Shown here: positions 1 through 45,197 of the stretch, in pieces
Layout: each line of letters begins with the position of its first letter
Numbering within the stretch: the first letter of the stretch is position 1
Sequence record: PQ476011.1
Reading direction: 5' to 3' (one strand)
DNA from: Escherichia phage PhiNW-E1
DNA length: 45,197 nt
Notes under the pieces: model-generated
Seen by the model: only the letters and a program-made list of their open reading frames with translations
What the model was told of the DNA's origin: nothing
Database searches by the model: none
Program-made: the position numbers and the translations under genes

Positions 1-300
1 GTGAGCGTACACAATAAACATGCAGCTACGGAAGACGAGGTTGGCATTCTACATGGTGCTATTACCAAAATCTTTAATAAGAAAGCACAGGCAATACTGG
101 ACACTATAGAAGAAGACCCAGATGCAGCACTGCATTTAGTCTCTGGTAAAGACATTGGAGCTATGTGTAAGTGGGTTCTTGATAATGGTATTACCGCTAC
201 ACCCGCTGCACAGCAGGAAGAGTCCAAGTTATCTAAGCGCCTCAAGGCTATCCGAGAGGCATCCAGTGGTAAGATAATTCAATTCACTAAGGATGAGTAA
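1..300 (+). CDS. Terminase small subunit (T7 gp18-like); start may be the GTG at position 1 if the window is circularly closed
   Basis: 99-codon ORF ending TAA 298-300, directly upstream of the large terminase; C-terminal region resembles T7 gp18 from memory; GGAGGAGGA at 45186-45194 would serve as RBS for GTG at 1 across the junction. Confidence 0.55.
   Translation: MSVHNKHAATEDEVGILHGAITKIFNKKAQAILDTIEEDPDAALHLVSGKDIGAMCKWVLDNGITATPAAQQEESKLSKRLKAIREASSGKIIQFTKDE
92..114 (+). promoter_or_regulatory. Phage RNAP promoter-like sequence inside the small terminase ORF
   Basis: AATACTGGACACTATAGAAGAAG matches the recurrent 23-bp promoter consensus except at -16/-15. Confidence 0.4.
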
Positions 301-745
301 TATGTATAGATGGTATGAATCTCAAGGTTATACCATCTTACCTTCAGGTGTCATCCTTTCCAAGGGTGGCACACCTCTCAAACCTTTTAAGGCGGGTAGT
401 GGTTATTTAGCAGTTAAGCTTAAAAACAAAGAAGGTAAATGGCGTAACGTCTATGTACATCAATTAGTGGCTTATAAGTATTTACCTAAAACAGGTAATG
501 AAATAAATCACAAAGACGGTAATAAGCACAATAATAATGTTAGTAACTTAGAGTGGGTAACAAGAAGTGAAAATAATTATTTAAAATGCAATGGAAATGA
601 TAGGAGTGCCTTAAATAAATACTTAGCAGTATTAAAGGATTGCTTCTTGCAAGGTAAGAGTATAGCAGAAACAGCTAGACTTACTGGTAAAAGTGAACCG
701 AGAGTTTCTTCTATCTTTAAGGAGTGGCGAAATGGCAAAGGCTAG
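293..745 (+). CDS. HNH homing endonuclease (free-standing, between terminase subunit genes)
   Basis: 150 aa; HNH motif region VHQLVAYKY...NHKDGNKHNNNVSNLEWVTRSEN; C-terminal HTH-like segment; paralog of ORF 15186-15602. Confidence 0.75.
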   Translation: MSNMYRWYESQGYTILPSGVILSKGGTPLKPFKAGSGYLAVKLKNKEGKWRNVYVHQLVAYKYLPKTGNEINHKDGNKHNNNVSNLEWVTRSENNYLKCNGNDRSALNKYLAVLKDCFLQGKSIAETARLTGKSEPRVSSIFKEWRNGKG

Positions 746-1898
746 AGAATCACAGGCAGAAGCATTAAAGAGGTGGGAAAACCTTAAGGAGCTGCAAGAC
801 ACTTTTAAATATACAGCGGAAGGTTTGCTTCTCTTTGCAGATACAGTTATTCATAACTTAATTGCAGGCAACCCCCATCTGATTCGTATGCAGGCGGATA
901 TCTTGAAGTTCCTATTTTACGGACACAAGTACCGCCTCATCGAAGCGCCCCGTGGTATCGCTAAGACAACACTATCAGCAATCTATACGGTATTCCGTAT
1001 TATTCATGAACCGCATAAGCGTATCATGGTTGTGTCCCAAAACGCCAAGCGAGCAGAGGAAATCGCAGGTTGGGTAGTTAAAATCTTCCGTGGCTTAGAC
1101 TTTCTTGAGTTTATGCTGCCGGATATCTACGCTGGGGACCGTGCATCCGTTAAGGCGTTTGAGATTCATTACACCCTACGTGGCAGTGACAAGTCGCCTT
1201 CTGTGTCTTGTTACTCAATCGAAGCAGGTATGCAGGGTGCGCGTGCAGATATCATCCTAGCAGATGACGTTGAGTCAATGCAGAATGCTCGTACAGCGGC
1301 AGGACGTGCCTTGCTTGAGGAACTGACCAAGGAGTTTGAATCTATTAACCAGTTTGGTGATATTATCTACCTTGGTACTCCTCAGAACGTAAACTCTATC
1401 TACAATAACCTACCTGCTCGTGGTTACTCTGTTCGTATCTGGACTGCACGTTATCCCTCAGTGGAGCAGGAGCAATGCTATGGTGACTTCCTTGCACCTA
1501 TGATTGTGCAGGATATGAAGGACAACCCCGCACTTCGCTCAGGGTACGGGTTGGATGGTAATAGTGGTGCACCTTGTGCCCCTGAAATGTATGATGATGA
1601 AGTCCTGATTGAGAAGGAAATCTCGCAGGGTGCGGCTAAGTTCCAGCTTCAGTTCATGCTTAACACTCGCATGATGGATGCTGACCGCTATCCGCTACGC
1701 CTGAACAACCTCATCTTCACTTCATTCGGTACAGAGGAAGTCCCTGTGATGCCTACATGGAGCAACGACTCTATTAACATCATTGGCGATGCACCGAAGT
1801 ATGGCAATAAGCCTACAGACTTTATGTATCGCCCTGTGGCCCGACCGTATGAATGGGGCGCTGTCACCCGTAAAATTATGTACATTGACCCCGCTGGT
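732..1898 (+). CDS. Terminase large subunit, exon 1 (ATPase domain through ...KIMYIDPAG)
   Basis: RBS TTAAGGAGTG 718-727 then ATG 732; ORF runs to a stop at 1947-1949 but homology to T7 gp19 stops near YIDPAG; exon end at T1898 inferred from P1 pairing GCTGGT(1893-1898)/GCCAGC(1909-1914). Confidence 0.75.
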
Positions 1899-2644
1899 AA
1901 ACACCTCTGCCAGCGTAAAACCCTCTTAATTCGGTGGAACTCTCACTGAGACAATACCGAGCGAAGCCTGTTGCAATAACAGGAACGTGTAGAGACTAAC
2001 TGTAAGGCCAAGCGGTCTGAAACAGAGGGAGGCGCAAGCCTAAGATATAGTCCGACCTACTAGGTGACTAGTAGAAGTTAAAGTAGCGAATTAACGTAAC
2101 AATTGAAGGGAGTTAAATATGACAGAGCATAAAGTTTATCATATTCGTGTTGTTGGTGAAACTGATGTAATGCAAGGTTATATTGGTGTAACCTCCGATA
2201 TTAAGAAGCGTATGAGAGAGCACAAGTGTGCAGGCCGTCTTTGTGATGGCCGCGAGTACGTTATCTTATTCACTGGTAGCAAAGAAGAGTGTTATGCACT
2301 AGAAGAGAAGCTACGCCCACATGACAACATGTGTTGGAATAAGGGTAAAGGTGGTTATCGCAAAGCAGGTAACATCGAGAAAGGTGAACGCATAAGTATT
2401 GCCACTGAAATCAAGAAAGGACAGCACTTGTCTGTTGCCACTGAGTTCAAGAAAGGCATGACACCTTACAACAAAGGTACTGGCAAAGATTACATATTCA
2501 CTTCTCCAGATGGTGAAGAGTTTCTTGTAACTTGCATTACTGACTTCTGTAAAGAGCACAACCTAACACCTCAGAATATGCGTAAGGTGGCACGTGGTTT
2601 ACGTAAACACCACAAGGGTTGGCTCGCACGTCACGTTCAAACCG
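1899..2644 (+). mobile_element. Group I intron (IA-like core) carrying a homing endonuclease ORF
   Basis: P-like AATTCGGTGGAA 1928-1939; Q-like AATACCGAGC 1953-1962; R-like GTGTAGAGACTAAC 1987-2000; S AAGATATAGTCC 2041-2052; P3 CCCTCT 1921-1926 with AGAGGG 2024-2029; P7 GACTA/TAGTC; omega G at 2644; P10 CCTCT 1904-1908 with GGAGG 2645-2649. Confidence 0.7.
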
Positions 2645-2652
2645 GGAGGTAA
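2119..2652 (+). CDS. GIY-YIG homing endonuclease with NUMOD-like repeats, intron-encoded
   Basis: 177 aa; N-terminal KVYHIRVV...GYIGVT (GIY-YIG-like); repeated IATEIKKGQH / VATEFKKGMTPYNKG segments; RBS AGGGA 2106-2110; stop TAA 2650-2652 lies 8 nt into exon 2. Confidence 0.7.
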   Translation: MTEHKVYHIRVVGETDVMQGYIGVTSDIKKRMREHKCAGRLCDGREYVILFTGSKEECYALEEKLRPHDNMCWNKGKGGYRKAGNIEKGERISIATEIKKGQHLSVATEFKKGMTPYNKGTGKDYIFTSPDGEEFLVTCITDFCKEHNLTPQNMRKVARGLRKHHKGWLARHVQTGR

Positions 2653-3376
2653 GAATGGGGATGAAACGGGTGTGGCTATCGTCTTCCTGCACGGCACATT
2701 CATTTACGTGTATCAGTGCTTCGGTGTGCCAGGCGGATACCGTGAATCGTCCCTGAATCGCATTGTGCAGGCCGCAAAGCAGGCGGGTGTTAAAGAGGTA
2801 TTCATTGAGAAGAACTTTGGTCATGGCGCGTTTGAGGCCGTTATAAAGCCATACTTTGAACGAGAGTGGCCTGTAACTCTGGAAGAGGATTACGCCACAG
2901 GACAGAAAGAGTTGCGTATCATTGAGACGCTGGAGCCACTCATGGCGGCGCACAGGCTCATCTTCAATGCCGAGATGGTCAAGTCTGACCTTGAGTCAGT
3001 ACAGCACTATCCACTTGAACTACGCATGTCCTACAGTCTTTTCAATCAAATGTCGAACATCACGATTGAGAAGAACAGCCTCCGGCACGATGACCGCCTA
3101 GACGCCCTGTATGGCGCTATACGGCAATTAACTTCTCAGATAGACTATGACGAGGTTACACGGATTAATCGCCTCAGAGCGCAGGAGATGCGCGATTACA
3201 TCCATGCTATGAATACACCTCATCTACGCAGGGCAATGCTATATGGAGATTACGGTACTGAGCGAAGAGTGACCAACACTTCCGTAGCGATGCAGCAGCG
3301 AGTTTACGGGCAGAACTACCGAAATAAATCGGCAAGCAGAAATACACTTTCTGCAAGGATTTCAAGGACTTATTAA
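2645..3376 (+). CDS. Terminase large subunit, exon 2 (nuclease domain, begins GGKNGDETGVAIV)
   Basis: Frame continues from exon 1 when 1899-2644 is removed, giving ...YIDPAG|GGKNGDETG..., comparable to the T7 gp19 segment DPSGRGKDETG as I recall it; the ORF-track Met at 2594 is intronic. Confidence 0.75.
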   Translation, partial: GGKNGDETGVAIVFLHGTFIYVYQCFGVPGGYRESSLNRIVQAAKQAGVKEVFIEKNFGHGAFEAVIKPYFEREWPVTLEEDYATGQKELRIIETLEPLMAAHRLIFNAEMVKSDLESVQHYPLELRMSYSLFNQMSNITIEKNSLRHDDRLDALYGAIRQLTSQIDYDEVTRINRLRAQEMRDYIHAMNTPHLRRAMLYGDYGTERRVTNTSVAMQQRVYGQNYRNKSASRNTLSARISRTY

Positions 3377-3397
3377 TTACTGGACACTATAGAAGGA
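3375..3397 (+). promoter_or_regulatory. Phage RNAP promoter
   Basis: AATTACTGGACACTATAGAAGGA; predicted +1 G at 3392; overlaps terL stop codon. Confidence 0.7.
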
Positions 3398-3537
3398 AGG
3401 CCAAGATAATAAGATAAAATAATAGGTAATATATAGGTTAACCTAGGTTATATAGGTATGCCTTAGTATGGGTGTACTCCTGTACACCCTATTCCTTACT
3501 ACCTTACTATATTTACATAATAGGAGAGAGAGAGACA

Positions 3538-3813
3538 ATGGCTAATGATTATAGTAGTCAACCATTAACAGGTAAGTCTAAGAGAAAGCAGGTACAACCT
3601 GTAAGTGAAGAACTAATGCTTCCGGTAATCCCAAAAGAGGCAGCTAGTAAGAAAAGCAATGTTATTAATGATGCCACCAAATCAGGTAAACAGAAAGGGG
3701 CCATGGTATGCCTTGAAGTGGACGGTGCATTGAAGATTGCTATCGCTGTTGATGGCAAAGAAGATTCAGAGTGGAAGTTAGTGACAGGGGAACTCCCTGT
3801 TACCCCAGTTTAA
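3538..3813 (+). CDS. Hypothetical protein, paralog A of a tandem pair
   Basis: RBS AGGAGAGAGAGAGACA then ATG 3538; shares SGKQKGAMV-LE-D...IA-A motif with ORF 3832-4122. Confidence 0.6.
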   Translation: MANDYSSQPLTGKSKRKQVQPVSEELMLPVIPKEAASKKSNVINDATKSGKQKGAMVCLEVDGALKIAIAVDGKEDSEWKLVTGELPVTPV

Positions 3814-3831
3814 GAGAAGGAGGAAGATTAC

Positions 3832-4122
3832 ATGGCTAAATATGGTACTACAGGTTCTGTTACTGGTCAGGCTTTTCGAGTAAAAACAGTACAAACTATT
3901 GCAACGGCAATCCCTATGCCTGTTGTTAAAGAAGCAGACCTTAAGAGTAAAGATCACCCTATCAACATCAAACACCTGTCAGGTAAGCAGAAAGGTGCAA
4001 TGGTTGCTCTTGAGAAGGATGACACAACCTTACATATTGCTGTTGCACGTGGTAGTGAACCCACAGACCCTTGGGATGTAACTGGTATGGAAGAGGAAGC
4101 TGTTACTCCAGCAGAGGTATAA
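3832..4122 (+). CDS. Hypothetical protein, paralog B of a tandem pair
   Basis: RBS GAGAAGGAGGAAG then ATG 3832; SGKQKGAMVALEKDDTTLHIAVA motif. Confidence 0.6.
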   Translation: MAKYGTTGSVTGQAFRVKTVQTIATAIPMPVVKEADLKSKDHPINIKHLSGKQKGAMVALEKDDTTLHIAVARGSEPTDPWDVTGMEEEAVTPAEV

Positions 4123-4124
4123 TA

Positions 4125-4469
4125 ATGCTTAATAAATACTTCAAGCGTAAAGAGTTTGCTTGCCGTTGTGGCTGCGGTACATCCACTGTTGATGCTGAAT
4201 TACTACAGGTAGTAACAGATGTGCGTGAGCGCTTTGGTTCTCCTGTAGTTATCACTTCGGGGCATCGCTGTGCTAAGCACAATGCTAATGTAGGAGGAGC
4301 TAAGAGCTCCATGCATCTTACTGGTAAGGCTGCTGACATTAAGGTACGAGGCATCTTACCTTCTGATGTACATAAGTATCTTACTGATAAGTACCAAGGC
4401 AAATATGGGATTGGTAAGTATAACTCCTTTACTCATATTGATGTACGTGACGGGTGTGCACGATGGTAG
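4125..4469 (+). CDS. Endolysin, peptidase M15-type (VanY / L-Ala-D-Glu peptidase-like)
   Basis: 114 aa; SGHRCAKHNANVGG...SMHLTGKAADI...H zinc-peptidase pattern; RBS GAGG 4113-4116. Confidence 0.7.
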   Translation: MLNKYFKRKEFACRCGCGTSTVDAELLQVVTDVRERFGSPVVITSGHRCAKHNANVGGAKSSMHLTGKAADIKVRGILPSDVHKYLTDKYQGKYGIGKYNSFTHIDVRDGCARW

Positions 4470-4577
4470 GTTGTGTTGCATGGTGTGAACGCATGGTTGC
4501 TAAGGCTTCAGAGGAAGGCAACTATGAAGATTGGCAGAACTACTCAACTTTATTAGCTCAATGGAAAGGGAGATGCA

Positions 4578-4727
4578 ATGAAAAAGCTGTTCAAATCTAA
4601 GAAGGTTGTAGGCGCACTAGTTGCATTGGCAATTGCTCTTGTTTCTGTAGGTCTTGGTGTAGACCTTGGCTCTGGCACGGAATCCTCTGTGACAGATGTG
4701 GTATGCCAAGTAATCACCTGTGAATAA
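4578..4727 (+). CDS. Small single-pass membrane protein (lysis-associated, function unknown)
   Basis: 49 aa, hand-translated; hydrophobic core VVGALVALAIALVSVGLGV; RBS AAGGGA 4565-4570. Confidence 0.45.
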   Translation: MKKLFKSKKVVGALVALAIALVSVGLGVDLGSGTESSVTDVVCQVITCE

Positions 4728-4941
4728 GGTGCTTGAGGTGGTGGCAGGTCTTATTGGCCTGCTGCTTGCCGCTAAGAAGAAGAAGGAAGAGAAGGAGGTA
4801 CAAAGTGAGGCGAATCATGCTAGCGACAATCCTGCTGATTGGTTCGCTGATCACTTCAGGGTGTCAGACGGCGTTACCAGAGAATCCAAAGGTGAAACCT
4901 CTGAAGCCGACGCTTACGGCAGTCTACGAGGTGGACGATAG
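4720..4941 (+). CDS. Putative i-spanin-like protein (N-terminal TMD, GTG start)
   Basis: 73 aa; N-terminal hydrophobic segment then charged region; overlaps the embedded lipoprotein ORF in another frame as in Rz/Rz1 pairs; short for an Rz homolog. Confidence 0.3.
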   Translation: MNKVLEVVAGLIGLLLAAKKKKEEKEVQSEANHASDNPADWFADHFRVSDGVTRESKGETSEADAYGSLRGGR

Positions 4942-5014
4942 AGTCTGCTTCAGTAAACCTGACGCTACAAAATTGGGTCTGTACATTCTCTCGCTAGAAC
5001 GCGGATATAATTAA
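4817..5014 (+). CDS. Putative o-spanin-like lipoprotein
   Basis: 65 aa from ATG 4817 (RBS GAGG 4806-4809); signal peptide with lipobox LITSGC; proline-rich mature region. Confidence 0.45.
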   Translation: MLATILLIGSLITSGCQTALPENPKVKPLKPTLTAVYEVDDRVCFSKPDATKLGLYILSLERGYN

Positions 5015-5043
5015 TACATAGTTTTATGTATCAGTGTCTTACG

Positions 5044-5066
5044 ATTTACTGGACACTATAGAAGAG
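5044..5066 (+). promoter_or_regulatory. Phage RNAP promoter
   Basis: GATTTACTGGACACTATAGAAGAG; +1 G at 5061. Confidence 0.7.
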
Positions 5067-5145
5067 ATGAGATAGTGCCGTTCTTTTGAGCGGCCTATTA
5101 CTAGCCAATCTTCATAGGGAGGGTTGGGAAGTAATAGGAGAGTAT

Positions 5146-5481
5146 ATGGCTAAGTTAACTAAACCCAAGACAACGGGCTTACTACATAGAGATACTGTAC
5201 TAGCTAACTTATTAGATAATTTACTATCTAAAAGGCGTGTTACATTTGAAGGTGTAGCCCCAAGTGAAGATACTAAAATTGAGATAGAAGTACCTGTAAC
5301 AGGAGACTTAGATTCTTCGTGGGCATCAATTGTATCATTAAGTACACCTGCACTTTGTACAGCTTGGATCACTAAACTGTCAGATACTACTTTAGAGATT
5401 CATGTCTTTCATACAGCACAAGTAGAAATAGACATAGAGGTAGATGTTTACGTTCTAGGTAAGCACACTGTCAGTGCGTAA
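5146..5481 (+). CDS. Hypothetical 111-aa protein upstream of the tailspike
   Basis: RBS AGGAGAG 5137-5143 then ATG 5146; same position and size as the short ORF reported upstream of the endosialidase in K1E-type phages (from memory). Confidence 0.55.
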   Translation: MAKLTKPKTTGLLHRDTVLANLLDNLLSKRRVTFEGVAPSEDTKIEIEVPVTGDLDSSWASIVSLSTPALCTAWITKLSDTTLEIHVFHTAQVEIDIEVDVYVLGKHTVSA

Positions 5482-5548
5482 GCACTGCTTTTCGCGCAAC
5501 TTTTCTTAAAGGTTATCATGATGGTAGCCTTTCAGAAAAGGAGGTTAC

Positions 5549-7984
5549 ATGATTCAAAGACTAGGTTCTTCATTAGTTAAATTCAAGAGTAAAATAGCAG
5601 GTGCAATCTGGCGTAACTTGGATGACAAGCTCACCGAGGTTGTATCGCTTAAAGATTTTGGAGCCAAAGGTGATGGTAAGACAAACGACCAAGATGCAGT
5701 AAATGCAGCGATGGCTTCAGGTAAGAGAATTGACGGTGCTGGTGCTACTTACAAAGTATCATCTTTACCTGATATGGAGCGATTCTATAACACCCGCTTC
5801 GTATGGGAACGTTTAGCAGGTCAACCTCTTTACTATGTGAGTAAAGGTTTTATCAATGGTGAACTCTATAAAATCACGGATAACCCTTATTACAATGCTT
5901 GGCCTCAAGACAAGGCGTTTGTATATGAGAATGTGATATATGCACCCTACATGGGTAGCGACCGTCATGGTGTTAGTCGTCTGCATGTATCATGGGTTAA
6001 GTCTGGTGACGATGGTCAAACATGGTCTACTCCAGAGTGGCTAACTGATCTGCATCCAGATTACCCTACAGTGAACTATCATTGTATGAGTATGGGTGTA
6101 TGTCGCAACCGTCTGTTTGCCATGATTGAAACACGTACTTTAGCCAAGAACGCACTAACCAATTGTGCATTGTGGGATCGCCCTATGTCTCGTAGTCTGC
6201 ATCTTACTGGTGGTATCACTAAGGCTGCAAATCAGAAATATGCAACAATCCATGTACCTGATCACGGACTATTCGTGGGCGATTTTGTTAACTTCTCTAA
6301 TTCTGCGGTAACAGGTGTATCAGGTGATATGACTGTTGCAACGGTAATAGATAAGGACAACTTCACGGTTCTTACACCTAACCAGCAGACTTCAGATTTG
6401 AATAACGCTGGAAAGAGTTGGCACATGGGTACTTCTTTCCATAAGTCTCCATGGCGTAAGACAGATCTTGGTCTAATCCCTAGTGTCACAGAGGTGCATA
6501 GCTTTGCTACTATTGATAACAATGGCTTTGTTATGGGCTATCATCAAGGTGATGTAGCTCCACGAGAAGTTGGTCTTTTCTACTTCCCTGATGCTTTCAA
6601 TAGCCCATCTAATTATGTTCGTCGTCAGATACCAGCTGAGTATGAACCAGATGCGGCAGAGCCATGCATCAAGTACTATGACGGTGTATTATACCTTATC
6701 ACTCGTGGTACTCGTGGCGACCAACTAGGAAGCTCTTTGCATCGTAGTAGAGATATAGGTCAGACTTGGGAGTCACTTAGATTTCCACATAATGTTCATC
6801 ATACTACCTTACCTTTTGCTAAAGTAGGAGATGACCTTATTATGTTTGGTTCAGAACGTGCAGAAAATGAATGGGAAGCAGGTGCACCAGATGATCGTTA
6901 CAAGGCATCTTATCCTCGTACCTTCTATGCACGATTGAATGTAAACAATTGGAATGCAGATGATATTGAATGGGTTAACATCACAGACCAAATCTATCAA
7001 GGTGACATTGTGAACTCTAGTGTAGGTGTAGGTTCTGTTGTAGTTAAAGACAGCTACATTTACTATATCTTTGGTGGTGAAAACCATTTCAACCCAATGA
7101 CTTATGGTGACAACACAGATAAAGACCCATTTAAAGGTCATGGACACCCTACTGATATATACTGCTATAAGATGCAGATTGCAAATGACAATCGTGTATC
7201 TCGTAAGTTTACATATGGTGCAACTCCTGGTCAGGCTATACCTACTTTCATGGGTACTGATGGAATACGAAATATCCCTGCACCTTTGTATTTCTCAGAT
7301 AACATTGTTACAGAGGATACTAAAGTTGGACACTTAACACTTAAAGCAAGCACAAGTTCCAATATACGATCTGAAGTGCAGATGGAAGGTGAATATGGCT
7401 TTATTGGCAAGTCTGTTCCAAAGGACAACCCAACTGGTCAACGTTTGATTATTTGTGGTGGAGAAAAGACTTCGTCATCTTCAGGTGCACAGATAACTTT
7501 GCACGGCTCTAATTCAAGTAATGCTAAGCGTATCACTTATAACGGAAATGAGCACCTATTCCAAGGTGCACCAATCATGCCTGCTGTAGATAACCAGTTT
7601 GCTGCTGGTGGACCTAGTAACCGATTCACTACCATCTACATAGGTAGTGACCCTGTTACAACTTCAGATGCTGACCACAAGTACGGTATCTCTGGTATTA
7701 ATACCAAGGTGTTAAAGGCTTGGAGCGGGGTTGGTTTTAAACAGTATGGTTTGAATAGTGAAGCAGAGAGGAACCTTGATAGCATACACTTCGGTGTCTT
7801 GGCTCAGGATATTGTAGCTGCTTTTGAAGCTGAAGGGTTAGATGCCATTAAGTATGGAATTGTGTCCTTCGAAGAAGGTAGGTACGGTGTGAGATATAGT
7901 GAAGTTCTAATCCTAGAGGCTGCCTATACTCGCCATCGTCTTGATAAATTAGAGGAGATGCATGCCACTAATAAAATCAGTTAA
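5549..7984 (+). CDS. Tailspike, endo-N-acetylneuraminidase (endosialidase) type with C-terminal chaperone-like region
   Basis: 811 aa; RBS AAAAGGAGG; lacks a T7 gp17-like N-terminal adaptor domain; length and overall sequence recall the K1E/K1-5 endosialidase (from memory, unverified). Confidence 0.75.
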   Translation: MIQRLGSSLVKFKSKIAGAIWRNLDDKLTEVVSLKDFGAKGDGKTNDQDAVNAAMASGKRIDGAGATYKVSSLPDMERFYNTRFVWERLAGQPLYYVSKGFINGELYKITDNPYYNAWPQDKAFVYENVIYAPYMGSDRHGVSRLHVSWVKSGDDGQTWSTPEWLTDLHPDYPTVNYHCMSMGVCRNRLFAMIETRTLAKNALTNCALWDRPMSRSLHLTGGITKAANQKYATIHVPDHGLFVGDFVNFSNSAVTGVSGDMTVATVIDKDNFTVLTPNQQTSDLNNAGKSWHMGTSFHKSPWRKTDLGLIPSVTEVHSFATIDNNGFVMGYHQGDVAPREVGLFYFPDAFNSPSNYVRRQIPAEYEPDAAEPCIKYYDGVLYLITRGTRGDQLGSSLHRSRDIGQTWESLRFPHNVHHTTLPFAKVGDDLIMFGSERAENEWEAGAPDDRYKASYPRTFYARLNVNNWNADDIEWVNITDQIYQGDIVNSSVGVGSVVVKDSYIYYIFGGENHFNPMTYGDNTDKDPFKGHGHPTDIYCYKMQIANDNRVSRKFTYGATPGQAIPTFMGTDGIRNIPAPLYFSDNIVTEDTKVGHLTLKASTSSNIRSEVQMEGEYGFIGKSVPKDNPTGQRLIICGGEKTSSSSGAQITLHGSNSSNAKRITYNGNEHLFQGAPIMPAVDNQFAAGGPSNRFTTIYIGSDPVTTSDADHKYGISGINTKVLKAWSGVGFKQYGLNSEAERNLDSIHFGVLAQDIVAAFEAEGLDAIKYGIVSFEEGRYGVRYSEVLILEAAYTRHRLDKLEEMHATNKIS

Positions 7985-8113
7985 GCAATCTGCTGTACGC
8001 CAGAACACAGAAGAACTTATTCAATCAGGACGTGACCCTAAGCAGGCATACGCCATTGCCAAGGATGTACAACGTCGTGCCATGAAGAAACCTTCTGCAT
8101 CTTCTGCGTAAGC

Positions 8114-8961
8114 AGGTTAATATCTTAGTGTACACAAGGGCAGACTTAGGTTTGCTCTTAGTGTAATCCAAGGAGGTAACATGCAAGAGGAGAATTGGGA
8201 TGTGTAATGTTGGATATGGAGAAGGTTGAACCTTAGTGTTGTACAAGGATTAACCAAAGTAAAAATTTTGATATAGGCGTGTGTGAGGTGTCTCGCCCTC
8301 GCCCTCGCCGGATTTCCCCCATATGGGGCCGCGCTGCGGTTGGCTTGGGAATTGGGCTAGGCTGGTCCGTCTTCGACGGGTGGCCTAGGGCTTGCCGAAG
8401 TCTGCTCTTAGTGGCTGCACAAGGAGAACGCCTAGGAAGCGCTAGGGCACGCCTTAGTATTGGACAAGGTGATTGCCTTAGTGCAACCGCTTAGGGCTTA
8501 CACAGGCCGTTTTAGGGCCATTCCTGAGCATTTGACAGGGTGAGCGTGGGTTGGCTATCTGTTCGTTTCGCTCCACTACGTTACGCTACACTCACCGCGC
8601 TTGTGTACCTTAGGTTATTCCTTGATGGATAGCTTAGGTTAGCCTTAGTGGACTACCTTAGTTAAAGCCTTAGTGCTTAGCTTAGTATCAGCTTAGTAGT
8701 GTACCTTAGTCAGACTTAGTGTCTTCTCTTAGTGATTGCACATGCAAGCATGTAAGATGCCATTAGGTCGCGGTCGGTAGACCGCTAAAGAAAGAGAATA
8801 GTAATAAGATGCAGTAGGAGGAACACCAGAAACCTAGCCAACCTAGTCTATCCTAGCTCTGTATCTATTGCTTTCCTTAGTCTCACATGTTAGACAACCT
8901 ATGTTTATCTTAGTAGTTGTGACATGTATCACATAAATAATCTATCTTAGTGAAACTTAGT
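8114..8961. repeat. Array of about 25 CTTAGT-type short direct repeats in an ORF-poor region (presumed genome terminus / packaging region)
   Basis: Five longer units CTTAGTR-N4-6-CAAGG at 8114-8129, 8147-8163, 8232-8248, 8407-8424, 8458-8474; a GC-rich island at about 8285-8600 holds CTCGCC x3 (8292-8309) and palindrome CCCCCATATGGGG (8316-8328). Confidence 0.6.
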
Positions 8962-8962
8962 G

Positions 8963-8991
8963 TTGACATAGGCAATCAACTGGTATACATT
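8963..8991 (+). promoter_or_regulatory. Host sigma70-type early promoter
   Basis: TTGACA 8963-8968, 17-bp spacer, TACATT 8986-8991. Confidence 0.5.
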
Positions 8992-9141
8992 AGCAATCAC
9001 TGAGACGGACCTAGCAAGCTGTCTCAGGTTATAAGCAGGAGAATTGATGCGTAAGCCATAGCTAGTGGATGTAGTCGCATGAAGGCTTGAGTAAGGGGCC
9101 GCTTAATACCTTCTTCCTCTGGAGACAACGCTTATAACACT

Positions 9142-9154
9142 GCTCTTTAACAAT
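9142..9154 (+). promoter_or_regulatory. Conserved early-region motif GCTCTTTAACAAT, copy 1 (candidate RNase III processing site)
   Basis: One of four copies of a 13-mer in intergenic early-region positions; the same motif is in the T7 gene 0.3 leader as I recall it. Confidence 0.4.
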
Positions 9155-9212
9155 CTGCTTAGTGTAACCTATGTATGCCGTGGTTAATTACTTATTGAAT
9201 GAAGGATTAACT

Positions 9213-9440
9213 ATGAAAGTACAAGTAAAAGCGTACAACATGCCAGTTGATGAGATTCAGCACTTCCTCGATAAGGGTTATGACTTATGTAAGATGCGCA
9301 CACCAGATAACTATGACTACTCACCTAAATATCTGCATTATATTGATCTTAAGATGGGTAAGAAGTTAGTTATTACAGGTACTGCATATAACCGCATTAT
9401 CAAAGTTCTTAAAGAGGGTGCTAATCATGACATTAAATAA
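9213..9440 (+). CDS. Early hypothetical protein
   Basis: 75 aa from ATG 9213 (RBS AAGGA 9203-9207); first ORF after the early promoter. Confidence 0.5.
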   Translation: MKVQVKAYNMPVDEIQHFLDKGYDLCKMRTPDNYDYSPKYLHYIDLKMGKKLVITGTAYNRIIKVLKEGANHDIK

Positions 9441-9606
9441 CCGTGAACTGCACGTTATCTTCACCTTGTTATGTTACATGATTCGTAACAACGAATTACT
9501 TACAGATGATGAGTTAGCCTTGTATCACCGCTTTCTTAACGAAGGTTGGACCGATATAGTTAATCAATACCGTAACATGATAGATGAGTTGAGGGAGGGT
9601 AAATAA
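9427..9606 (+). CDS. Early hypothetical protein
   Basis: 59 aa; compact overlap with the upstream gene. Confidence 0.45.
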   Translation: MTLNNRELHVIFTLLCYMIRNNELLTDDELALYHRFLNEGWTDIVNQYRNMIDELREGK

Positions 9607-9830
9607 TGTATCAACATGAGGTATTCTTTGAATCAGCTAGCGAAGCTATTCGCTTCCGTGATGATATGATGCAAGCTGGTGTAGGCGTTGATGTGTATCA
9701 CTATTTGATAGACTACGACACTGAATATCACCGAGTTACCTTAGTATCTGAGTATGACAACCAAGTCATTACTGAGTATCTAGGTAGTGAAGATTATGAT
9801 TACGATGAAGTAATCACGACAAATCTCTAA
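9606..9830 (+). CDS. Early hypothetical acidic protein
   Basis: 74 aa; RBS GAGGGAGGG 9590-9598; Asp/Glu/Tyr-rich. Confidence 0.55.
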   Translation: MYQHEVFFESASEAIRFRDDMMQAGVGVDVYHYLIDYDTEYHRVTLVSEYDNQVITEYLGSEDYDYDEVITTNL

Positions 9831-9838
9831 ATTAACTA

Positions 9839-9867
9839 TTGACAACCACGGCATACAAGGTTACATT
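9839..9867 (+). promoter_or_regulatory. Host sigma70-type promoter
   Basis: TTGACA 9839-9844, 17-bp spacer, TACATT 9862-9867; same -10 context (TACATTA) as the 8963 promoter. Confidence 0.45.
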
Positions 9868-9900
9868 AAGCATCAAGACGGCGACGTCTTTAAACATCAC

Positions 9901-9913
9901 GCTCTTTAACAAT
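9901..9913 (+). promoter_or_regulatory. Conserved motif GCTCTTTAACAAT, copy 2
   Basis: Preceded by hairpin AAGACG-GCGA-CGTCTT. Confidence 0.4.
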
Positions 9914-10057
9914 AGAGATTAGGCCGGGAGTATCGGTGTGAGGGACAAGGAGGCTTTCCCACAATTAAACTGGTGGCAAAAGGATTGCCCAGCTTTATAG
10001 CCCAGTTATGGATAGCAATAGCGTAAGGATGGCAGCACACCCGCGAGTCTAATCTCT
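9914..10057 (+). ncRNA. ORF-less structured element between motif copies 2 and 3 (candidate small RNA or processing substrate)
   Basis: 144 nt with no ORF over 15 codons; ends pair as AGAGATTAG (9914-9922) with CTAATCTCT (10049-10057); internal hairpins. Confidence 0.3.
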
Positions 10058-10058
10058 A

Positions 10059-10071
10059 GCTCTTTAACAAT
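10059..10071 (+). promoter_or_regulatory. Conserved motif GCTCTTTAACAAT, copy 3
   Basis: Immediately 3' of the closing stem of the 9914-10057 element. Confidence 0.4.
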
Positions 10072-10116
10072 CTGGTTTGTGTCTTGATAGGCTTACTAAC
10101 AGAAAGGTAAATTATC

Positions 10117-10284
10117 ATGGAAACTTTAATCGTTACCACTACAATCAACGGCGTAAGTATCAGCATAACTAAGTATTCTTCCGAAGAGTATGAAGTGAAT
10201 CACGGAATAGCTGCTATGGTGTATGACAACTTGGCAGATGCCGTGGAGCATTGGATACAGTCATGTAAGGCTGCAATTAAGTAG
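10117..10284 (+). CDS. Early hypothetical protein (55 aa)
   Basis: Hand-translated; RBS AAAGG 10103-10107; flanked by 9-nt inverted repeat CTTGATAGG (10083-10091) / CCTATCAAG (10310-10318). Confidence 0.45.
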   Translation: METLIVTTTINGVSISITKYSSEEYEVNHGIAAMVYDNLADAVEHWIQSCKAAIK

Positions 10285-10329
10285 GAAAGATAAGGCTGGC
10301 ACTAGCCAGCCTATCAAGGCACAAGCCAC

Positions 10330-10342
10330 GCTCTTTAACAAT
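10330..10342 (+). promoter_or_regulatory. Conserved motif GCTCTTTAACAAT, copy 4
   Basis: Preceded by hairpin GGCTGGC-ACTA-GCCAGCC (10294-10311); lies in the leader of the ocr-like gene. Confidence 0.4.
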
Positions 10343-10438
10343 ATGGGTAGTCGCTTCTTAGTCTGGATAGGTTAAACCTAGGAGATTCTCTTGAGTCTCC
10401 TATAATGTAACCTAACTAACTAAATGAGGATTAATAAC

Positions 10439-10795
10439 ATGGCTATGTCTAATAAGACTTACTCTCAGGTTTACAACACCGCTCATGCTGCATTAGTTGA
10501 ACGTATCTGGGATGATGCTATTGATTGTATCGATAACGCACATGATGCAATCCATGAGGTGGCGGATAGTGCTGTACCAATCTATTATGCTGACACCTTC
10601 TCGGTGATGGCCAGTGAAGGCATCGACCACTTCTTCGAGGATTCTGGCTTAATGCCAGACACTAAGGATGTGACGGTCGTACTACAAGCCCGTATTTATG
10701 AACAACTCACCATTGATTTATGGGAACGTGTTCAAGATATGATTGATGCGTACATCGATTCCGCTGAGGATTCAGAAGAAGAGGAGGAAGAATAA
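10439..10795 (+). CDS. ocr: Ocr-like DNA mimic, anti-restriction protein (T7 gp0.3 homolog)
   Basis: 118 aa; MAMSNKTY...[60 protein letters not shown] plus poly-Glu tail matches T7 Ocr as I recall it; RBS GAGGA 10425-10429. Confidence 0.8.
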
Positions 10796-10797
10796 AG

Positions 10798-10911
10798 ATG
10801 GAAAGGCAATATAACTTCATCTTCTCAGACGGTGTAACCCTGAAATGTTCCTTACGATTTGCGCAGATTCGTGAGGAAGTACTAGGAACTACATACAAGC
10901 TATTTAGCTGA
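10798..10911 (+). CDS. Small hypothetical protein (37 aa)
   Basis: Hand-translated; starts 3 nt after the ocr stop; no clear RBS. Confidence 0.3.
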   Translation: MERQYNFIFSDGVTLKCSLRFAQIREEVLGTTYKLFS

Positions 10912-10924
10912 CACTATAAGAGAA
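10902..10924 (+). promoter_or_regulatory. Variant phage promoter-like sequence
   Basis: ATTTAGCTGACACTATAAGAGAA; resembles the SP6-type ATTTAGGTGACACTATAG but has A at the +1 position. Confidence 0.35.
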
Positions 10925-10986
10925 GGCTTAACAAGGCGTTGCTACGGTAGCGCCTGATTAAACTTTCACTTACTAGGGTTAAGATT

Positions 10987-11214
10987 ATGGATTTAGATAG
11001 CATCATTATGGCATTTGCTCTTATTGGCTTAAGCTGGTGCTCCTATCACCTTTACCGTGAGTTCTTATTTGATAAAGCTAAACGCAAACTAAGAAAGGAA
11101 GGCGGTAATTACCTTTGTATAAGAGGTGGCTTAGTCGAATACATTGCACCTAACGGCATGGAGTGCGCCATTAACAAAGATGCATTTATAGAGACGTGGC
11201 ATTACATCAAGTAG
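10987..11214 (+). CDS. Early hypothetical membrane protein
   Basis: 75 aa; N-terminal TMD IIMAFALIGLSWCSY. Confidence 0.5.
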   Translation: MDLDSIIMAFALIGLSWCSYHLYREFLFDKAKRKLRKEGGNYLCIRGGLVEYIAPNGMECAINKDAFIETWHYIK

Positions 11215-11278
11215 CTAGCCTATAGCCTACCTGTGTGGGCTATGTGATATTTACTTACCACTATATAAGGTGACTATT

Positions 11279-12163
11279 ATGACTACTGAAAACACCCTCC
11301 TGTCTGTCCGCGAAGCTGCAACCGCTGAGATTAAGCAGCATTTGGATAATATCGGCACTTCTTACATCAAAGTAGGTGCTTGTCTGAATGAGTTACGCGG
11401 AGACTTCGAAGGTCAAAAAGAGTTCTTAGCCTATGTTGAAGCAGAGTTCGGCATCAAGAAAGCACAATGCTACAAGCTGATGAGTGTAGCCCGTGTCTTT
11501 GAAGGTGACGAACGATTCAAAGGCGTGGCTATGCGTGTAATGCTGGCGCTTGTTCCTTTCGCTGATGAGAGTATCATCATGGAGAAGGCCGCAGAACTTG
11601 CCGCAGAGGGCAAGCTGGACACTAACGCCGTAAACGCCCTAATTGAGTCTAAGAAAGAGCCAAAGGCCGAGACGGTACAATCTAAGGCTGAGCCAGTAAA
11701 ACCGCAGGAGAACGCGGCTGATGCCGCAGAATCACAGGAAACGCAAGCGCCGCAGGTAGTGCCGCCAATGAGTGAGCCGGACACCGACGAATCCGCACCG
11801 TGGGAGGGCGAAAGCAAGCCGGAAGCACCTAAGGCTGCGCCTCTGGACAACACTGCTAACACAGAGAACGCCGCCATGGCTGGCCTGTTGGCACAAATTA
11901 AGGCACTGACTGAGCAATTACAGGCGGCTAACGACCGCATCGCAGCTCTAACCAGTGCACGTGAAAGCAAGAAGGCAGCCGCGCCTATGCTCCCACAATT
12001 CAAATCCAAATGTTTCTATGCTCGCTTGGGTTTGAGTGCTGAGGAGGCAGAGAAGAAAACAGCAGTGAACAAGGCACGCCGCGAACTGGTTAAACTGGGA
12101 TACGGTGAAGGCCATGAGGCATGGCCCTTAATCTCTGAGGCAGTAGAAGAATTAACTAAGTAA
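11279..12163 (+). CDS. Early hypothetical protein with Ala/Pro/Glu-rich linker
   Basis: 294 aa from ATG 11279 (RBS AAGG 11267-11270); no catalytic motif recognised. Confidence 0.6.
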   Translation: MTTENTLLSVREAATAEIKQHLDNIGTSYIKVGACLNELRGDFEGQKEFLAYVEAEFGIKKAQCYKLMSVARVFEGDERFKGVAMRVMLALVPFADESIIMEKAAELAAEGKLDTNAVNALIESKKEPKAETVQSKAEPVKPQENAADAAESQETQAPQVVPPMSEPDTDESAPWEGESKPEAPKAAPLDNTANTENAAMAGLLAQIKALTEQLQAANDRIAALTSARESKKAAAPMLPQFKSKCFYARLGLSAEEAEKKTAVNKARRELVKLGYGEGHEAWPLISEAVEELTK

Positions 12164-12226
12164 CCTTATCGGTGGCATCTTCTTAGGTGTCACCTATTAA
12201 GGTTTCTTTCACTAGGAGTAAACAAG

Positions 12227-14854
12227 ATGCAAGACCTACACGCTATTCAACTTCAACTTGAAGAAGAAATGTTTAACGGCGGTATCCGTCGCTTTGAAGC
12301 GGACCAACAACGCCAGATTGCATCCGGTAATGAATCAGACACGGCATGGAATCGCCGTTTATTGTCCGAGTTAATCGCGCCAATGGCTGAAGGTATTCAG
12401 GCATACAAGGAAGAGTATGAAGGTAAAAGAGGCCGTGCACCGCGTGCATTAGCTTTCATTAACTGCGTAGAAAACGAAGTGGCAGCATATATCACGATGA
12501 AAATCGTTATGGATATGCTGAATACAGACGTTACCTTACAAGCAATCGCTATGAATGTAGCGGACCGCATCGAAGACCAAGTACGTTTTAGCAAGCTGGA
12601 AGGTCACGCAGCTAAGTACTTTGAGAAAGTGAAGAAGTCGCTTAAGGCTAGCAAGACTAAATCTTATCGTCATGCGCACAACGTAGCGGTAGTAGCTGAG
12701 AAATCTGTTGCTGACCGTGACGCGGATTTCTCCCGTTGGGAGGCATGGCCTAAAGATACCTTGCTACAAATCGGTATGACCTTGCTAGAAATACTGGAAA
12801 ATAGTGTATTCTTCAATGGTCAGCCTGTCTTTCTTCGCACCTTGCGCACTAATGGTGGCAAGCATGGCGTTTACTACTTACAGACCAGTGAACACGTAGG
12901 GGAATGGATTACAGCATTTAAAGAACATGTAGCGCAACTTAGCCCGGCTTATGCACCTTGCGTTATACCTCCTCGTCCGTGGGTTTCTCCTTTTAATGGC
13001 GGTTTTCACACTGAGAAGGTAGCAAGTCGTGTGCGTCTTGTTAAAGGCAGCCGTGAACACGTCCGCAAGCTGACCAAAAAGCAAATGCCAGCGGTTTACA
13101 AGGCTGTTAACGCTTTGCAGGCGACTAAATGGCAGGTTAACAAGGAAGTTTTACAGGTTGTTGAGGACGTAATACGGCTTGATTTAGGCTATGGCGTACC
13201 TTCCTTCAAACCACTCATCGACCGCGAGAACAAGCCAGCTAATCCGGTGCCGTTAGAGTTCCAGCACCTGCGAGGCCGTGAACTGAAAGAAATGTTAACA
13301 CCGGAACAATGGCAAGCCTTCATCAACTGGAAAGGTGAATGCACCAAGCTGTATACCGCTGAGACTAAGCGCGGCAGCAAATCGGCGGCGACCGTCCGCA
13401 TGGTAGGGCAGGCCCGTAAATACAGCCAATTTGACGCAATATACTTCGTGTATGCTCTGGACAGCCGCAGCCGCGTCTACGCGCAATCTAGCACGCTCTC
13501 TCCGCAATCAAACGACTTAGGCAAGGCATTGCTCCGTTTTACCGAAGGGCAGCGTCTTGATAGCGCTGAGGCGCTTAAGTGGTTTTTGGTGAACGGGGCT
13601 AATAACTGGGGTTGGGATAAGAAAACTTTTGACGTGCGCACCGCTAACGTGCTGGATAGTGAATTTCAAGACATGTGCCGCGACATTGCAGCGGATCCGC
13701 TGACCTTCACTCAATGGGTAAATGCCGACTCCCCTTACGGCTTCCTTGCATGGTGCTTTGAATATGCGCGTTATCTGGATGCACTGGATGAAGGCACGCA
13801 AGACCAATTCATGACGCACCTCCCAGTCCATCAAGATGGTAGTTGTTCTGGTATCCAGCACTACAGTGCTATGCTACGCGATGCAGTAGGTGCGAAAGCG
13901 GTAAACCTTAAGCCCTCTGACTCACCTCAAGATATTTATGGTGCCGTTGCGCAGGTAGTAATTCAGAAGAATTATGCATACATGAATGCAGAGGATGCGG
14001 AAACCTTCACTTCTGGCAGCGTGACTTTAACAGGTGCAGAACTTCGTAGCATGGCTAGTGCGTGGGATATGATAGGAATCACTCGCGGCCTGACCAAAAA
14101 GCCTGTAATGACACTACCTTATGGCAGCACACGTCTAACCTGCCGTGAATCAGTGATTGATTATATCGTTGATTTGGAAGAAAAAGAGGCCCAACGGGCT
14201 ATTGCGGAAGGGCGTACCGCCAATCCTGTACATCCTTTTGATAATGACCGCAAAGACAGCCTGACACCTAGCGCAGCTTATAACTATATGACAGCTTTAA
14301 TCTGGCCTTCTATTTCGGAAGTGGTTAAAGCTCCTATAGTGGCAATGAAAATGATTCGTCAGCTTGCACGTTTCGCAGCTAAAAGAAACGAAGGCTTAGA
14401 ATATCCCTTACCAACTGGCTTCATCTTGCAACAAAAGATAATGGCTACCGATATGCTCCGCGTATCCACTTGCTTGATGGGTGAAATCAAGATGAGTCTC
14501 CAGATTGAAACAGATGTAGTTGATGAAACGGCAATGATGGGTGCGGCTGCCCCTAACTTCGTCCATGGTCACGATGCTAGCCACCTGATTCTGACTGTAT
14601 GTGACCTAGTGGATAAAGGTATTACATCCATTGCAGTCATCCATGATTCTTTCGGTACTCATGCAGGACGTACCGCAGACCTGCGGGATAGCTTAAGGGA
14701 AGAAATGGTTAAGATGTATCAAAACCATAATGCCCTGCAAAACCTGCTAGATGTGCACGAAGAGCGTTGGTTAGTAGACACCGGAATCCAAGTACCAGAG
14801 CAAGGAGAGTTTGACCTTAACGAAATCTTAGTTTCAGACTATTGTTTCGCATAA
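12227..14854 (+). CDS. Single-subunit DNA-dependent RNA polymerase (T7 gene 1 family)
   Basis: 875 aa; RBS AGGAG; C-terminal ...AVIHDSFGT...ILVSDYCFA matches the T7 RNAP C-terminus (HDSFGT motif C, FAFA-type end). Confidence 0.95.
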
Positions 14855-14862
14855 TATTAATA

Positions 14863-14893
14863 GGCCATTCCTTAGGGAGTGGCCTTTTTCTTT
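14863..14893 (+). terminator. Intrinsic terminator after the RNAP gene
   Basis: GGCCATTCC-TTAG-GGAGTGGCC 9-bp stem (one G-U) followed by TTTTTCTTT. Confidence 0.6.
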
Positions 14894-14928
14894 ACCTACT
14901 ACCTGTAACATTTCATTAACATAAAAGT

Positions 14929-14944
14929 GTCTCACATGTGAGAC
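14929..14944. repeat. 16-bp perfect palindrome GTCTCACATGTGAGAC, copy 1
   Basis: One of six copies; 3 bp upstream of promoter 14947. Confidence 0.7.
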
Positions 14945-14946
14945 TT

Positions 14947-14969
14947 ATTTACCGGACACTATAGGATAG
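14947..14969 (+). promoter_or_regulatory. Phage RNAP promoter
   Basis: TATTTACCGGACACTATAGGATAG; +1 G at 14964. Confidence 0.65.
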
Positions 14970-15119
14970 CCGTCGGAGACGGGAAAGAAAGGGAAGATAA
15001 AGGATATAAAGGAAGTAATAGGTATTAAAGGTTATATAGGTTATCTAGGAATACCTAGGAATACCTATTACCTTCTTCCTTCCTCTTATTACCACTTAGA
15101 GGAAGGGCAGACCTAGGTT

Positions 15120-15135
15120 GTCTCACATGTGAGAC
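15120..15135. repeat. 16-bp palindrome GTCTCACATGTGAGAC, copy 2
   Basis: Immediately upstream of promoter-like 15141. Confidence 0.7.
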
Positions 15136-15140
15136 TTCGT

Positions 15141-15163
15141 ATTTACCGGACAGTATAGATAAG
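15141..15163 (+). promoter_or_regulatory. Variant phage promoter (C to G at -5)
   Basis: ATTTACCGGACAGTATAGATAAG; tandem with promoter 14947 across an AT-rich repeat region. Confidence 0.45.
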
Positions 15164-15185
15164 ATTAACTTACTTTGGAGGTTAC

Positions 15186-15602
15186 ATGCGTAAATCATTA
15201 GCTCAAAGAGTAGAGCAAGCAGGTTATACTATACAAGACGACGGTACTATCAAAGGTAGGCGAGGTAACATCTTGAAACCTTGGCTTCAATCTTCAGGTT
15301 ATCCAGTTGTAAATATAGTATTCAAGAAAGGTACAAGGACAACTACCCTTGTGCATCGCATAATTGCTAGTAAGTATTGTCCTTGCTCTGACCCGTTGGC
15401 TAATGATGTAAACCACAAAGACGGAATCAAGACTAATAATGCAGCTTCTAATCTTGAATGGATTACACGTAGGCAGAACCGTAATCACTATTTAGGTTTT
15501 GAGGACTATATGACACTTACGGCAGATGATGCCCGTAAGAAGAATAATGAGCGCACTATTGCTCGACGTAAATTACTTAAACAGTTGAATAATAAGGACT
15601 AA
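15186..15602 (+). CDS. HNH homing endonuclease (free-standing)
   Basis: 138 aa; RBS GGAGG; VHRIIASKY...NHKDGIKTNNAASNLEWITRRQN; paralog of 293-745. Confidence 0.75.
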   Translation: MRKSLAQRVEQAGYTIQDDGTIKGRRGNILKPWLQSSGYPVVNIVFKKGTRTTTLVHRIIASKYCPCSDPLANDVNHKDGIKTNNAASNLEWITRRQNRNHYLGFEDYMTLTADDARKKNNERTIARRKLLKQLNNKD

Positions 15603-15604
15603 TT

Positions 15605-15736
15605 ATGCGTACTAACTTCGAAAAGATGACCCGTAAGGCTAACCGTTTTGACATGGAAGAAGGGCAGAAGAAAGGCAAGAAGCTGAATAAACCTGTCCGT
15701 GACCGTGCATCTAAACGCGCTGCGTGGGAGTTCTAA
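15605..15736 (+). CDS. Small basic protein, T7 gp1.1-like
   Basis: 43 aa, hand-translated (MRTNFEKMTRKANRF...KLNKPVRDRASKRAAWEF); resembles T7 gp1.1 as I recall it. Confidence 0.6.
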   Translation: MRTNFEKMTRKANRFDMEEGQKKGKKLNKPVRDRASKRAAWEF

Positions 15737-15739
15737 GTT

Positions 15740-17728
15740 ATGGCTATTATTCAGAATGTACCGTGTCCTGCCTGTCAAAAGAATGGACACGATAAATCCG
15801 GCAATCATCTCATGATATTTGATGATGGTGCTGGCTATTGTAACCGTGGTCATTTCCACGATAACGGCAAGCCTTACTATCATAAGCCAGATGGTGGCAT
15901 CGAGATCACCGAGTTGCCTATTACTGGCAATATCAAATATACACCTTCTCAATTCAAAGAGATGGAGAAGGAAGGGAAGATAAGCGACCCTAAGTTACGC
16001 GCCATCGCACTTGGTGGCATGCGTATGAAAGACCGATGGGAGGTCATGAATGAGCAAGAAAGGGCAGACCAAGAAGCAGAGTGGAAACTTGATGTTGAAT
16101 GGTTCCTCACGCTTAAGCGTAAGAATCTTGTTTCCCGACACATTCGCGGCGACATTTGCGCATTGTATGATGTACGTGTCGGACACGATGAAGATGGTAG
16201 AGTCTCACGGCATTACTATCCACGCTTCGAGAAAGGTGAGCTAGTAGGCGCTAAGTGTCGCACATTACCTAAAGACTTTAAGTTTGGTCATTTAGGTAAA
16301 CTCTTTGGTATGCAAGATCTTTTCGGTATGAATACCTTGTCTCACGTGTTAGACAAGGGAAGACGAAAGGATTGCTTGCTTATTGTGGGCGGCGAACTGG
16401 ATGCACTAGCAGCACAGCAAATGCTCCTTGATTCTGCCAAGGGTACTAAGTGGGAAGGCCAGCCTTACCATGTATGGTCTGTCAATAAAGGTGAGTCTTG
16501 CCTTGAAGAGATAGTACAGAACCGTGAACACATCGCCCAATTTAAGAAGATTATATGGGGTTTTGATGGCGACGAGGTGGGGCAGAAGCAGAATCAGCAA
16601 GCGGCTCGCCTGTTTCCTGGCAAATCCTATATCCTTGAATACCCTTCTGGTTGCAAAGATGCTAACAAGGCATTGATGGCTGGCAAGGCTAAAGAGTTTG
16701 TTGATGCTTGGTTTAATGCCAAGTCATCTGATGAAGTCTTTGGTAGCCAGATTAAATCTATCGCATCTCAAAGGGATAAGCTCAAGGCTGCACGTCCAGA
16801 GCAAGGGTTATCATGGCCTTGGCCTAAGCTGAACAAGGTAACGCTAGGTATTCGTAAGAACCAGCTTATCATTGTAGGTGCAGGCTCTGGTGTAGGTAAG
16901 ACTGAGTTCCTTCGCGAAGTGGTTAAGCACCTCATTGAAGAGCACGGTGAATCTGTAGGCATCATTTCTACAGAAGACCCGATGGTCAAGGTGTCCCGTG
17001 CTTTTATCGGTAAGTGGATTGATAAGCGTATTGAGTTACCGCCAACCAACGACCCGAAAGAAGACGGATACCGTGAGGTGTTCGACTACACCGAGGAAGA
17101 AGCTAACGCTGCCATTGATTATGTGGCTGATACAGGAAAGCTATTTGTGGCTGACCTAGAGGGTGACTATTCGATGGAGAAGGTAGAGCAAACTTGCCTA
17201 GAGTTTGAGGCTATGGGTATTTCTAATATCATCATTGATAACTTAACGGGGATTAAATTAGATGAGCGTGCTTTTGGTGGGAAGGTTGGTGCACTTGATG
17301 AATGCGTCAAACGAATTGGTACTATCAAAGACCGACATGCGGTTACGATTTTCCTTGTCTCTCACCTTACACGTCCTCCGGCAAACCGTACCCAACACGA
17401 AGAAGGTGGCGAAGTTATCCTTTCTGACTTCCGAGGCTCAGGCGCTATCGGATTCTGGGCATCTTACGCCTTGGGGATTGAGCGTAATACAAGAGCTGAA
17501 ACGCTTGATGAAAGGACTACCACGTACATCTCTTGTGTCAAAGACCGCGACCAAGGTATCTACACAGGAACCAAAGTCATGCTCAAGGGTGACATTCAGA
17601 CCGGACGCTTGAGAGAACCACAAGCTAGAACAAGGTCGTTTGATACAGGCGAAGCAAGGCAACAAGAAGTACCGGATTTACCGGACACTATAGAAGAGAC
17701 AACATTTGACGATGAACAGGAGTTTTAA
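15740..17728 (+). CDS. DNA primase/helicase (T7 gp4 family)
   Basis: 662 aa; N-terminal Cys zinc motif CPACQKNGHD...CNRGH; Walker A GAGSGVGKT; acidic C-terminal tail ending DDEQEF. Confidence 0.9.
   Translation: MAIIQNVPCPACQKNGHDKSGNHLMIFDDGAGYCNRGHFHDNGKPYYHKPDGGIEITELPITGNIKYTPSQFKEMEKEGKISDPKLRAIALGGMRMKDRWEVMNEQERADQEAEWKLDVEWFLTLKRKNLVSRHIRGDICALYDVRVGHDEDGRVSRHYYPRFEKGELVGAKCRTLPKDFKFGHLGKLFGMQDLFGMNTLSHVLDKGRRKDCLLIVGGELDALAAQQMLLDSAKGTKWEGQPYHVWSVNKGESCLEEIVQNREHIAQFKKIIWGFDGDEVGQKQNQQAARLFPGKSYILEYPSGCKDANKALMAGKAKEFVDAWFNAKSSDEVFGSQIKSIASQRDKLKAARPEQGLSWPWPKLNKVTLGIRKNQLIIVGAGSGVGKTEFLREVVKHLIEEHGESVGIISTEDPMVKVSRAFIGKWIDKRIELPPTNDPKEDGYREVFDYTEEEANAAIDYVADTGKLFVADLEGDYSMEKVEQTCLEFEAMGISNIIIDNLTGIKLDERAFGGKVGALDECVKRIGTIKDRHAVTIFLVSHLTRPPANRTQHEEGGEVILSDFRGSGAIGFWASYALGIERNTRAETLDERTTTYISCVKDRDQGIYTGTKVMLKGDIQTGRLREPQARTRSFDTGEARQQEVPDLPDTIEETTFDDEQEF
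17676..17698 (+). promoter_or_regulatory. Phage RNAP promoter embedded in the 3' end of the primase/helicase gene
   Basis: GATTTACCGGACACTATAGAAGAG; +1 G at 17693. Confidence 0.65.
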
Positions 17729-17889
17729 TGGAAATTATTAAACCAGTATTGAATATCGGTATTGAAATCCTATTCATGCTTGTGATCGCAGATTATGCTG
17801 CACGATATGGATTCAAGAAAGCTGTGAAACTTATCGTTGCATCTGGTTTTCTTATGTCAATGTTCTTTATTGTAACACGCCTTATCTAG
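17728..17889 (+). CDS. Small membrane protein (53 aa)
   Basis: Hand-translated; ATG overlaps helicase stop (TAATG); two hydrophobic segments. Confidence 0.45.
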   Translation: MEIIKPVLNIGIEILFMLVIADYAARYGFKKAVKLIVASGFLMSMFFIVTRLI

Positions 17890-17906
17890 TGTATTTATCA
17901 GGGCTT

Positions 17907-17922
17907 GTCTCACATGTGAGAC
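17907..17922. repeat. 16-bp palindrome GTCTCACATGTGAGAC, copy 3 (extended hairpin 17901-17928 with U-rich 3' flank)
   Basis: Flanks extend the stem; followed by CTCTTATTAAG. Confidence 0.7.
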
Positions 17923-17961
17923 AGGCTCTTATTAAGTACATTAAATAACTGGAGATTGATT

Positions 17962-18645
17962 ATGTATAAATTAGTATTGAATGCAGGTGATTATGTTCGT
18001 AACATCAATGCAACCTCACGTAGATATCGTTGCCGTGGTACTGTGACTAATGTAAGTGAAAACAGCTACTATGTAGAGTACAGTAATGGTATTAGACAGG
18101 CTTATCAAAAGGAATCAGCACATAACTACCTTGAGAAGATTGGAGAGGTAAGCAATCAATGTAAGTGCGTACACGATGAGATTTGCGATAAGTGTGCCCG
18201 CCAGATGCATAAAATGCTATTATACCCTCTTCGCTATGGTGCTGGCATTCAAACCTTAGCAGAGGCATATGGCAAAGGTAAGACTACACTTAATAAAGAT
18301 CGCCGCAATGTAATCACTGGTAAGACTCAAAGTGAAATGATTAAGCAATGTGGCACTGCACTAGGTGTTACGCAGTTTAACACTCGTGCTCTTGGTAAAT
18401 CCACAGGACAAGCTATGGTGAAGATTGGTGAAGCCATGATGCACCCAAATGTACCTGTGCGAATCATGGATGTTGACCATGCAATCACAGAACACGGTAC
18501 ACCACGACGTGTAGCTAATAAGCATTTTGCCGACACTATAGAAGGTATTATCCGTAAGCAAGGGTTGAAAGGTCTTCACCTCTTGAATGGTGAAGAATTA
18601 CTGTATCTCCCTATTGTTACTGAAGAAACCTACGTGAATATTTAA
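17962..18645 (+). CDS. Hypothetical Cys-rich protein
   Basis: 227 aa from ATG 17962 (RBS GGAGA 17951-17955); CKCVHDEICDKC cluster. Confidence 0.6.
   Translation: MYKLVLNAGDYVRNINATSRRYRCRGTVTNVSENSYYVEYSNGIRQAYQKESAHNYLEKIGEVSNQCKCVHDEICDKCARQMHKMLLYPLRYGAGIQTLAEAYGKGKTTLNKDRRNVITGKTQSEMIKQCGTALGVTQFNTRALGKSTGQAMVKIGEAMMHPNVPVRIMDVDHAITEHGTPRRVANKHFADTIEGIIRKQGLKGLHLLNGEELLYLPIVTEETYVNI
18524..18546 (+). promoter_or_regulatory. Variant phage promoter inside ORF 17962-18645
   Basis: CATTTTGCCGACACTATAGAAGG; +1 G at 18541. Confidence 0.45.
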
Positions 18646-18655
18646 GGGGTTAATC

Positions 18656-18871
18656 ATGACTAAAGTATTAATTTATATGAGAGGTTCTCGTAGATGCTAT
18701 GCAGTTGTATCACCTGATGGTGTCAAGCCCTATGGTACTTCAAAGGGGTTGGCATTAATAGGTGCCAGTCGTAGTGTAAGTTTTCAGAGGGAACTTTTCG
18801 GTCATTGGACTGAAAAAGAGTTCCGTAAAGATTTTAAAGTTATTGGCTCTTTTATGGTGGAGACTAAGTAA
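18656..18871 (+). CDS. Hypothetical protein
   Basis: 71 aa; RBS AAGGGG. Confidence 0.5.
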   Translation: MTKVLIYMRGSRRCYAVVSPDGVKPYGTSKGLALIGASRSVSFQRELFGHWTEKEFRKDFKVIGSFMVETK

Positions 18872-19125
18872 TGAAACAACGTGCAATCAAACGCTGCATC
18901 AAGCGTGCTCAGAAACAATTACGTCGTGGTACATTTAAAGGCCGTATGCGTATTGTAAGTTTTAATGCTAAAGGTATGGTCTTTGTTAGATCTTATCAAG
19001 AGGGTCGAACTATTTATGTAAACGATAAGGGTATTGGCTGGGGCAGAGGCGCTGCACTAGGTAATGGTGGTGGTCACGGTCATTGGGTAGGTAGCAAAGT
19101 AGAGGTGGCAATCTCTTATGTCTAA
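18871..19125 (+). CDS. Hypothetical basic, Gly-rich protein
   Basis: 84 aa; RBS GGAGA; start overlaps upstream stop (TAATG). Confidence 0.5.
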   Translation: MKQRAIKRCIKRAQKQLRRGTFKGRMRIVSFNAKGMVFVRSYQEGRTIYVNDKGIGWGRGAALGNGGGHGHWVGSKVEVAISYV

Positions 19126-19291
19126 ACATAGCCTTAAGATGTTCGATGGTCACGAAGACCTGCAAGCCAAGATTACTAACCAAGCCTTCCTGTTCGCACA
19201 GTTAACTATGGCTGAAGCAAAGAAGAATAGCCTGACGCGTGAACAGGTTATCAAGGAAAGTGAAGTGAAACGTAAGATTCGCAGTCGATAA
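19118..19291 (+). CDS. Hypothetical protein (57 aa)
   Basis: Hand-translated; overlaps upstream gene end by 8 nt. Confidence 0.4.
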   Translation: MSKHSLKMFDGHEDLQAKITNQAFLFAQLTMAEAKKNSLTREQVIKESEVKRKIRSR

Positions 19292-19301
19292 GTCAAGGGT
19301 T

Positions 19302-19317
19302 GTCTCACACGTGAGAC
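19302..19317. repeat. 16-bp palindrome variant GTCTCACACGTGAGAC, copy 4 (hairpin 19298-19321)
   Basis: Centre is CACGTG instead of CATG; followed by CTTTCATCAT. Confidence 0.65.
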
Positions 19318-19348
19318 AGCCTTTCATCATATTGATTGGAGGTGCATT

Positions 19349-19456
19349 ATGCCACGTGATTATGATTCTGATTGGGACTACTATGACTCAATGAATCCAA
19401 AACCCGAACGTTCAGATGATTACTACGAAACAGAGGCAATGTATGAAGACTATTAA
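19349..19456 (+). CDS. Small acidic Tyr/Asp-rich protein (35 aa)
   Basis: Hand-translated; RBS GGAGGTG 19338-19344. Confidence 0.4.
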   Translation: MPRDYDSDWDYYDSMNPKPERSDDYYETEAMYEDY

Positions 19457-19661
19457 ATTAAGCAAGGTTTGCTCTTGCGGTAAAGGTTATCGCAGTCGTA
19501 TTGATGGCAAGTGTGAAAACTGCCGCACTAAAAGGCAGAAAGATCACAATAATAAATACCACATGCACTTAATGTATCTTGACCTTAAAGCTACACCTGA
19601 TTCTGTATTAGGTAAAAGTCTTAGAGTTAAATACTTTGGAGCAATCTATGAAATCAAGTGA
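19443..19661 (+). CDS. Small zinc-ribbon-like protein
   Basis: 72 aa from ATG 19443; CSCGKGY...CENC. Confidence 0.45.
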   Translation: MKTIKLSKVCSCGKGYRSRIDGKCENCRTKRQKDHNNKYHMHLMYLDLKATPDSVLGKSLRVKYFGAIYEIK

Positions 19662-22194
19662 TTGGAAGAAGGAAGCAGAAGGTCGTATCTTAGTAATGGA
19701 TGCGGAAGCTAAAGGTCTGCTGGATACTATCCGCTACGGTCATCGTGAAGATGTACACATCATTTGCTGCATGGATTTGCTTACTACAGAGGAGTTCTTA
19801 TTCTTTGACCCATATGAGATGCGTGACCCTGAAGCAAGGGAACACCTGAAAGAGTGGGAAGGCCATCAAGATGGAACCTTGGTTGATGGTGTTAACTTCC
19901 TAAAGCACTGTGAAGCCATCGTCTCACAGAACTTCCTAGGGTACGACGGCCTTCTATTTGAGAAAGCATTCCCTGATATCTGGAAAGGCTTTAACTATAC
20001 CGAGAGACGCGGCAAGGGCAGACTCCGCGCTGACCTGTGTCCGGTACGCGTCATGGATACGCTGGTCATGAGTCGCCTGTTAAACCCCGATAGACGCCTT
20101 CCTCCGCAAGCATATGCCAAAGGTATGGGTAACGTCGCCCCTCACTCAATTGAGGCGCACGGCATCCGTATAGGCCGCTATAAACCGGAGAACGAGGACT
20201 GGTCTAAACTAACTGACCACATGGTTCACCGTGTACGCGAGGACGTGGCGATAGGCCGTGACCTATTCCTCTGGCTATTTAACGGAGAATGGACGGAGCA
20301 CAAACGCCGTGGCGTGAATAAACGCACTGGCCTAGGTATTGAGACAGCCTTCCACATGGAGTCCATTGTGGCGCTGGAGATGAGCCGTCAGGCCGAGCGT
20401 GGATTCCGTCTGGATATAGATAAAGCATTAGCACGATGCGAAGAACTGGACGCTAAGATTGATGAGACAGTCGCAGCGTTCCGCCCTCACATGCCTATGC
20501 GTATCAAGTCTAAACCTTTTAAACCGGAAGAAAAGAATGAAGTATGCCAACGCGCAAATGAGTATGGAGCTAGCAACAATATACCTACTGTCCTTGACCC
20601 CTCACACTTTCTTCATGCCGAGAGACGAGGAGATCGCAAGACAGTATGGAGTGTCACTACTAAGTCTGGTGATTGGTCGGCTAGTGTCAAGAAAGACTTT
20701 CCTCACCTTAGAGGAAACCGTAATGACACGCCAAGTATCAAGTGGATTGGTGCTTACTCGCCTGTTACTTTCGAAGAGATTCCCTTGGGTAACAGGGATA
20801 CAGTTAAGCAAGTGCTCTATGATTATGGATGGAAAGGTGTTGAATTTAACGATACCGAGCAAGCGCATCTGGATGAGTATGGAGTGTTACCCAAACCTTG
20901 GAGTGGGAAGATAAATGAAAAGTCCCTTACTTTATGGCAAGAGAGAGCCGCACGTGAAGGTAAAACAGTCCCTGATTGGTGCTTGGGTATCGCTGCATGG
21001 TACATACTCGTATCCCGTCGTGGTACGATCCTTAACCGTGGTGACGTTGAAGCCTTCGACCAGAAGGGGGTGTGGCCTTCGCAAGCTGGTGTACGAAAGT
21101 GTCGCGGCCTTGTACCTGTAGCATTTAACAAGGAGTTAGGAATCAATGCGCAGCAATACTATGAGAGGTATGGGTGTTGGCCTACGTCTGACAAGGATGA
21201 CGGAGAGTGGCGTGTTCCAGCTATTGCTATTAGTATTGGTACTTCTACGTTCCGTATGCGTCATCGTAACGTGGTTAATATTCCTGCCCGTGGCTTGTAT
21301 CCTTTACGTGATTTATTCATAGCAGGTAAAGGTAAGCTAATCCTCGGCTGTGATGGTGCTGGTCTTGAACTACGTGTACTATCTCACTTCATGAATGACC
21401 CTGAGTATCAAGATATTGTACTGCATGGTGATATACATACTCATAACCAGATGAAGGCTGGTCTTCCCAAGCGTGATATGGCGAAGACATTTATATATGC
21501 CTTCTTATATGGGTCTGGTATAGCTAACCTTGCAGCAGTATGCGGTGTTACTGAGGAAGAAATGAAGGAAGTTGTGGCAAGATTTGAGATTGAACTACCT
21601 TCCCTTGCACGTCTTCGTGAGAATGTTATCGCACAAGGTAACAAGTTTGGCTATCTACAAGCACCTGATGGGCATTGGGGTCGCATCCGTATGTCTGGTG
21701 GTGAACTTAAAGAGCACACTATGCTTAACGTACTACTCCAGATGACTGGCTCTCTGTGTATGAAATACGCATTGGTCAGAGCGTTTGCAGTGATGCGCAA
21801 GGAGGGTGTGGCTCTAGATAGCATGGGTAACCCTTGCGGTGTAGCTAACGTGCACGATGAAATCCAGATGGAAGTACCTGAAGATGAGGTCTTGTATCTC
21901 AACTACGACTTGCCTTTCACCGTAGAAGGGTTCGAAACAGAGAAGGCTGCTGTGAAAGCAGTGTTCGATGCAGAGGAGAAACGTGTTCATGTGGATTCTG
22001 AAGGACGTATGTGGTCTGCTGCAAATCTCGTTAGCGTTGATGCTGATGCTGGTGTACTTCATTGCCAGCGTCGTTATCACCGTGCAGGGCATATCATTGC
22101 CGATGCAATGACTTGGGCTGGTCATTATTTGAAGATGCGTTGTCCGATGGCAGGTGAGTATAAGATTGGTGCAAGCTGGAAGGAAACACACTGA
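19648..22194 (+). CDS. DNA polymerase, family A (T7 gp5 family) with 3'-5' exonuclease domain
   Basis: 848 aa from ATG 19648 (RBS GGAG 19637-19640); exo motif ILVMDAEAKGL; motif A CDGAGLELR; motif B DMAKTFIYAFLYGSG; motif C VHDEIQ. Confidence 0.9.
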   Translation: MKSSDWKKEAEGRILVMDAEAKGLLDTIRYGHREDVHIICCMDLLTTEEFLFFDPYEMRDPEAREHLKEWEGHQDGTLVDGVNFLKHCEAIVSQNFLGYDGLLFEKAFPDIWKGFNYTERRGKGRLRADLCPVRVMDTLVMSRLLNPDRRLPPQAYAKGMGNVAPHSIEAHGIRIGRYKPENEDWSKLTDHMVHRVREDVAIGRDLFLWLFNGEWTEHKRRGVNKRTGLGIETAFHMESIVALEMSRQAERGFRLDIDKALARCEELDAKIDETVAAFRPHMPMRIKSKPFKPEEKNEVCQRANEYGASNNIPTVLDPSHFLHAERRGDRKTVWSVTTKSGDWSASVKKDFPHLRGNRNDTPSIKWIGAYSPVTFEEIPLGNRDTVKQVLYDYGWKGVEFNDTEQAHLDEYGVLPKPWSGKINEKSLTLWQERAAREGKTVPDWCLGIAAWYILVSRRGTILNRGDVEAFDQKGVWPSQAGVRKCRGLVPVAFNKELGINAQQYYERYGCWPTSDKDDGEWRVPAIAISIGTSTFRMRHRNVVNIPARGLYPLRDLFIAGKGKLILGCDGAGLELRVLSHFMNDPEYQDIVLHGDIHTHNQMKAGLPKRDMAKTFIYAFLYGSGIANLAAVCGVTEEEMKEVVARFEIELPSLARLRENVIAQGNKFGYLQAPDGHWGRIRMSGGELKEHTMLNVLLQMTGSLCMKYALVRAFAVMRKEGVALDSMGNPCGVANVHDEIQMEVPEDEVLYLNYDLPFTVEGFETEKAAVKAVFDAEEKRVHVDSEGRMWSAANLVSVDADAGVLHCQRRYHRAGHIIADAMTWAGHYLKMRCPMAGEYKIGASWKETH

Positions 22195-22310
22195 TGGACA
22201 GGTTTGATGTTGTTTGCCTATTCTCTATCTTCTTTCTTATATTCCTTATGCTTGCTTGCTATGGAAGTATACGATTAGATATACCTGATGAAGAGGAGGG
22301 TTACGATTGA
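22194..22310 (+). CDS. Small hydrophobic peptide (38 aa)
   Basis: Hand-translated; ATG overlaps DNAP stop (TGATG). Confidence 0.35.
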   Translation: MDRFDVVCLFSIFFLIFLMLACYGSIRLDIPDEEEGYD

Positions 22311-22408
22311 TGCAAACTGCTTTTATCATTCTTGGGATCATATTATTTATGGTAGTATTCTGGGCTTTCTCTGGCATTGACCCAGATTGTGATGGTAACT
22401 ACGACTGA
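22310..22408 (+). CDS. Small hydrophobic peptide (32 aa)
   Basis: Hand-translated; RBS GAGGAGGG 22292-22299; single TMD. Confidence 0.35.
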   Translation: MQTAFIILGIILFMVVFWAFSGIDPDCDGNYD

Positions 22409-22476
22409 GTTATACTCAAGGTCACTTACGAGTGGCCTTTATGAATAACTTATTCCTACTTATTTTGTCTAACATG

Positions 22477-22499
22477 ATTTACTGGACACTATAGAAGGA
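22477..22499 (+). promoter_or_regulatory. Phage RNAP promoter
   Basis: GATTTACTGGACACTATAGAAGGA; +1 G at 22494; followed by TAGGT-rich leader. Confidence 0.7.
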
Positions 22500-22564
22500 A
22501 AGCCTAGGTAATCTAGGTTTATAAGGTAGTATAGGTAATTAAGTAAATATAGGAGATATAAAAT

Positions 22565-22942
22565 ATGTCTATGGTAACTACTCTGGTATTCGTGGCTCAA
22601 TACTTTCGTGGTCTTGCTAATAAGTTCAAGTCCAAGGCTATCAAAGCTATTGAGGCTCGCATCGAAGCAGTACAGGCAGAGCAAGTTAAAGTTGAAGAAC
22701 ATCGTAGTTCTCAAATGATTGACTGCCATAACCGCTACTATGCATCTCGTGATGAACTAAATGCACGTCAAGTCAAAGAGGTAGAAGATATGCTGGCACG
22801 TCACCAGCAAGAGCGTGACAGCCTGAAAGCTGAATTTGAAGAGAACAAGGCATCAATTGCTCTTGTAAATCAAGCTGCATCTGACAGCCTGAAGAAAGAG
22901 ATTGTTATGCTGGAAATAGAACTGGACAACTTGACTAAATAA
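22565..22942 (+). CDS. Hypothetical coiled-coil protein
   Basis: 125 aa; RBS AGGAGAT. Confidence 0.55.
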   Translation: MSMVTTLVFVAQYFRGLANKFKSKAIKAIEARIEAVQAEQVKVEEHRSSQMIDCHNRYYASRDELNARQVKEVEDMLARHQQERDSLKAEFEENKASIALVNQAASDSLKKEIVMLEIELDNLTK

Positions 22943-22947
22943 GGGTT

Positions 22948-23247
22948 ATGATGGAAGAAGTGATTCAAGCTAAACATGTAGGTATCATCTTTCGTGATCT
23001 AGAGCAGCGTAAAGTTGCAGGTCACACTCGTCTGGCTAAAGAAGACGATACAGCAATCACTACTGTGGAACAAGCAGATGCCTATCGTGGTCCAGAGTTT
23101 ACTCAAGGTGAAACTTGTCATCAATTGAGCCTTTCACTTTGTGACACTATGGCTAGTGTAAATGTACAAGAGGTTGAAGATGGTGAATGTGTTAGTTATG
23201 TCTACCCTCTCGATACTATTGCACGTATTAAGGTAGTTCATAAGTAA
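22948..23247 (+). CDS. Hypothetical protein
   Basis: 99 aa; RBS AAGGG 22941-22945. Confidence 0.5.
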   Translation: MMEEVIQAKHVGIIFRDLEQRKVAGHTRLAKEDDTAITTVEQADAYRGPEFTQGETCHQLSLSLCDTMASVNVQEVEDGECVSYVYPLDTIARIKVVHK

Positions 23248-23268
23248 TTACTGGACACTATAGAACAA
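23246..23268 (+). promoter_or_regulatory. Phage RNAP promoter
   Basis: TAATTACTGGACACTATAGAACAA; +1 G at 23263. Confidence 0.7.
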
Positions 23269-23324
23269 TAGGTCGGCTTAGTTCGGCCTATGATTGTGTA
23301 GTGTAACAATAGGAGACTAAATAA

Positions 23325-24131
23325 ATGGCACGTGGTGATTTTGATTTTGGTGCTCAGGTTACTAAAGCTGAAGGTAAAGTATTTAAGAACCCTGAAGTTG
23401 GTGATCATGAAGCAGTAATCTCTGGCATCATTCATGTTGGTTCCTTCCAAGATATCTTTAAGAAAGGTAATACCACTGAAGTTAAGAAGCCAGCAAACTT
23501 TGTTCTTGTTAAGATTATCCTGATGGGTGACGACGATAAGAATGAAGATGATTCTCGCATGGAACAATGGATGGCTGTGCCTCTGAAGTCTGGTGATAAG
23601 GCAACGCTGACTAAGTTCCTGAATGCAGTTGACCCTAAAGAGTTGCTGGGTGGCTTCGATGATTTTATCGGTGAATGTCTGACTGCAACTATGGTTGGCT
23701 CTGGTGACAAGAATGATGATGGTACTTTCAAGTATGTTAACTGGAAAGGCTTTGGCGGTATGCCTGATAAGTTGAAGAAGCTTGTACTGGCTCAGGTAGA
23801 AGAGGAAGGTCTGTCTATGACAGGTCATATCACCTTCGACAAGCTGACCAAAGAAATCCTTGATGACATCCCAGCTAACTTGGTACGTCAATACTTCCTG
23901 AACGAGACACCTCGTGGTAAGAACCTGTCTGTTGCTGGCTCTCACGTAGAAGCTATTATCAAAGCTGCTCGTGAAGAAGACCCTGAATGGAAGAAGGCTA
24001 AGAAGAAAGATGAGGAAGATGCTACCCCAGCTAATCGTAAATCTCTGGATACTGGTGAGTCTGTTCCACAGGAAGTACCTGAAGCAGAAGATACTCCTGC
24101 ACCGGAGATGGATGAGGACGCGGAATATTAA
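23325..24131 (+). CDS. Putative ssDNA-binding protein (T7 gp2.5-like role), acidic C-terminal tail
   Basis: 268 aa; RBS AGGAGA; position between promoter and exonuclease block; C-terminus EDTPAPEMDEDAEY; assignment is by context and tail, not strong sequence identity. Confidence 0.55.
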   Translation: MARGDFDFGAQVTKAEGKVFKNPEVGDHEAVISGIIHVGSFQDIFKKGNTTEVKKPANFVLVKIILMGDDDKNEDDSRMEQWMAVPLKSGDKATLTKFLNAVDPKELLGGFDDFIGECLTATMVGSGDKNDDGTFKYVNWKGFGGMPDKLKKLVLAQVEEEGLSMTGHITFDKLTKEILDDIPANLVRQYFLNETPRGKNLSVAGSHVEAIIKAAREEDPEWKKAKKKDEEDATPANRKSLDTGESVPQEVPEAEDTPAPEMDEDAEY

Positions 24132-24140
24132 GGAGAAAGG

Positions 24141-24359
24141 ATGAAAGTACAAATCGTAACCCTGCACTGCAAGAAAGGAATTACAACTCTTGGCGGCAAC
24201 ACTTTTCACTCCTTCTCTGAAGGGGACACATATGCCGACCTGCACTACATCTGGCGCGACGGACAGCACGTGGTGAACTACAGCGACCCAGCTACGGGGA
24301 AACGCCACGGCGTATCGCTTCCGGCGCATGACATTGCTCAGGTGAACACAGTTTTATAA
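24141..24359 (+). CDS. Hypothetical protein
   Basis: 72 aa; RBS GGAGAAAGG. Confidence 0.5.
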   Translation: MKVQIVTLHCKKGITTLGGNTFHSFSEGDTYADLHYIWRDGQHVVNYSDPATGKRHGVSLPAHDIAQVNTVL

Positions 24360-24360
24360 A

Positions 24361-24376
24361 GTCTCACGTGTGAGAC
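24361..24376. repeat. 16-bp palindrome variant GTCTCACGTGTGAGAC, copy 5
   Basis: 15 bp upstream of promoter 24392. Confidence 0.65.
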
Positions 24377-24391
24377 AAATCGGTATCCGGT

Positions 24392-24414
24392 ATTTACTGG
24401 ACACTATAGAAGAG
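24392..24414 (+). promoter_or_regulatory. Phage RNAP promoter
   Basis: TATTTACTGGACACTATAGAAGAG; +1 G at 24409. Confidence 0.7.
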
Positions 24415-24464
24415 AAGAATTTTAATCGGCGATAATGCCATAACCAACAAAAGGAGAATTTAAT

Positions 24465-24836
24465 ATGTTCAAGATTGAAACTATCGTAAACCGTGTTGTT
24501 AAAGGTGCTGCTCTGGTATCCGTTGAGTCTTTCATTATCGTCGATGAAGCTGATCAACTGGTAGCTGGTACTAAGGCTTACGATACCCGTGAAGAAGCTC
24601 AGGCTAAGATTGACAGCATGGGTAACTTCGCTGCTGGTCTGGAGTTCGCTCGTGCTTGCTTCCCTGAGCAGGCTGACAAAGCCCAGATCGGGAAGGCTAA
24701 CATCGTAGCTGAATATCTGGATTGGATTGCTGCTGGTAAACCAGTGAAAGAAGTTAAAGCTGCTGAAGAAGCTGAAGCTCCTGCAGTAGAAGTGTCTGCA
24801 CCGGAAGCTCCGGTTAGCGAAGAGGAAGAGTTTTGA
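24465..24836 (+). CDS. Hypothetical protein with acidic C-terminal tail ending in Phe
   Basis: 123 aa; RBS AAAAGGAGA; C-terminus PVSEEEEF. Confidence 0.6.
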   Translation: MFKIETIVNRVVKGAALVSVESFIIVDEADQLVAGTKAYDTREEAQAKIDSMGNFAAGLEFARACFPEQADKAQIGKANIVAEYLDWIAAGKPVKEVKAAEEAEAPAVEVSAPEAPVSEEEEF

Positions 24837-24895
24837 TAATAGCAGGTGTAGCCTCTGTTAGTCCTAGTTGACTATCACGCTCACCTTATCTAATG

Positions 24896-24927
24896 CCCTG
24901 TCTGCCTTAGTGTAGGCAGGGTCTTTT
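24896..24927 (+). terminator. Hairpin plus U-tract terminator, paralog of the post-capsid terminator
   Basis: CCCTGTCT-GCCTTAGTGT-AGGCAGGG then TCTTTTG; closely similar in sequence to 33931-33964. Confidence 0.55.
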
Positions 24928-24953
24928 GCGTAATAGTTATTGGAGAATGAATT

Positions 24954-25226
24954 ATGCCGACTATTGAATCTCGAATTGAACTGGACATTAGCTACAATGC
25001 AATCACCAGACAGTATATTGGGGTTGCCTATGATTACAAAACTGGTGAGAAGCTAGTGGAGGTGAGACAATGGGATGACTATTGGTTAAGACAGAACCTC
25101 CATGATGCGGTGTCCTCCTTCTTGAAGGAGTGGCCTACATGCGACCAAACTTCGACTTCGGAGCTACAGTATCGGAAGACAATAATCTCATCCTGTGGCC
25201 GACTGAAGGTAATCGAATCGCTTTAA
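24954..25226 (+). CDS. Hypothetical protein
   Basis: 90 aa; RBS GGAGA; 3' end overlaps the exonuclease gene by about 88 nt. Confidence 0.45.
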   Translation: MPTIESRIELDISYNAITRQYIGVAYDYKTGEKLVEVRQWDDYWLRQNLHDAVSSFLKEWPTCDQTSTSELQYRKTIISSCGRLKVIESL

Positions 25227-26161
25227 TAGATGCTGATATGTTACCCTACATCGTAGGTTATACAATCAGTGACATGACTTATTTACGAGCCACAACTCGT
25301 GTCAAGTCAGGACAAGTCCCATCAATCAAAGATACACCTGAGTGTAAGCAAGCATGTGACCGTGTGAACTCCTTGCTTAACTCTTGGGTGTATGCAGCAG
25401 AGTGTGATGCAGCTAAGCTATTCATGACGAAATCAGAAGCTAACTTCCGTGTCCGCCTAGCATTCACAAAGCCTTATAAGGGTCAACGTAAGACCGAGAA
25501 GCCTCCGTTCTTCTATGAATTGCGAGAGCATCTCTTAGAGGTTCACGGTGCAATCTTGGCAGATGGAGAAGAAGCTGATGACCTCATGAGCATCGCACAA
25601 TGGGATAGCCACCGCCGCTTCCTGCAAGATACAGGTAACGAGTTCCCTATCGGTAGTCCAGAGCATAAAGCATTCTCTGATACTTGCATCGTTTCCTTAG
25701 ATAAGGATTTGATGATTGTTCCCGGTTGGCATCTTCAGCCGGGTCAAGAGAAGAAGTGGGTAGAGCCTATGGGCTGGCTTGAGCTACGCCGTAAGGCTAA
25801 TGGGCAAGTCAAAGATCTAAAAGGTGCTGGCCTCATGTTCCACTATGCACAGATGATTATCGGTGATGATATTGATAACTATGCTGGCATACCAGGTCGT
25901 GGTGCTAAATACGCCTATGATCTTCTCAAAGATTGTAAGACAGAGAAAGAGTTGTACATGGCAGTGCTGGGTGCTTACAAGGCTAAGTTCGGGCATGGAC
26001 AAGTTAAAATTAAGAATTACCGAGGTGGTTATCGTATCGGCAAAGCCTTTGACCTTATGCTTGAATGCGGTCGCTTAGCTCACATGGCTAGGTTCAAAGG
26101 TGATATATGGCGAGCCGATAAGAACCCAATCTTGTGGGGGGAGATGATGCGGAATGGTTAG
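25139..26161 (+). CDS. 5'-3' exonuclease (T7 gp6 / FEN family)
   Basis: 340 aa from ATG 25139 (RBS AAGGAG 25125-25130); IALIDADMLPY and LADGEEADDLMSIAQ acidic motifs. Confidence 0.8.
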   Translation: MRPNFDFGATVSEDNNLILWPTEGNRIALIDADMLPYIVGYTISDMTYLRATTRVKSGQVPSIKDTPECKQACDRVNSLLNSWVYAAECDAAKLFMTKSEANFRVRLAFTKPYKGQRKTEKPPFFYELREHLLEVHGAILADGEEADDLMSIAQWDSHRRFLQDTGNEFPIGSPEHKAFSDTCIVSLDKDLMIVPGWHLQPGQEKKWVEPMGWLELRRKANGQVKDLKGAGLMFHYAQMIIGDDIDNYAGIPGRGAKYAYDLLKDCKTEKELYMAVLGAYKAKFGHGQVKIKNYRGGYRIGKAFDLMLECGRLAHMARFKGDIWRADKNPILWGEMMRNG

Positions 26162-26567
26162 CAAATTAAAAGCATCGGAGGTGGCAGCTTATAAGAAGGA
26201 ATTGCTAGATAAGCAAGGATGGAAATGCCCTCTGTGTGGTGGCAGTCTCAAAGCTGTCACACCTGTAAACCGTGCACTTGACCATGACCATGAGACAGGA
26301 TTCTGCCGTGCTGTTGTATGCCGAGGTTGCAATGGTGCGGAAGGGAAGATTAAGGGTGTTATCTCTGGTTATGGCAAGGTGGGTAATAACCGTTACTTCC
26401 AGCTTCAATGGTTAGAGAGATTGTACGAATACTGGAAGTTACATAGTACGCCTCAGACAGATAAGTTATATCACAAACATCAAACGGAGGCAGAGAAGCG
26501 CGAGGCTAAGAACCGTAAGGCACGCCTTGCTTATGCAAGAAAGAAGAAGGAGGTTAAAGTTGGGTAA
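26154..26567 (+). CDS. Endonuclease VII-like Holliday junction resolvase
   Basis: 137 aa; CPLCGG...DHDHETGFCRAVVCRGCN zinc/His-Me finger pattern typical of recombination endonuclease VII. Confidence 0.7.
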   Translation: MVSKLKASEVAAYKKELLDKQGWKCPLCGGSLKAVTPVNRALDHDHETGFCRAVVCRGCNGAEGKIKGVISGYGKVGNNRYFQLQWLERLYEYWKLHSTPQTDKLYHKHQTEAEKREAKNRKARLAYARKKKEVKVG

Positions 26568-27567
26568 GCTTCGCAGCTTGTACAAAGACTCCGAGGTACT
26601 TGATGCAATCGAGCAAGCTACCGACGAGAAAGGTAATGTTAACTACAACGAGATGGCACGGGTATTATCGTGTCACCCTATGGGTAAGAAGATTACCCGC
26701 CAGTTGGCTCGATACTGGCATGGTCAATTCAAGAAGACCAAGAAGAATGGTGATTACTACCAGACTCTTCTGCAAGAGGATAAGCGTATCAAAGAAGAGC
26801 GTAAGCTCAGGACTCCTGACCGCTACGAGGATTTGGCTATTGTACCACTGCCTGACTCGCCTCATCGAAGTGTACTGGTAATCCCTGACACCCATGCACC
26901 TTACGAGCACCCAGATACCTTAGAGTTTCTGGCAGCGGTGGCAGCATGTTACCGTCCAGACACTGTAGTTCATCTGGGGGATGAGGCAGATAAACATGCC
27001 TTATCGTTCCACGATTCAGACCCCAATCTGGATAGTGCTGGCATGGAATTAGAGAAGGCTCGTGTCTTCATGCACAAGTTGCACAAGATGTTTCCTGTGA
27101 TGCGCCTGTGTCATTCTAATCACGGCTCTATGCACTTCCGTAAGGCAAGCGCCAAGGGTATTCCAGTGCAATATCTTCGTACATACCGTGAAGTCTTCTT
27201 CCCAAATGGAGGTGGCGACCAGTGGGATTGGCAACATACACACGTACTTGAGTTGCCGAATGGTGAACAGGTAGCATTCAAGCATCAACCTGCTGGCTCT
27301 GTCTTAGCAGATGCAGCGCATGAGCGTATGAACCTTGTGTGTGGTCACTTGCATGGTAAGATGTCTGTGGAGTACGCACGTAATACACATGAACAGTATT
27401 GGGCTGTGCAGGGCGGCTGTTTGATTGATGAGTCATCTCGTGCATTTGCCTATGGTCGTGAGTCCAAATACAAGCCAGCATTAGGTTGTGTGGTTATTCT
27501 GGAGGGTGTGCCGCACATTGTCCCGATGCAGACCAATAGTGACAATCGCTGGATTGGTAAGATTTAG
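26533..27567 (+). CDS. Calcineurin-like metallophosphoesterase (start uncertain: ATG 26533 or TTG 26560)
   Basis: Motifs PDTHAP, HLGDEAD, SNHG, CGHLHG in canonical order. Confidence 0.65.
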   Translation: MQERRRRLKLGKLRSLYKDSEVLDAIEQATDEKGNVNYNEMARVLSCHPMGKKITRQLARYWHGQFKKTKKNGDYYQTLLQEDKRIKEERKLRTPDRYEDLAIVPLPDSPHRSVLVIPDTHAPYEHPDTLEFLAAVAACYRPDTVVHLGDEADKHALSFHDSDPNLDSAGMELEKARVFMHKLHKMFPVMRLCHSNHGSMHFRKASAKGIPVQYLRTYREVFFPNGGGDQWDWQHTHVLELPNGEQVAFKHQPAGSVLADAAHERMNLVCGHLHGKMSVEYARNTHEQYWAVQGGCLIDESSRAFAYGRESKYKPALGCVVILEGVPHIVPMQTNSDNRWIGKI

Positions 27568-27584
27568 TTGACACTATAGAACAA
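27562..27584 (+). promoter_or_regulatory. Phage RNAP promoter (SP6-like variant)
   Basis: GATTTAGTTGACACTATAGAACAA; +1 G at 27579. Confidence 0.6.
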
Positions 27585-27635
27585 AGGGTAGGTATTAGCT
27601 TACCCTTGATTGTATAGTGAATGGAGGAATTAATT

Positions 27636-28106
27636 ATGTCAAAGATTTATATTGGCGAATACGTCGTACGCCGTGCAGCTTACCGAGATGCCTTCTGGAA
27701 TAAACTGTGTGAAAGCCTAGGCAAGAAACCAGATGGGGTATTCAAAGTATCCCGTGCAGAACCTAATTATAACTCTATTATGTTAGAAGGTGTTGAGAAG
27801 CGCGAATGGTATGCACCTTACTTCAAGGTTGTTGACTCATTGCAAGATGAAGATCCTAGCACGTTGGACAACAATATGGTTACTAAGCCTAAGCACTATG
27901 AGTTCTTCGATGGGGTAGAGGCAATCACTATCATTGCTCGTAGTATGACCGAGAAGCAATTTGCTGGATATTGCATGGGTAATGCTTTGAAGTATCGTCT
28001 GCGTGCAGGGAAGAAATTCAACACGGAAGAAGATCTGAAGAAAGCAGACTACTACAAAGAGCTATTCCAGAAGCATCGTCACGAATGTATTGATGAGGAT
28101 ATTTAA
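27636..28106 (+). CDS. Hypothetical protein
   Basis: 156 aa from ATG 27636 (RBS GGAGGA 27623-27628). Confidence 0.55.
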   Translation: MSKIYIGEYVVRRAAYRDAFWNKLCESLGKKPDGVFKVSRAEPNYNSIMLEGVEKREWYAPYFKVVDSLQDEDPSTLDNNMVTKPKHYEFFDGVEAITIIARSMTEKQFAGYCMGNALKYRLRAGKKFNTEEDLKKADYYKELFQKHRHECIDEDI

Positions 28107-28107
28107 T

Positions 28108-28224
28108 ATGACTTGTCCTAATTGTGGAAGTGAAGAAACAGAACATGTAGTTATGTCAGATACTTATCATTTCTACTTCTGTCATAGCTGCGACACCACC
28201 ATTGAAGAGGAAGAAGCTGTATGA
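28108..28224 (+). CDS. Small zinc-ribbon protein (38 aa)
   Basis: Hand-translated; CPNCGS...CHSCDT; stop overlaps ligase start (ATGA). Confidence 0.4.
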   Translation: MTCPNCGSEETEHVVMSDTYHFYFCHSCDTTIEEEEAV

Positions 28225-29168
28225 ATATATTCCAATTCCTAGGTCTTCCAGAAGACCACCGCAATCACCCATTCATGCTGGTGAAACATCGCGGTGAAGT
28301 ACCTGAGAAGAAATTAACTTTTCCATGTTATGCACAGGTAAAACGAGATGGTATATTTAGTGCTGTGGTTGTTCGCAACGATGGTGTCGTTGGTATCTTT
28401 GGACGCACTGGAAAGAAACTGGCTAACACGGAAACCTTGGAAGAATCTTATTCAGCTTTCCCTACTGGCATTTATCTCGGTGAGTTGCAATCTATGGCTA
28501 TTGATGTCTACCTTGAAGCACTTTCTGGAGTAGTTAACCCTAGCCGCACTGAGCCACTAGATTTCATAGGCCAGCAGATTAAAGACAACCTGTATATTGA
28601 CTTCTTCGATATGTTAACTATTAAGGTATTCCATGATGGATTCACTGATGTTTCTTATCTCAAACGTTACGATGCTTTACATCGTCGCATCGGCGCTCAT
28701 CTTAGCGGGTACAACGCTATCCTTCCTATTACTCCTTGCCATAATGAGCGAGAAGTTGAAGCGTTTGCGCAAGAGCAAATAGACGCAGGCCGAGAGGGTG
28801 CTGTGTTTAAACTGGACTGTGATTATGAAGCAGGCCACAAAGGTTATCGTCAGACTAAAGAAGTCCGTAAGGTAACTTATGACCTTACTTGTATTGGCTT
28901 TGAAGAAGGCAAAGGTAAGTACAAAGGTAAGGTAGCTAACCTCATTTTCAAATGGAAAGGGGGCAAGACAATCAAAGCTATGTTAGGTAAAGGGTGGACT
29001 CATGCAGATGCAGAACAGATGTTCCACGATATTAAACATGGTGGACGATTGAATGTCATTGGTAAAATCTTTGAAGTAAAAGGTCTTCAGGATTCAAGCA
29101 AGGGCAACATTCGTCTGCCCAAAGCGGGAGAATTAAGACATGACAAAGATGAACCAGATTTCTTTTGA
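28221..29168 (+). CDS. ATP-dependent DNA ligase
   Basis: 315 aa; adenylation motif KRDG (AQVKRDGIFSAVV). Confidence 0.8.
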   Translation: MNIFQFLGLPEDHRNHPFMLVKHRGEVPEKKLTFPCYAQVKRDGIFSAVVVRNDGVVGIFGRTGKKLANTETLEESYSAFPTGIYLGELQSMAIDVYLEALSGVVNPSRTEPLDFIGQQIKDNLYIDFFDMLTIKVFHDGFTDVSYLKRYDALHRRIGAHLSGYNAILPITPCHNEREVEAFAQEQIDAGREGAVFKLDCDYEAGHKGYRQTKEVRKVTYDLTCIGFEEGKGKYKGKVANLIFKWKGGKTIKAMLGKGWTHADAEQMFHDIKHGGRLNVIGKIFEVKGLQDSSKGNIRLPKAGELRHDKDEPDFF

Positions 29169-29355
29169 TAGCATGAAGGCAACTCGTGCAGTTGAGGTAG
29201 CAGAAGCTATCTTTGAAACTTTATCCTGTGGCATGGAATTGCCGTATACTTTACTGGCTGATGCAGAAGAGCTTGGTCTTTCTGTAGAAGCTATCCAAGA
29301 GAAGGTTGAAGAACTCTATGGTACAGACGAAGAAGAAACCGACGATTTCATTTGA
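29140..29355 (+). CDS. Small highly acidic protein (start uncertain)
   Basis: 71 aa, Asp/Glu-rich; overlaps the ligase 3' end by 29 nt. Confidence 0.4.
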   Translation: MTKMNQISFDSMKATRAVEVAEAIFETLSCGMELPYTLLADAEELGLSVEAIQEKVEELYGTDEEETDDFI

Positions 29356-29365
29356 GGGTATGGAG

Positions 29366-29488
29366 ATGCTTGAGATGATTCTCAAGCCTTCTTCTCCGAA
29401 GGTGACTAAGACTCACGAAGAATTAATCGTAGATGAAGTTAAGCGTTACATAATGGATTGTGTCAGAGCACAACTGGTGGTCCAATGA
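29366..29488 (+). CDS. Small hypothetical protein
   Basis: About 40 aa; in-frame part of ORF-track entry 29306-29488; weak RBS. Confidence 0.25.
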   Translation: MLEMILKPSSPKVTKTHEELIVDEVKRYIMDCVRAQLVVQ

Positions 29489-29946
29489 TACGTCCAGCTT
29501 CATTCCTAGATATTCCTGAGATTATAAACCTTGGGAATAAGTATGTGGAAGAGGAAGTCAAGGTTGTAGTCCATCACTCAGCCTCATGGAGTGCAGAACA
29601 AAGTGCACATAACCTTTGTGCATCTCTTAGTAGAGAAGATTTATTCCTATGGGTTGCTGTAGATGAAGGGCGGATTGTAGGGTTCCTGTGGGCTGGCTAT
29701 CACGAGTTGGCCCCTTGGACACCTGTAATGGTTGCCTCTGACATTCTCTTTTATATTATACCAGAGAAGCGAGGAACCCTACTTGGTATGCGTCTCATCA
29801 AAGCCCTAAAGCAATGGGCTAGTGATAATGAATGCTCTGAGGTTCGCCTGTCTATCGCCTCTGGTATTAATGAAGAACGTGTCGGACGTATGTATAAGCG
29901 ACTTGGCTTTGAACCGTTTGGCACTGTGTACAACCTGAAGTTCTAA
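29485..29946 (+). CDS. GNAT-family N-acetyltransferase
   Basis: 153 aa from ATG 29485; acetyl-CoA-binding-like core RGTLLGMRLIKAL and C-terminal RLGFEP. Confidence 0.6.
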   Translation: MIRPASFLDIPEIINLGNKYVEEEVKVVVHHSASWSAEQSAHNLCASLSREDLFLWVAVDEGRIVGFLWAGYHELAPWTPVMVASDILFYIIPEKRGTLLGMRLIKALKQWASDNECSEVRLSIASGINEERVGRMYKRLGFEPFGTVYNLKF

Positions 29947-29955
29947 GGAGATAAC

Positions 29956-30165
29956 ATGGGTGTTGTAAAGAAAGCATTTAAGGCTATCGGTCTTGCTCAA
30001 GATGCACCACGTATTGAAGCCAAAGTCCCAGCACAGCAGCTTGAGCGTAAGCCTGAGACTGAAGCTGAAGATATTCAAATTGGTGCAGGTGGTGATGATG
30101 CGACTGCATCTGCAAAAGGTAAGCGCGGCCTTGTCCGTCCGGTAGCTTCTAGCTTGAAGGTGTAA
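29956..30165 (+). CDS. Small virion-associated protein (T7 gp6.7-like composition)
   Basis: 69 aa; RBS AAGGAGA; directly upstream of portal. Confidence 0.45.
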   Translation: MGVVKKAFKAIGLAQDAPRIEAKVPAQQLERKPETEAEDIQIGAGGDDATASAKGKRGLVRPVASSLKV

Positions 30166-30166
30166 T

Positions 30167-31717
30167 ATGAAACAGAGCACAGATTTGGAGTATGGAGGTA
30201 AGCGGTCTAAGATACCTAAGCTATGGGAGAAGTTCTCCACTAAACGTAGCTCTTTCCTTGATAGGGCGAAGCATTACTCCAAATTAACCTTGCCCTATCT
30301 GATGAATGACAAAGGTGATAACGAGACTTCGCAGAATGGATGGCAAGGTGTAGGTGCTCAGGCAACTAATCATCTAGCCAACAAGCTAGCGCAAGTACTA
30401 TTCCCTGCACAGCGTTCCTTCTTCCGTGTAGACTTAACTGCACAAGGTGAGAAGGTTCTTAATCAGCGTGGCCTGAAGAAGACAGAGCTAGCTACCATCT
30501 TCGCTCAAGTGGAAACACGGGCAATGAAAGAGTTAGAGCAACGTCAATTCCGGCCTGCTGTAGTGGAAGCATTCAAGCATCTTATTGTTGCTGGTAGCTG
30601 TATGCTATACAAGCCGAGCAAAGGTGCAATCAGTGCTATCCCAATGCATCACTATGTAGTTAACCGTGATACCAATGGCGACCTGTTAGACATTATCTTA
30701 CTGCAAGAGAAAGCCTTACGCACCTTTGACCCAGCTACACGTGCTGTAGTAGAGGTTGGCCTGAAAGGTAAGAAGTGCAAGGAGGATGACAGCGTTAAGC
30801 TGTACACACATGCTAAGTATCTTGGTGATGGATTTTGGGAACTCAAGCAATCTGCTGATGATATCCCTGTGGGTAAGGTGAGTAAAATCAAATCAGAAAA
30901 GCTACCTTTCATCCCATTAACTTGGAAGCGAAGCTATGGTGAGGATTGGGGTCGCCCTCTTGCAGAGGATTACTCCGGTGATTTATTCGTTATCCAATTC
31001 TTATCTGAAGCAGTTGCCCGTGGTGCTGCACTGATGGCAGACATTAAGTACCTGATTCGTCCGGGTGCTCAGACTGATGTTGACCACTTTGTTAACTCTG
31101 GCACTGGTGAGGTTGTCACTGGTGTAGAAGAAGATATCCATATTGTACAGTTAGGTAAGTATGCAGACCTCACACCTATTAGCGCGGTTCTAGAGGTATA
31201 CACTCGCCGTATCGGTGTTGTCTTCATGATGGAGACAATGACACGCCGTGACGCCGAACGTGTTACTGCTGTAGAAATCCAGCGAGATGCGTTAGAGATT
31301 GAGCAGAACATGGGTGGGGTATACTCCCTCTTTGCTACTACTATGCAATCGCCAGTAGCGATGTGGGGTCTGCTGGAGGCAGGGGAGTCCTTCACTAGTG
31401 ACTTAGTGGACCCTGTGATTATCACAGGTATTGAAGCTTTAGGACGCATGGCTGAGTTGGATAAACTGGCTAACTTTGCTCAGTATATGTCACTGCCATT
31501 ACAATGGCCTGAGCCTGTCCTAGCTGCTGTGAAATGGCCTGACTATATGGATTGGGTGCGTGGTCAAATCTCTGCTGAACTGCCGTTCCTTAAATCAGCT
31601 GAAGAGATGGCACAAGAACAGGAAGCACAGATGCAAGCACAGCAAGCACAGATGCTTGAAGAAGGTGTGGCTAAGGCCGTGCCGGGTGTAATTCAACAAG
31701 AACTTAAGGAGGCGTAA
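30167..31717 (+). CDS. Portal (head-tail connector) protein
   Basis: 516 aa; position upstream of scaffold and capsid; size typical of T7 gp8 family. Confidence 0.8.
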   Translation: MKQSTDLEYGGKRSKIPKLWEKFSTKRSSFLDRAKHYSKLTLPYLMNDKGDNETSQNGWQGVGAQATNHLANKLAQVLFPAQRSFFRVDLTAQGEKVLNQRGLKKTELATIFAQVETRAMKELEQRQFRPAVVEAFKHLIVAGSCMLYKPSKGAISAIPMHHYVVNRDTNGDLLDIILLQEKALRTFDPATRAVVEVGLKGKKCKEDDSVKLYTHAKYLGDGFWELKQSADDIPVGKVSKIKSEKLPFIPLTWKRSYGEDWGRPLAEDYSGDLFVIQFLSEAVARGAALMADIKYLIRPGAQTDVDHFVNSGTGEVVTGVEEDIHIVQLGKYADLTPISAVLEVYTRRIGVVFMMETMTRRDAERVTAVEIQRDALEIEQNMGGVYSLFATTMQSPVAMWGLLEAGESFTSDLVDPVIITGIEALGRMAELDKLANFAQYMSLPLQWPEPVLAAVKWPDYMDWVRGQISAELPFLKSAEEMAQEQEAQMQAQQAQMLEEGVAKAVPGVIQQELKEA

Positions 31718-32637
31718 TGTCTTTCTCATTTACTGAACCGTCAACCACTCACCCTACTGCTGAAGAGGGTACGGTAGAAACCAAGGAGGTAACAACTGAT
31801 GCTGCTACTACTGATGCTCCTGCTGACGCTGGCACTGCTGTACAAGATGACAATGCTGGTGCACAACCTACTGAAGACACCGGAGGAGAAGCTTCTGGAC
31901 AGCCTTCAGAAAAAAGAGACAATGGCGGAGAGAATGGTGAACCTAAGCCAGATGATACCGCGACCGACACTGAGGAAGTGCAATACTTCTTCGGAGAACA
32001 TGAAGTAACAGTAGACATCCCACAGGATGTTACTGATAGCCTTAAAGAGAAAGGTATTGATGCTAAGCAGGTTGCCAAGGAACTCTATGCCAAAGATGGC
32101 AAGTTTGAATTGTCCGATGCAACCAAGCAGAAGCTGTATGATGCCTTTGGCAAGTTTGCAGTAGACGCCTACTTGTCTGGCCTGAAAGCGCAGAATGAAG
32201 CCTTCTTCCTGAAGGAAGCCAATGCTGCAAAGGAACTTGAAGCAGCTAACACTCAGCGCTTCTCTGATGTTTCTAAGGAAGTTGGTGGCGAAGAAGGTTG
32301 GTCCCGTCTTGAGGCGTGGGCGCTGGAAGCGCTGTCCGATGACGAACTCACGGCATTCAATGCGGTGATGGAGTCTGGCAACCAATACCTCCAGCAATAT
32401 GCTGTGCGTGAACTAGAAAGCCGCCGTAAAGCTGCACAGGGTGATGACAAGCCAAACTTGATTGAGCCATCTGCACCTGCTGCCGCATCTGAGGATAATG
32501 GACCCCTGTCTCGCGAGCAGTATCTCCGTGAGATGATGACGCTGGGTTCCCGCTTCGGTACAGACAAGAAAGCTGCTGCTGAGTATCAGGCTAAGCTGGA
32601 TGCTCGCCGCCGTGCGGGTATGGCTCGCGGACTTTAA
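31717..32637 (+). CDS. Scaffolding protein
   Basis: 306 aa; acidic, helical, low complexity; between portal and capsid. Confidence 0.7.
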   Translation: MSFSFTEPSTTHPTAEEGTVETKEVTTDAATTDAPADAGTAVQDDNAGAQPTEDTGGEASGQPSEKRDNGGENGEPKPDDTATDTEEVQYFFGEHEVTVDIPQDVTDSLKEKGIDAKQVAKELYAKDGKFELSDATKQKLYDAFGKFAVDAYLSGLKAQNEAFFLKEANAAKELEAANTQRFSDVSKEVGGEEGWSRLEAWALEALSDDELTAFNAVMESGNQYLQQYAVRELESRRKAAQGDDKPNLIEPSAPAAASEDNGPLSREQYLREMMTLGSRFGTDKKAAAEYQAKLDARRRAGMARGL

Positions 32638-32642
32638 TCAGT

Positions 32643-32665
32643 ATTTACTGGACACTATAGAAGGG
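32643..32665 (+). promoter_or_regulatory. Phage RNAP promoter upstream of capsid gene
   Basis: TATTTACTGGACACTATAGAAGGG; +1 G at 32660. Confidence 0.7.
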
Positions 32666-32713
32666 AGAAATGTCTCCCTAAATTATCAATTTGATTTATA
32701 AGGAGGTTTATTA

Positions 32714-33922
32714 ATGTCTACGCCGAATAACCTGACCAACGTTGCAGTTTCCGCTTCCGGTGAGGTAGACAGCCTTCTCATTGAGAAATTCAATGGTAAG
32801 GTAAATGAGCAGTACCTGAAAGGTGAGAATATCATGTCCTACTTCGATGTTCAGACTGTAACTGGTACTAACACTGTAAGCAACAAGTACTTGGGTGAAA
32901 CCGAGTTGCAGGTTCTGGCACCGGGTCAGTCTCCTGCTGCAACCTCTACTCAGGCCGATAAAAACCAGCTGGTAATTGATGCCACTGTTATCGCTCGTAA
33001 CACCGTTGCACACCTGCATGATGTACAAGGTGATATTGACAGCCTGAAACCGAAGCTGGCTACCAACCAAGCTAAGCAGCTTAAGAAGATGGAAGATGAA
33101 ATGCTGATTCAGCAGATGCTGCTGGGCGGTATTGCTAACACTCAGGCTAAGCGTACTAATCCGCGTGTTAAAGGCCATGGCTTCTCTGTCAATGTAGAAG
33201 TTGCAGAAAGTGAAGCACTGGTCAACCCGCAGTATGTAATGGCGGCTGTAGAGTTTGCTCTGGAGCAGCAGCTTGAGCAGGAAGTAGACATCTCTGATGT
33301 AGCTATCCTGATGCCGTGGCGCTACTTCAACGTACTGCGTGATGCAGACCGTATCGTTGACAAGAGCTACACCATTAGCCAGTCTGGTGCAACCATTCAG
33401 GGTTTTGTTCTGTCTTCTTACAACTGCCCTGTTATCCCGTCTAACCGCTTCCCTAAATTCTCTGCGGGTCAGAAACATCACCTGCTGTCAAATGAAGACA
33501 ACGGTTATCGTTATGACCCGACTGCAGAAATGAATGGCGCTATCGCTGTACTGTTCACAGCTGACGCTCTTCTTGTTGGTCGTTCAATTGATGTAACAGG
33601 TGATATCTTCTATGAGAAGAAAGAGAAGACCTATTACATTGACACCTTTATGTCTGAAGGTGCAATCCCTGACCGTTGGGAGGCAGTGTCTGTAGTTACC
33701 ACCAAGAGAGAGACAAATGGCACGCCTACCACTACTGCAACTCAGGCCGCACAGCACACTCAGGTTCTTAACCGTGCACAGCGCAAAGCTGTATACGTCA
33801 AGAATGCTGCCCCGGCAGGTGCTGCTGCCGCTGCTAGCTTGTCTGCTGAAGACTTGGTTGCTGCTGTACGTGCTGTAATGGCAAATGACAGTAAGCCGAC
33901 TGCAATGAAACCTACTGAGTAA
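32714..33922 (+). CDS. Major capsid protein
   Basis: 402 aa; strong RBS TAAGGAGG; promoter-leader-gene-terminator layout as for T7 gene 10. Confidence 0.8.
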   Translation: MSTPNNLTNVAVSASGEVDSLLIEKFNGKVNEQYLKGENIMSYFDVQTVTGTNTVSNKYLGETELQVLAPGQSPAATSTQADKNQLVIDATVIARNTVAHLHDVQGDIDSLKPKLATNQAKQLKKMEDEMLIQQMLLGGIANTQAKRTNPRVKGHGFSVNVEVAESEALVNPQYVMAAVEFALEQQLEQEVDISDVAILMPWRYFNVLRDADRIVDKSYTISQSGATIQGFVLSSYNCPVIPSNRFPKFSAGQKHHLLSNEDNGYRYDPTAEMNGAIAVLFTADALLVGRSIDVTGDIFYEKKEKTYYIDTFMSEGAIPDRWEAVSVVTTKRETNGTPTTTATQAAQHTQVLNRAQRKAVYVKNAAPAGAAAAASLSAEDLVAAVRAVMANDSKPTAMKPTE

Positions 33923-33930
33923 CACCTATG

Positions 33931-33964
33931 CCCTATCTACCTTGCGTAGGTAGGGTTCTTTTTG
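33931..33964 (+). terminator. Post-capsid hairpin plus U-tract terminator (T-phi-like position)
   Basis: CCCTATCTAC-CTTGC-GTAGGTAGGG then TTCTTTTTG. Confidence 0.6.
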
Positions 33965-33976
33965 TTAGGAGGATTC

Positions 33977-34714
33977 ATGCCTGTAATTAGACAAACCAGT
34001 AAAGTAGGACATATGATGGAAGATGTGGCCTTCCAGATTATTGATAGTAAGCTGGAAGCGGTAAACTTGTGTATGCGAGCTATTGGTCGTGAGGGTGTGG
34101 ATTCCCTCGACTCAGGGGACTTGGACGCAGAAGATGCAAGCAAAATGATCGACATCGTATCCCAGCGGTTCCAGTACAACAAAGGAGGTGGCTGGTGGTT
34201 CAATCGTGAACCAAACTGGCAACTTGCACCAGACACTAACGGTGAAGTTAATTTACCTAACAACTGCCTAGCAGTATTGCAGTGTTATGCTTTAGGTGAA
34301 AAGAAAGTACCTATGACTATGCGAGCAGGTAAGCTCTACTCTACTTGGAGTCACACCTTTGATATGCGTAAGCATGTGAATGCTAATGGTATGATTCGTC
34401 TTACCTTACTCACCTTACTACCCTACGAGCATCTACCTACAAGTGTAATGCAGGCTATTGCCTATCAAGCTGCTGTAGAGTTTATTGTGTCTAAGGATGC
34501 AGATCAGACTAAGCTAGCCACTGCGCAGCAGATAGCCACTCAGCTTCTTATGGATGTACAATCTGAGCAAATGTCACAGAAGCGATTAAACATGCTGGTA
34601 CATAACCCCACTCAGCGTCAGTTTGGTATCATGGCTGGTGGCTCTCAGAATGTACCTGCTTACTCTCATTCACCTTATGAAAGTTGGGCGCTCCGTCCGT
34701 GGGAGGATCGTTAA
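33977..34714 (+). CDS. Tail tubular protein A (T7 gp11-like)
   Basis: 245 aa from ATG 33977 (RBS AGGAGG 33966-33971). Confidence 0.75.
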   Translation: MPVIRQTSKVGHMMEDVAFQIIDSKLEAVNLCMRAIGREGVDSLDSGDLDAEDASKMIDIVSQRFQYNKGGGWWFNREPNWQLAPDTNGEVNLPNNCLAVLQCYALGEKKVPMTMRAGKLYSTWSHTFDMRKHVNANGMIRLTLLTLLPYEHLPTSVMQAIAYQAAVEFIVSKDADQTKLATAQQIATQLLMDVQSEQMSQKRLNMLVHNPTQRQFGIMAGGSQNVPAYSHSPYESWALRPWEDR

Positions 34715-37116
34715 TGGAAGTACAAGGTTCATTAGGTAGACAAATCCAAGGGATTAGCCAGCAGCCGCCAGCGGTACGCTTGGATGGTCAGTGCACAGCT
34801 ATGATTAACATGATACCTGATGTAGTGAATGGTACTCAATCACGCATGGGTACAACTCATATTGCAAAGATACTTGATGCGGGGACTGATGACATGGCTA
34901 CTCATCATTATCGCAGAGGTGATGGTGATGAAGAGTATTTCTTCACGTTGAAGAAAGGACAAGTTCCTGAGATATTTGATAAGTATGGGCGCAAATGTAA
35001 TGTGACTTCACAAGATGCACCTATGGCTTACTTGGCTGAGGTGATAAACCCAAGAGAAGATGTGCAATTTATGACGATAGCTGATGTTACTTTCATGCTT
35101 AACCGCAGGAAGGTAGTTAAAGCTAGTAACAGAAAGTCACCCAAAGTTGGAAACAAAGCCATTGTGTTTTGTGCATATGGTCAATACGGTACATCTTATT
35201 CCATTGTAATTAATGGGGCCAACGCTGCTAGTTTTAAAACACCAGATGGTGGAAGTGCAGACCATGTTGAACAAATTCGAACTGAACGTATCACTTCTGA
35301 ATTGTACTCTAAGCTACAGCAATGGAGCGGTGTGAGTGACTATGAAATACAAAGAGACGGTACTAGTATATTTATCGAGAGACGGGATGGTGCTAGCTTT
35401 ACAATAACAACCACCGATGGTGCAAAAGGTAAGGACTTAGTGGCTATCAAGAATAAAGTTAGCTCTACTGACCTACTCCCTTCTCGTGCGCCTGCTGGTT
35501 ATAAAGTACAAGTGTGGCCTACTGGCAGCAAACCTGAGTCTCGTTACTGGCTGCAAGCTGAGCCGAAAGAGGGAAACCTTGTGTCTTGGAAAGAAACAAT
35601 AGCTGCTGATGTATTACTTGGGTTTGATAAAGGCACAATGCCTTACATCATTGAACGTACAGGTATCATTGACGGCATAGCTCAATTCAAGATAAGACAA
35701 GGTGATTGGGAAGATCGTAAAGTAGGGGATGACTTGACTAACCCTATGCCCTCTTTTATTGATGAGGAAGTACCCCAGACAATAGGTGGAATGTTCATGG
35801 TGCAGAACCGCCTATGCTTTACAGCAGGTGAAGCGGTTATTGCTTCTCGTACATCATACTTCTTCGATTTCTTTCGTTATACGGTTATCTCTGCATTGGC
35901 AACTGACCCATTTGATATTTTCTCAGATGCTAGTGAAGTCTACCAGCTAAAACATGCAGTGACCTTAGATGGCGCTACCGTGTTGTTCTCTGATAAGTCA
36001 CAATTCATACTGCCAGGCGATAAGCCTTTAGAGAAGTCAAATGCACTGCTTAAGCCTGTTACAACATTTGAAGTGAACAATAAAGTGAAGCCAGTAGTAA
36101 CTGGTGAATCGGTAATGTTTGCCACTAATGATGGTTCTTACTCTGGTGTACGAGAGTTCTATACAGACTCTTATAGTGACACTAAGAAGGCACAAGCAAT
36201 CACAAGTCATGTGAATAAACTCATCGAAGGTAACATTATCAACATGGCAGCAAGTACCAATGTCAACCGATTGCTTGTCACTACTGATAAGTATCGTAAC
36301 ATAATTTATTGCTATGATTGGTTATGGCAAGGTACAGACCGTGTACAATCAGCATGGCATGTATGGGAGTGGCCTATGGGTACAAAGGTGCGAGGTATGT
36401 TTTATTCTGGTGAATTACTTTATCTACTCCTTGAGCGAGGCGATGGCGTCTATCTGGAGAAGATGGACATGGGTGATGCACTAACCTATGGTTTGAATGA
36501 CCGCATCAGAATGGATAGGCAAGCAGAGTTGATCTTCAAGCATTTTAAAGCAGAAGATGAATGGATATCTGAACCACTTCCTTGGATTCCTACTAACCCA
36601 GAATTTTTGGATTGCATCTTAATAGAAGGGTGGGATTCATATATTGGAGGTTCTTTCCTGTTCAAATATAACCCTAGTGATAACACCTTGTCTACAACCT
36701 TTGACATGCATGATGATAACCACGTAAAAGCGAAGGTTATTGTTGGTCAGATTTACCCTCAAGAGTTTGAACCTACACCTGTAGTTATCAGAGATAGGCA
36801 AGATCGTGTATCCTATATTGATGTACCTGTTGTGGGGTTGGTTCACCTTAATCTTGATATGTATCCTGATTTCTCTGTGGAAGTTAAGAATGTGAAGAGT
36901 GGTAAAGTACGCAGGGTGCTAGCGTCAAACCGTATAGGTGGTGCTCTCAACAACACAGTAGGTTATGTTGAACCAAGGGAGGGTGTCTTCAGATTCCCAC
37001 TGAGGGCTAAGAGTACGGATGCTGTTTATCGTATTATTGTAGAATCACCTCATACATTCCAGCTTCGCGATATTGAGTGGGAAGGGAGCTACAATCCAAC
37101 CAAAAGGAGGGTCTAA
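34714..37116 (+). CDS. Tail tubular protein B (T7 gp12-like)
   Basis: 800 aa; ATG 34714 overlaps upstream stop. Confidence 0.75.
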   Translation: MEVQGSLGRQIQGISQQPPAVRLDGQCTAMINMIPDVVNGTQSRMGTTHIAKILDAGTDDMATHHYRRGDGDEEYFFTLKKGQVPEIFDKYGRKCNVTSQDAPMAYLAEVINPREDVQFMTIADVTFMLNRRKVVKASNRKSPKVGNKAIVFCAYGQYGTSYSIVINGANAASFKTPDGGSADHVEQIRTERITSELYSKLQQWSGVSDYEIQRDGTSIFIERRDGASFTITTTDGAKGKDLVAIKNKVSSTDLLPSRAPAGYKVQVWPTGSKPESRYWLQAEPKEGNLVSWKETIAADVLLGFDKGTMPYIIERTGIIDGIAQFKIRQGDWEDRKVGDDLTNPMPSFIDEEVPQTIGGMFMVQNRLCFTAGEAVIASRTSYFFDFFRYTVISALATDPFDIFSDASEVYQLKHAVTLDGATVLFSDKSQFILPGDKPLEKSNALLKPVTTFEVNNKVKPVVTGESVMFATNDGSYSGVREFYTDSYSDTKKAQAITSHVNKLIEGNIINMAASTNVNRLLVTTDKYRNIIYCYDWLWQGTDRVQSAWHVWEWPMGTKVRGMFYSGELLYLLLERGDGVYLEKMDMGDALTYGLNDRIRMDRQAELIFKHFKAEDEWISEPLPWIPTNPEFLDCILIEGWDSYIGGSFLFKYNPSDNTLSTTFDMHDDNHVKAKVIVGQIYPQEFEPTPVVIRDRQDRVSYIDVPVVGLVHLNLDMYPDFSVEVKNVKSGKVRRVLASNRIGGALNNTVGYVEPREGVFRFPLRAKSTDAVYRIIVESPHTFQLRDIEWEGSYNPTKRRV

Positions 37117-37838
37117 TGGCTATAGGTTCAGCCGTTATGGCTGGTATGTCTTCTATTGGTAGCATGTTTGCAGGCAGTGGTGCAGCAGCCGCTGCTGGAG
37201 GTGCTGCCGCAGGTGGCGGAGGTTTGCTAGGTTCACTAGGTGGATTCCTAAGTGGCTCTACTGCTGGTTTCTCTAATGCTGGCCTTCTTGGTGCTGGCCT
37301 TCAAGGGTTAGGCTTGATTGGTGATCTATTTGGTGGAAGTGATGAAGCCAAGGCGATGAAGAAAGCACAAGAAGAGCAATGGCGGCAGCAGCTTATTGCT
37401 ACACAAGAGGCGTACAAGACAGTGGCAGACGCAGAACGTTCTGCTGCTAAACAATATCATGCAGATGCAATCAGTAATCAGGCTTCACTGCTACAGCAGC
37501 GAGCACAGGTTGCATTACTTGCTGGGGCTACTGGTACTGGTGGTAATTCTGTGTCCTCTATGCTTAATGACTTAGCAGCAGATGGCGGCAGGAACCAGAG
37601 TACTATCATTGATAACTATGAGAATCAGAAGATTAATTTCACCAACCAGCTTAAGTCTATCCAACGTGGTGGTCAGATGCAGATGCGTGAGTTTAAGAAG
37701 CCTTCTGCTAGGAATACCTTGGTTAAAGGTATTCCAAGTCTGGCATCTGCCTATGTAACTGGTAGTAAGTCTGGCAAGGCATTGGGTAAAGCCTTAACTG
37801 ATTCTCGCACATATTCATCTGGAACAAGAGGTATTTAA
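37116..37838 (+). CDS. Internal virion protein, Gly/Ala-rich
   Basis: 240 aa; ATG overlaps tail-B stop; N-terminal Gly/Ala-rich low complexity. Confidence 0.65.
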   Translation: MAIGSAVMAGMSSIGSMFAGSGAAAAAGGAAAGGGGLLGSLGGFLSGSTAGFSNAGLLGAGLQGLGLIGDLFGGSDEAKAMKKAQEEQWRQQLIATQEAYKTVADAERSAAKQYHADAISNQASLLQQRAQVALLAGATGTGGNSVSSMLNDLAADGGRNQSTIIDNYENQKINFTNQLKSIQRGGQMQMREFKKPSARNTLVKGIPSLASAYVTGSKSGKALGKALTDSRTYSSGTRGI

Positions 37839-40786
37839 TGGCAATTGAGCGACAAGCAGTACAAGGTCTGCCACAAGTGCAGGCCACTTCTCCTAATGTC
37901 ATGACCTTTGCACCTCAACAAGTGGGAGGTGTGGAGGCTGGCGTGGCTTCTACCTCCGGTAGTAGATTTATCGAAGACCTTATTCGTGCAGCAAGCAGCG
38001 TGGCTGATGTTACCACTGGTATCCTTAATCAGAAGATTGAGGAAGATAAGGTTGTTCAAATGGAACGGGCATATAACGGATTAATGCCTTCTGAGGATGC
38101 AACTCGTGGTGGCGCTCGTGCTAACATGCTTGTCAAAGCTCAACTGCTAGCTAATGATGAAGCAGCACGAATGAAAGACATGGCTACTCGTTTCCAAGGG
38201 ACGGATGACGAGTGGACACAACTTACGGTTGACTCTCGTAATGAGATGCAGAATAAGCTGTTCCGGCAATACCCTGAGTTGCAAGGTGACAAAGATACTA
38301 TGCGTATGGTCACTAATGTCTTCCAAGAACAGCAGCCTCAGATTTGGGCTACACGAACCCAGCATAAACTTGACCGTGAACAAGCCGACCGTGAGGATAC
38401 CTTTGACGGGCGAGTGGCTTCTACTTGGGACTCTAATATTGACCCTGAAGCCTCTGGCTATGCTTTACAGGAACGAATCCGCGAAGGTCTGACTCAAGGA
38501 TTACTACCTGAACAGATGCACAAGAAGTTAGTCCAGCGGGCAATTTCACTTGCACAAGGTGGTGATGTTAGCATGGCTGAAGCCCTGAAGTATGTGAAGG
38601 ACGATAAGGGCGTTTCTGTTTATGCTAAGAATCCACAGCTTATCACAGCCATCACTAGTGGTAATGCAGTTTGGGCTAGGAATAATGTAGCTGATGTAAC
38701 TCGTATGTCTTTCGAAGTTAAAGAATCATACCTTGCAGGTGATTTAACTGATGAAGAATTGTTGGAACGAGCACAGCACATTAATAATCTGACAGGTAAC
38801 TATGTCTTCTCTAATCCAGAGCTAGAGGCACTGATGCGCAAACGGGCTAAGCAAAATGCAGAGCTAGGTGCAATGCAGGATATGCGACGTGAGCTTTACT
38901 CCGACCGCCTGACTGGCTTCCAAGGTAAGACTGATAAAGAGAAGAAGGCTTACATTGATGTTATCAAACAGGATAGCCAACTTTATGCAGACCAGCAAAT
39001 CAAACAACGTGGCTTGGATCCTTACAGTCAAGAGGCTGAAGCTATTCGTGGTGCAGTGGAAGTGCAGCGTCTGCAATTCATGAACTCCAAAGGCTTAGTG
39101 GATGACACCTTTGAGTCTCGTATCAAAGCCATGGAATCTATGCTATCGCCTGAGCACTTTGCCAAGGGCGAACCACAGGAGTTGATGACTATTCGCCAGT
39201 TGTGGGAACAGTTGCCAGAAGAGAGCCGAGGTGTCTTTGGTGACACGGTTAATGGCTACATGGATAACTACAACACTGCACTACAAATGGGAGAGACACC
39301 TTTGCAGGCTGCAAGGTTTGCGCGTGAAGCACAGCAGAAATTCTCTCGTACTGAGAAGGAAACCAAGAAGTTCAACTCAGCTATTGGAGATGCACTGGAT
39401 GAGGTATCTGGTGCTGGCTGGTTTGATGGTAAAACCGAAGTGTCAGACTTAGGTAAAGCTATTGCGGAAGAAGAGTTACGAGCTAAGGCCAATATGTTGT
39501 GGTCTAGCGGTATGCGTAACATGGATTCTATCAAGAAGGCTTTAATTACTTGGGGCAATAAACGCTACACTCAATCAGAGGATGCAAAGACTTCCGGTGG
39601 CTATTTCATTAAAGGTGATTACACTTCTGCATCTGATATGCTTATGTCAGTTGGGAAAGGTGTAAACCCTACCGATGCCCCTCTGGCGCTTGGTAGGTAT
39701 GTAGAAACACAGATGCCAGAATTGAAGAAGGAGCTTCAAGAGTGGGAAACTAAGGATGATGTGTACATTGATTACAATGAACAGAAAGGAACTTTTGTGA
39801 TTCGTGCTGGTGCAGCAGGTCGCCCTCTTTCTGGAGTAATCCCTGTAACTTCTTTGGATACCACTTCACTACTGGATTCTGCCTATCAGAAGAAAGTAGA
39901 AGAACGAGATAAAGGCGAGTATGTTCACCCGTATCGTACAGATATTGGTGCACAAGAGCCTATGCCAGCTAAACCAACTGCCAAAGATATTGGTAAATTT
40001 GGACTAGCTAACTTCCTCATGTCTTCTGCTTTTGCTTCTGGTGAGAATCTACCTTCTAACTTCGAGATTAACTATCGAGGTAATATGCAACAATTCTATG
40101 ACAAGCTAGCTATGGATGAGAATAAAGATAAAGTTGGCTTTAATAAGGCAACTGGAACCTTTACTCCATATAAAGACGCTCACGGTGAGTCTATCGGTTA
40201 CGGTCATTTCTTAACGGAAGAAGAGAAGCGAAACGGGTATATTAAGATTGGCGATGAACTAGTTCCCTATCGAGGGTCTATGTCTCAGCTTACAGAGAGT
40301 AAGGCTCGCGCTCTTATGGAGCAAGATGCTAAGAAGCATGTGCCACCTACTCGTGATTGGAAGATTCCATTCGACCAAATGCATCCGGCACAGCAACGTG
40401 GCTTGATGGATTTAACCTACAATTTAGGTAAAGGTGGAATCCAGAACTCACCGCGTGCTCTTGCTGCATTCAAGGCAGGTAAGCTTACAGAAGGCTTTAT
40501 CGAAATGCTGGGTACTGCATCCAGTGAAGGTAAGCGTATTCCTGGCTTATTAAAGCGTAGAGCAGAAGCTTACAACATGGCATCTGCTGGCGGTGTACCT
40601 AAGATTACCGAAGTAGAGACTCGTGAAGATGGGTCTATGTGGGTTAAGTTTGGTGGACCTATGCCAGCAGGTTCTGTCTCTGCGTGGACTCATAAACGTA
40701 TAGGTGCTGATGGCTGGTATCAGGTTTATGATGCTGCACCTACTAAGCTGGCTAAAGGCTCTAAGGTAGGTAAAGTTAAGTTGTAG
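37838..40786 (+). CDS. Internal virion (ejection) protein with C-terminal lysozyme-like domain
   Basis: 982 aa; C-terminal region has YKDAHGESIGYGH and a following helical segment like the T4-lysozyme/GH24 fold. Confidence 0.7.
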   Translation: MAIERQAVQGLPQVQATSPNVMTFAPQQVGGVEAGVASTSGSRFIEDLIRAASSVADVTTGILNQKIEEDKVVQMERAYNGLMPSEDATRGGARANMLVKAQLLANDEAARMKDMATRFQGTDDEWTQLTVDSRNEMQNKLFRQYPELQGDKDTMRMVTNVFQEQQPQIWATRTQHKLDREQADREDTFDGRVASTWDSNIDPEASGYALQERIREGLTQGLLPEQMHKKLVQRAISLAQGGDVSMAEALKYVKDDKGVSVYAKNPQLITAITSGNAVWARNNVADVTRMSFEVKESYLAGDLTDEELLERAQHINNLTGNYVFSNPELEALMRKRAKQNAELGAMQDMRRELYSDRLTGFQGKTDKEKKAYIDVIKQDSQLYADQQIKQRGLDPYSQEAEAIRGAVEVQRLQFMNSKGLVDDTFESRIKAMESMLSPEHFAKGEPQELMTIRQLWEQLPEESRGVFGDTVNGYMDNYNTALQMGETPLQAARFAREAQQKFSRTEKETKKFNSAIGDALDEVSGAGWFDGKTEVSDLGKAIAEEELRAKANMLWSSGMRNMDSIKKALITWGNKRYTQSEDAKTSGGYFIKGDYTSASDMLMSVGKGVNPTDAPLALGRYVETQMPELKKELQEWETKDDVYIDYNEQKGTFVIRAGAAGRPLSGVIPVTSLDTTSLLDSAYQKKVEERDKGEYVHPYRTDIGAQEPMPAKPTAKDIGKFGLANFLMSSAFASGENLPSNFEINYRGNMQQFYDKLAMDENKDKVGFNKATGTFTPYKDAHGESIGYGHFLTEEEKRNGYIKIGDELVPYRGSMSQLTESKARALMEQDAKKHVPPTRDWKIPFDQMHPAQQRGLMDLTYNLGKGGIQNSPRALAAFKAGKLTEGFIEMLGTASSEGKRIPGLLKRRAEAYNMASAGGVPKITEVETREDGSMWVKFGGPMPAGSVSAWTHKRIGADGWYQVYDAAPTKLAKGSKVGKVKL

Positions 40787-40803
40787 TACCTAACTCAAGG
40801 CTT

Positions 40804-40819
40804 GTCTCACATGTGAGAC
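40804..40819. repeat. 16-bp palindrome GTCTCACATGTGAGAC, copy 6 (hairpin about 40800-40823)
   Basis: Between the two large internal virion protein genes; followed by TCTTTATG. Confidence 0.7.
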
Positions 40820-40850
40820 AGGTCTTTATGATAGGCACTATGGAGGAACT

Positions 40851-43800
40851 ATGGAACAAGATATTAAGACTAATTGGGCTGGATATGTCCAGTCTACTCC
40901 TGAGCCGTTTTCTATTGAGGCGGCTCCGGTATCGGCTCCTACGATACGCCAGCGTAATGAGTTACAAGAGCAAGTTCTTGAAGCTAAAGCTGATGCTGAT
41001 ATCTTAGGTGCTGTAGGTGCTGCCTTCCAGAATGAGTGGTTGGCATTCGGAGGTAAGCGGTGGTATGACCGTGCCACTGCTGATTTCACACCTCAACCGG
41101 ACTTTGAGATACAACCTGAGCAACGTGAAGCACTACGTTTCAAATACGGAACGGATATGATGCAGACAATCACTGAGGGTGTTAGGTCTGAGGATGAATT
41201 AAACTTCCGTATTCAGAACGCTGATGAAGACCTTGAGCGTAATAAACGTATTGCGCAGGCTGGCTGGGCTGGCTCTGTGGCAACGATTGGCGCTGCTGTG
41301 CTTGACCCAGTGGGTTGGGTTGCCTCTATCCCAACTGGCGGTGCAGCCAAAGTCGGCCTCGTAGGTCGTGCCGTGCGTGGCGCTATCGCCGCTGGCGTGA
41401 GCAATGCCGCTATTGAATCCGTGTTAGTACAAGGCGACATGACTCGTGATTTAGATGACATTATGGTAGCACTAGGCTCCGGTATGGCTATGGGTGGCGT
41501 TATTGGCGCTGTAGCGCGTGGTAGGGCCACTAAGCTCAGCGAGCAAGGGGATGACAGGGCTGCGAGTGTTGTGCGCAGTGCAGACGCAGGGGACCGCTAT
41601 GTTCGTGCCGTTGCCGATGACAGTATCGGTGCGATGCGTGTTAAGGGCGCAGAGGTTCTCACTGAGGGTGCATTCGATATCTCAAGTAAGGGTGAAGACC
41701 TACTGAAAACCTTGCAACGAGAAGGTAATGCGATTGATATGACACCTCGCCGTTGGGCTGGAACTATGTCTGCCCTCGGTACTGTCGTGCATTCCTCTCA
41801 GGATGCTAGTGTTCGTGGCCTCGGTGCTCGCCTGTTTGAGTCCCCGCAAGGCTTAGGTGCACAGAAGGCATCGGCTAGTCTCATGCAGAATATTAACTTG
41901 AACCGTCTGAAATCTGCTGATATGAATCGTTTCAACGATGGGTTCGATTTGTGGCTCAAAGAGAATAATATCAATCCGGTTGCAGGTCATACTAACTCTC
42001 ACTATGTGCAGCAATATAATGAGAAGGTATGGGAAGCTGTACGCATCGGTATGGATGAGTCTACGCCTAAGTCTATTCGTATGGCAGCAGAGGGGCAGCA
42101 AGCTATGTACCGAGAAGCCTTAGCTTTACGGAAGCGCTCTGGTGAAGTTGGTTTTGAAAACATTAAAGCGGATGATAAGTATATGCCTGATATCTTTGAC
42201 ACTATGAAAGCTCGCCGTCAATTTGATAGGATAGGAAAGGATATAGATAAAGAAGATATCATTGAGTTATTCTCTCGTGCTTATCAGAACGGTGCTCGTA
42301 AAATTCCAAAAGAAGTAGCGGATGAAATTGCACGAGCACAAGTAAACCGCGTTGCTGATGCCACCCTGACTGGACAGCTTAGCTTTGAAAAGGCCATGTC
42401 TGGTCAAACCAAAGCAGAATATGAAGCAATCATGCGCAAAGCAGGCCTTAGTGATGAAGAGATTGAAAAGATGGTAGAAGCTCTGGATAACAAAGAAACT
42501 AGAGACAATATCTCTAACCGAGCTAAGATGAGTCTAGGCTTAGATGTTACTCAGGAATACAATGGTCTTCGTATGCGTGATTTTATGAATACTAACGTGG
42601 AAGAGTTAACAGATAACTACATGAAGGAAGCGGCAGGTGGTGCTGCATTGGCCCGCCAAGGGTTCTCTACCTATCAGGCTGCACTTAATGCAATTGACCT
42701 TGTAGAGCGAAATGCACGAAACGCGGCTAAGGGTAGCAAGGCTAGCTTAGCATTAGATGAAGAGATTCGTCAGATGCGAGAAGGTCTTCGCCTGATTATG
42801 GGTAAATCCATTGATGCAGACCCACAAGCTATATCTACTAAGATGATGCGCCGTGGTCGTGATATCACGGGTGTGCTCCGATTAGGCCAGATGGGCTTCG
42901 CACAGCTAGGTGAACTTGCTAACTTCATGGGTGAGTTTGGTGTTGCTGCAACCACTATGGCTTTAGGTAAGCAATTCCGCTTCACCTCTAAGGCGTTGCG
43001 TAATGGCGATGGCTTCTTCCGAGATAAGAACTTGGCAGAAGTAGAGCGAATGGTAGGCTACATTGGTGAGGACAACTGGTTAACGACCAAGGGTGCGCGC
43101 CCAGATGAGTTTGGTGATGTAACCACAGTGCGAGGTATGATGGCCCATTTTGACCAGTCCATGAACTCTATACGACGTGCTCAGACAAACCTATCCCTCT
43201 TCCGCATGGCACAGGGTTCTCTGGAGCGAATGACCAATAGGCAAATAGCTTTGTCTTTCATTGACCACCTTGAAGGCAAGAAGATTATCCCTCAGAAGAA
43301 ACTGGAGGAACTTGGTCTTACTCAGGAGTTCATGACTAACCTACAGAAGCACTATGATGCTAACTCTAAAGGTTCTGGCTTGCTTGGCTTTGATACAATG
43401 CCTTATGCCATGGGTGAAACTTTAGCTAATGCTATTCGTCGTAAGTCAGGTCTAATTATCCAACGTAACTTCATTGGTGATGAAGGTATCTGGATGAACA
43501 AAGCACTAGGTAAGACATTTGCACAGCTTAAGTCATTCTCTCTTGTATCTGGTGAGAAGCAATTTGGTCGAGGGATTCGCCACGATAAAATTGGTCTTGC
43601 TAAGAAGACAGCTTACGGGTTTGCTTTGGGTTCAATAGTGTATGCGGCAAAAGCCTATGTGAACTCTATTGGGCGAGAAGACCAAGATGAATATTTGGAA
43701 GAGAAGTTATCGCCTAAAGGGTTGGCCTTTGGTGCAATGGGTATGATGAGTACAACTGCTGTATTTAGTCTAGGTGGAGATTTCTTAGGTGGCCTAGGTG

Positions 43801-44048
43801 TTCTACCTTCTGAGTTAGTACAATCCCGTTATGAGGCTGGCTTTCAGACTAAGGGTTTGATAGACCAAATACCACTAGTAGGTGTTGGTCAAGATGCATA
43901 TCGTTTAGCAGATTCTATAACTAAATATGCAGAGGGTGATACAGAAGGTGTAGATGTGGCACGTAGGGCTTTACGCTTAGTGCCTCTAACTAATGTAATA
44001 GGAATCCAGAACGCATTGCGTTATGGCTTAGATGAACTGGAGGATTGA
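40851..44048 (+). CDS. Large internal virion (ejection) protein
   Basis: 1065 aa; RBS GGAGGA 40842-40847; size and position match the largest core protein of T7-group phages. Confidence 0.7.
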   Translation: MEQDIKTNWAGYVQSTPEPFSIEAAPVSAPTIRQRNELQEQVLEAKADADILGAVGAAFQNEWLAFGGKRWYDRATADFTPQPDFEIQPEQREALRFKYGTDMMQTITEGVRSEDELNFRIQNADEDLERNKRIAQAGWAGSVATIGAAVLDPVGWVASIPTGGAAKVGLVGRAVRGAIAAGVSNAAIESVLVQGDMTRDLDDIMVALGSGMAMGGVIGAVARGRATKLSEQGDDRAASVVRSADAGDRYVRAVADDSIGAMRVKGAEVLTEGAFDISSKGEDLLKTLQREGNAIDMTPRRWAGTMSALGTVVHSSQDASVRGLGARLFESPQGLGAQKASASLMQNINLNRLKSADMNRFNDGFDLWLKENNINPVAGHTNSHYVQQYNEKVWEAVRIGMDESTPKSIRMAAEGQQAMYREALALRKRSGEVGFENIKADDKYMPDIFDTMKARRQFDRIGKDIDKEDIIELFSRAYQNGARKIPKEVADEIARAQVNRVADATLTGQLSFEKAMSGQTKAEYEAIMRKAGLSDEEIEKMVEALDNKETRDNISNRAKMSLGLDVTQEYNGLRMRDFMNTNVEELTDNYMKEAAGGAALARQGFSTYQAALNAIDLVERNARNAAKGSKASLALDEEIRQMREGLRLIMGKSIDADPQAISTKMMRRGRDITGVLRLGQMGFAQLGELANFMGEFGVAATTMALGKQFRFTSKALRNGDGFFRDKNLAEVERMVGYIGEDNWLTTKGARPDEFGDVTTVRGMMAHFDQSMNSIRRAQTNLSLFRMAQGSLERMTNRQIALSFIDHLEGKKIIPQKKLEELGLTQEFMTNLQKHYDANSKGSGLLGFDTMPYAMGETLANAIRRKSGLIIQRNFIGDEGIWMNKALGKTFAQLKSFSLVSGEKQFGRGIRHDKIGLAKKTAYGFALGSIVYAAKAYVNSIGREDQDEYLEEKLSPKGLAFGAMGMMSTTAVFSLGGDFLGGLGVLPSELVQSRYEAGFQTKGLIDQIPLVGVGQDAYRLADSITKYAEGDTEGVDVARRALRLVPLTNVIGIQNALRYGLDELED

Positions 44049-45010
44049 TGAGTTATACTTTCACAGAACATATAGCCAACGGTACGCAAGTAACCTATCC
44101 CTTTAGATTTGCTGGCAGGGATAAAGGCTATCTTCGTGCCTCAGATGTGATAGTGGAATCTCTTCAAGGTAACACTTGGATTGAGGTTACATCTGGCTGG
44201 CAATTAACTGGTACGCATCAAATCACTTTTGATGTAGCACCTGTTGCAGGTTTGAAGTTCCGTATTCGAAGGGAAGTACAAAAGGAGTATCCATACGCTG
44301 AGTTTGACCGTGGTGTTACCTTGGATATGAAGTCTTTAAATGGTTCTTTCATTCATATACTGGAGATTACACAGGAGTTACTTGATGGGTTTTATCCAGA
44401 AGGATACTTCATTAAGCAGAATGTAAGCTGGGGCGGCAACAAGATTACTGACCTAGCTGATGGTGAGAATCCAAAAGATGCAGTAAATAAATCACAGCTA
44501 GATGCTATCGACAAGAAGCATACTGATTGGAACTCTGCACAAGATATAGAGATTGCTGGTATTAAGAGAGGAATGGTGTCTGGTGTATCTCATCGCACTA
44601 TTCCTTGGTATATGGTCGCCTCCGGTGGAGAGCAAATCATTCGACCACCTTACTCATTTGATGATGCTATGGTGTTTATAAACGGTGTATTCCAGCATGA
44701 ACTAGCAGGTGCAGTATCAGTGGGGTATAATGTTATAACCCTATCCGAGCCATTACAGGCTGGGGATGAAGTTTATGTGCTTATCGGTAGTCGCTTAACC
44801 CCACCTACAAGTGCGGATACTATCCTCTTTACACAAGCAGTGAGTGAAGGTACACAATCTATCGACATTGTAACGGCTTTCCAACGTCTTGATGTATACT
44901 TGGATGGCCTGTATCAACCTAATAATGCTTATGAAATCGTAGGGTCTACTATCACTTTCAGTGAGCCATTACCTGAGTGTGTCGTAAGTATGAAGCTACA
45001 ACTAGTGTAA
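44048..45010 (+). CDS. Tail fiber/tailspike adaptor protein (T7 gp17 N-terminal domain-like)
   Basis: 321 aa from ATG 44048 (RBS GGAGGA 44036-44041); N-terminus MSYTFTEHIANGTQVTYPF resembles the virion-attachment domain of T7-type fibers. Confidence 0.65.
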   Translation: MSYTFTEHIANGTQVTYPFRFAGRDKGYLRASDVIVESLQGNTWIEVTSGWQLTGTHQITFDVAPVAGLKFRIRREVQKEYPYAEFDRGVTLDMKSLNGSFIHILEITQELLDGFYPEGYFIKQNVSWGGNKITDLADGENPKDAVNKSQLDAIDKKHTDWNSAQDIEIAGIKRGMVSGVSHRTIPWYMVASGGEQIIRPPYSFDDAMVFINGVFQHELAGAVSVGYNVITLSEPLQAGDEVYVLIGSRLTPPTSADTILFTQAVSEGTQSIDIVTAFQRLDVYLDGLYQPNNAYEIVGSTITFSEPLPECVVSMKLQLV

Positions 45011-45019
45011 GGAGGTGAG

Positions 45020-45197
45020 ATGATTAACTCCGAACTGGTAGATAGTGGTGTGAAGCTGGCGCCACCTGCATTAGTATCAGGTGGGTACTTCCTCGGTATC
45101 AGTTGGGATAATTGGGTGTTAATAGCAACATTCATTTATACCGTGTTGCAAATTGGAGACTGGTTTTATACCAAGATTAAACTATGGAGGAGGAGCC
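45020..45197 (+). CDS. Class II holin (T7 gp17.5-like), 3' end runs off the window
   Basis: RBS AAGGAGGTGAGA then ATG 45020; two TMDs; WVLIATFIYTVLQIGDWF resembles the T7 holin segment WFYVAAIAYTVVQIGAK as I recall it; would end at TAA 15-17 if the sequence is circular. Confidence 0.6.
   Translation, partial: MINSELVDSGVKLAPPALVSGGYFLGISWDNWVLIATFIYTVLQIGDWFYTKIKLWRRS

Follow-up and report, generated by a model that had tools for sequence, protein, structure and literature searches.

Why does a K1E-like phage carry one 16-base palindrome at several places in its genome, and is this element read as RNA or as duplex DNA? Phages of the SP6, K1E and K1-5 type are the source of a standard laboratory RNA polymerase and are used therapeutically against encapsulated E. 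coli, Salmonella and Klebsiella, and their gene regulation is assumed to mirror that of T7. The window analyzed here (the whole stretch of 45,197 nucleotides) is a circularly permuted Vectrevirus (K1E-like) genome. When up to three mismatches were allowed, the palindrome GTCTCACATGTGAGAC and its near-variants occurred in eight copies, as compared to 0.23 on average and at most 2 in dinucleotide shuffles. The repeat noticed in a first-pass annotation of this DNA is thus confirmed, and a copy at 16339 is added to the seven reported there. Four copies are exact (14929, 15120, 17907 and 40804), three have one mismatch (19302, with AC at the centre; 24361, with GT at the centre; 8880, with G12T), and the copy at 16339 has two mismatches. 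The palindrome half-site is 5'-GTC-Y-M-AC-R-3', and the two halves abut.

The copies are found in two settings, either at the apex of a hairpin (17907, 19302 and 40804) or free-standing (8880, 14929, 15120, 16339 and 24361). Together with the associated features, they are arranged as follows:

8880..8895, no strand assigned: left-end copy (LE), GTCTCACATGTTAGAC, without extended structure (fold z = +0.4)
14862..14885, + strand: intrinsic terminator after the RNAP gene
14929..14944, no strand assigned: free-standing copy (B1), without extended structure (fold z = -0.2)
14947..14969, + strand: phage promoter ATTTACCGGACACTATAGGATAG
15120..15135, no strand assigned: free-standing copy (B2), 5 nt ahead of the second phage promoter at 15141 (fold z = +0.9)
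16339..16354, no strand assigned: in-ORF copy (G1), GTCTCACGTGTTAGAC, within the primase/helicase gene 15740-17728
17887..17943, + strand: bipartite RNase III-type hairpin (A1) between gene 9.5 and gene 10, with the palindrome at 17907-17922 as its apex
19282..19340, + strand: bipartite RNase III-type hairpin (A2) ahead of gene 12 and the DNA polymerase gene, with the palindrome at 19302-19317 as its apex
22407..22453, + strand: canonical T7-type RNase III site without palindrome (51.9 bits, E = 3e-12)
24361..24376, no strand assigned: free-standing copy (B3), with the gene 18 promoter (24392) 15 nt downstream
24382..24405, + strand: spacer-promoter hairpin, formed by pairing of spacer and promoter core
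40781..40843, + strand: bipartite RNase III-type hairpin (A3) between the gp35 and gp36 homologues, with the palindrome at 40804-40819 as its apex

The left-end copy lies approximately 630 bp from the K1E-type left genome end, with the early promoters downstream of it, and B1 is located downstream of the RNAP gene and its terminator, with the first phage promoter beginning 2 nt further on. The reported proximity to promoters is correct, with 2, 5 and 15 nt between the ends of the palindromes and the promoters at 14947, 15141 and 24392; of the 12 phage promoters in the window, just these three are accompanied by a palindrome. The statement that all copies are intergenic stands for the seven copies first listed and fails for the family, given the copy at 16339 and the in-ORF copies of relatives. 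Members of the family often come directly after intrinsic terminators such as that at 14862-14885; a second canonical terminator of the window lies at 33930-33956. We assign a probability of about one half to a joint account in which A1-A3 are RNase III hairpins and the free-standing copies are duplex-DNA sites for a putative protein, the 16-mer being in both settings an ancient, autonomous cis-module of the SP6 supergroup of T7-like phages.

In A1-A3, the palindrome caps a hairpin whose upper stem of 13 bp is separated by an internal loop from a lower stem of 9-11 bp. The extension of these three copies by complementary flanks had been recognized correctly but understated, and the 'U-rich tracts' said to follow them are the conserved 3' arm (CCUUUAUGA, CUCUUAUUAA or CCUUUCAUCA) rather than the U-runs of terminators. 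The fold z is -5.9 for A1, with five pairs showing compensatory change. The corresponding values are -4.8 and nine for A2, where 98.6% of the cells are paired as compared to 26-48% in slid controls, and -4.7 and eight for A3, which is flanked by ACUCAAGG…UCUUUAUGAU and where 98.5% of the cells are paired. None of 500 shuffles gave covariation as high as that observed at the hairpin sites, and A1-A3 contain conserved G·U pairs that are valid in the sense strand only.

This architecture is shared with the RNase III sites of T7. Like R0.3, R0.5, R1, R1.1, R1.3, R4.7 and R18.5 of T7, A1-A3 are bipartite hairpins with an internal loop, lie between cistrons with a ribosome-binding site just downstream, and are bounded by a 5' flank (A)CUCAAGG and a 3' flank CCUUUAUGA(U/A)U. 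They combine the flanks CUCAAGG / CCUUUAUGAUU with an internal-loop hairpin and an upper stem of at least 11 bp, as expected for sites of the T7 type, whose hairpin spans about two helical turns, and the flanks ACUCAAGG…CCUUUAUGA of A1-A3 are common to R0.3, R0.5, R1.1, R1.3, R4.7 and R18.5. A minimum of 11 bp is needed between the RNase III cleavage site and the apex, and insertions distal to the distal box are tolerated (PMC1540722); with 13 bp, the upper stem of A1-A3 exceeds this minimum. The main difference is at the apex, which in A1-A3 is the conserved 16-nt palindrome on a 13-bp upper stem and in T7 is GGUC(G/A)CU…AGUGGCC on a 10-bp stem. Moreover, the apex sequence of A1-A3 is also found free-standing in this genome, whereas T7 has no such copies, and the cleavage of A1-A3 by RNase III is predicted from their homology with the T7 sites.

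To score this resemblance, covariance model R1 was built from seven T7 RNase III sites only, at coordinates that we take to be those of Dunn and Studier 1983, and was run on a search space of 90 kb. The coordinates were cross-checked through the GCAA tetraloop of R1.1 only (PMC1540722). The model recovers the held-out T7 site R6.5, and the site at 22407 in the window, the reference for this family within the genome, is nearly identical to the T7 sites. A3 ranks second in the window (29.3 bits, E = 1e-5), and the syntenic site reaches 31-42 bits in six relatives. A2 ranks fourth (19.8 bits, E = 0.006) and A1 is a weak match at rank eight (14.7 bits, E = 0.18). The free-standing copies at 8880, 14929, 15120, 16339 and 24361 are all absent from the matches of this model.

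Judging from these sequence comparisons, A1-A3 are most likely mRNA processing sites rather than terminators, and the earlier suggestion of RNA processing hairpins is well supported by the T7-like flanks, the architecture and the covariation for these three extended copies only. As homologues of T7 RNase III sites in polycistronic mRNA, they would be cut once by host RNase III, on the 3' side of the internal loop (…CCUUUAU|GA…). Cleavage would free the downstream cistron, which has its ribosome-binding site roughly 10 nt beyond this point, and would leave the upstream message with a protective 3' hairpin.

The five free-standing copies do not have the features of T7-type sites, as they form a stem of 6-7 bp with no conserved lower stem or flanks. 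G1 shows no conserved extended structure, and at B3 the conserved structure is limited to the palindrome itself. G1 is located near codon 200 of an essential gene and codes for S-H-V-L-D, where G12T averts a TGA stop in this frame. Third-codon entropy is 0 within this palindrome and 0.9-1.8 bits in the flanking codons, and in both the primase/helicase and the RNAP gene, amino-acid changes between H and N track the nucleotide allele. Further in-ORF copies are present in the RNAP, gp23 and ligase genes of relatives; in-frame copies arise independently in four genes, and the frame nearly always gives S-N/H-x-L-D. In eight complete genomes, the centre is purine-pyrimidine in 56 out of 56 copies, so that each half-site has a purine at position 8. 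The resemblance of the core to an E-box, also noted at first pass, has no bearing, since the centre merely follows this purine-pyrimidine rule. Positions 4/13 and 5/12 of the palindrome covary, and mixed half-site combinations are common among bare copies. When counted over unique sites, which are not phylogenetically independent, true mismatches affect 37 out of 125 bare copies versus 4 out of 54 hairpin-capping copies, and T·G and C·A are about equally frequent (17:13, and 16:11 among bare copies).

Conservation extends well beyond this genome. In K1E, R4596, SP6, K44PH129C1, PM85, POP72, F5M1D and S2 the palindrome ranks second among repeated 12-mer families, behind the promoter only. About nine positions are syntenic across Molineuxvirinae, and the conservation of position in relatives that had been proposed as a check is borne out from Vectrevirus to Eracentumvirus and partly to Colwellvirinae, where Pseudomonas phage Achelous has 11 copies. 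The left-end copy is syntenic in K1E, R4596, SP6, K44PH129C1, PM85, POP72 and S2, within a conserved non-coding region upstream of the early promoters. B1 keeps its syntenic position in every genus, 2-9 nt ahead of the promoter, and the gap between B3 and its promoter is 14-18 nt in SP6, K44, PM85 and POP72. Distant SP6-like environmental contigs also have the palindrome, and many copies in distant relatives lie 0-4 nt ahead of the Shine-Dalgarno sequence or directly after the start codon. A search of the T7 genome found none. The same palindrome occurs in operator-like arrays of unrelated high-GC elements. A search of the accessible literature, a scope outside which the founding SP6 and K1-5 genome papers fall, turned up no description of it.

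For the core of the five free-standing copies, the best and most likely reading on sequence grounds is a duplex-DNA site for a putative symmetric dimeric protein. We favor such an operator because the half-sites vary independently, selection acts at the nucleotide level in ORFs and the 16-mer changes to a 17-mer in concert in two lineages. Each half-site is conserved and varies on its own, and spacing changes in concert between lineages: Achelous has the 17-mer form at all sites, and PM85 has it at five out of six sites, with a 16-mer at the left end, so that spacing is not fixed within that genome. Known operators of dimeric proteins, such as the lac operator blocking T7 RNAP and the 16-bp sites of the parS/ParB type, likewise have 16-bp dyad symmetry, singly conserved half-sites, multiple dispersed copies and sets of sites that change in concert between lineages. 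An identical palindrome flanks a parA/parB-like operon in an unrelated high-GC contig. Unlike these operators, the palindrome occurs with 16- and 17-bp spacings in one genome, inside ORFs and at hairpin apices. The earlier proposal of operators for a dimeric DNA-binding protein therefore holds as the best available reading of the core in these five copies, and falls short in the matter of the protein itself: when the proteins of unassigned function were searched against Pfam, PHROG and PDB, no cognate DNA-binding protein or DNA-binding domain emerged. Among individual candidates, gp18 has a weak TraR-like match and was dismissed because of its gp2.5-like acidic tail, and the predicted structure of gp10 is too low in confidence to be used (pLDDT 51).

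A symmetric dimeric protein, probably encoded by the phage and conserved across the supergroup, would thus bind the free-standing sites. Since these are concentrated in the early/middle third of the genome, it could act as a transcription roadblock or insulator next to promoters, behind terminators and within long genes. The dual setting may arise because a hairpin apex must be palindromic anyway, and a DNA palindrome could share its sequence with an RNase III hairpin at no cost. Two alleles of the palindrome occur together in ACG-C91 and in L107; like the coexistence of 16- and 17-mers in PM85, this is unexpected for a rigid dimer and tolerable to a reader of hairpins. The distances to the promoters, which differ between sites (2, 5 and 15 nt), count against a DNA site, and the copies next to Shine-Dalgarno sequences or start codons in distant relatives would suit an RNA-level translational operator equally well.

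It is possible, although we consider it unlikely, that all copies act as RNA, each forming a 6-7-bp hairpin with a C-R-Y-G loop that serves as the operator of a sequence-specific RNA-binding protein or endoribonuclease. This factor would control translation or processing at cistron boundaries, and three of its hairpins would merely top RNase III hairpins. Most copies do lie in transcribed regions on the coding strand, positions 4/13 and 5/12 covary, the growth of the loop from 4 to 5 nt in PM85 would be harmless, and in distant contigs the palindrome abuts the Shine-Dalgarno sequence or directly follows ATG. Nevertheless, the C·A, C·U or A·G mismatches in 30% of the free-standing copies would abolish so short a hairpin, sense-strand G·U is not in excess over A·C, and a free loop would not be held to purine-pyrimidine. 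In SP6 the in-ORF copy is absent from the predicted fold, the left-end copy precedes the early promoters and should see little transcription, and the three copies upstream of promoters are missing from transcripts starting there. The suggestion of a role in termination or pausing of phage or host RNA polymerase is unsupported and quite improbable. The copies often adjoin boundaries of transcription units, B1 and B2 are followed by UUAUUU and UUCGUAUUU, and the record of phage R4596 annotates the homologue of A1 as a predicted terminator. However, a G+C-rich stem with a direct U-run was not found at the palindromes: B1 and B2 score only as weak, minimal 6-bp sites, and the extended hairpins, whose full stems lead into no U-run, escape terminator prediction. 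Strong canonical terminators lie apart from the palindromes (14862-14885 and 33930-33956), often immediately upstream of one, a conserved copy is located in the middle of an essential gene, relatives have copies in the RNAP, gp23 and ligase genes, and terminators do not need a conserved stem sequence.

The palindrome could instead have no reader in trans and be a selfish or recombination-driven repeat, spread and kept homogeneous as a small cassette by gene conversion or by templated (quasi-palindrome) mutation, similarly to T4 promoter-stem-loop cassettes or in-frame palindromic elements. Whole alleles are swapped within otherwise identical flanks (A3 of ACG-C91 and A1 of L107), copies are homogeneous within a genome, 17-mer forms included, independent in-frame copies share nearly always the same frame, and promoter-like sequence is present in the lower stems of A1-A3 and in the B3 spacer. 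We nonetheless regard this origin as improbable, since positions are syntenic across genera and even subfamilies rather than variable, synonymous sites in ORFs are under strong purifying selection, and homologous gene conversion would have very little to work with in 16 bp of identity. T4 promoter-early stem-loop cassettes (PeSL) were reportedly described by Arbiol and colleagues in 2010. Like these and the R4.7-phi4.7 arrangement of T7, the promoter-proximal palindromes are conserved stem-loops that directly precede a phage promoter and recur several times in a genome; unlike them, the three have no RNase III flanks or lower stem, and their positions are syntenic across genera, not shuffled as would be expected of mobile cassettes that mark module boundaries. 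REP/BIME and the Rickettsia RPE are also short palindromes repeated between genes and occasionally in frame within them, but the element studied here is far shorter, has only 8-11 copies at positions conserved over deep divergence, and is not associated with a transposase. Least probable of all, the palindromes might be programmed hairpin or cruciform substrates of two nucleases specific to the supergroup, the Mre11/SbcD-like phosphoesterase gp22 and the endonuclease VII gp21, whose breaks would start recombination-dependent replication or concatemer formation. The palindrome family and both nuclease genes co-occur in the SP6 supergroup and are all absent from T7, and copies cluster near the region homologous to the primary origin of T7, just downstream of the RNAP gene. 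Such nucleases read structure rather than sequence, which leaves the invariant half-site unexplained; in addition, 16 bp is short for extrusion, and mismatched copies are conserved.

Returning to the favored account of RNase III hairpins and duplex-DNA sites, we propose more tentatively that the palindrome is recognized, in a sequence-specific manner, by a factor not described so far, which would be deeply conserved and common to the SP6 supergroup as a whole (Molineuxvirinae and Colwellvirinae together with environmental relatives). If true, a regulator would read 8-11 sites per genome at promoters, behind terminators, within essential genes and on top of RNase III hairpins, adding a layer of temporal or transcription-boundary control that is missing from T7, the model of this entire phage family. 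Once found, the reader of the palindrome would expose a regulatory step specific to the supergroup. The analysis also shows concretely where RNase III processing probably takes place in the SP6/K1E/K1-5 group. Among cis-elements, the palindrome is second in conservation to the promoter only; T7 does not have it, and it is kept even at the cost of amino-acid choice in the RNAP, primase/helicase and ligase genes; in genome engineering, recoding or refactoring would destroy the in-ORF copies. Finally, in the hairpin at 24382..24405, the pairing between spacer and promoter core covaries with promoter specificity across genera.

The window is a circularly permuted Vectrevirus genome (K1E/K1-5-like; Autographiviridae, Molineuxvirinae), 90-97% identical to many K1E/K1-5-like phages and with all genes on the + strand. 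With up to 3 mismatches allowed, the palindrome GTCTCACATGTGAGAC occurs in it 8 times, versus 0.23 expected. The six copies listed in the first-pass annotation (14929, 15120, 17907, 19302, 24361 and 40804) and the degenerate one at 8880, which corresponds by homology to K1E coordinate 632, are all as described there. The eighth copy, 16339 (GTCTCACGTGTTAGAC), falls within the primase/helicase ORF. The proximity to promoters also holds: the gaps from palindromes 14929, 15120 and 24361 to the phage promoters that follow them are 2, 5 and 15 nt. Of the 12 promoters in the window, these 3 alone have an adjoining palindrome. The observation of a repeated palindrome is confirmed and extended.

In each of the related genomes examined (K1E, R4596, SP6, Klebsiella phages K44PH129C1 and F5M1D, Proteus PM85, Pectobacterium POP72 and Erwinia S2), the phage promoter is the only 12-mer repeated more often than a palindrome of this family. 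The palindrome occupies about nine syntenic positions.

Forms of the palindrome in related phages
GTCTCAC-RY-GTGAGAC: Vectrevirus and Erwinia S2
GTCYAAC-RY-GTTRGAC: SP6
GTCCAAC-RY-GTTGGAC: Klebsiella and Pectobacterium phages
17-mer GTCCAACA(G/C)TGTTGGAC: PM85

Syntenic positions of the palindrome
Left end: close to the left end of the genome
Promoters: immediately ahead of the first one, downstream of the RNAP gene with its terminator; ahead of the second; ahead of the one for gene 18
Gene borders: downstream of the helicase gene; upstream of gene 12 and the DNA polymerase gene; where the gp35 and gp36 homologues adjoin
Within genes: primase/helicase and, in some lineages, RNAP as well as gp23 or ligase

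Pseudomonas phage Achelous (Colwellvirinae) carries 11 copies of GTCTCACA(G/C)TGTGAGAC at comparable places, and IMG/VR contigs with SP6-like gene content and only 35-50% protein identity have 4-9 copies; single IMG/VR matches were left out as being at chance level (an estimated 50 or so per pattern). No palindrome was found in T7. The 16-mer is a supergroup-wide module. The searchable literature, a scope outside which the founding SP6/K1-5-group genome papers lie, returned no earlier description of it, and one may exist. Two Vectrevirus sequences, phage ACG-C91 (L065 10225-10240) and L107 (9394-9409), each have one site with the GTCCAAC…GTTGGAC allele within flanks that hardly differ from the ones in K1E or the window, while their remaining sites read GTCTCAC…GTGAGAC. 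This swap amounts to four coordinated changes within 16 bp.

At 17907, 19302 and 40804 the palindrome caps a 13-bp upper stem, which is followed by an internal loop and a lower stem of 9-11 bp (fold z = -5.9, -4.8 and -4.7, respectively). These hairpins are kept across genera, with 5-9 pairs per site changed on both sides; 98.5% of the cells pair, versus 26-48% with slid partners, and the observed covariation was reached by 0 of 500 shuffles. Several conserved G·U pairs in the three hairpins would become A·C in the opposite strand, which indicates that the structure is formed by RNA of the coding strand. In the hairpins at 17887-17943 and 40781-40843, the 3' arm of the lower stem resembles a degenerate promoter, for example GGCACUAUGGAGG compared with GGACACUAUAGAAG.

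We folded the T7 RNase III sites at the coordinates reportedly given by Dunn & Studier 1983. They share with the three hairpins the flanks 5' ACUCAAGG and 3' CCUUUAUGA(U/A)U. T7 R1.1 was cross-checked by its GCAA tetraloop (PMC1540722). A covariance model trained on seven T7 RNase III sites only recovers the held-out T7 R6.5. When all its hits on the two strands of the window are ranked, hairpin 40804 comes 2nd, 19302 4th and 17907 8th, and in six relatives the gp35/36 site at the syntenic position reaches 31-42 bits. E. coli RNase III requires some 11 bp from the cleavage site to the apex, internal loops confine cleavage to one strand so that a protective 3' hairpin remains, and base pairs added past the distal box leave the cleavage site unmoved (PMC1540722). 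The three hairpins follow these rules. They are not terminator-like, contrary to one of the roles proposed for the palindromes, and canonical terminators lie elsewhere (14862-14885 and 33930-33956). Since they obey the RNase III rules and do not resemble terminators, we read the hairpins at 17907, 19302 and 40804 as mRNA processing sites at which we infer cleavage, and the earlier suggestion of RNA processing hairpins fits these extended copies on flanks, covariation and model ranks alike. With them, the T7 RNase III site family gains three members whose apex is unusual and conserved.

RNA polymerase gene and T7-type site in the window
12227-14854, + strand: RNA polymerase gene
22407-22453, + strand: near-canonical T7-type RNase III site (51.9 bits, T7-only model), downstream of the DNA polymerase gene and upstream of promoter 22477

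The apex of the 22407 site is of T7 type, and the palindrome is thus not required for an RNase III site of this family. Weaker candidates occur at 5500-5542 (before the tailspike gene), 12160-12208 (just before the RNAP gene) and 14849-14898 (at the terminator that follows RNAP).

Folding detected no extended structure at the free-standing copies 8880, 14929, 15120 and 24361 (z = +0.4, -0.2, +0.9 and -0.7), and comparative folding of the promoter-proximal ones found nothing conserved beyond the palindrome itself. A larger RNA fold at the in-ORF copy 16339 was discarded: despite z = -5.0 in the window, it is not conserved in other genera. With 6-7 bp, the stem of a bare palindrome falls short of the minimum for RNase III. 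The palindrome is a module of its own. Separately, at 24382-24405 (+ strand) the spacer preceding promoter 24392 can pair with the core of that promoter, and across genera the complementarity covaries with the specificity of the promoter.

The role of the free-standing 16-mer may lie in DNA or in RNA, and the main rival to a duplex-DNA site is an operator that acts as an RNA hairpin. In distant relatives the order terminator, palindrome, Shine-Dalgarno is frequent, with the last two 0-4 nt apart, which suits an RNA-level operator too. Mixed spacings and mixed alleles within single genomes, as well as a palindrome-promoter distance that differs between sites, also speak against DNA. The core shows no excess of G·U on the sense strand that would prove it to act as RNA: T4·G13 and C4·A13 combinations number 17 and 13, and bare copies have 16 G·U and 11 A·C combinations. 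The two halves of the palindrome vary independently. True mismatches affect 37 of 125 bare copies versus 4 of 54 hairpin-capping ones (P-value ~9e-4, Fisher test, relatedness ignored). This contrast suggests that pairing is selected where the core caps an RNA hairpin, and that elsewhere it is the half-site GTC-Y-M-AC-R that is kept.

The coding sequence is constrained as well. Third-codon entropy in the primase/helicase ORF is 0 at the palindrome codons GTG, GAC and AAC/CAC, compared with 0.9-1.8 bits in the flanks, and only the allele-defining positions 4 and 13 vary. The encoded residue is His or Asn, following the allele of the genome. The in-ORF copy in the RNAP gene of other genera makes the same His/Asn switch. 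At 16339, G12T is explained by the reading frame, in which a perfect palindrome would give a TGA stop. The centre is AT, GT, AC or GC in all 56 copies of eight complete genomes and never of the transversion type, which means that each strand has a purine at position 8 of the half-site. Change is also concerted, with an extra central base at 5 of 6 sites in PM85 and at all sites in Achelous. Codon constraint, independent halves and concerted change are what one expects where a symmetric protein binds duplex DNA, and a duplex-DNA operator of such a protein is the best-supported reading of the free-standing 16-mer from its sequence.

The proposal of an operator for a dimeric protein fits the site features of the free-standing copies. 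No recognisable nucleic-acid-binding domain was found in the phage proteins of unknown function. As a LuxR-type binder gp18 was rejected (PDB match to TraR only at E = 0.48; acidic …EEEEF tail like T7 gp2.5/gp4). The small-protein families gp41/gp42 and gp15.5/gp17 were set aside because they show no recognisable DNA-binding features. The AlphaFold model of gp10, considered as a zinc/HTH protein, is of low confidence (pLDDT 51). The palindrome lacks 5'-GCA-3', which Tseng et al. reportedly gave in 2000 as the SP6 primase recognition sequence, and a primase site was rejected. Host-factor sites (matS, SlmA-binding site, parS, lac, CRP and FabR) appear not to match in half-site order or spacing.

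The palindrome also occurs in unrelated high-GC elements. In one, GTCTCAC(AT/GC)GTGAGAC flanks a parA/parB-like operon; in another, a 100-bp stretch between divergent genes holds three copies. Its contexts in L243 and L240 are operator- or centromere-like.

High-GC IMG/VR contigs with the palindrome (129 kb and 85 kb, 68-73% G+C)
L243 964-3019
L240 2061-2159

Further features of the window, all on the + strand
693-1949, 2119-2652 and 2594-3376: ORFs around the group I intron
1826-2074: group I intron within the large-terminase gene (Rfam, 61 bits)
About 15010-15075: long inverted repeat (GGAAGUAAUAGGUAUU…AAUACCUAUUACCUUC)
15186-15602: HNH endonuclease ORF (PHROG E = 8.5e-34, Pfam HNH_3)
23325-24131 and 24465-24836: gp16 and gp18 genes

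The inverted repeat lies in the 170-nt untranslated stretch from promoter 14947 to palindrome 15120. By position it corresponds to T7 R1.1 and the primary origin region, with a fold z of only -1.3. Both gp16 (…DEDAEY) and gp18 (…EEEEF) have acidic tails with a terminal aromatic residue. Since these ends are similar to the tails by which T7 gp2.5 and gp4 bind the polymerase, the two are probably single-strand-binding and replisome accessory proteins of gp2.5 type. The HNH ORF directly follows promoter 15141, at a locus occupied in K1E by the small genes 8 and 8.5; HNH genes are also present in PM85 and S2, between the genes for RNAP and primase. The ORF adjoining the group I intron is the counterpart of K1E gene 40.5, for which the annotation is putative homing endonuclease.

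Follow-up and report, generated by a model that had tools for sequence, protein, structure and literature searches.

The window analysed here is the whole 45,197-nucleotide (nt) stretch of Escherichia phage PhiNW-E1 (PQ476011.1), which represents a circularly permuted complete genome, because position 1 of phage K1E corresponds approximately to window position 8124. The 1.1 kb around our locus match 79 phage records at 90–99% identity, nearly all of them Vectrevirus, the K1E/K1-5-like phages of the SP6 supergroup (Autographiviridae, Molineuxvirinae). The locus occupies the interval between the gene for the phage RNA polymerase (RNAP) and a homologue of T7 gene 1.1, whose SP6 counterpart carries the RefSeq label gp1.1 (Table 1). 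In T7, the end of gene 1 (5822) is followed by promoters phi1.1A (5848) and phi1.1B (5923) and then by gene 1.1 (6007); flanked by the same two genes, the locus corresponds in position to the phi1.1A/phi1.1B origin region of T7. The domain matches of both neighbours bear out this much of the preliminary description, which had proposed a primary replication origin placed as in T7.

Table 1 Features of the locus and palindrome copies elsewhere in the window
Feature	Window position	Strand	Basis and remarks
Single-subunit phage RNAP gene	12227–14854	+	PF00940 and PF14700; RNA polymerase in K1E and VEc3 annotation
Intrinsic-terminator-like hairpin and T-run	14862–14895	+	Just 3′ of RNAP stop codon; terminator scan: 10-pair stem, then TTTTTCTTT
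Single-copy 20-mer CCTGTAACATTTCATTAACA	14902–14921		1 copy in window versus 0 expected
Palindrome copy 1, GTCTCACATGTGAGAC	14929–14944		Genome-wide family member; SP6 6093; before P1
Phage-RNAP promoter P1, ATTTACCGGACACTATAGGATAG	14947–14969	+	0 mismatches to window consensus; +1 inferred at G14964
5′ stem-loop CCGUC-GGA-GACGG	14970–14982	+	5 bp, +7 to +19 of P1 transcript; predicted in every fold
Purine-rich tract	14983–15008	+	Fold prediction: mostly unpaired
Long irregular A/U-rich hairpin	15009–15077	+	Fold prediction: 69 nt, 24 pairs; 12-bp inverted repeat as core, 10-bp duplication in apex
Second hairpin, CCUUCCUCU / AGAGGAAGG	15078–15106	+	Fold prediction and repeat scan: 9 bp
Palindrome copy 2, GTCTCACATGTGAGAC	15120–15135		Repeat scan; SP6 6264, orthologue GTCTAACGTGTTGGAC with U·G wobble on + strand; before P2
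Phage-RNAP promoter P2, non-consensus, ATTTACCGGACAGTATAGATAAG	15141–15163	+	−5 C to G; +1 inferred at G15158
HNH homing-endonuclease gene	15186–15602	+	PF13392; inserted between P2 and gene 1.1
T7 gene 1.1 homologue	15605–15736	+	PF08200 Phage_1_1, E 3.5e-15; 54% identity to T7 gp1.1
Primase/helicase gene	15740–17728	+	DnaB_C and Toprim_2; internal palindrome copy at 16339
Palindrome	8880		SP6 493; upstream of sigma70-like promoter near left end
Palindrome	16339		SP6 7071; within primase/helicase codons
Palindrome	17907		SP6 8547; terminator-like extended hairpin
Palindrome	19302		SP6 9383; terminator-like extended hairpin
Palindrome	24361		SP6 14255; before another phage promoter
Palindrome	40804		SP6 30569; terminator-like extended hairpin

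The terminator-like hairpin behind the RNAP gene is annotated as a terminator in phage KAW1A4500, and the segment 14855–14946 that contains it folds with a z-score of −4.2. T7 has a hairpin between phi1.1A and phi1.1B, which we take to be R1.1 (Dunn and Studier 1983). The window hairpin (GGCCAUUCC...GAGUGGCCUUUUU) resembles the upper stem of R1.1 (GGUCAUUCGCAAGAGUGGCCUUUAU; 262–290 of our T7 sequence, L004), and SP6 has the same GGUCA...UGGCC stem, including its U·G pair. Further downstream, the 20-mer CCTGTAACATTTCATTAACA is near-invariant in Vectrevirus, SP6/Zindervirus, BP12B, Klebsiella phages and IMG/VR contigs, within intergenic DNA that is otherwise only about 68% identical. No match to a sigma70 promoter was found in the region or in the 20-mer itself.

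The 18-mer consensus of the phage promoters has 12 matches in the window versus 0.03 expected, with no mismatch in P1 and one in P2; the P1 match covers the −17 to −1 segment. Both promoters of the preliminary description, at 14947 and, as a variant, at 15141, are read directly there, each preceded by a copy of a 16-bp palindrome as it had said. By these matches, the locus has putative promoters for the phage’s own RNAP, as a T7-type origin would need. P1 is kept in all relatives and changes in step with the promoter type of each lineage. P2 deviates from the consensus in every lineage compared (L005–L010 and L022), by −5 C to G in Vectrevirus, by −1 A to T (TATTG) in SP6, BP12B, the Klebsiella phages and PST_H2 and by a different change from the lineage consensus in contig L022. 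Palindrome 2 and P2 together have a single variable column in 44 across 11 Vectrevirus sequences, and this near-invariance of a deviant promoter suggests selection for a deliberately non-consensus P2. Its start site would lie only 27 nt from the next start codon.

Between the promoters, the roughly 170 bp that had been described as free of open reading frames (ORFs) indeed contain no plus-strand ORF of at least 20 amino acids. Their coding potential is limited to tiny, unconserved minus-strand ORFs that some automatic pipelines annotate; that of 47 amino acids at 15055–15198 is spurious, because it starts inside the HNH insertion, which is missing in most relatives. The GC content of 14970–15140 is 0.40 versus 0.449 for the genome, which places the region in the lowest-GC 1% when windows of 60 bp are compared but in the lowest 8% with windows of 170 bp. 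Downstream of P1, the best 61-bp window (14997–15057) reaches 74% AT versus 55% for the genome, and the DNA downstream of the promoters at 3375, 22477, 17676, 18524 and 27562, with 74–77% AT, matches or exceeds it. The AT-richness is ordinary for promoter-proximal DNA of this genome, and with five other promoters matching it, a rule of ‘promoter plus AT-rich DNA’ does not make the site unique. TAGG words are enriched about ninefold between the promoters (5 in 171 bp). The earlier picture of a TAGGT-rich, AT-rich stretch therefore holds for the words, whereas the AT-richness is modest and no higher than after several other promoters.

TAGG(T)-rich, A/T-rich leaders (74–77% AT) are also seen at 3392–3475 and 22494–22555, directly 3′ of the promoters at 3375 and 22477. 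They resemble the inter-promoter stretch in word content and are conserved in SP6 (promoters 37773 and 12542).

Two repeats reported for the inter-promoter DNA are both present. The perfect 12-bp inverted repeat at 15015–15026 / 15060–15071 extends to 18 nt with 89% complementarity (15009–15026 / 15060–15077). The tandem 10-bp repeat, CTAGGAATAC ×2 at 15045–15064, is real, though polymorphic among relatives: the duplication (15045–15054) is absent from K1E and VEc3. It is a lineage-specific polymorphic duplication in the apex of a predicted hairpin.

The palindrome before each promoter is one of eight window copies with at most 3 mismatches, versus 0.23 expected. SP6 (L025) has nine copies, comprising those of Table 1 and one at 17752, and the eight window copies match SP6 copies site for site (the GTCYMACRYGTKRGAC family). 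The palindrome is not an origin-specific element, but a genome-wide family. Its pairs 4–13 (UA, CG, UG) and 5–12 (AU, CG) covary, seven of the nine SP6 copies carry a U·G wobble on the + strand, and the flanking, G·U-containing stems of three extended copies show compensatory changes from SP6 to the window. These three, at 17907, 19302 and 40804, are predicted to form about 13 pairs with U-rich tails, and those at 14929 and 15120 form a 6-pair stem (3 GC pairs) with interrupted T-runs. We read the palindromes as probable RNA hairpins at transcription-unit boundaries. A phage factor that co-evolves with the palindrome type was also considered, an idea undermined by PST_H2, whose single genome carries both types. 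A search of the literature did not find the palindrome sequence.

The predicted P1 transcript (14964–15140) folds into four elements (z = −2.5), namely the 5′ stem-loop, the long hairpin, the second hairpin and, as the fourth, the palindrome 2 hairpin. Across 12 distinct leaders, the 5′ stem is paired in 100% of cells, and its middle pair is GC, AU or CG. A long hairpin of 21–32 pairs is predicted in every lineage with differing arm sequences: GUAAUAGGUAUU / AAUACCUAUUAC in the window, UAAUAGGAAG / CUUCCUAUUA in SP6 and AAUAAAGGAA / UUCCUUUAUU in the Klebsiella phages. RNAalifold across genera recovers the 5′ stem-loop, the apical stem and the palindrome but misses the long stem, because its arms are rearranged between genera. 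The long hairpin was instead assessed by per-lineage folds and by shuffles that keep the composition of each half. With the halves shuffled separately, z-scores range from −2.7 to −5.8 per lineage, values that are somewhat optimistic because the segment was picked from the minimum-free-energy fold. Of 20 sequences, 18 fold better as the + strand than as the minus strand; for the window sequence there is no difference between strands. Rfam gave no family match, the only hits in the region being below-threshold resemblances to miRNA precursors. The preservation of pairing while arm sequences differ, together with the compensatory changes in the 5′ stem-loop, points to an RNA-level function, and the pattern indicates that selection acts on the predicted leader RNA structures.

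We compared the architecture in K1E, KAW1A4500, VEc3, SP6, UAB_Phi78, BP12B, two Klebsiella phages and 18 IMG/VR loci. The shared order runs from the terminator hairpin through the 20-mer, palindrome, P1, 5′ stem-loop, purine-rich tract, a pyrimidine-rich tract and the second palindrome to the non-consensus P2 and gene 1.1, and as aligned and predicted here this architecture is kept across Molineuxvirinae genera. Contig L022, which has another promoter specificity, shows an identical layout. PST_H2 has the same layout except for an endonuclease-gene remnant of about 370 bp between the hairpin and palindrome 2/P2; tolerance of this remnant implies that the spacing of P1 and P2 is not critical. 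In the alignment of the 11 Vectrevirus sequences, variable columns make up a fraction of 0.55 of RNAP third codon positions, 0.22 of 14970–15119 (about 0.16 without the duplication), 0.10 of palindrome 1/P1 and 0.02 of palindrome 2/P2. The difference between 0.16–0.22 and 0.55 indicates purifying selection on the inter-promoter DNA. No natural deletion of this DNA was found among 101 matching phage records.

The HNH gene behind P2 is absent from K1E and most relatives, and most relatives align to the window in two pieces. It occupies the identical site in VEc3, G9 and the Zindervirus UAB_Phi78 (L008, 893–1303), and the same gene after P2 in the window, VEc3 and UAB_Phi78 indicates transfer between genera. 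The RNAP/gene 1.1 interval is a hot spot of homing-endonuclease insertion.

Several further observations concern mobile elements. The HNH ORF of the window reuses the ATGCGTAA start context of gene 1.1. In BP12B, an HNH gene lies 3′ of gene 1.1 (L009, 1004 onward), and in PST_H2 (L026) the endonuclease remnant lies 5′ of palindrome 2, within the RNAP/gene 1.1 interval. Elsewhere in the window, a group I intron (Rfam RF00028, 61 bits, E 3.5e-13; 1826–2074, +) appears to split the gene for the terminase large subunit, with ORFs at 693–1949, 2119–2652 and 2594–3376 around the match. The ORF directly 3′ of the intron match has weak GIY-YIG and NUMOD matches, and a downstream ORF of the split terminase carries an RNaseH-like domain of the T7-terminase type. 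The ‘DNA packaging protein’ of PST_H2 is similarly split, with a homing endonuclease.

We tentatively propose, with a probability slightly below an even chance, that the locus is the SP6-group counterpart of the T7 gene 1/gene 1.1 control region, including an RNAP-dependent origin function; the part of this proposal that concerns the promoters and the structured leader is, taken alone, highly probable. Host RNA polymerase would stop at the hairpin and T-run just past the RNAP gene, and the newly made phage RNAP would start at tandem P1 (+1 at about 14964) and P2 (+1 at about 15158). The transcripts of both promoters, with P1 presumably reading through into P2, would enter the replication module of HNH insert, gene 1.1 homologue and primase/helicase. 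The approximately 170 nt between the promoters would be transcribed from P1 as a structured leader composed of the 5′ stem-loop, the purine-rich tract, the 69-nt A/U-rich hairpin, the 9-bp hairpin and the palindromic hairpin. As the most conditional step above all, P1 transcription through this easily melted stretch would be the most likely site of a T7-style, RNAP-dependent start of replication.

For the origin step, we infer from synteny only that the T7-origin position and the T7-like replication proteins make the locus the best single candidate for an RNAP-dependent origin. The earlier origin reading thus retains its T7-like position, but the hallmarks it invoked are genome-wide (palindrome and TAGG words), ordinary (AT content) or polymorphic (tandem repeat). 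SP6 primase recognizes 5′-GCA-3′ (PMC2034472), and a T7 origin contains one primase recognition site (PMC2910064). The locus has one GCA on the + strand, at 15107, and none on the minus strand, versus about seven expected for both strands together; the triplet at 15107 has no conserved counterpart in BP12B, L021, L022 or the Klebsiella phages.

In the literature reached, which did not extend to the primary genome papers, no mapped origin was found for the SP6/K1E group. Dobbins et al. (2004) reportedly suggested the DNA polymerase gene as a bidirectional origin in SP6, according to a secondary source that states no method (PMC4837284), a placement that counts against our locus, and a paper on a phiKMV-like phage placed the origin by GC skew. 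In our hands the cumulative skew curve is monotonic in the window, T7 and SP6, and its detrended minimum lies about 0.9 kb from the candidate and 3.6 kb off the true T7 origin. The strand asymmetry of primase sites (GCA for the SP6 type; GTC or pentamers for T7) shows no switch at the known T7 origin. Since skew and primase-site asymmetry both miss the T7 origin, they carry no weight for this locus. We assume that GC skew also guided the 2004 placement in SP6.

A different reading, which we consider quite possible although somewhat short of an even chance, is that the locus serves only transcription and RNA processing. P1 and P2 would be middle (class II-like) promoters, the long hairpin would be an RNase III-type processing or stability site like R1.1 in the matching T7 interval, and replication would start elsewhere or at many promoters. 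RNase III sites are helices of about two turns, usually with internal loops or bulges (PMC1540722), and the 24-pair hairpin at 15009–15077 and its counterparts of 21–32 pairs are of this kind and lie in a region predicted to be transcribed. The reading is also in keeping with the similar z-score (−2.7) of the T7 phi1.1A–phi1.1B segment, with the preservation of structure rather than sequence, and with the undistinctive AT content. However, the long hairpin has no similarity to T7 R1.1, whose look-alike is the terminator hairpin at 14862–14885; it matches no Rfam family, the window hairpin folds equally well on both strands, and RNase III cleavage is unpredictable from sequence. T7 combines an origin and RNA processing in one interval, so the two readings are compatible. 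Less conservatively, the P1 transcript could be a dedicated structured origin RNA whose hairpin is cut by RNase III or RNase H to leave a 3′ end for the phage DNA polymerase, in the style of ColE1 RNA II, with the GTCYMACRYGTKRGAC hairpins at eight orthologous transcription-unit boundaries bound by a phage or host factor; we regard this extension as unlikely.

Were the P1 product instead a discrete non-coding RNA, about 170 nt long, with its end at the palindrome 2 hairpin and a role as a regulator or dedicated replication primer, P2 alone would drive the downstream genes. Predicted structure runs through the whole leader, the palindrome hairpin with UUCGUAUUU behind it scored as terminator-like, and P2 follows at once, so that the downstream genes could be independent of P1. 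Phage RNAPs, however, require stable hairpins plus U-runs to terminate, as at T7 Tphi, and a 6-bp stem with a broken U-run would be a weak terminator. The same palindrome also lies in the primase/helicase coding sequence, where termination would be harmful, and PST_H2 carries its endonuclease-gene remnant between the hairpin and palindrome 2, which together make this a distinctly improbable arrangement. An origin of the iteron or cruciform type, in which the palindromes, tandem 10-mers or TAGG words bind an initiator that melts the A/T-rich DNA, seems to us more improbable still. The two identical flanking palindromes, the TAGG enrichment and the invariant single-copy 20-mer just upstream would fit such DNA-level recognition. 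Yet the palindrome recurs in eight copies at SP6-orthologous sites with RNA-type covariation and wobbles, the tandem 10-mer is a polymorphic duplication, TAGG-rich stretches also follow the promoters at 3375 and 22477, and pairing persists from genus to genus even though the words are rearranged. We also know of no initiator-type protein in the T7 supergroup.

The SP6/K1E group is the source of widely used RNA polymerases and of several therapeutic K1-specific phages, and the analysis defines a control region in it with two promoters, four predicted RNA hairpins, an invariant 20-mer and an insertion-tolerant site. The existence of a homologue of the T7 region would itself be expected by a specialist; what is added is the structural anatomy and the recognition that palindrome, AT content and tandem repeat are not origin markers. 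In particular, the palindrome and AT content should not serve as origin markers in these genomes. If an origin were confirmed here, a second subfamily would come under the T7 model of RNAP-primed initiation, with a layout that is different and structured.

Every T7 origin requires a promoter for T7 RNAP, and phi1.1A and phi1.1B are the primary origins (PMC8373140). Our locus resembles this system in its position directly after the RNAP gene and before the gene 1.1 homologue, in two tandem phage-RNAP promoters with A/T-rich DNA downstream of a promoter, in the T7-like replication genes just downstream and in having one primase triplet, although the one here is not kept in several relatives. It differs in the spacing of the promoters, which is 194 bp here versus 75 bp in T7, and in the placement of the A/T-rich DNA. 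As a control, the best 61-bp window after phi1.1B recovers the known T7 segment (79% AT at 5931, in a genome of 52% AT), which lies 3′ of both promoters and lacks structure (z −0.45); the 74%-AT segment of the window lies between the promoters and forms a conserved predicted hairpin. The claimed match to the T7 layout is therefore loose, extending to the paired promoters and not to the arrangement of the AT-rich part. Furthermore, T7 has a promoter upstream of the hairpin that follows gene 1 and the window phage has none; in the window phage, palindromes flank the promoters of the proposed origin.

The T7 phi1.1A–phi1.1B segment folds as a hairpin with z −2.7, and the long hairpin of the window has z −2.4. 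The latter is like R1.1 in being an irregular hairpin of about two turns, with a comparable z-score, in a presumably transcribed intercistronic leader 3′ of a phage promoter. It is unlike R1.1 in sequence; R1.1 aligns instead with the terminator hairpin 5′ of P1, which MAFFT places opposite T7 GGTCATTCGCAAGAGTGGCCTTT. This alignment suggests that P1 corresponds in position to phi1.1B and that the T7 AT-rich segment has its counterpart in the structured stretch. Because the similarity is short, homology is no more than plausible. The resemblance of the window and T7 hairpins suggests a common ancestral hairpin for the RNase III site of T7 and the early terminator of the SP6 group. The T7 secondary origins (such as phiOR and phi6.5), a promoter followed by A/T-rich DNA, offer a looser comparison that fits the promoters at 3375, 22477, 17676, 18524 and 27562 as well as P1. 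Unlike these, only the P1/P2 locus combines primary-origin synteny, tandem promoters and the invariant 20-mer.

Follow-up and report, generated by a model that had tools for sequence, protein, structure and literature searches.

What do the genes at the boundary between the DNA metabolism and structural modules of a K1E/SP6-type coliphage contribute to infection? The window analyzed here, a stretch of 45,197 nucleotides of Escherichia phage PhiNW-E1 (PQ476011.1), comes from a K1E/K1-5-like Vectrevirus. A preliminary description of this DNA had singled out a GNAT acetyltransferase and a neighboring 71-amino-acid acidic protein as candidate host-takeover or anti-defense genes, placed them outside core replication and morphogenesis, and called their functions unknown. 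On the last point we agree, since literature searches returned no published function for gp25 to gp27 of SP6, K1-5, or K1E. The best joint explanation, which we hold tentatively and with a little less than even confidence, has three elements: the genes form part of a conserved string, the GNAT protein (gp27 in K1-5) would be a Rac-related, host-directed acetyltransferase, and the acidic protein (gp25) would bind another protein by means of its tail.

Gene order and transcription

All genes of the string are on the plus strand. It starts with an ATP-dependent DNA ligase (K1-5 gp24; positions 28221 to 29168), which was recognized by its Pfam domains DNA_ligase_A_M and DNA_ligase_OB_2 as well as by the annotation of relatives, in agreement with the preliminary description. 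The 3' end of the ligase gene overlaps by 29 nt with the gene for the 71-residue acidic protein (gp25, phrog_5860; 29140 to 29355), which has an ATG start and an upstream GGGAGA ribosome-binding site. Between this gene and that of the GNAT protein is a small gene that the preliminary description had missed (gp26; phrog_6507 at 3.5e-27). Its product has 56 amino acids when read from the ATG at 29318 and 42 amino acids from the ATG at 29360, ending in either case at 29488, and the longer form agrees with the K1-5 annotation and aligns with the N terminus of Era103 gp32. The start codon of the 153-residue GNAT-fold acetyltransferase (gp27, phrog_1249; 29485 to 29946) overlaps the stop codon of this small ORF (ATGA). 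The string is completed by a 69-residue protein (gp28; 29956 to 30165) and the portal, or head-tail connector (30167 to 31717), which is the first large structural gene and is annotated as head-tail adaptor or connector in relatives. The ligase, acidic, small, GNAT, and gp28 genes are all annotated in related public records (K1-5 gp24 to gp28); the acetyltransferase annotation is already among them, and the gene itself is not new.

The protein gp28 is a homologue of the tail-channel/virion assembly protein gp7.3 of T7: it matched phrog_1320, the family to which T7 gp7.3 belongs, at 1.9e-11 and phrog_9033 at 1.1e-12, and C-terminal motifs are common to gp28 and the gp7.3 family. Homology of gp28 to T7 gp6.7 ("host range and adsorption protein") was also considered and was rejected, as gp6.7 belongs to phrog_1391.

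The SP6-type promoter core has 11 matches on the plus strand of the window, compared to 0.12 expected by chance. The last of these promoter-like sites upstream of the cassette is located at positions 27565 to 27582 of the plus strand (TAGTTGACACTATAGAAC). A hairpin scan revealed no strong terminator-like hairpin between this promoter and position 33930, and the only predicted terminators around the cassette are at 24895 and 33930. The genes for gp25 to gp27 belong to a tight string, reaching from the ligase to the portal across the boundary of the DNA metabolism and structural modules, that the phage RNA polymerase (RNAP) would transcribe from the 27565 promoter, reading through into the head genes.

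Conservation of the cassette

We counted 241 phage records with the GNAT and 153 with the acidic protein. The order of ligase, acidic protein, small protein, GNAT, gp7.3-like protein, and portal is kept in Era103, phiA318, Nerthus, CB5A, and Reminis, and the cassette is syntenic across the Molineuxvirinae, the Colwellvirinae, and unclassified relatives, i.e., in at least two subfamilies, with hosts that range from E. coli to Vibrio, Marinomonas, Pseudomonas, and Ralstonia. Proteins weakly similar to gp26 are encoded ahead of the GNAT in phiA318, Nerthus, CB5A, Reminis, LUZ19 (gp27), and Paso. Given this synteny across very different hosts, the cassette behaves as a set of core genes and does not follow the patchy pattern of anti-defense genes, which contradicts the earlier view that these genes lie outside the core. 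A PADLOC scan of six proteins of the region gave no matches. For the GNAT, the claimed separation from morphogenesis is not clear either: its invariant neighbors are the gp7.3-like virion protein and the portal, and in the Zobellviridae a phrog_1249 member is located between tail tubular protein B and internal virion protein B.

The GNAT-fold acetyltransferase gp27

In Pfam, gp27 reached 36.7 bits against Acetyltransf_1 (PF00583), for which the cutoff is 20.7, and Acetyltransf_7 and Acetyltransf_10 were also above cutoff. It matched phrog_1249, annotated as "acetyltransferase," at 1.3e-52 and, in addition, phrog_3810 and phrog_6472. The AF2 model (pLDDT of 90.3, pTM of 0.86) has GNAT topology, with the predicted order of strands and helices b1-a1-a2-b2-b3-b4-a3-b5-a4-b6. 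A Foldseek search with this model retrieved 718 PDB chains at an E value of 1e-3 or lower, and the best 50 of these 718 were all GNAT-fold proteins. The GNAT assignment in the preliminary description is therefore upheld by structure prediction. Many solved GNATs aligned with TM scores of 0.65 to 0.80, at sequence identities of 12 to 24% and with no favored subfamily. Among the best 50 matches of a fold search in BFVD were generic or unnamed viral GNATs and a few uncharacterized Autographiviridae proteins (Cd1, phiAp1, and phiNV3); T7 gp13, T7 gp7, and Rac were sought among these 50, and nothing decisive was seen.

The segment F89-Y90-I-I-P-E-K-R96-G97 stands out in the alignment, as F89, Y90, R96, and G97 are invariant in 37 homologues. 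The loop that follows beta4 reads R96-G97-T-L-L-G101; its central Gly is not conserved, and its last position is G, A, or S in homologues. This corresponds to a noncanonical pyrophosphate-loop motif, R-G-x-x-x-G/A, as opposed to the usual Q/R-x-x-G-x-G/A. The residue at the place of the usual general-acid Tyr (Y137 in gp27) is replaced by Phe in several homologues. Both features count against the enzymatic activity proposed here. Acidic and aromatic residues that are likewise invariant are D9, E24, D86, E119, Y20, W69, and W78. As the acetyl-CoA-binding segment is conserved, we infer that gp27 catalyzes acetyl-CoA-dependent N-acetylation. Most likely, it would act on proteins, at the switch from middle to late infection.

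Relation to Rac, T7 gene 7, and T7 gp13

The sole characterized relative of gp27 is Rac (LUZ19 gp28), an enzyme of a Pseudomonas phage that shuts down host transcription (PMC7552054). Rac causes the cleavage of host RNAP alpha, an effect that depends on its acetyl-CoA pocket, and raises protein lysine acetylation; expressed alone, without other phage proteins, it is growth inhibitory and toxic and triggers RNAP alpha cleavage (PMC7552054). This cleavage is specific to the genus Phikmvvirus, and LKA1, which has a GNAT at the same location, leaves alpha intact (PMC7552054). The target of Rac is therefore not transferable to E. coli phages.

Alignment of window-type GNATs with the Rac family by hhalign resulted in an E value of 5.3e-8 over 92 columns, compared to values of at least 0.03 for reversed or column-shuffled controls, and the segment from F89 to G97 of gp27 aligned with Q-Y-V-L-P-R-Y-R-N of Rac. 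In a search of 38,880 PHROGs, Rac-family proteins matched their own phrog_3986, and the only clear cross-matches were to phrog_2746 (T7 gp7, to 2e-12) and phrog_1249 (to 2.8e-5), next to two far weaker matches to unannotated PHROGs. Direct comparison of gp27 and Rac by BLASTP was not significant (E value of 19), and gp27 matched neither phrog_3986 nor phrog_2746 in the PHROG profile search, so that the hhalign match could partly reflect general GNAT-superfamily similarity. By the measure of these comparisons, gp27 is a distant relative of Rac, related only at the profile-profile level. IMG/VR scans for diverse relatives of T7 gp7 and Rac returned near-identical sequences only, and the diverse members were taken from GenBank phages.

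Rac and gp27 have in common a GNAT fold of approximately 150 amino acids, a conserved beta4-alpha3 acetyl-CoA segment, and a slot in which a small ORF, the GNAT, a gp7.3-like virion protein, and the portal follow each other. Like the gene for Rac, that for gp27 is followed at once by the first structural gene (gp7.3-like) and then by the portal. In the LUZ19 record, a virion protein and the portal come right after Rac; a particle-protein flag is attached there to gp29 but not to gp28 (Rac). However, the two proteins belong to separate PHROGs without pairwise BLAST similarity, the upstream context is an RNA polymerase in LUZ19 but a ligase in the window, and the hosts differ. The same slot holds Rac in phiKMV-like phages and Rac homologues in T7-like phages of Pseudomonas, and Rac homologues fill it in Ghunavirus, Warsawvirus, and Bonnellvirus.

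In T7, gp7 (phrog_2746) takes this position, just ahead of gene 7.3 and the portal. The Rac and T7 gp7 families aligned at an hhalign E value of 2e-5 over 93 columns, and smaasur matched phrog_2746 at 2e-12. The direct alignment of the window GNAT family with the T7 gp7 family was not significant (0.015 over 32 columns), and a link between these two families would be transitive only, through the Rac family. With 133 amino acids, T7 gp7 is shorter than gp27; it has no Pfam family and lacks the R-G acetyl-CoA loop, and it is therefore probably noncatalytic. T7 gene 7 carries the RefSeq label "host range," and no functional study of it was found in the searchable literature.

From these alignments, gp27 of SP6/K1E, Rac, and T7 gene 7 appear to represent separate branches of a single family that shares a conserved slot. 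The protein gp27 would be the SP6-group member of an ancient "gene 7 slot" family of the Autographiviridae, whose genes come just before the gp7.3 homologue and the portal, with Rac and a degenerate T7 gp7 representing other branches. Its substrates would be one or several proteins of the infected cell, acetylated as middle gives way to late infection, and, by analogy with Rac, this may serve to put a host function such as transcription out of action. The host-takeover half of the earlier proposal is thus supported by the nature of its characterized relative, whereas strict synteny in phages of unrelated hosts argues against the anti-defense half.

The Zobellviridae GNAT has been proposed by the Cobavirus authors to be the equivalent of T7 gp13 (PMC6775973), which is annotated as "internal virion protein A / probable scaffold" (PF11090). 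Both proteins have an N-terminal "M-x-IRP...D" motif, and in the Zobellviridae the phrog_1249 GNAT is at the gp13 position, but the position of gp27 in the window is not that of gp13. Four profile comparisons were not significant, the window GNAT family giving hhalign E values of 0.13, 0.062, and 0.0054, over the N terminus only and with probabilities below 7%, and the equivalence was rejected.

The acidic protein gp25

The highly acidic nature reported for gp25 is evident from its composition (18 D/E versus 4 K/R, net charge of -14) and is conserved, as the net charge is between -11 and -16 in all 32 aligned homologues. A three-helix core (residues 11 to 60) followed by a disordered acidic C-terminal tail was predicted for the protein. 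In 19 of the 32 homologues, F, Y, or W is found within the last five residues. A similar acidic tail with a terminal Phe (...TTFDDEQEF) is found at the end of the primase-helicase of the window; the likeness of the gp25 tail to SSB or helicase tails is compositional only.

The preliminary description had likened gp25 to acidic inhibitors of the T7 group, for which no relation in sequence or fold was found. Ocr (T7 gp0.3), gp5.9, and gp2 resemble gp25 in their small size and strong negative charge, but the three-helix bundle and disordered tail of gp25 have no structural neighbor, and its gene is a conserved core gene in a middle/late operon. No similarity was detected between gp25 and 18 small T7/LUZ19 proteins, including Ocr, gp1.2, gp2, gp5.5, gp5.9, and gp6.5; hhalign E values were at least 0.12 against Ocr, gp2, gp5.5, gp5.9, and gp1.2, and neither homology nor a common fold with the known DNA mimics Ocr and gp5.9 was observed. 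Apart from designed helical repeats, weak Clp N-domain matches, and generic helical bundles, searches for solved structures and folds retrieved nothing, and a whole-library profile search identified no informative domain fusions. The protein gp25 represents a tiny, phage-restricted three-helix orphan family, whose delimitation is added by this work. Most likely, gp25 would bind a protein via its flexible acidic tail, which would occupy a basic surface by which a phage or host protein of DNA metabolism binds DNA or an SSB tail.

Alternative roles

A role in morphogenesis or infectivity is the strongest competitor of a host-directed acetyltransferase, although we consider it rather unlikely. The GNAT would act on, or chaperone, the ejected virion proteins encoded nearby (gp28 or internal core proteins), either by acetylation or as a noncatalytic assembly factor, and would alter the infectivity or host range of the particle and not host physiology. 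Consistent with this, the gp7.3 homologue and the portal are the sole invariant neighbors of the GNAT in Studiervirinae-like phages, Krylovirinae, Bonnellvirus, Molineuxvirinae, and Colwellvirinae, and the three genes usually overlap or abut. The location of the Zobellviridae member among tail and internal virion genes fits this role at least as well, the suggested equivalence to T7 gp13 (PMC6775973) points in the same direction, and there is no gene at the T7 gp13 position in K1-5. Furthermore, T7 gene 7 has its "host range" label in a family that lost the R-G motif, so that a noncatalytic role can suffice. However, adjacency counts for little in compact phage genomes, similarity to T7 gp13 is not significant, and it is gp29 and not Rac that is flagged as a particle protein in LUZ19. 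In addition, the toxicity of Rac alone and the cleavage of RNAP alpha that it triggers (PMC7552054) are effects on the host.

A small-molecule acetyltransferase, with a polyamine, an aminoglycoside, or an amino acid analogue as substrate, would tune polyamine levels ahead of DNA packaging or render a metabolite harmless. The best PDB sequence matches are polyamine acetyltransferases (DpA, 8a9o, at 7e-5; SSAT2) and AAC(6'), the best NCBIfam matches are ArsN1, AAC(6'), and RimI, and the invariant acidic and aromatic residues listed above would suit a cationic substrate. Nevertheless, the only characterized relative, Rac, raises the lysine acetylation of proteins (PMC7552054), and the low identity to solved GNATs comes with no preferred subfamily. 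The NCBIfam scores are far below the family cutoffs (e.g., 25 bits versus 140 to 170), and the best of them, AAC_6p_group_E, is at 24.8 bits, compared to an equivalog cutoff of 140; a small-molecule substrate is quite improbable.

Slightly more doubtful still is an anti-defense pair in which gp25 would be a DNA mimic directed against restriction enzymes or RecBCD and the GNAT would acetylate and inactivate a defense protein. A precedent for the latter is AcrVA5, a GNAT anti-CRISPR that inactivates Cas12a by acetylation, and the extreme acidity of gp25 recalls Ocr and gp5.9. Strict synteny and retention across unrelated hosts, however, run counter to the patchy distribution that anti-defense genes typically have, the comparisons of gp25 with the T7 inhibitors gave no profile or fold match, the predicted promoter is of the middle/late and not of the early type, and K1-5 already has an Ocr-like gene in its early region. 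A toxin-like translation inhibitor of the TacT/AtaT type that acetylates aminoacyl-tRNA, with gp26 as modulator, is highly improbable: a small ORF is translationally coupled ahead of the GNAT, as in GNAT/antitoxin pairs, and Rac alone inhibits growth (PMC7552054), but gp26 has no Pfam match to an RHH or DUF1778 antitoxin domain, no GNAT-toxin family is among the NCBIfam matches, and the same phage operon surrounds the pair in every case.

Implications for the gene 7 slot family

As gp25 and gp27 behave as core genes, screening them for anti-defense activity is probably a poor bet. Viewing gp27, Rac, and T7 gene 7 as one family instead offers a testable lead, namely, RNAP alpha cleavage, the acetyl-proteome, and virion-protein modification, which applies to a gene found in hundreds of therapeutic-candidate phages and to T7 gene 7. 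A more far-reaching idea, which we regard as unlikely, is that the GNAT of this slot is an ancestral, nearly universal Autographiviridae factor that is functionally coupled to the ejected gp7.3, with gp25 and gp26 as regulators or adaptors; gp7.3 or internal core proteins could be its substrates, or it could be coejected with them. If so, the shut-off by Rac, the "host range" label of T7 gene 7, and gp27 of SP6/K1E would be facets of a single unrecognized acetylation step in the initiation of infection or in takeover.

The upstream metallophosphoesterase

The calcineurin-like metallophosphoesterase that had been described upstream of the ligase is present on the plus strand (26527 or 26533 to 27567). 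It matched phrog_221 at 1.2e-104 and Pfam Metallophos at an E value of 0.0011, just below the cutoff; a PDB sequence search gave no match, and the translation shows DxH, GDxxD, NH, and GHxH motifs. Its gene comes after endonuclease VII in SP6-like phages, phiA318, and Era103. As it is found within the endonuclease VII/ligase block of DNA metabolism genes in all relatives, it is probably a DNA-processing enzyme, and it belongs to this block and not to the cassette.

Gene content of the cassette

Nucleotide comparison found K1E/K1-5-like coliphages to be 95-99.5% identical to the 5-kb stretch around the cassette, and by sequence the phage can be assigned to Vectrevirus (Molineuxvirinae, SP6-like Autographiviridae). 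The gene order of K1-5 gp20-gp30 is the same as in the window, the window being circularly permuted by about 9.9 kb with respect to the K1-5 record. Two relatives have conspicuous records (OR594181.1/OR594179.1): the annotation of vB_EcoM_SHAK7704 seems offset from its sequence, as names of tail, lysozyme, and internal virion proteins are given to features in its ligase-GNAT region, and vB_EcoM_SHAK7163, despite about 99% identity to K1E-like Vectrevirus, is filed under Studiervirinae/Kayfunavirus.

In K1-5 numbering, the cassette comprises gp25 to gp28 and is flanked by the ligase and the portal (28221-31717 with these two, plus strand). The preliminary description had both of its ORFs right: gp25 (29140-29355, plus strand) is a highly acidic 71-aa protein with 18 acidic and 4 basic residues (net charge, -14) that matches phrog_5860 of unknown function (4.8e-41), and gp27 (29485-29946, plus strand) is a 153-aa GNAT matching phrog_1249, "acetyltransferase" (1.3e-52). 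The upstream calcineurin-like phosphoesterase (phrog_221, 1e-104) and the ligase were also confirmed. Overlooked was the gene between the two ORFs, gp26 (phrog_6507, 3.5e-27), whose stop codon and the start codon of the GNAT overlap in the sequence ATGA; its counterparts in K1-5 and Era103 point to a start at ATG 29318 (56 aa), within the end of the acidic-protein gene. The next ORF after the GNAT (29956-30165) encodes a homologue of T7 gp7.3 and not of gp6.7.

At its 5' end, the gp26 gene carries an 8-bp hairpin, GCTTGAGATGATTCTCAAGC (29368-29387), which closely follows the alternative start codons 29360 and 29366 and could influence start-site choice or coupling. Lacking a proper U-tract, the hairpin probably does not act as a terminator. 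A 44-aa CxxC...CxxC zinc-ribbon ORF (28090-28224) is wedged in between the DUF3310 gene and the ligase and overlaps the two; some relatives list it as hypothetical, and the K1-5 record lacks it.

Relationship of the GNAT to Rac and T7 gp7

The GNAT fold of gp27 is borne out by matches to three Pfam GNAT models above their gathering thresholds and by a confident AF2 model (pLDDT 90.3), which superposes on hundreds of solved GNATs (TM 0.65-0.80, 12-24% identity) without a preferred subfamily. The NCBIfam equivalogs AAC(6'), ArsN1, RimI, and MshD all scored far under their cut-offs.

From the literature came Rac (LUZ19 gp28, phrog_3986), a GNAT that, when expressed alone, leads to cleavage of the RNAP alpha linker in P. 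aeruginosa and to less transcription, an effect that requires its acetyl-CoA pocket (PMC7552054). The LUZ19 order is RNAP, gp27 (small), Rac, gp29, and portal, where gp29 is a particle protein whose C-terminus is gp7.3-like; this phiKMV-like layout is shared by Rhizobium phage Paso, although with a GNAT of phrog_1249. Rac homologues (30-35% identity) were found at the T7 gene 7 position, immediately upstream of the gp7.3 homologue and portal, in Pseudomonas T7-like phages, such as 17A, with the order exonuclease, 6.5, 6.7, GNAT, 7.3, and portal and an intact Rac-like GNAT in this slot (comparison locus L046:1438-1881), and likewise in Bonnellvirus smaasur. Among the 38,880 PHROGs searched, Rac-family proteins gave clear cross-matches outside their own family only to phrog_2746 (T7 gp7; down to 2e-12, the value of the smaasur protein) and phrog_1249 (down to 2.8e-5), along with two far weaker matches to unannotated families. 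When more diverse alignments were compared by hhalign, the window-type GNAT matched the Rac family with an E value of 5.3e-8 (probability 95%, 92 columns) and the Rac family matched the T7 gp7 family with 2e-5 (77%, 93 columns), against at least 0.03 for reversed and 20 column-shuffled controls. Direct comparisons, by BLASTP for gp27 with Rac and between the window GNAT family and T7 gp7, were not significant; the link among the three families is therefore a transitive one that runs through Rac. Generic GNAT similarity may account for some of the hhalign signal, but the near-exclusive PHROG cross-matches and the slot in common favour a more specific kinship. The GNAT gp27 can best be described as an SP6-group member of a Rac/T7-gp7-related family in a conserved slot. 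T7 gene 7 (L013:1131-1532), labelled "host range" and without a Pfam family, appears to encode a degenerate relative of the Rac-type GNATs.

The beta4-alpha3 segment of gp27, with F89, Y90, R96, and G97 among the invariant residues, aligns with Q-Y-V-L-P-R-Y-R-N of Rac, onto which, in our reading of the Rac sequence, map the predicted-pocket residues Q, Y, V, and R, whose mutation abolished the phenotype (PMC7552054). The loop is non-canonical (R-G-x-x-x-G/A), Tyr137 is replaced by Phe in some homologues, and the R-G motif is wholly lost in the T7 gp7 family. We infer that gp27 is catalytically competent, and it is probably a protein acetyltransferase. RefSeq and the UAB_Phi78 paper give the name "acetyl-CoA acetyltransferase" to the K1-5 proteins gp41 and gp42 (L014:37756-38343), which, at about 92-96 aa, are much too small to be a thiolase; the name is therefore probably a propagated misnomer.

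Conservation and alternative roles

By tblastn, 241 phage records contain the GNAT and 153 contain the acidic protein. Five diverse phages, namely, Erwinia phage Era103, Vibrio phage phi-A318, Marinomonas phage CB5A, Pseudomonas phage Nerthus, and Ralstonia phage Reminis, have the same succession of ligase, small acidic protein, small protein, GNAT, gp7.3-like protein, and portal; their GNAT, ligase, and portal proteins are 31-41%, 48-57%, and 41-57% identical, respectively, to those of the window. Judged by these values, the large core genes evolve somewhat more slowly than the GNAT, which is still retained everywhere. The acidic counterparts carry net charges of -9 to -13 and belong to phrog_14692, with a weak cross-match to phrog_5860 (4.7e-4). 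In Nerthus, both small genes, located between the ligase and the GNAT, lack annotation: the first encodes a 55-aa acidic protein of net charge -9 (L005:2607-2774; phrog_14692 and phrog_5860) and the second a 73-aa gp26-like protein (L005:2771-2992), the stop codon of which overlaps the GNAT start.

A role of the GNAT in morphogenesis is a less likely alternative. Its constant neighbours, the gp7.3 homologue and the portal, speak for it: T7 gp7.3 occupies the junction between adaptor and nozzle and is ejected upon infection (PMC11784390). Moreover, a phrog_1249 GNAT in Zobellviridae is flanked by tail tubular protein B on one side and internal virion protein B on the other, the T7 gp13 position, an equivalence put forward by the Cobavirus authors, and K1-5 has no gene at that position. 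However, no significant similarity was found between T7 gp13 and either GNAT family, and in the LUZ19 record the particle-protein flag is set for gp29 and not for Rac. Outside Autographiviridae, phrog_1249-type GNATs also occur among tail and internal-virion genes in Lentibacter phage ICBM2 (L009:2489-2953) and Pseudoalteromonas phage Y3 (L011:2501-2953).

While the observations of the preliminary description were correct and its interpretation right in part, accessory anti-defence status is the least supported reading: conservation of the gene order argues against it, PADLOC returned no match among the proteins of the region, and the cassette consists of known, uncharacterised core genes that are already annotated.

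The acidic protein gp25

For gp25, no similarity was found to T7 Ocr, gp1.2, gp2, gp5.5, gp5.9, or gp6.5 or to small LUZ19 proteins. The AF2 prediction has helices at residues 11-29, 36-45, and 49-60 (pLDDT above 90) and an acidic tail that is disordered. Searched with a profile, 1.84 billion representative proteins yielded only 15 matches, 12 of them stand-alone proteins of 62-77 aa and three longer ones matching partially or through repeats; none contained an informative domain fusion. All 32 aligned homologues have a net charge of -11 to -16, and 19 carry an aromatic residue in the last five positions. Acidic Phe-terminated tails in T7, such as those of gp2.5 (...DEDGDF) and gp4 (...SNDTDF), dock on the DNA polymerase, and the window primase-helicase (15740-17728) has such an end (...ETTFDDEQEF). 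The gp25 tail (...EEETDDFI) resembles the latter in composition. Given these T7-like tails, composition and gene position make tail-mediated protein binding in DNA metabolism our preferred guess for gp25. No acidic protein is present at the cassettes of LUZ19 and Paso, which follow the RNA polymerase, not the ligase; gp25 therefore travels with the SP6-type ligase context and not with the GNAT.

Transcription of the cassette

The plus strand of the window contains 11 SP6-type promoter cores, where chance alone would give 0.12. Ahead of the cassette, the nearest core is at 27565; the following one is at 32646, and strong terminator-like hairpins are found at 24895-24922 and 33930-33956. With this consensus-based arrangement, the cassette probably shares a transcript with the upstream ligase gene and the downstream portal and scaffold genes. 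The stems of the two hairpins are almost the same (GCCCTGTCTGCC... and GCCCTATCTACC...); the first lies just downstream of a promoter-like site at 24395, and the second, about 1.3 kb downstream of that at 32646, is probably placed after the major capsid gene, as is T7 Tphi.
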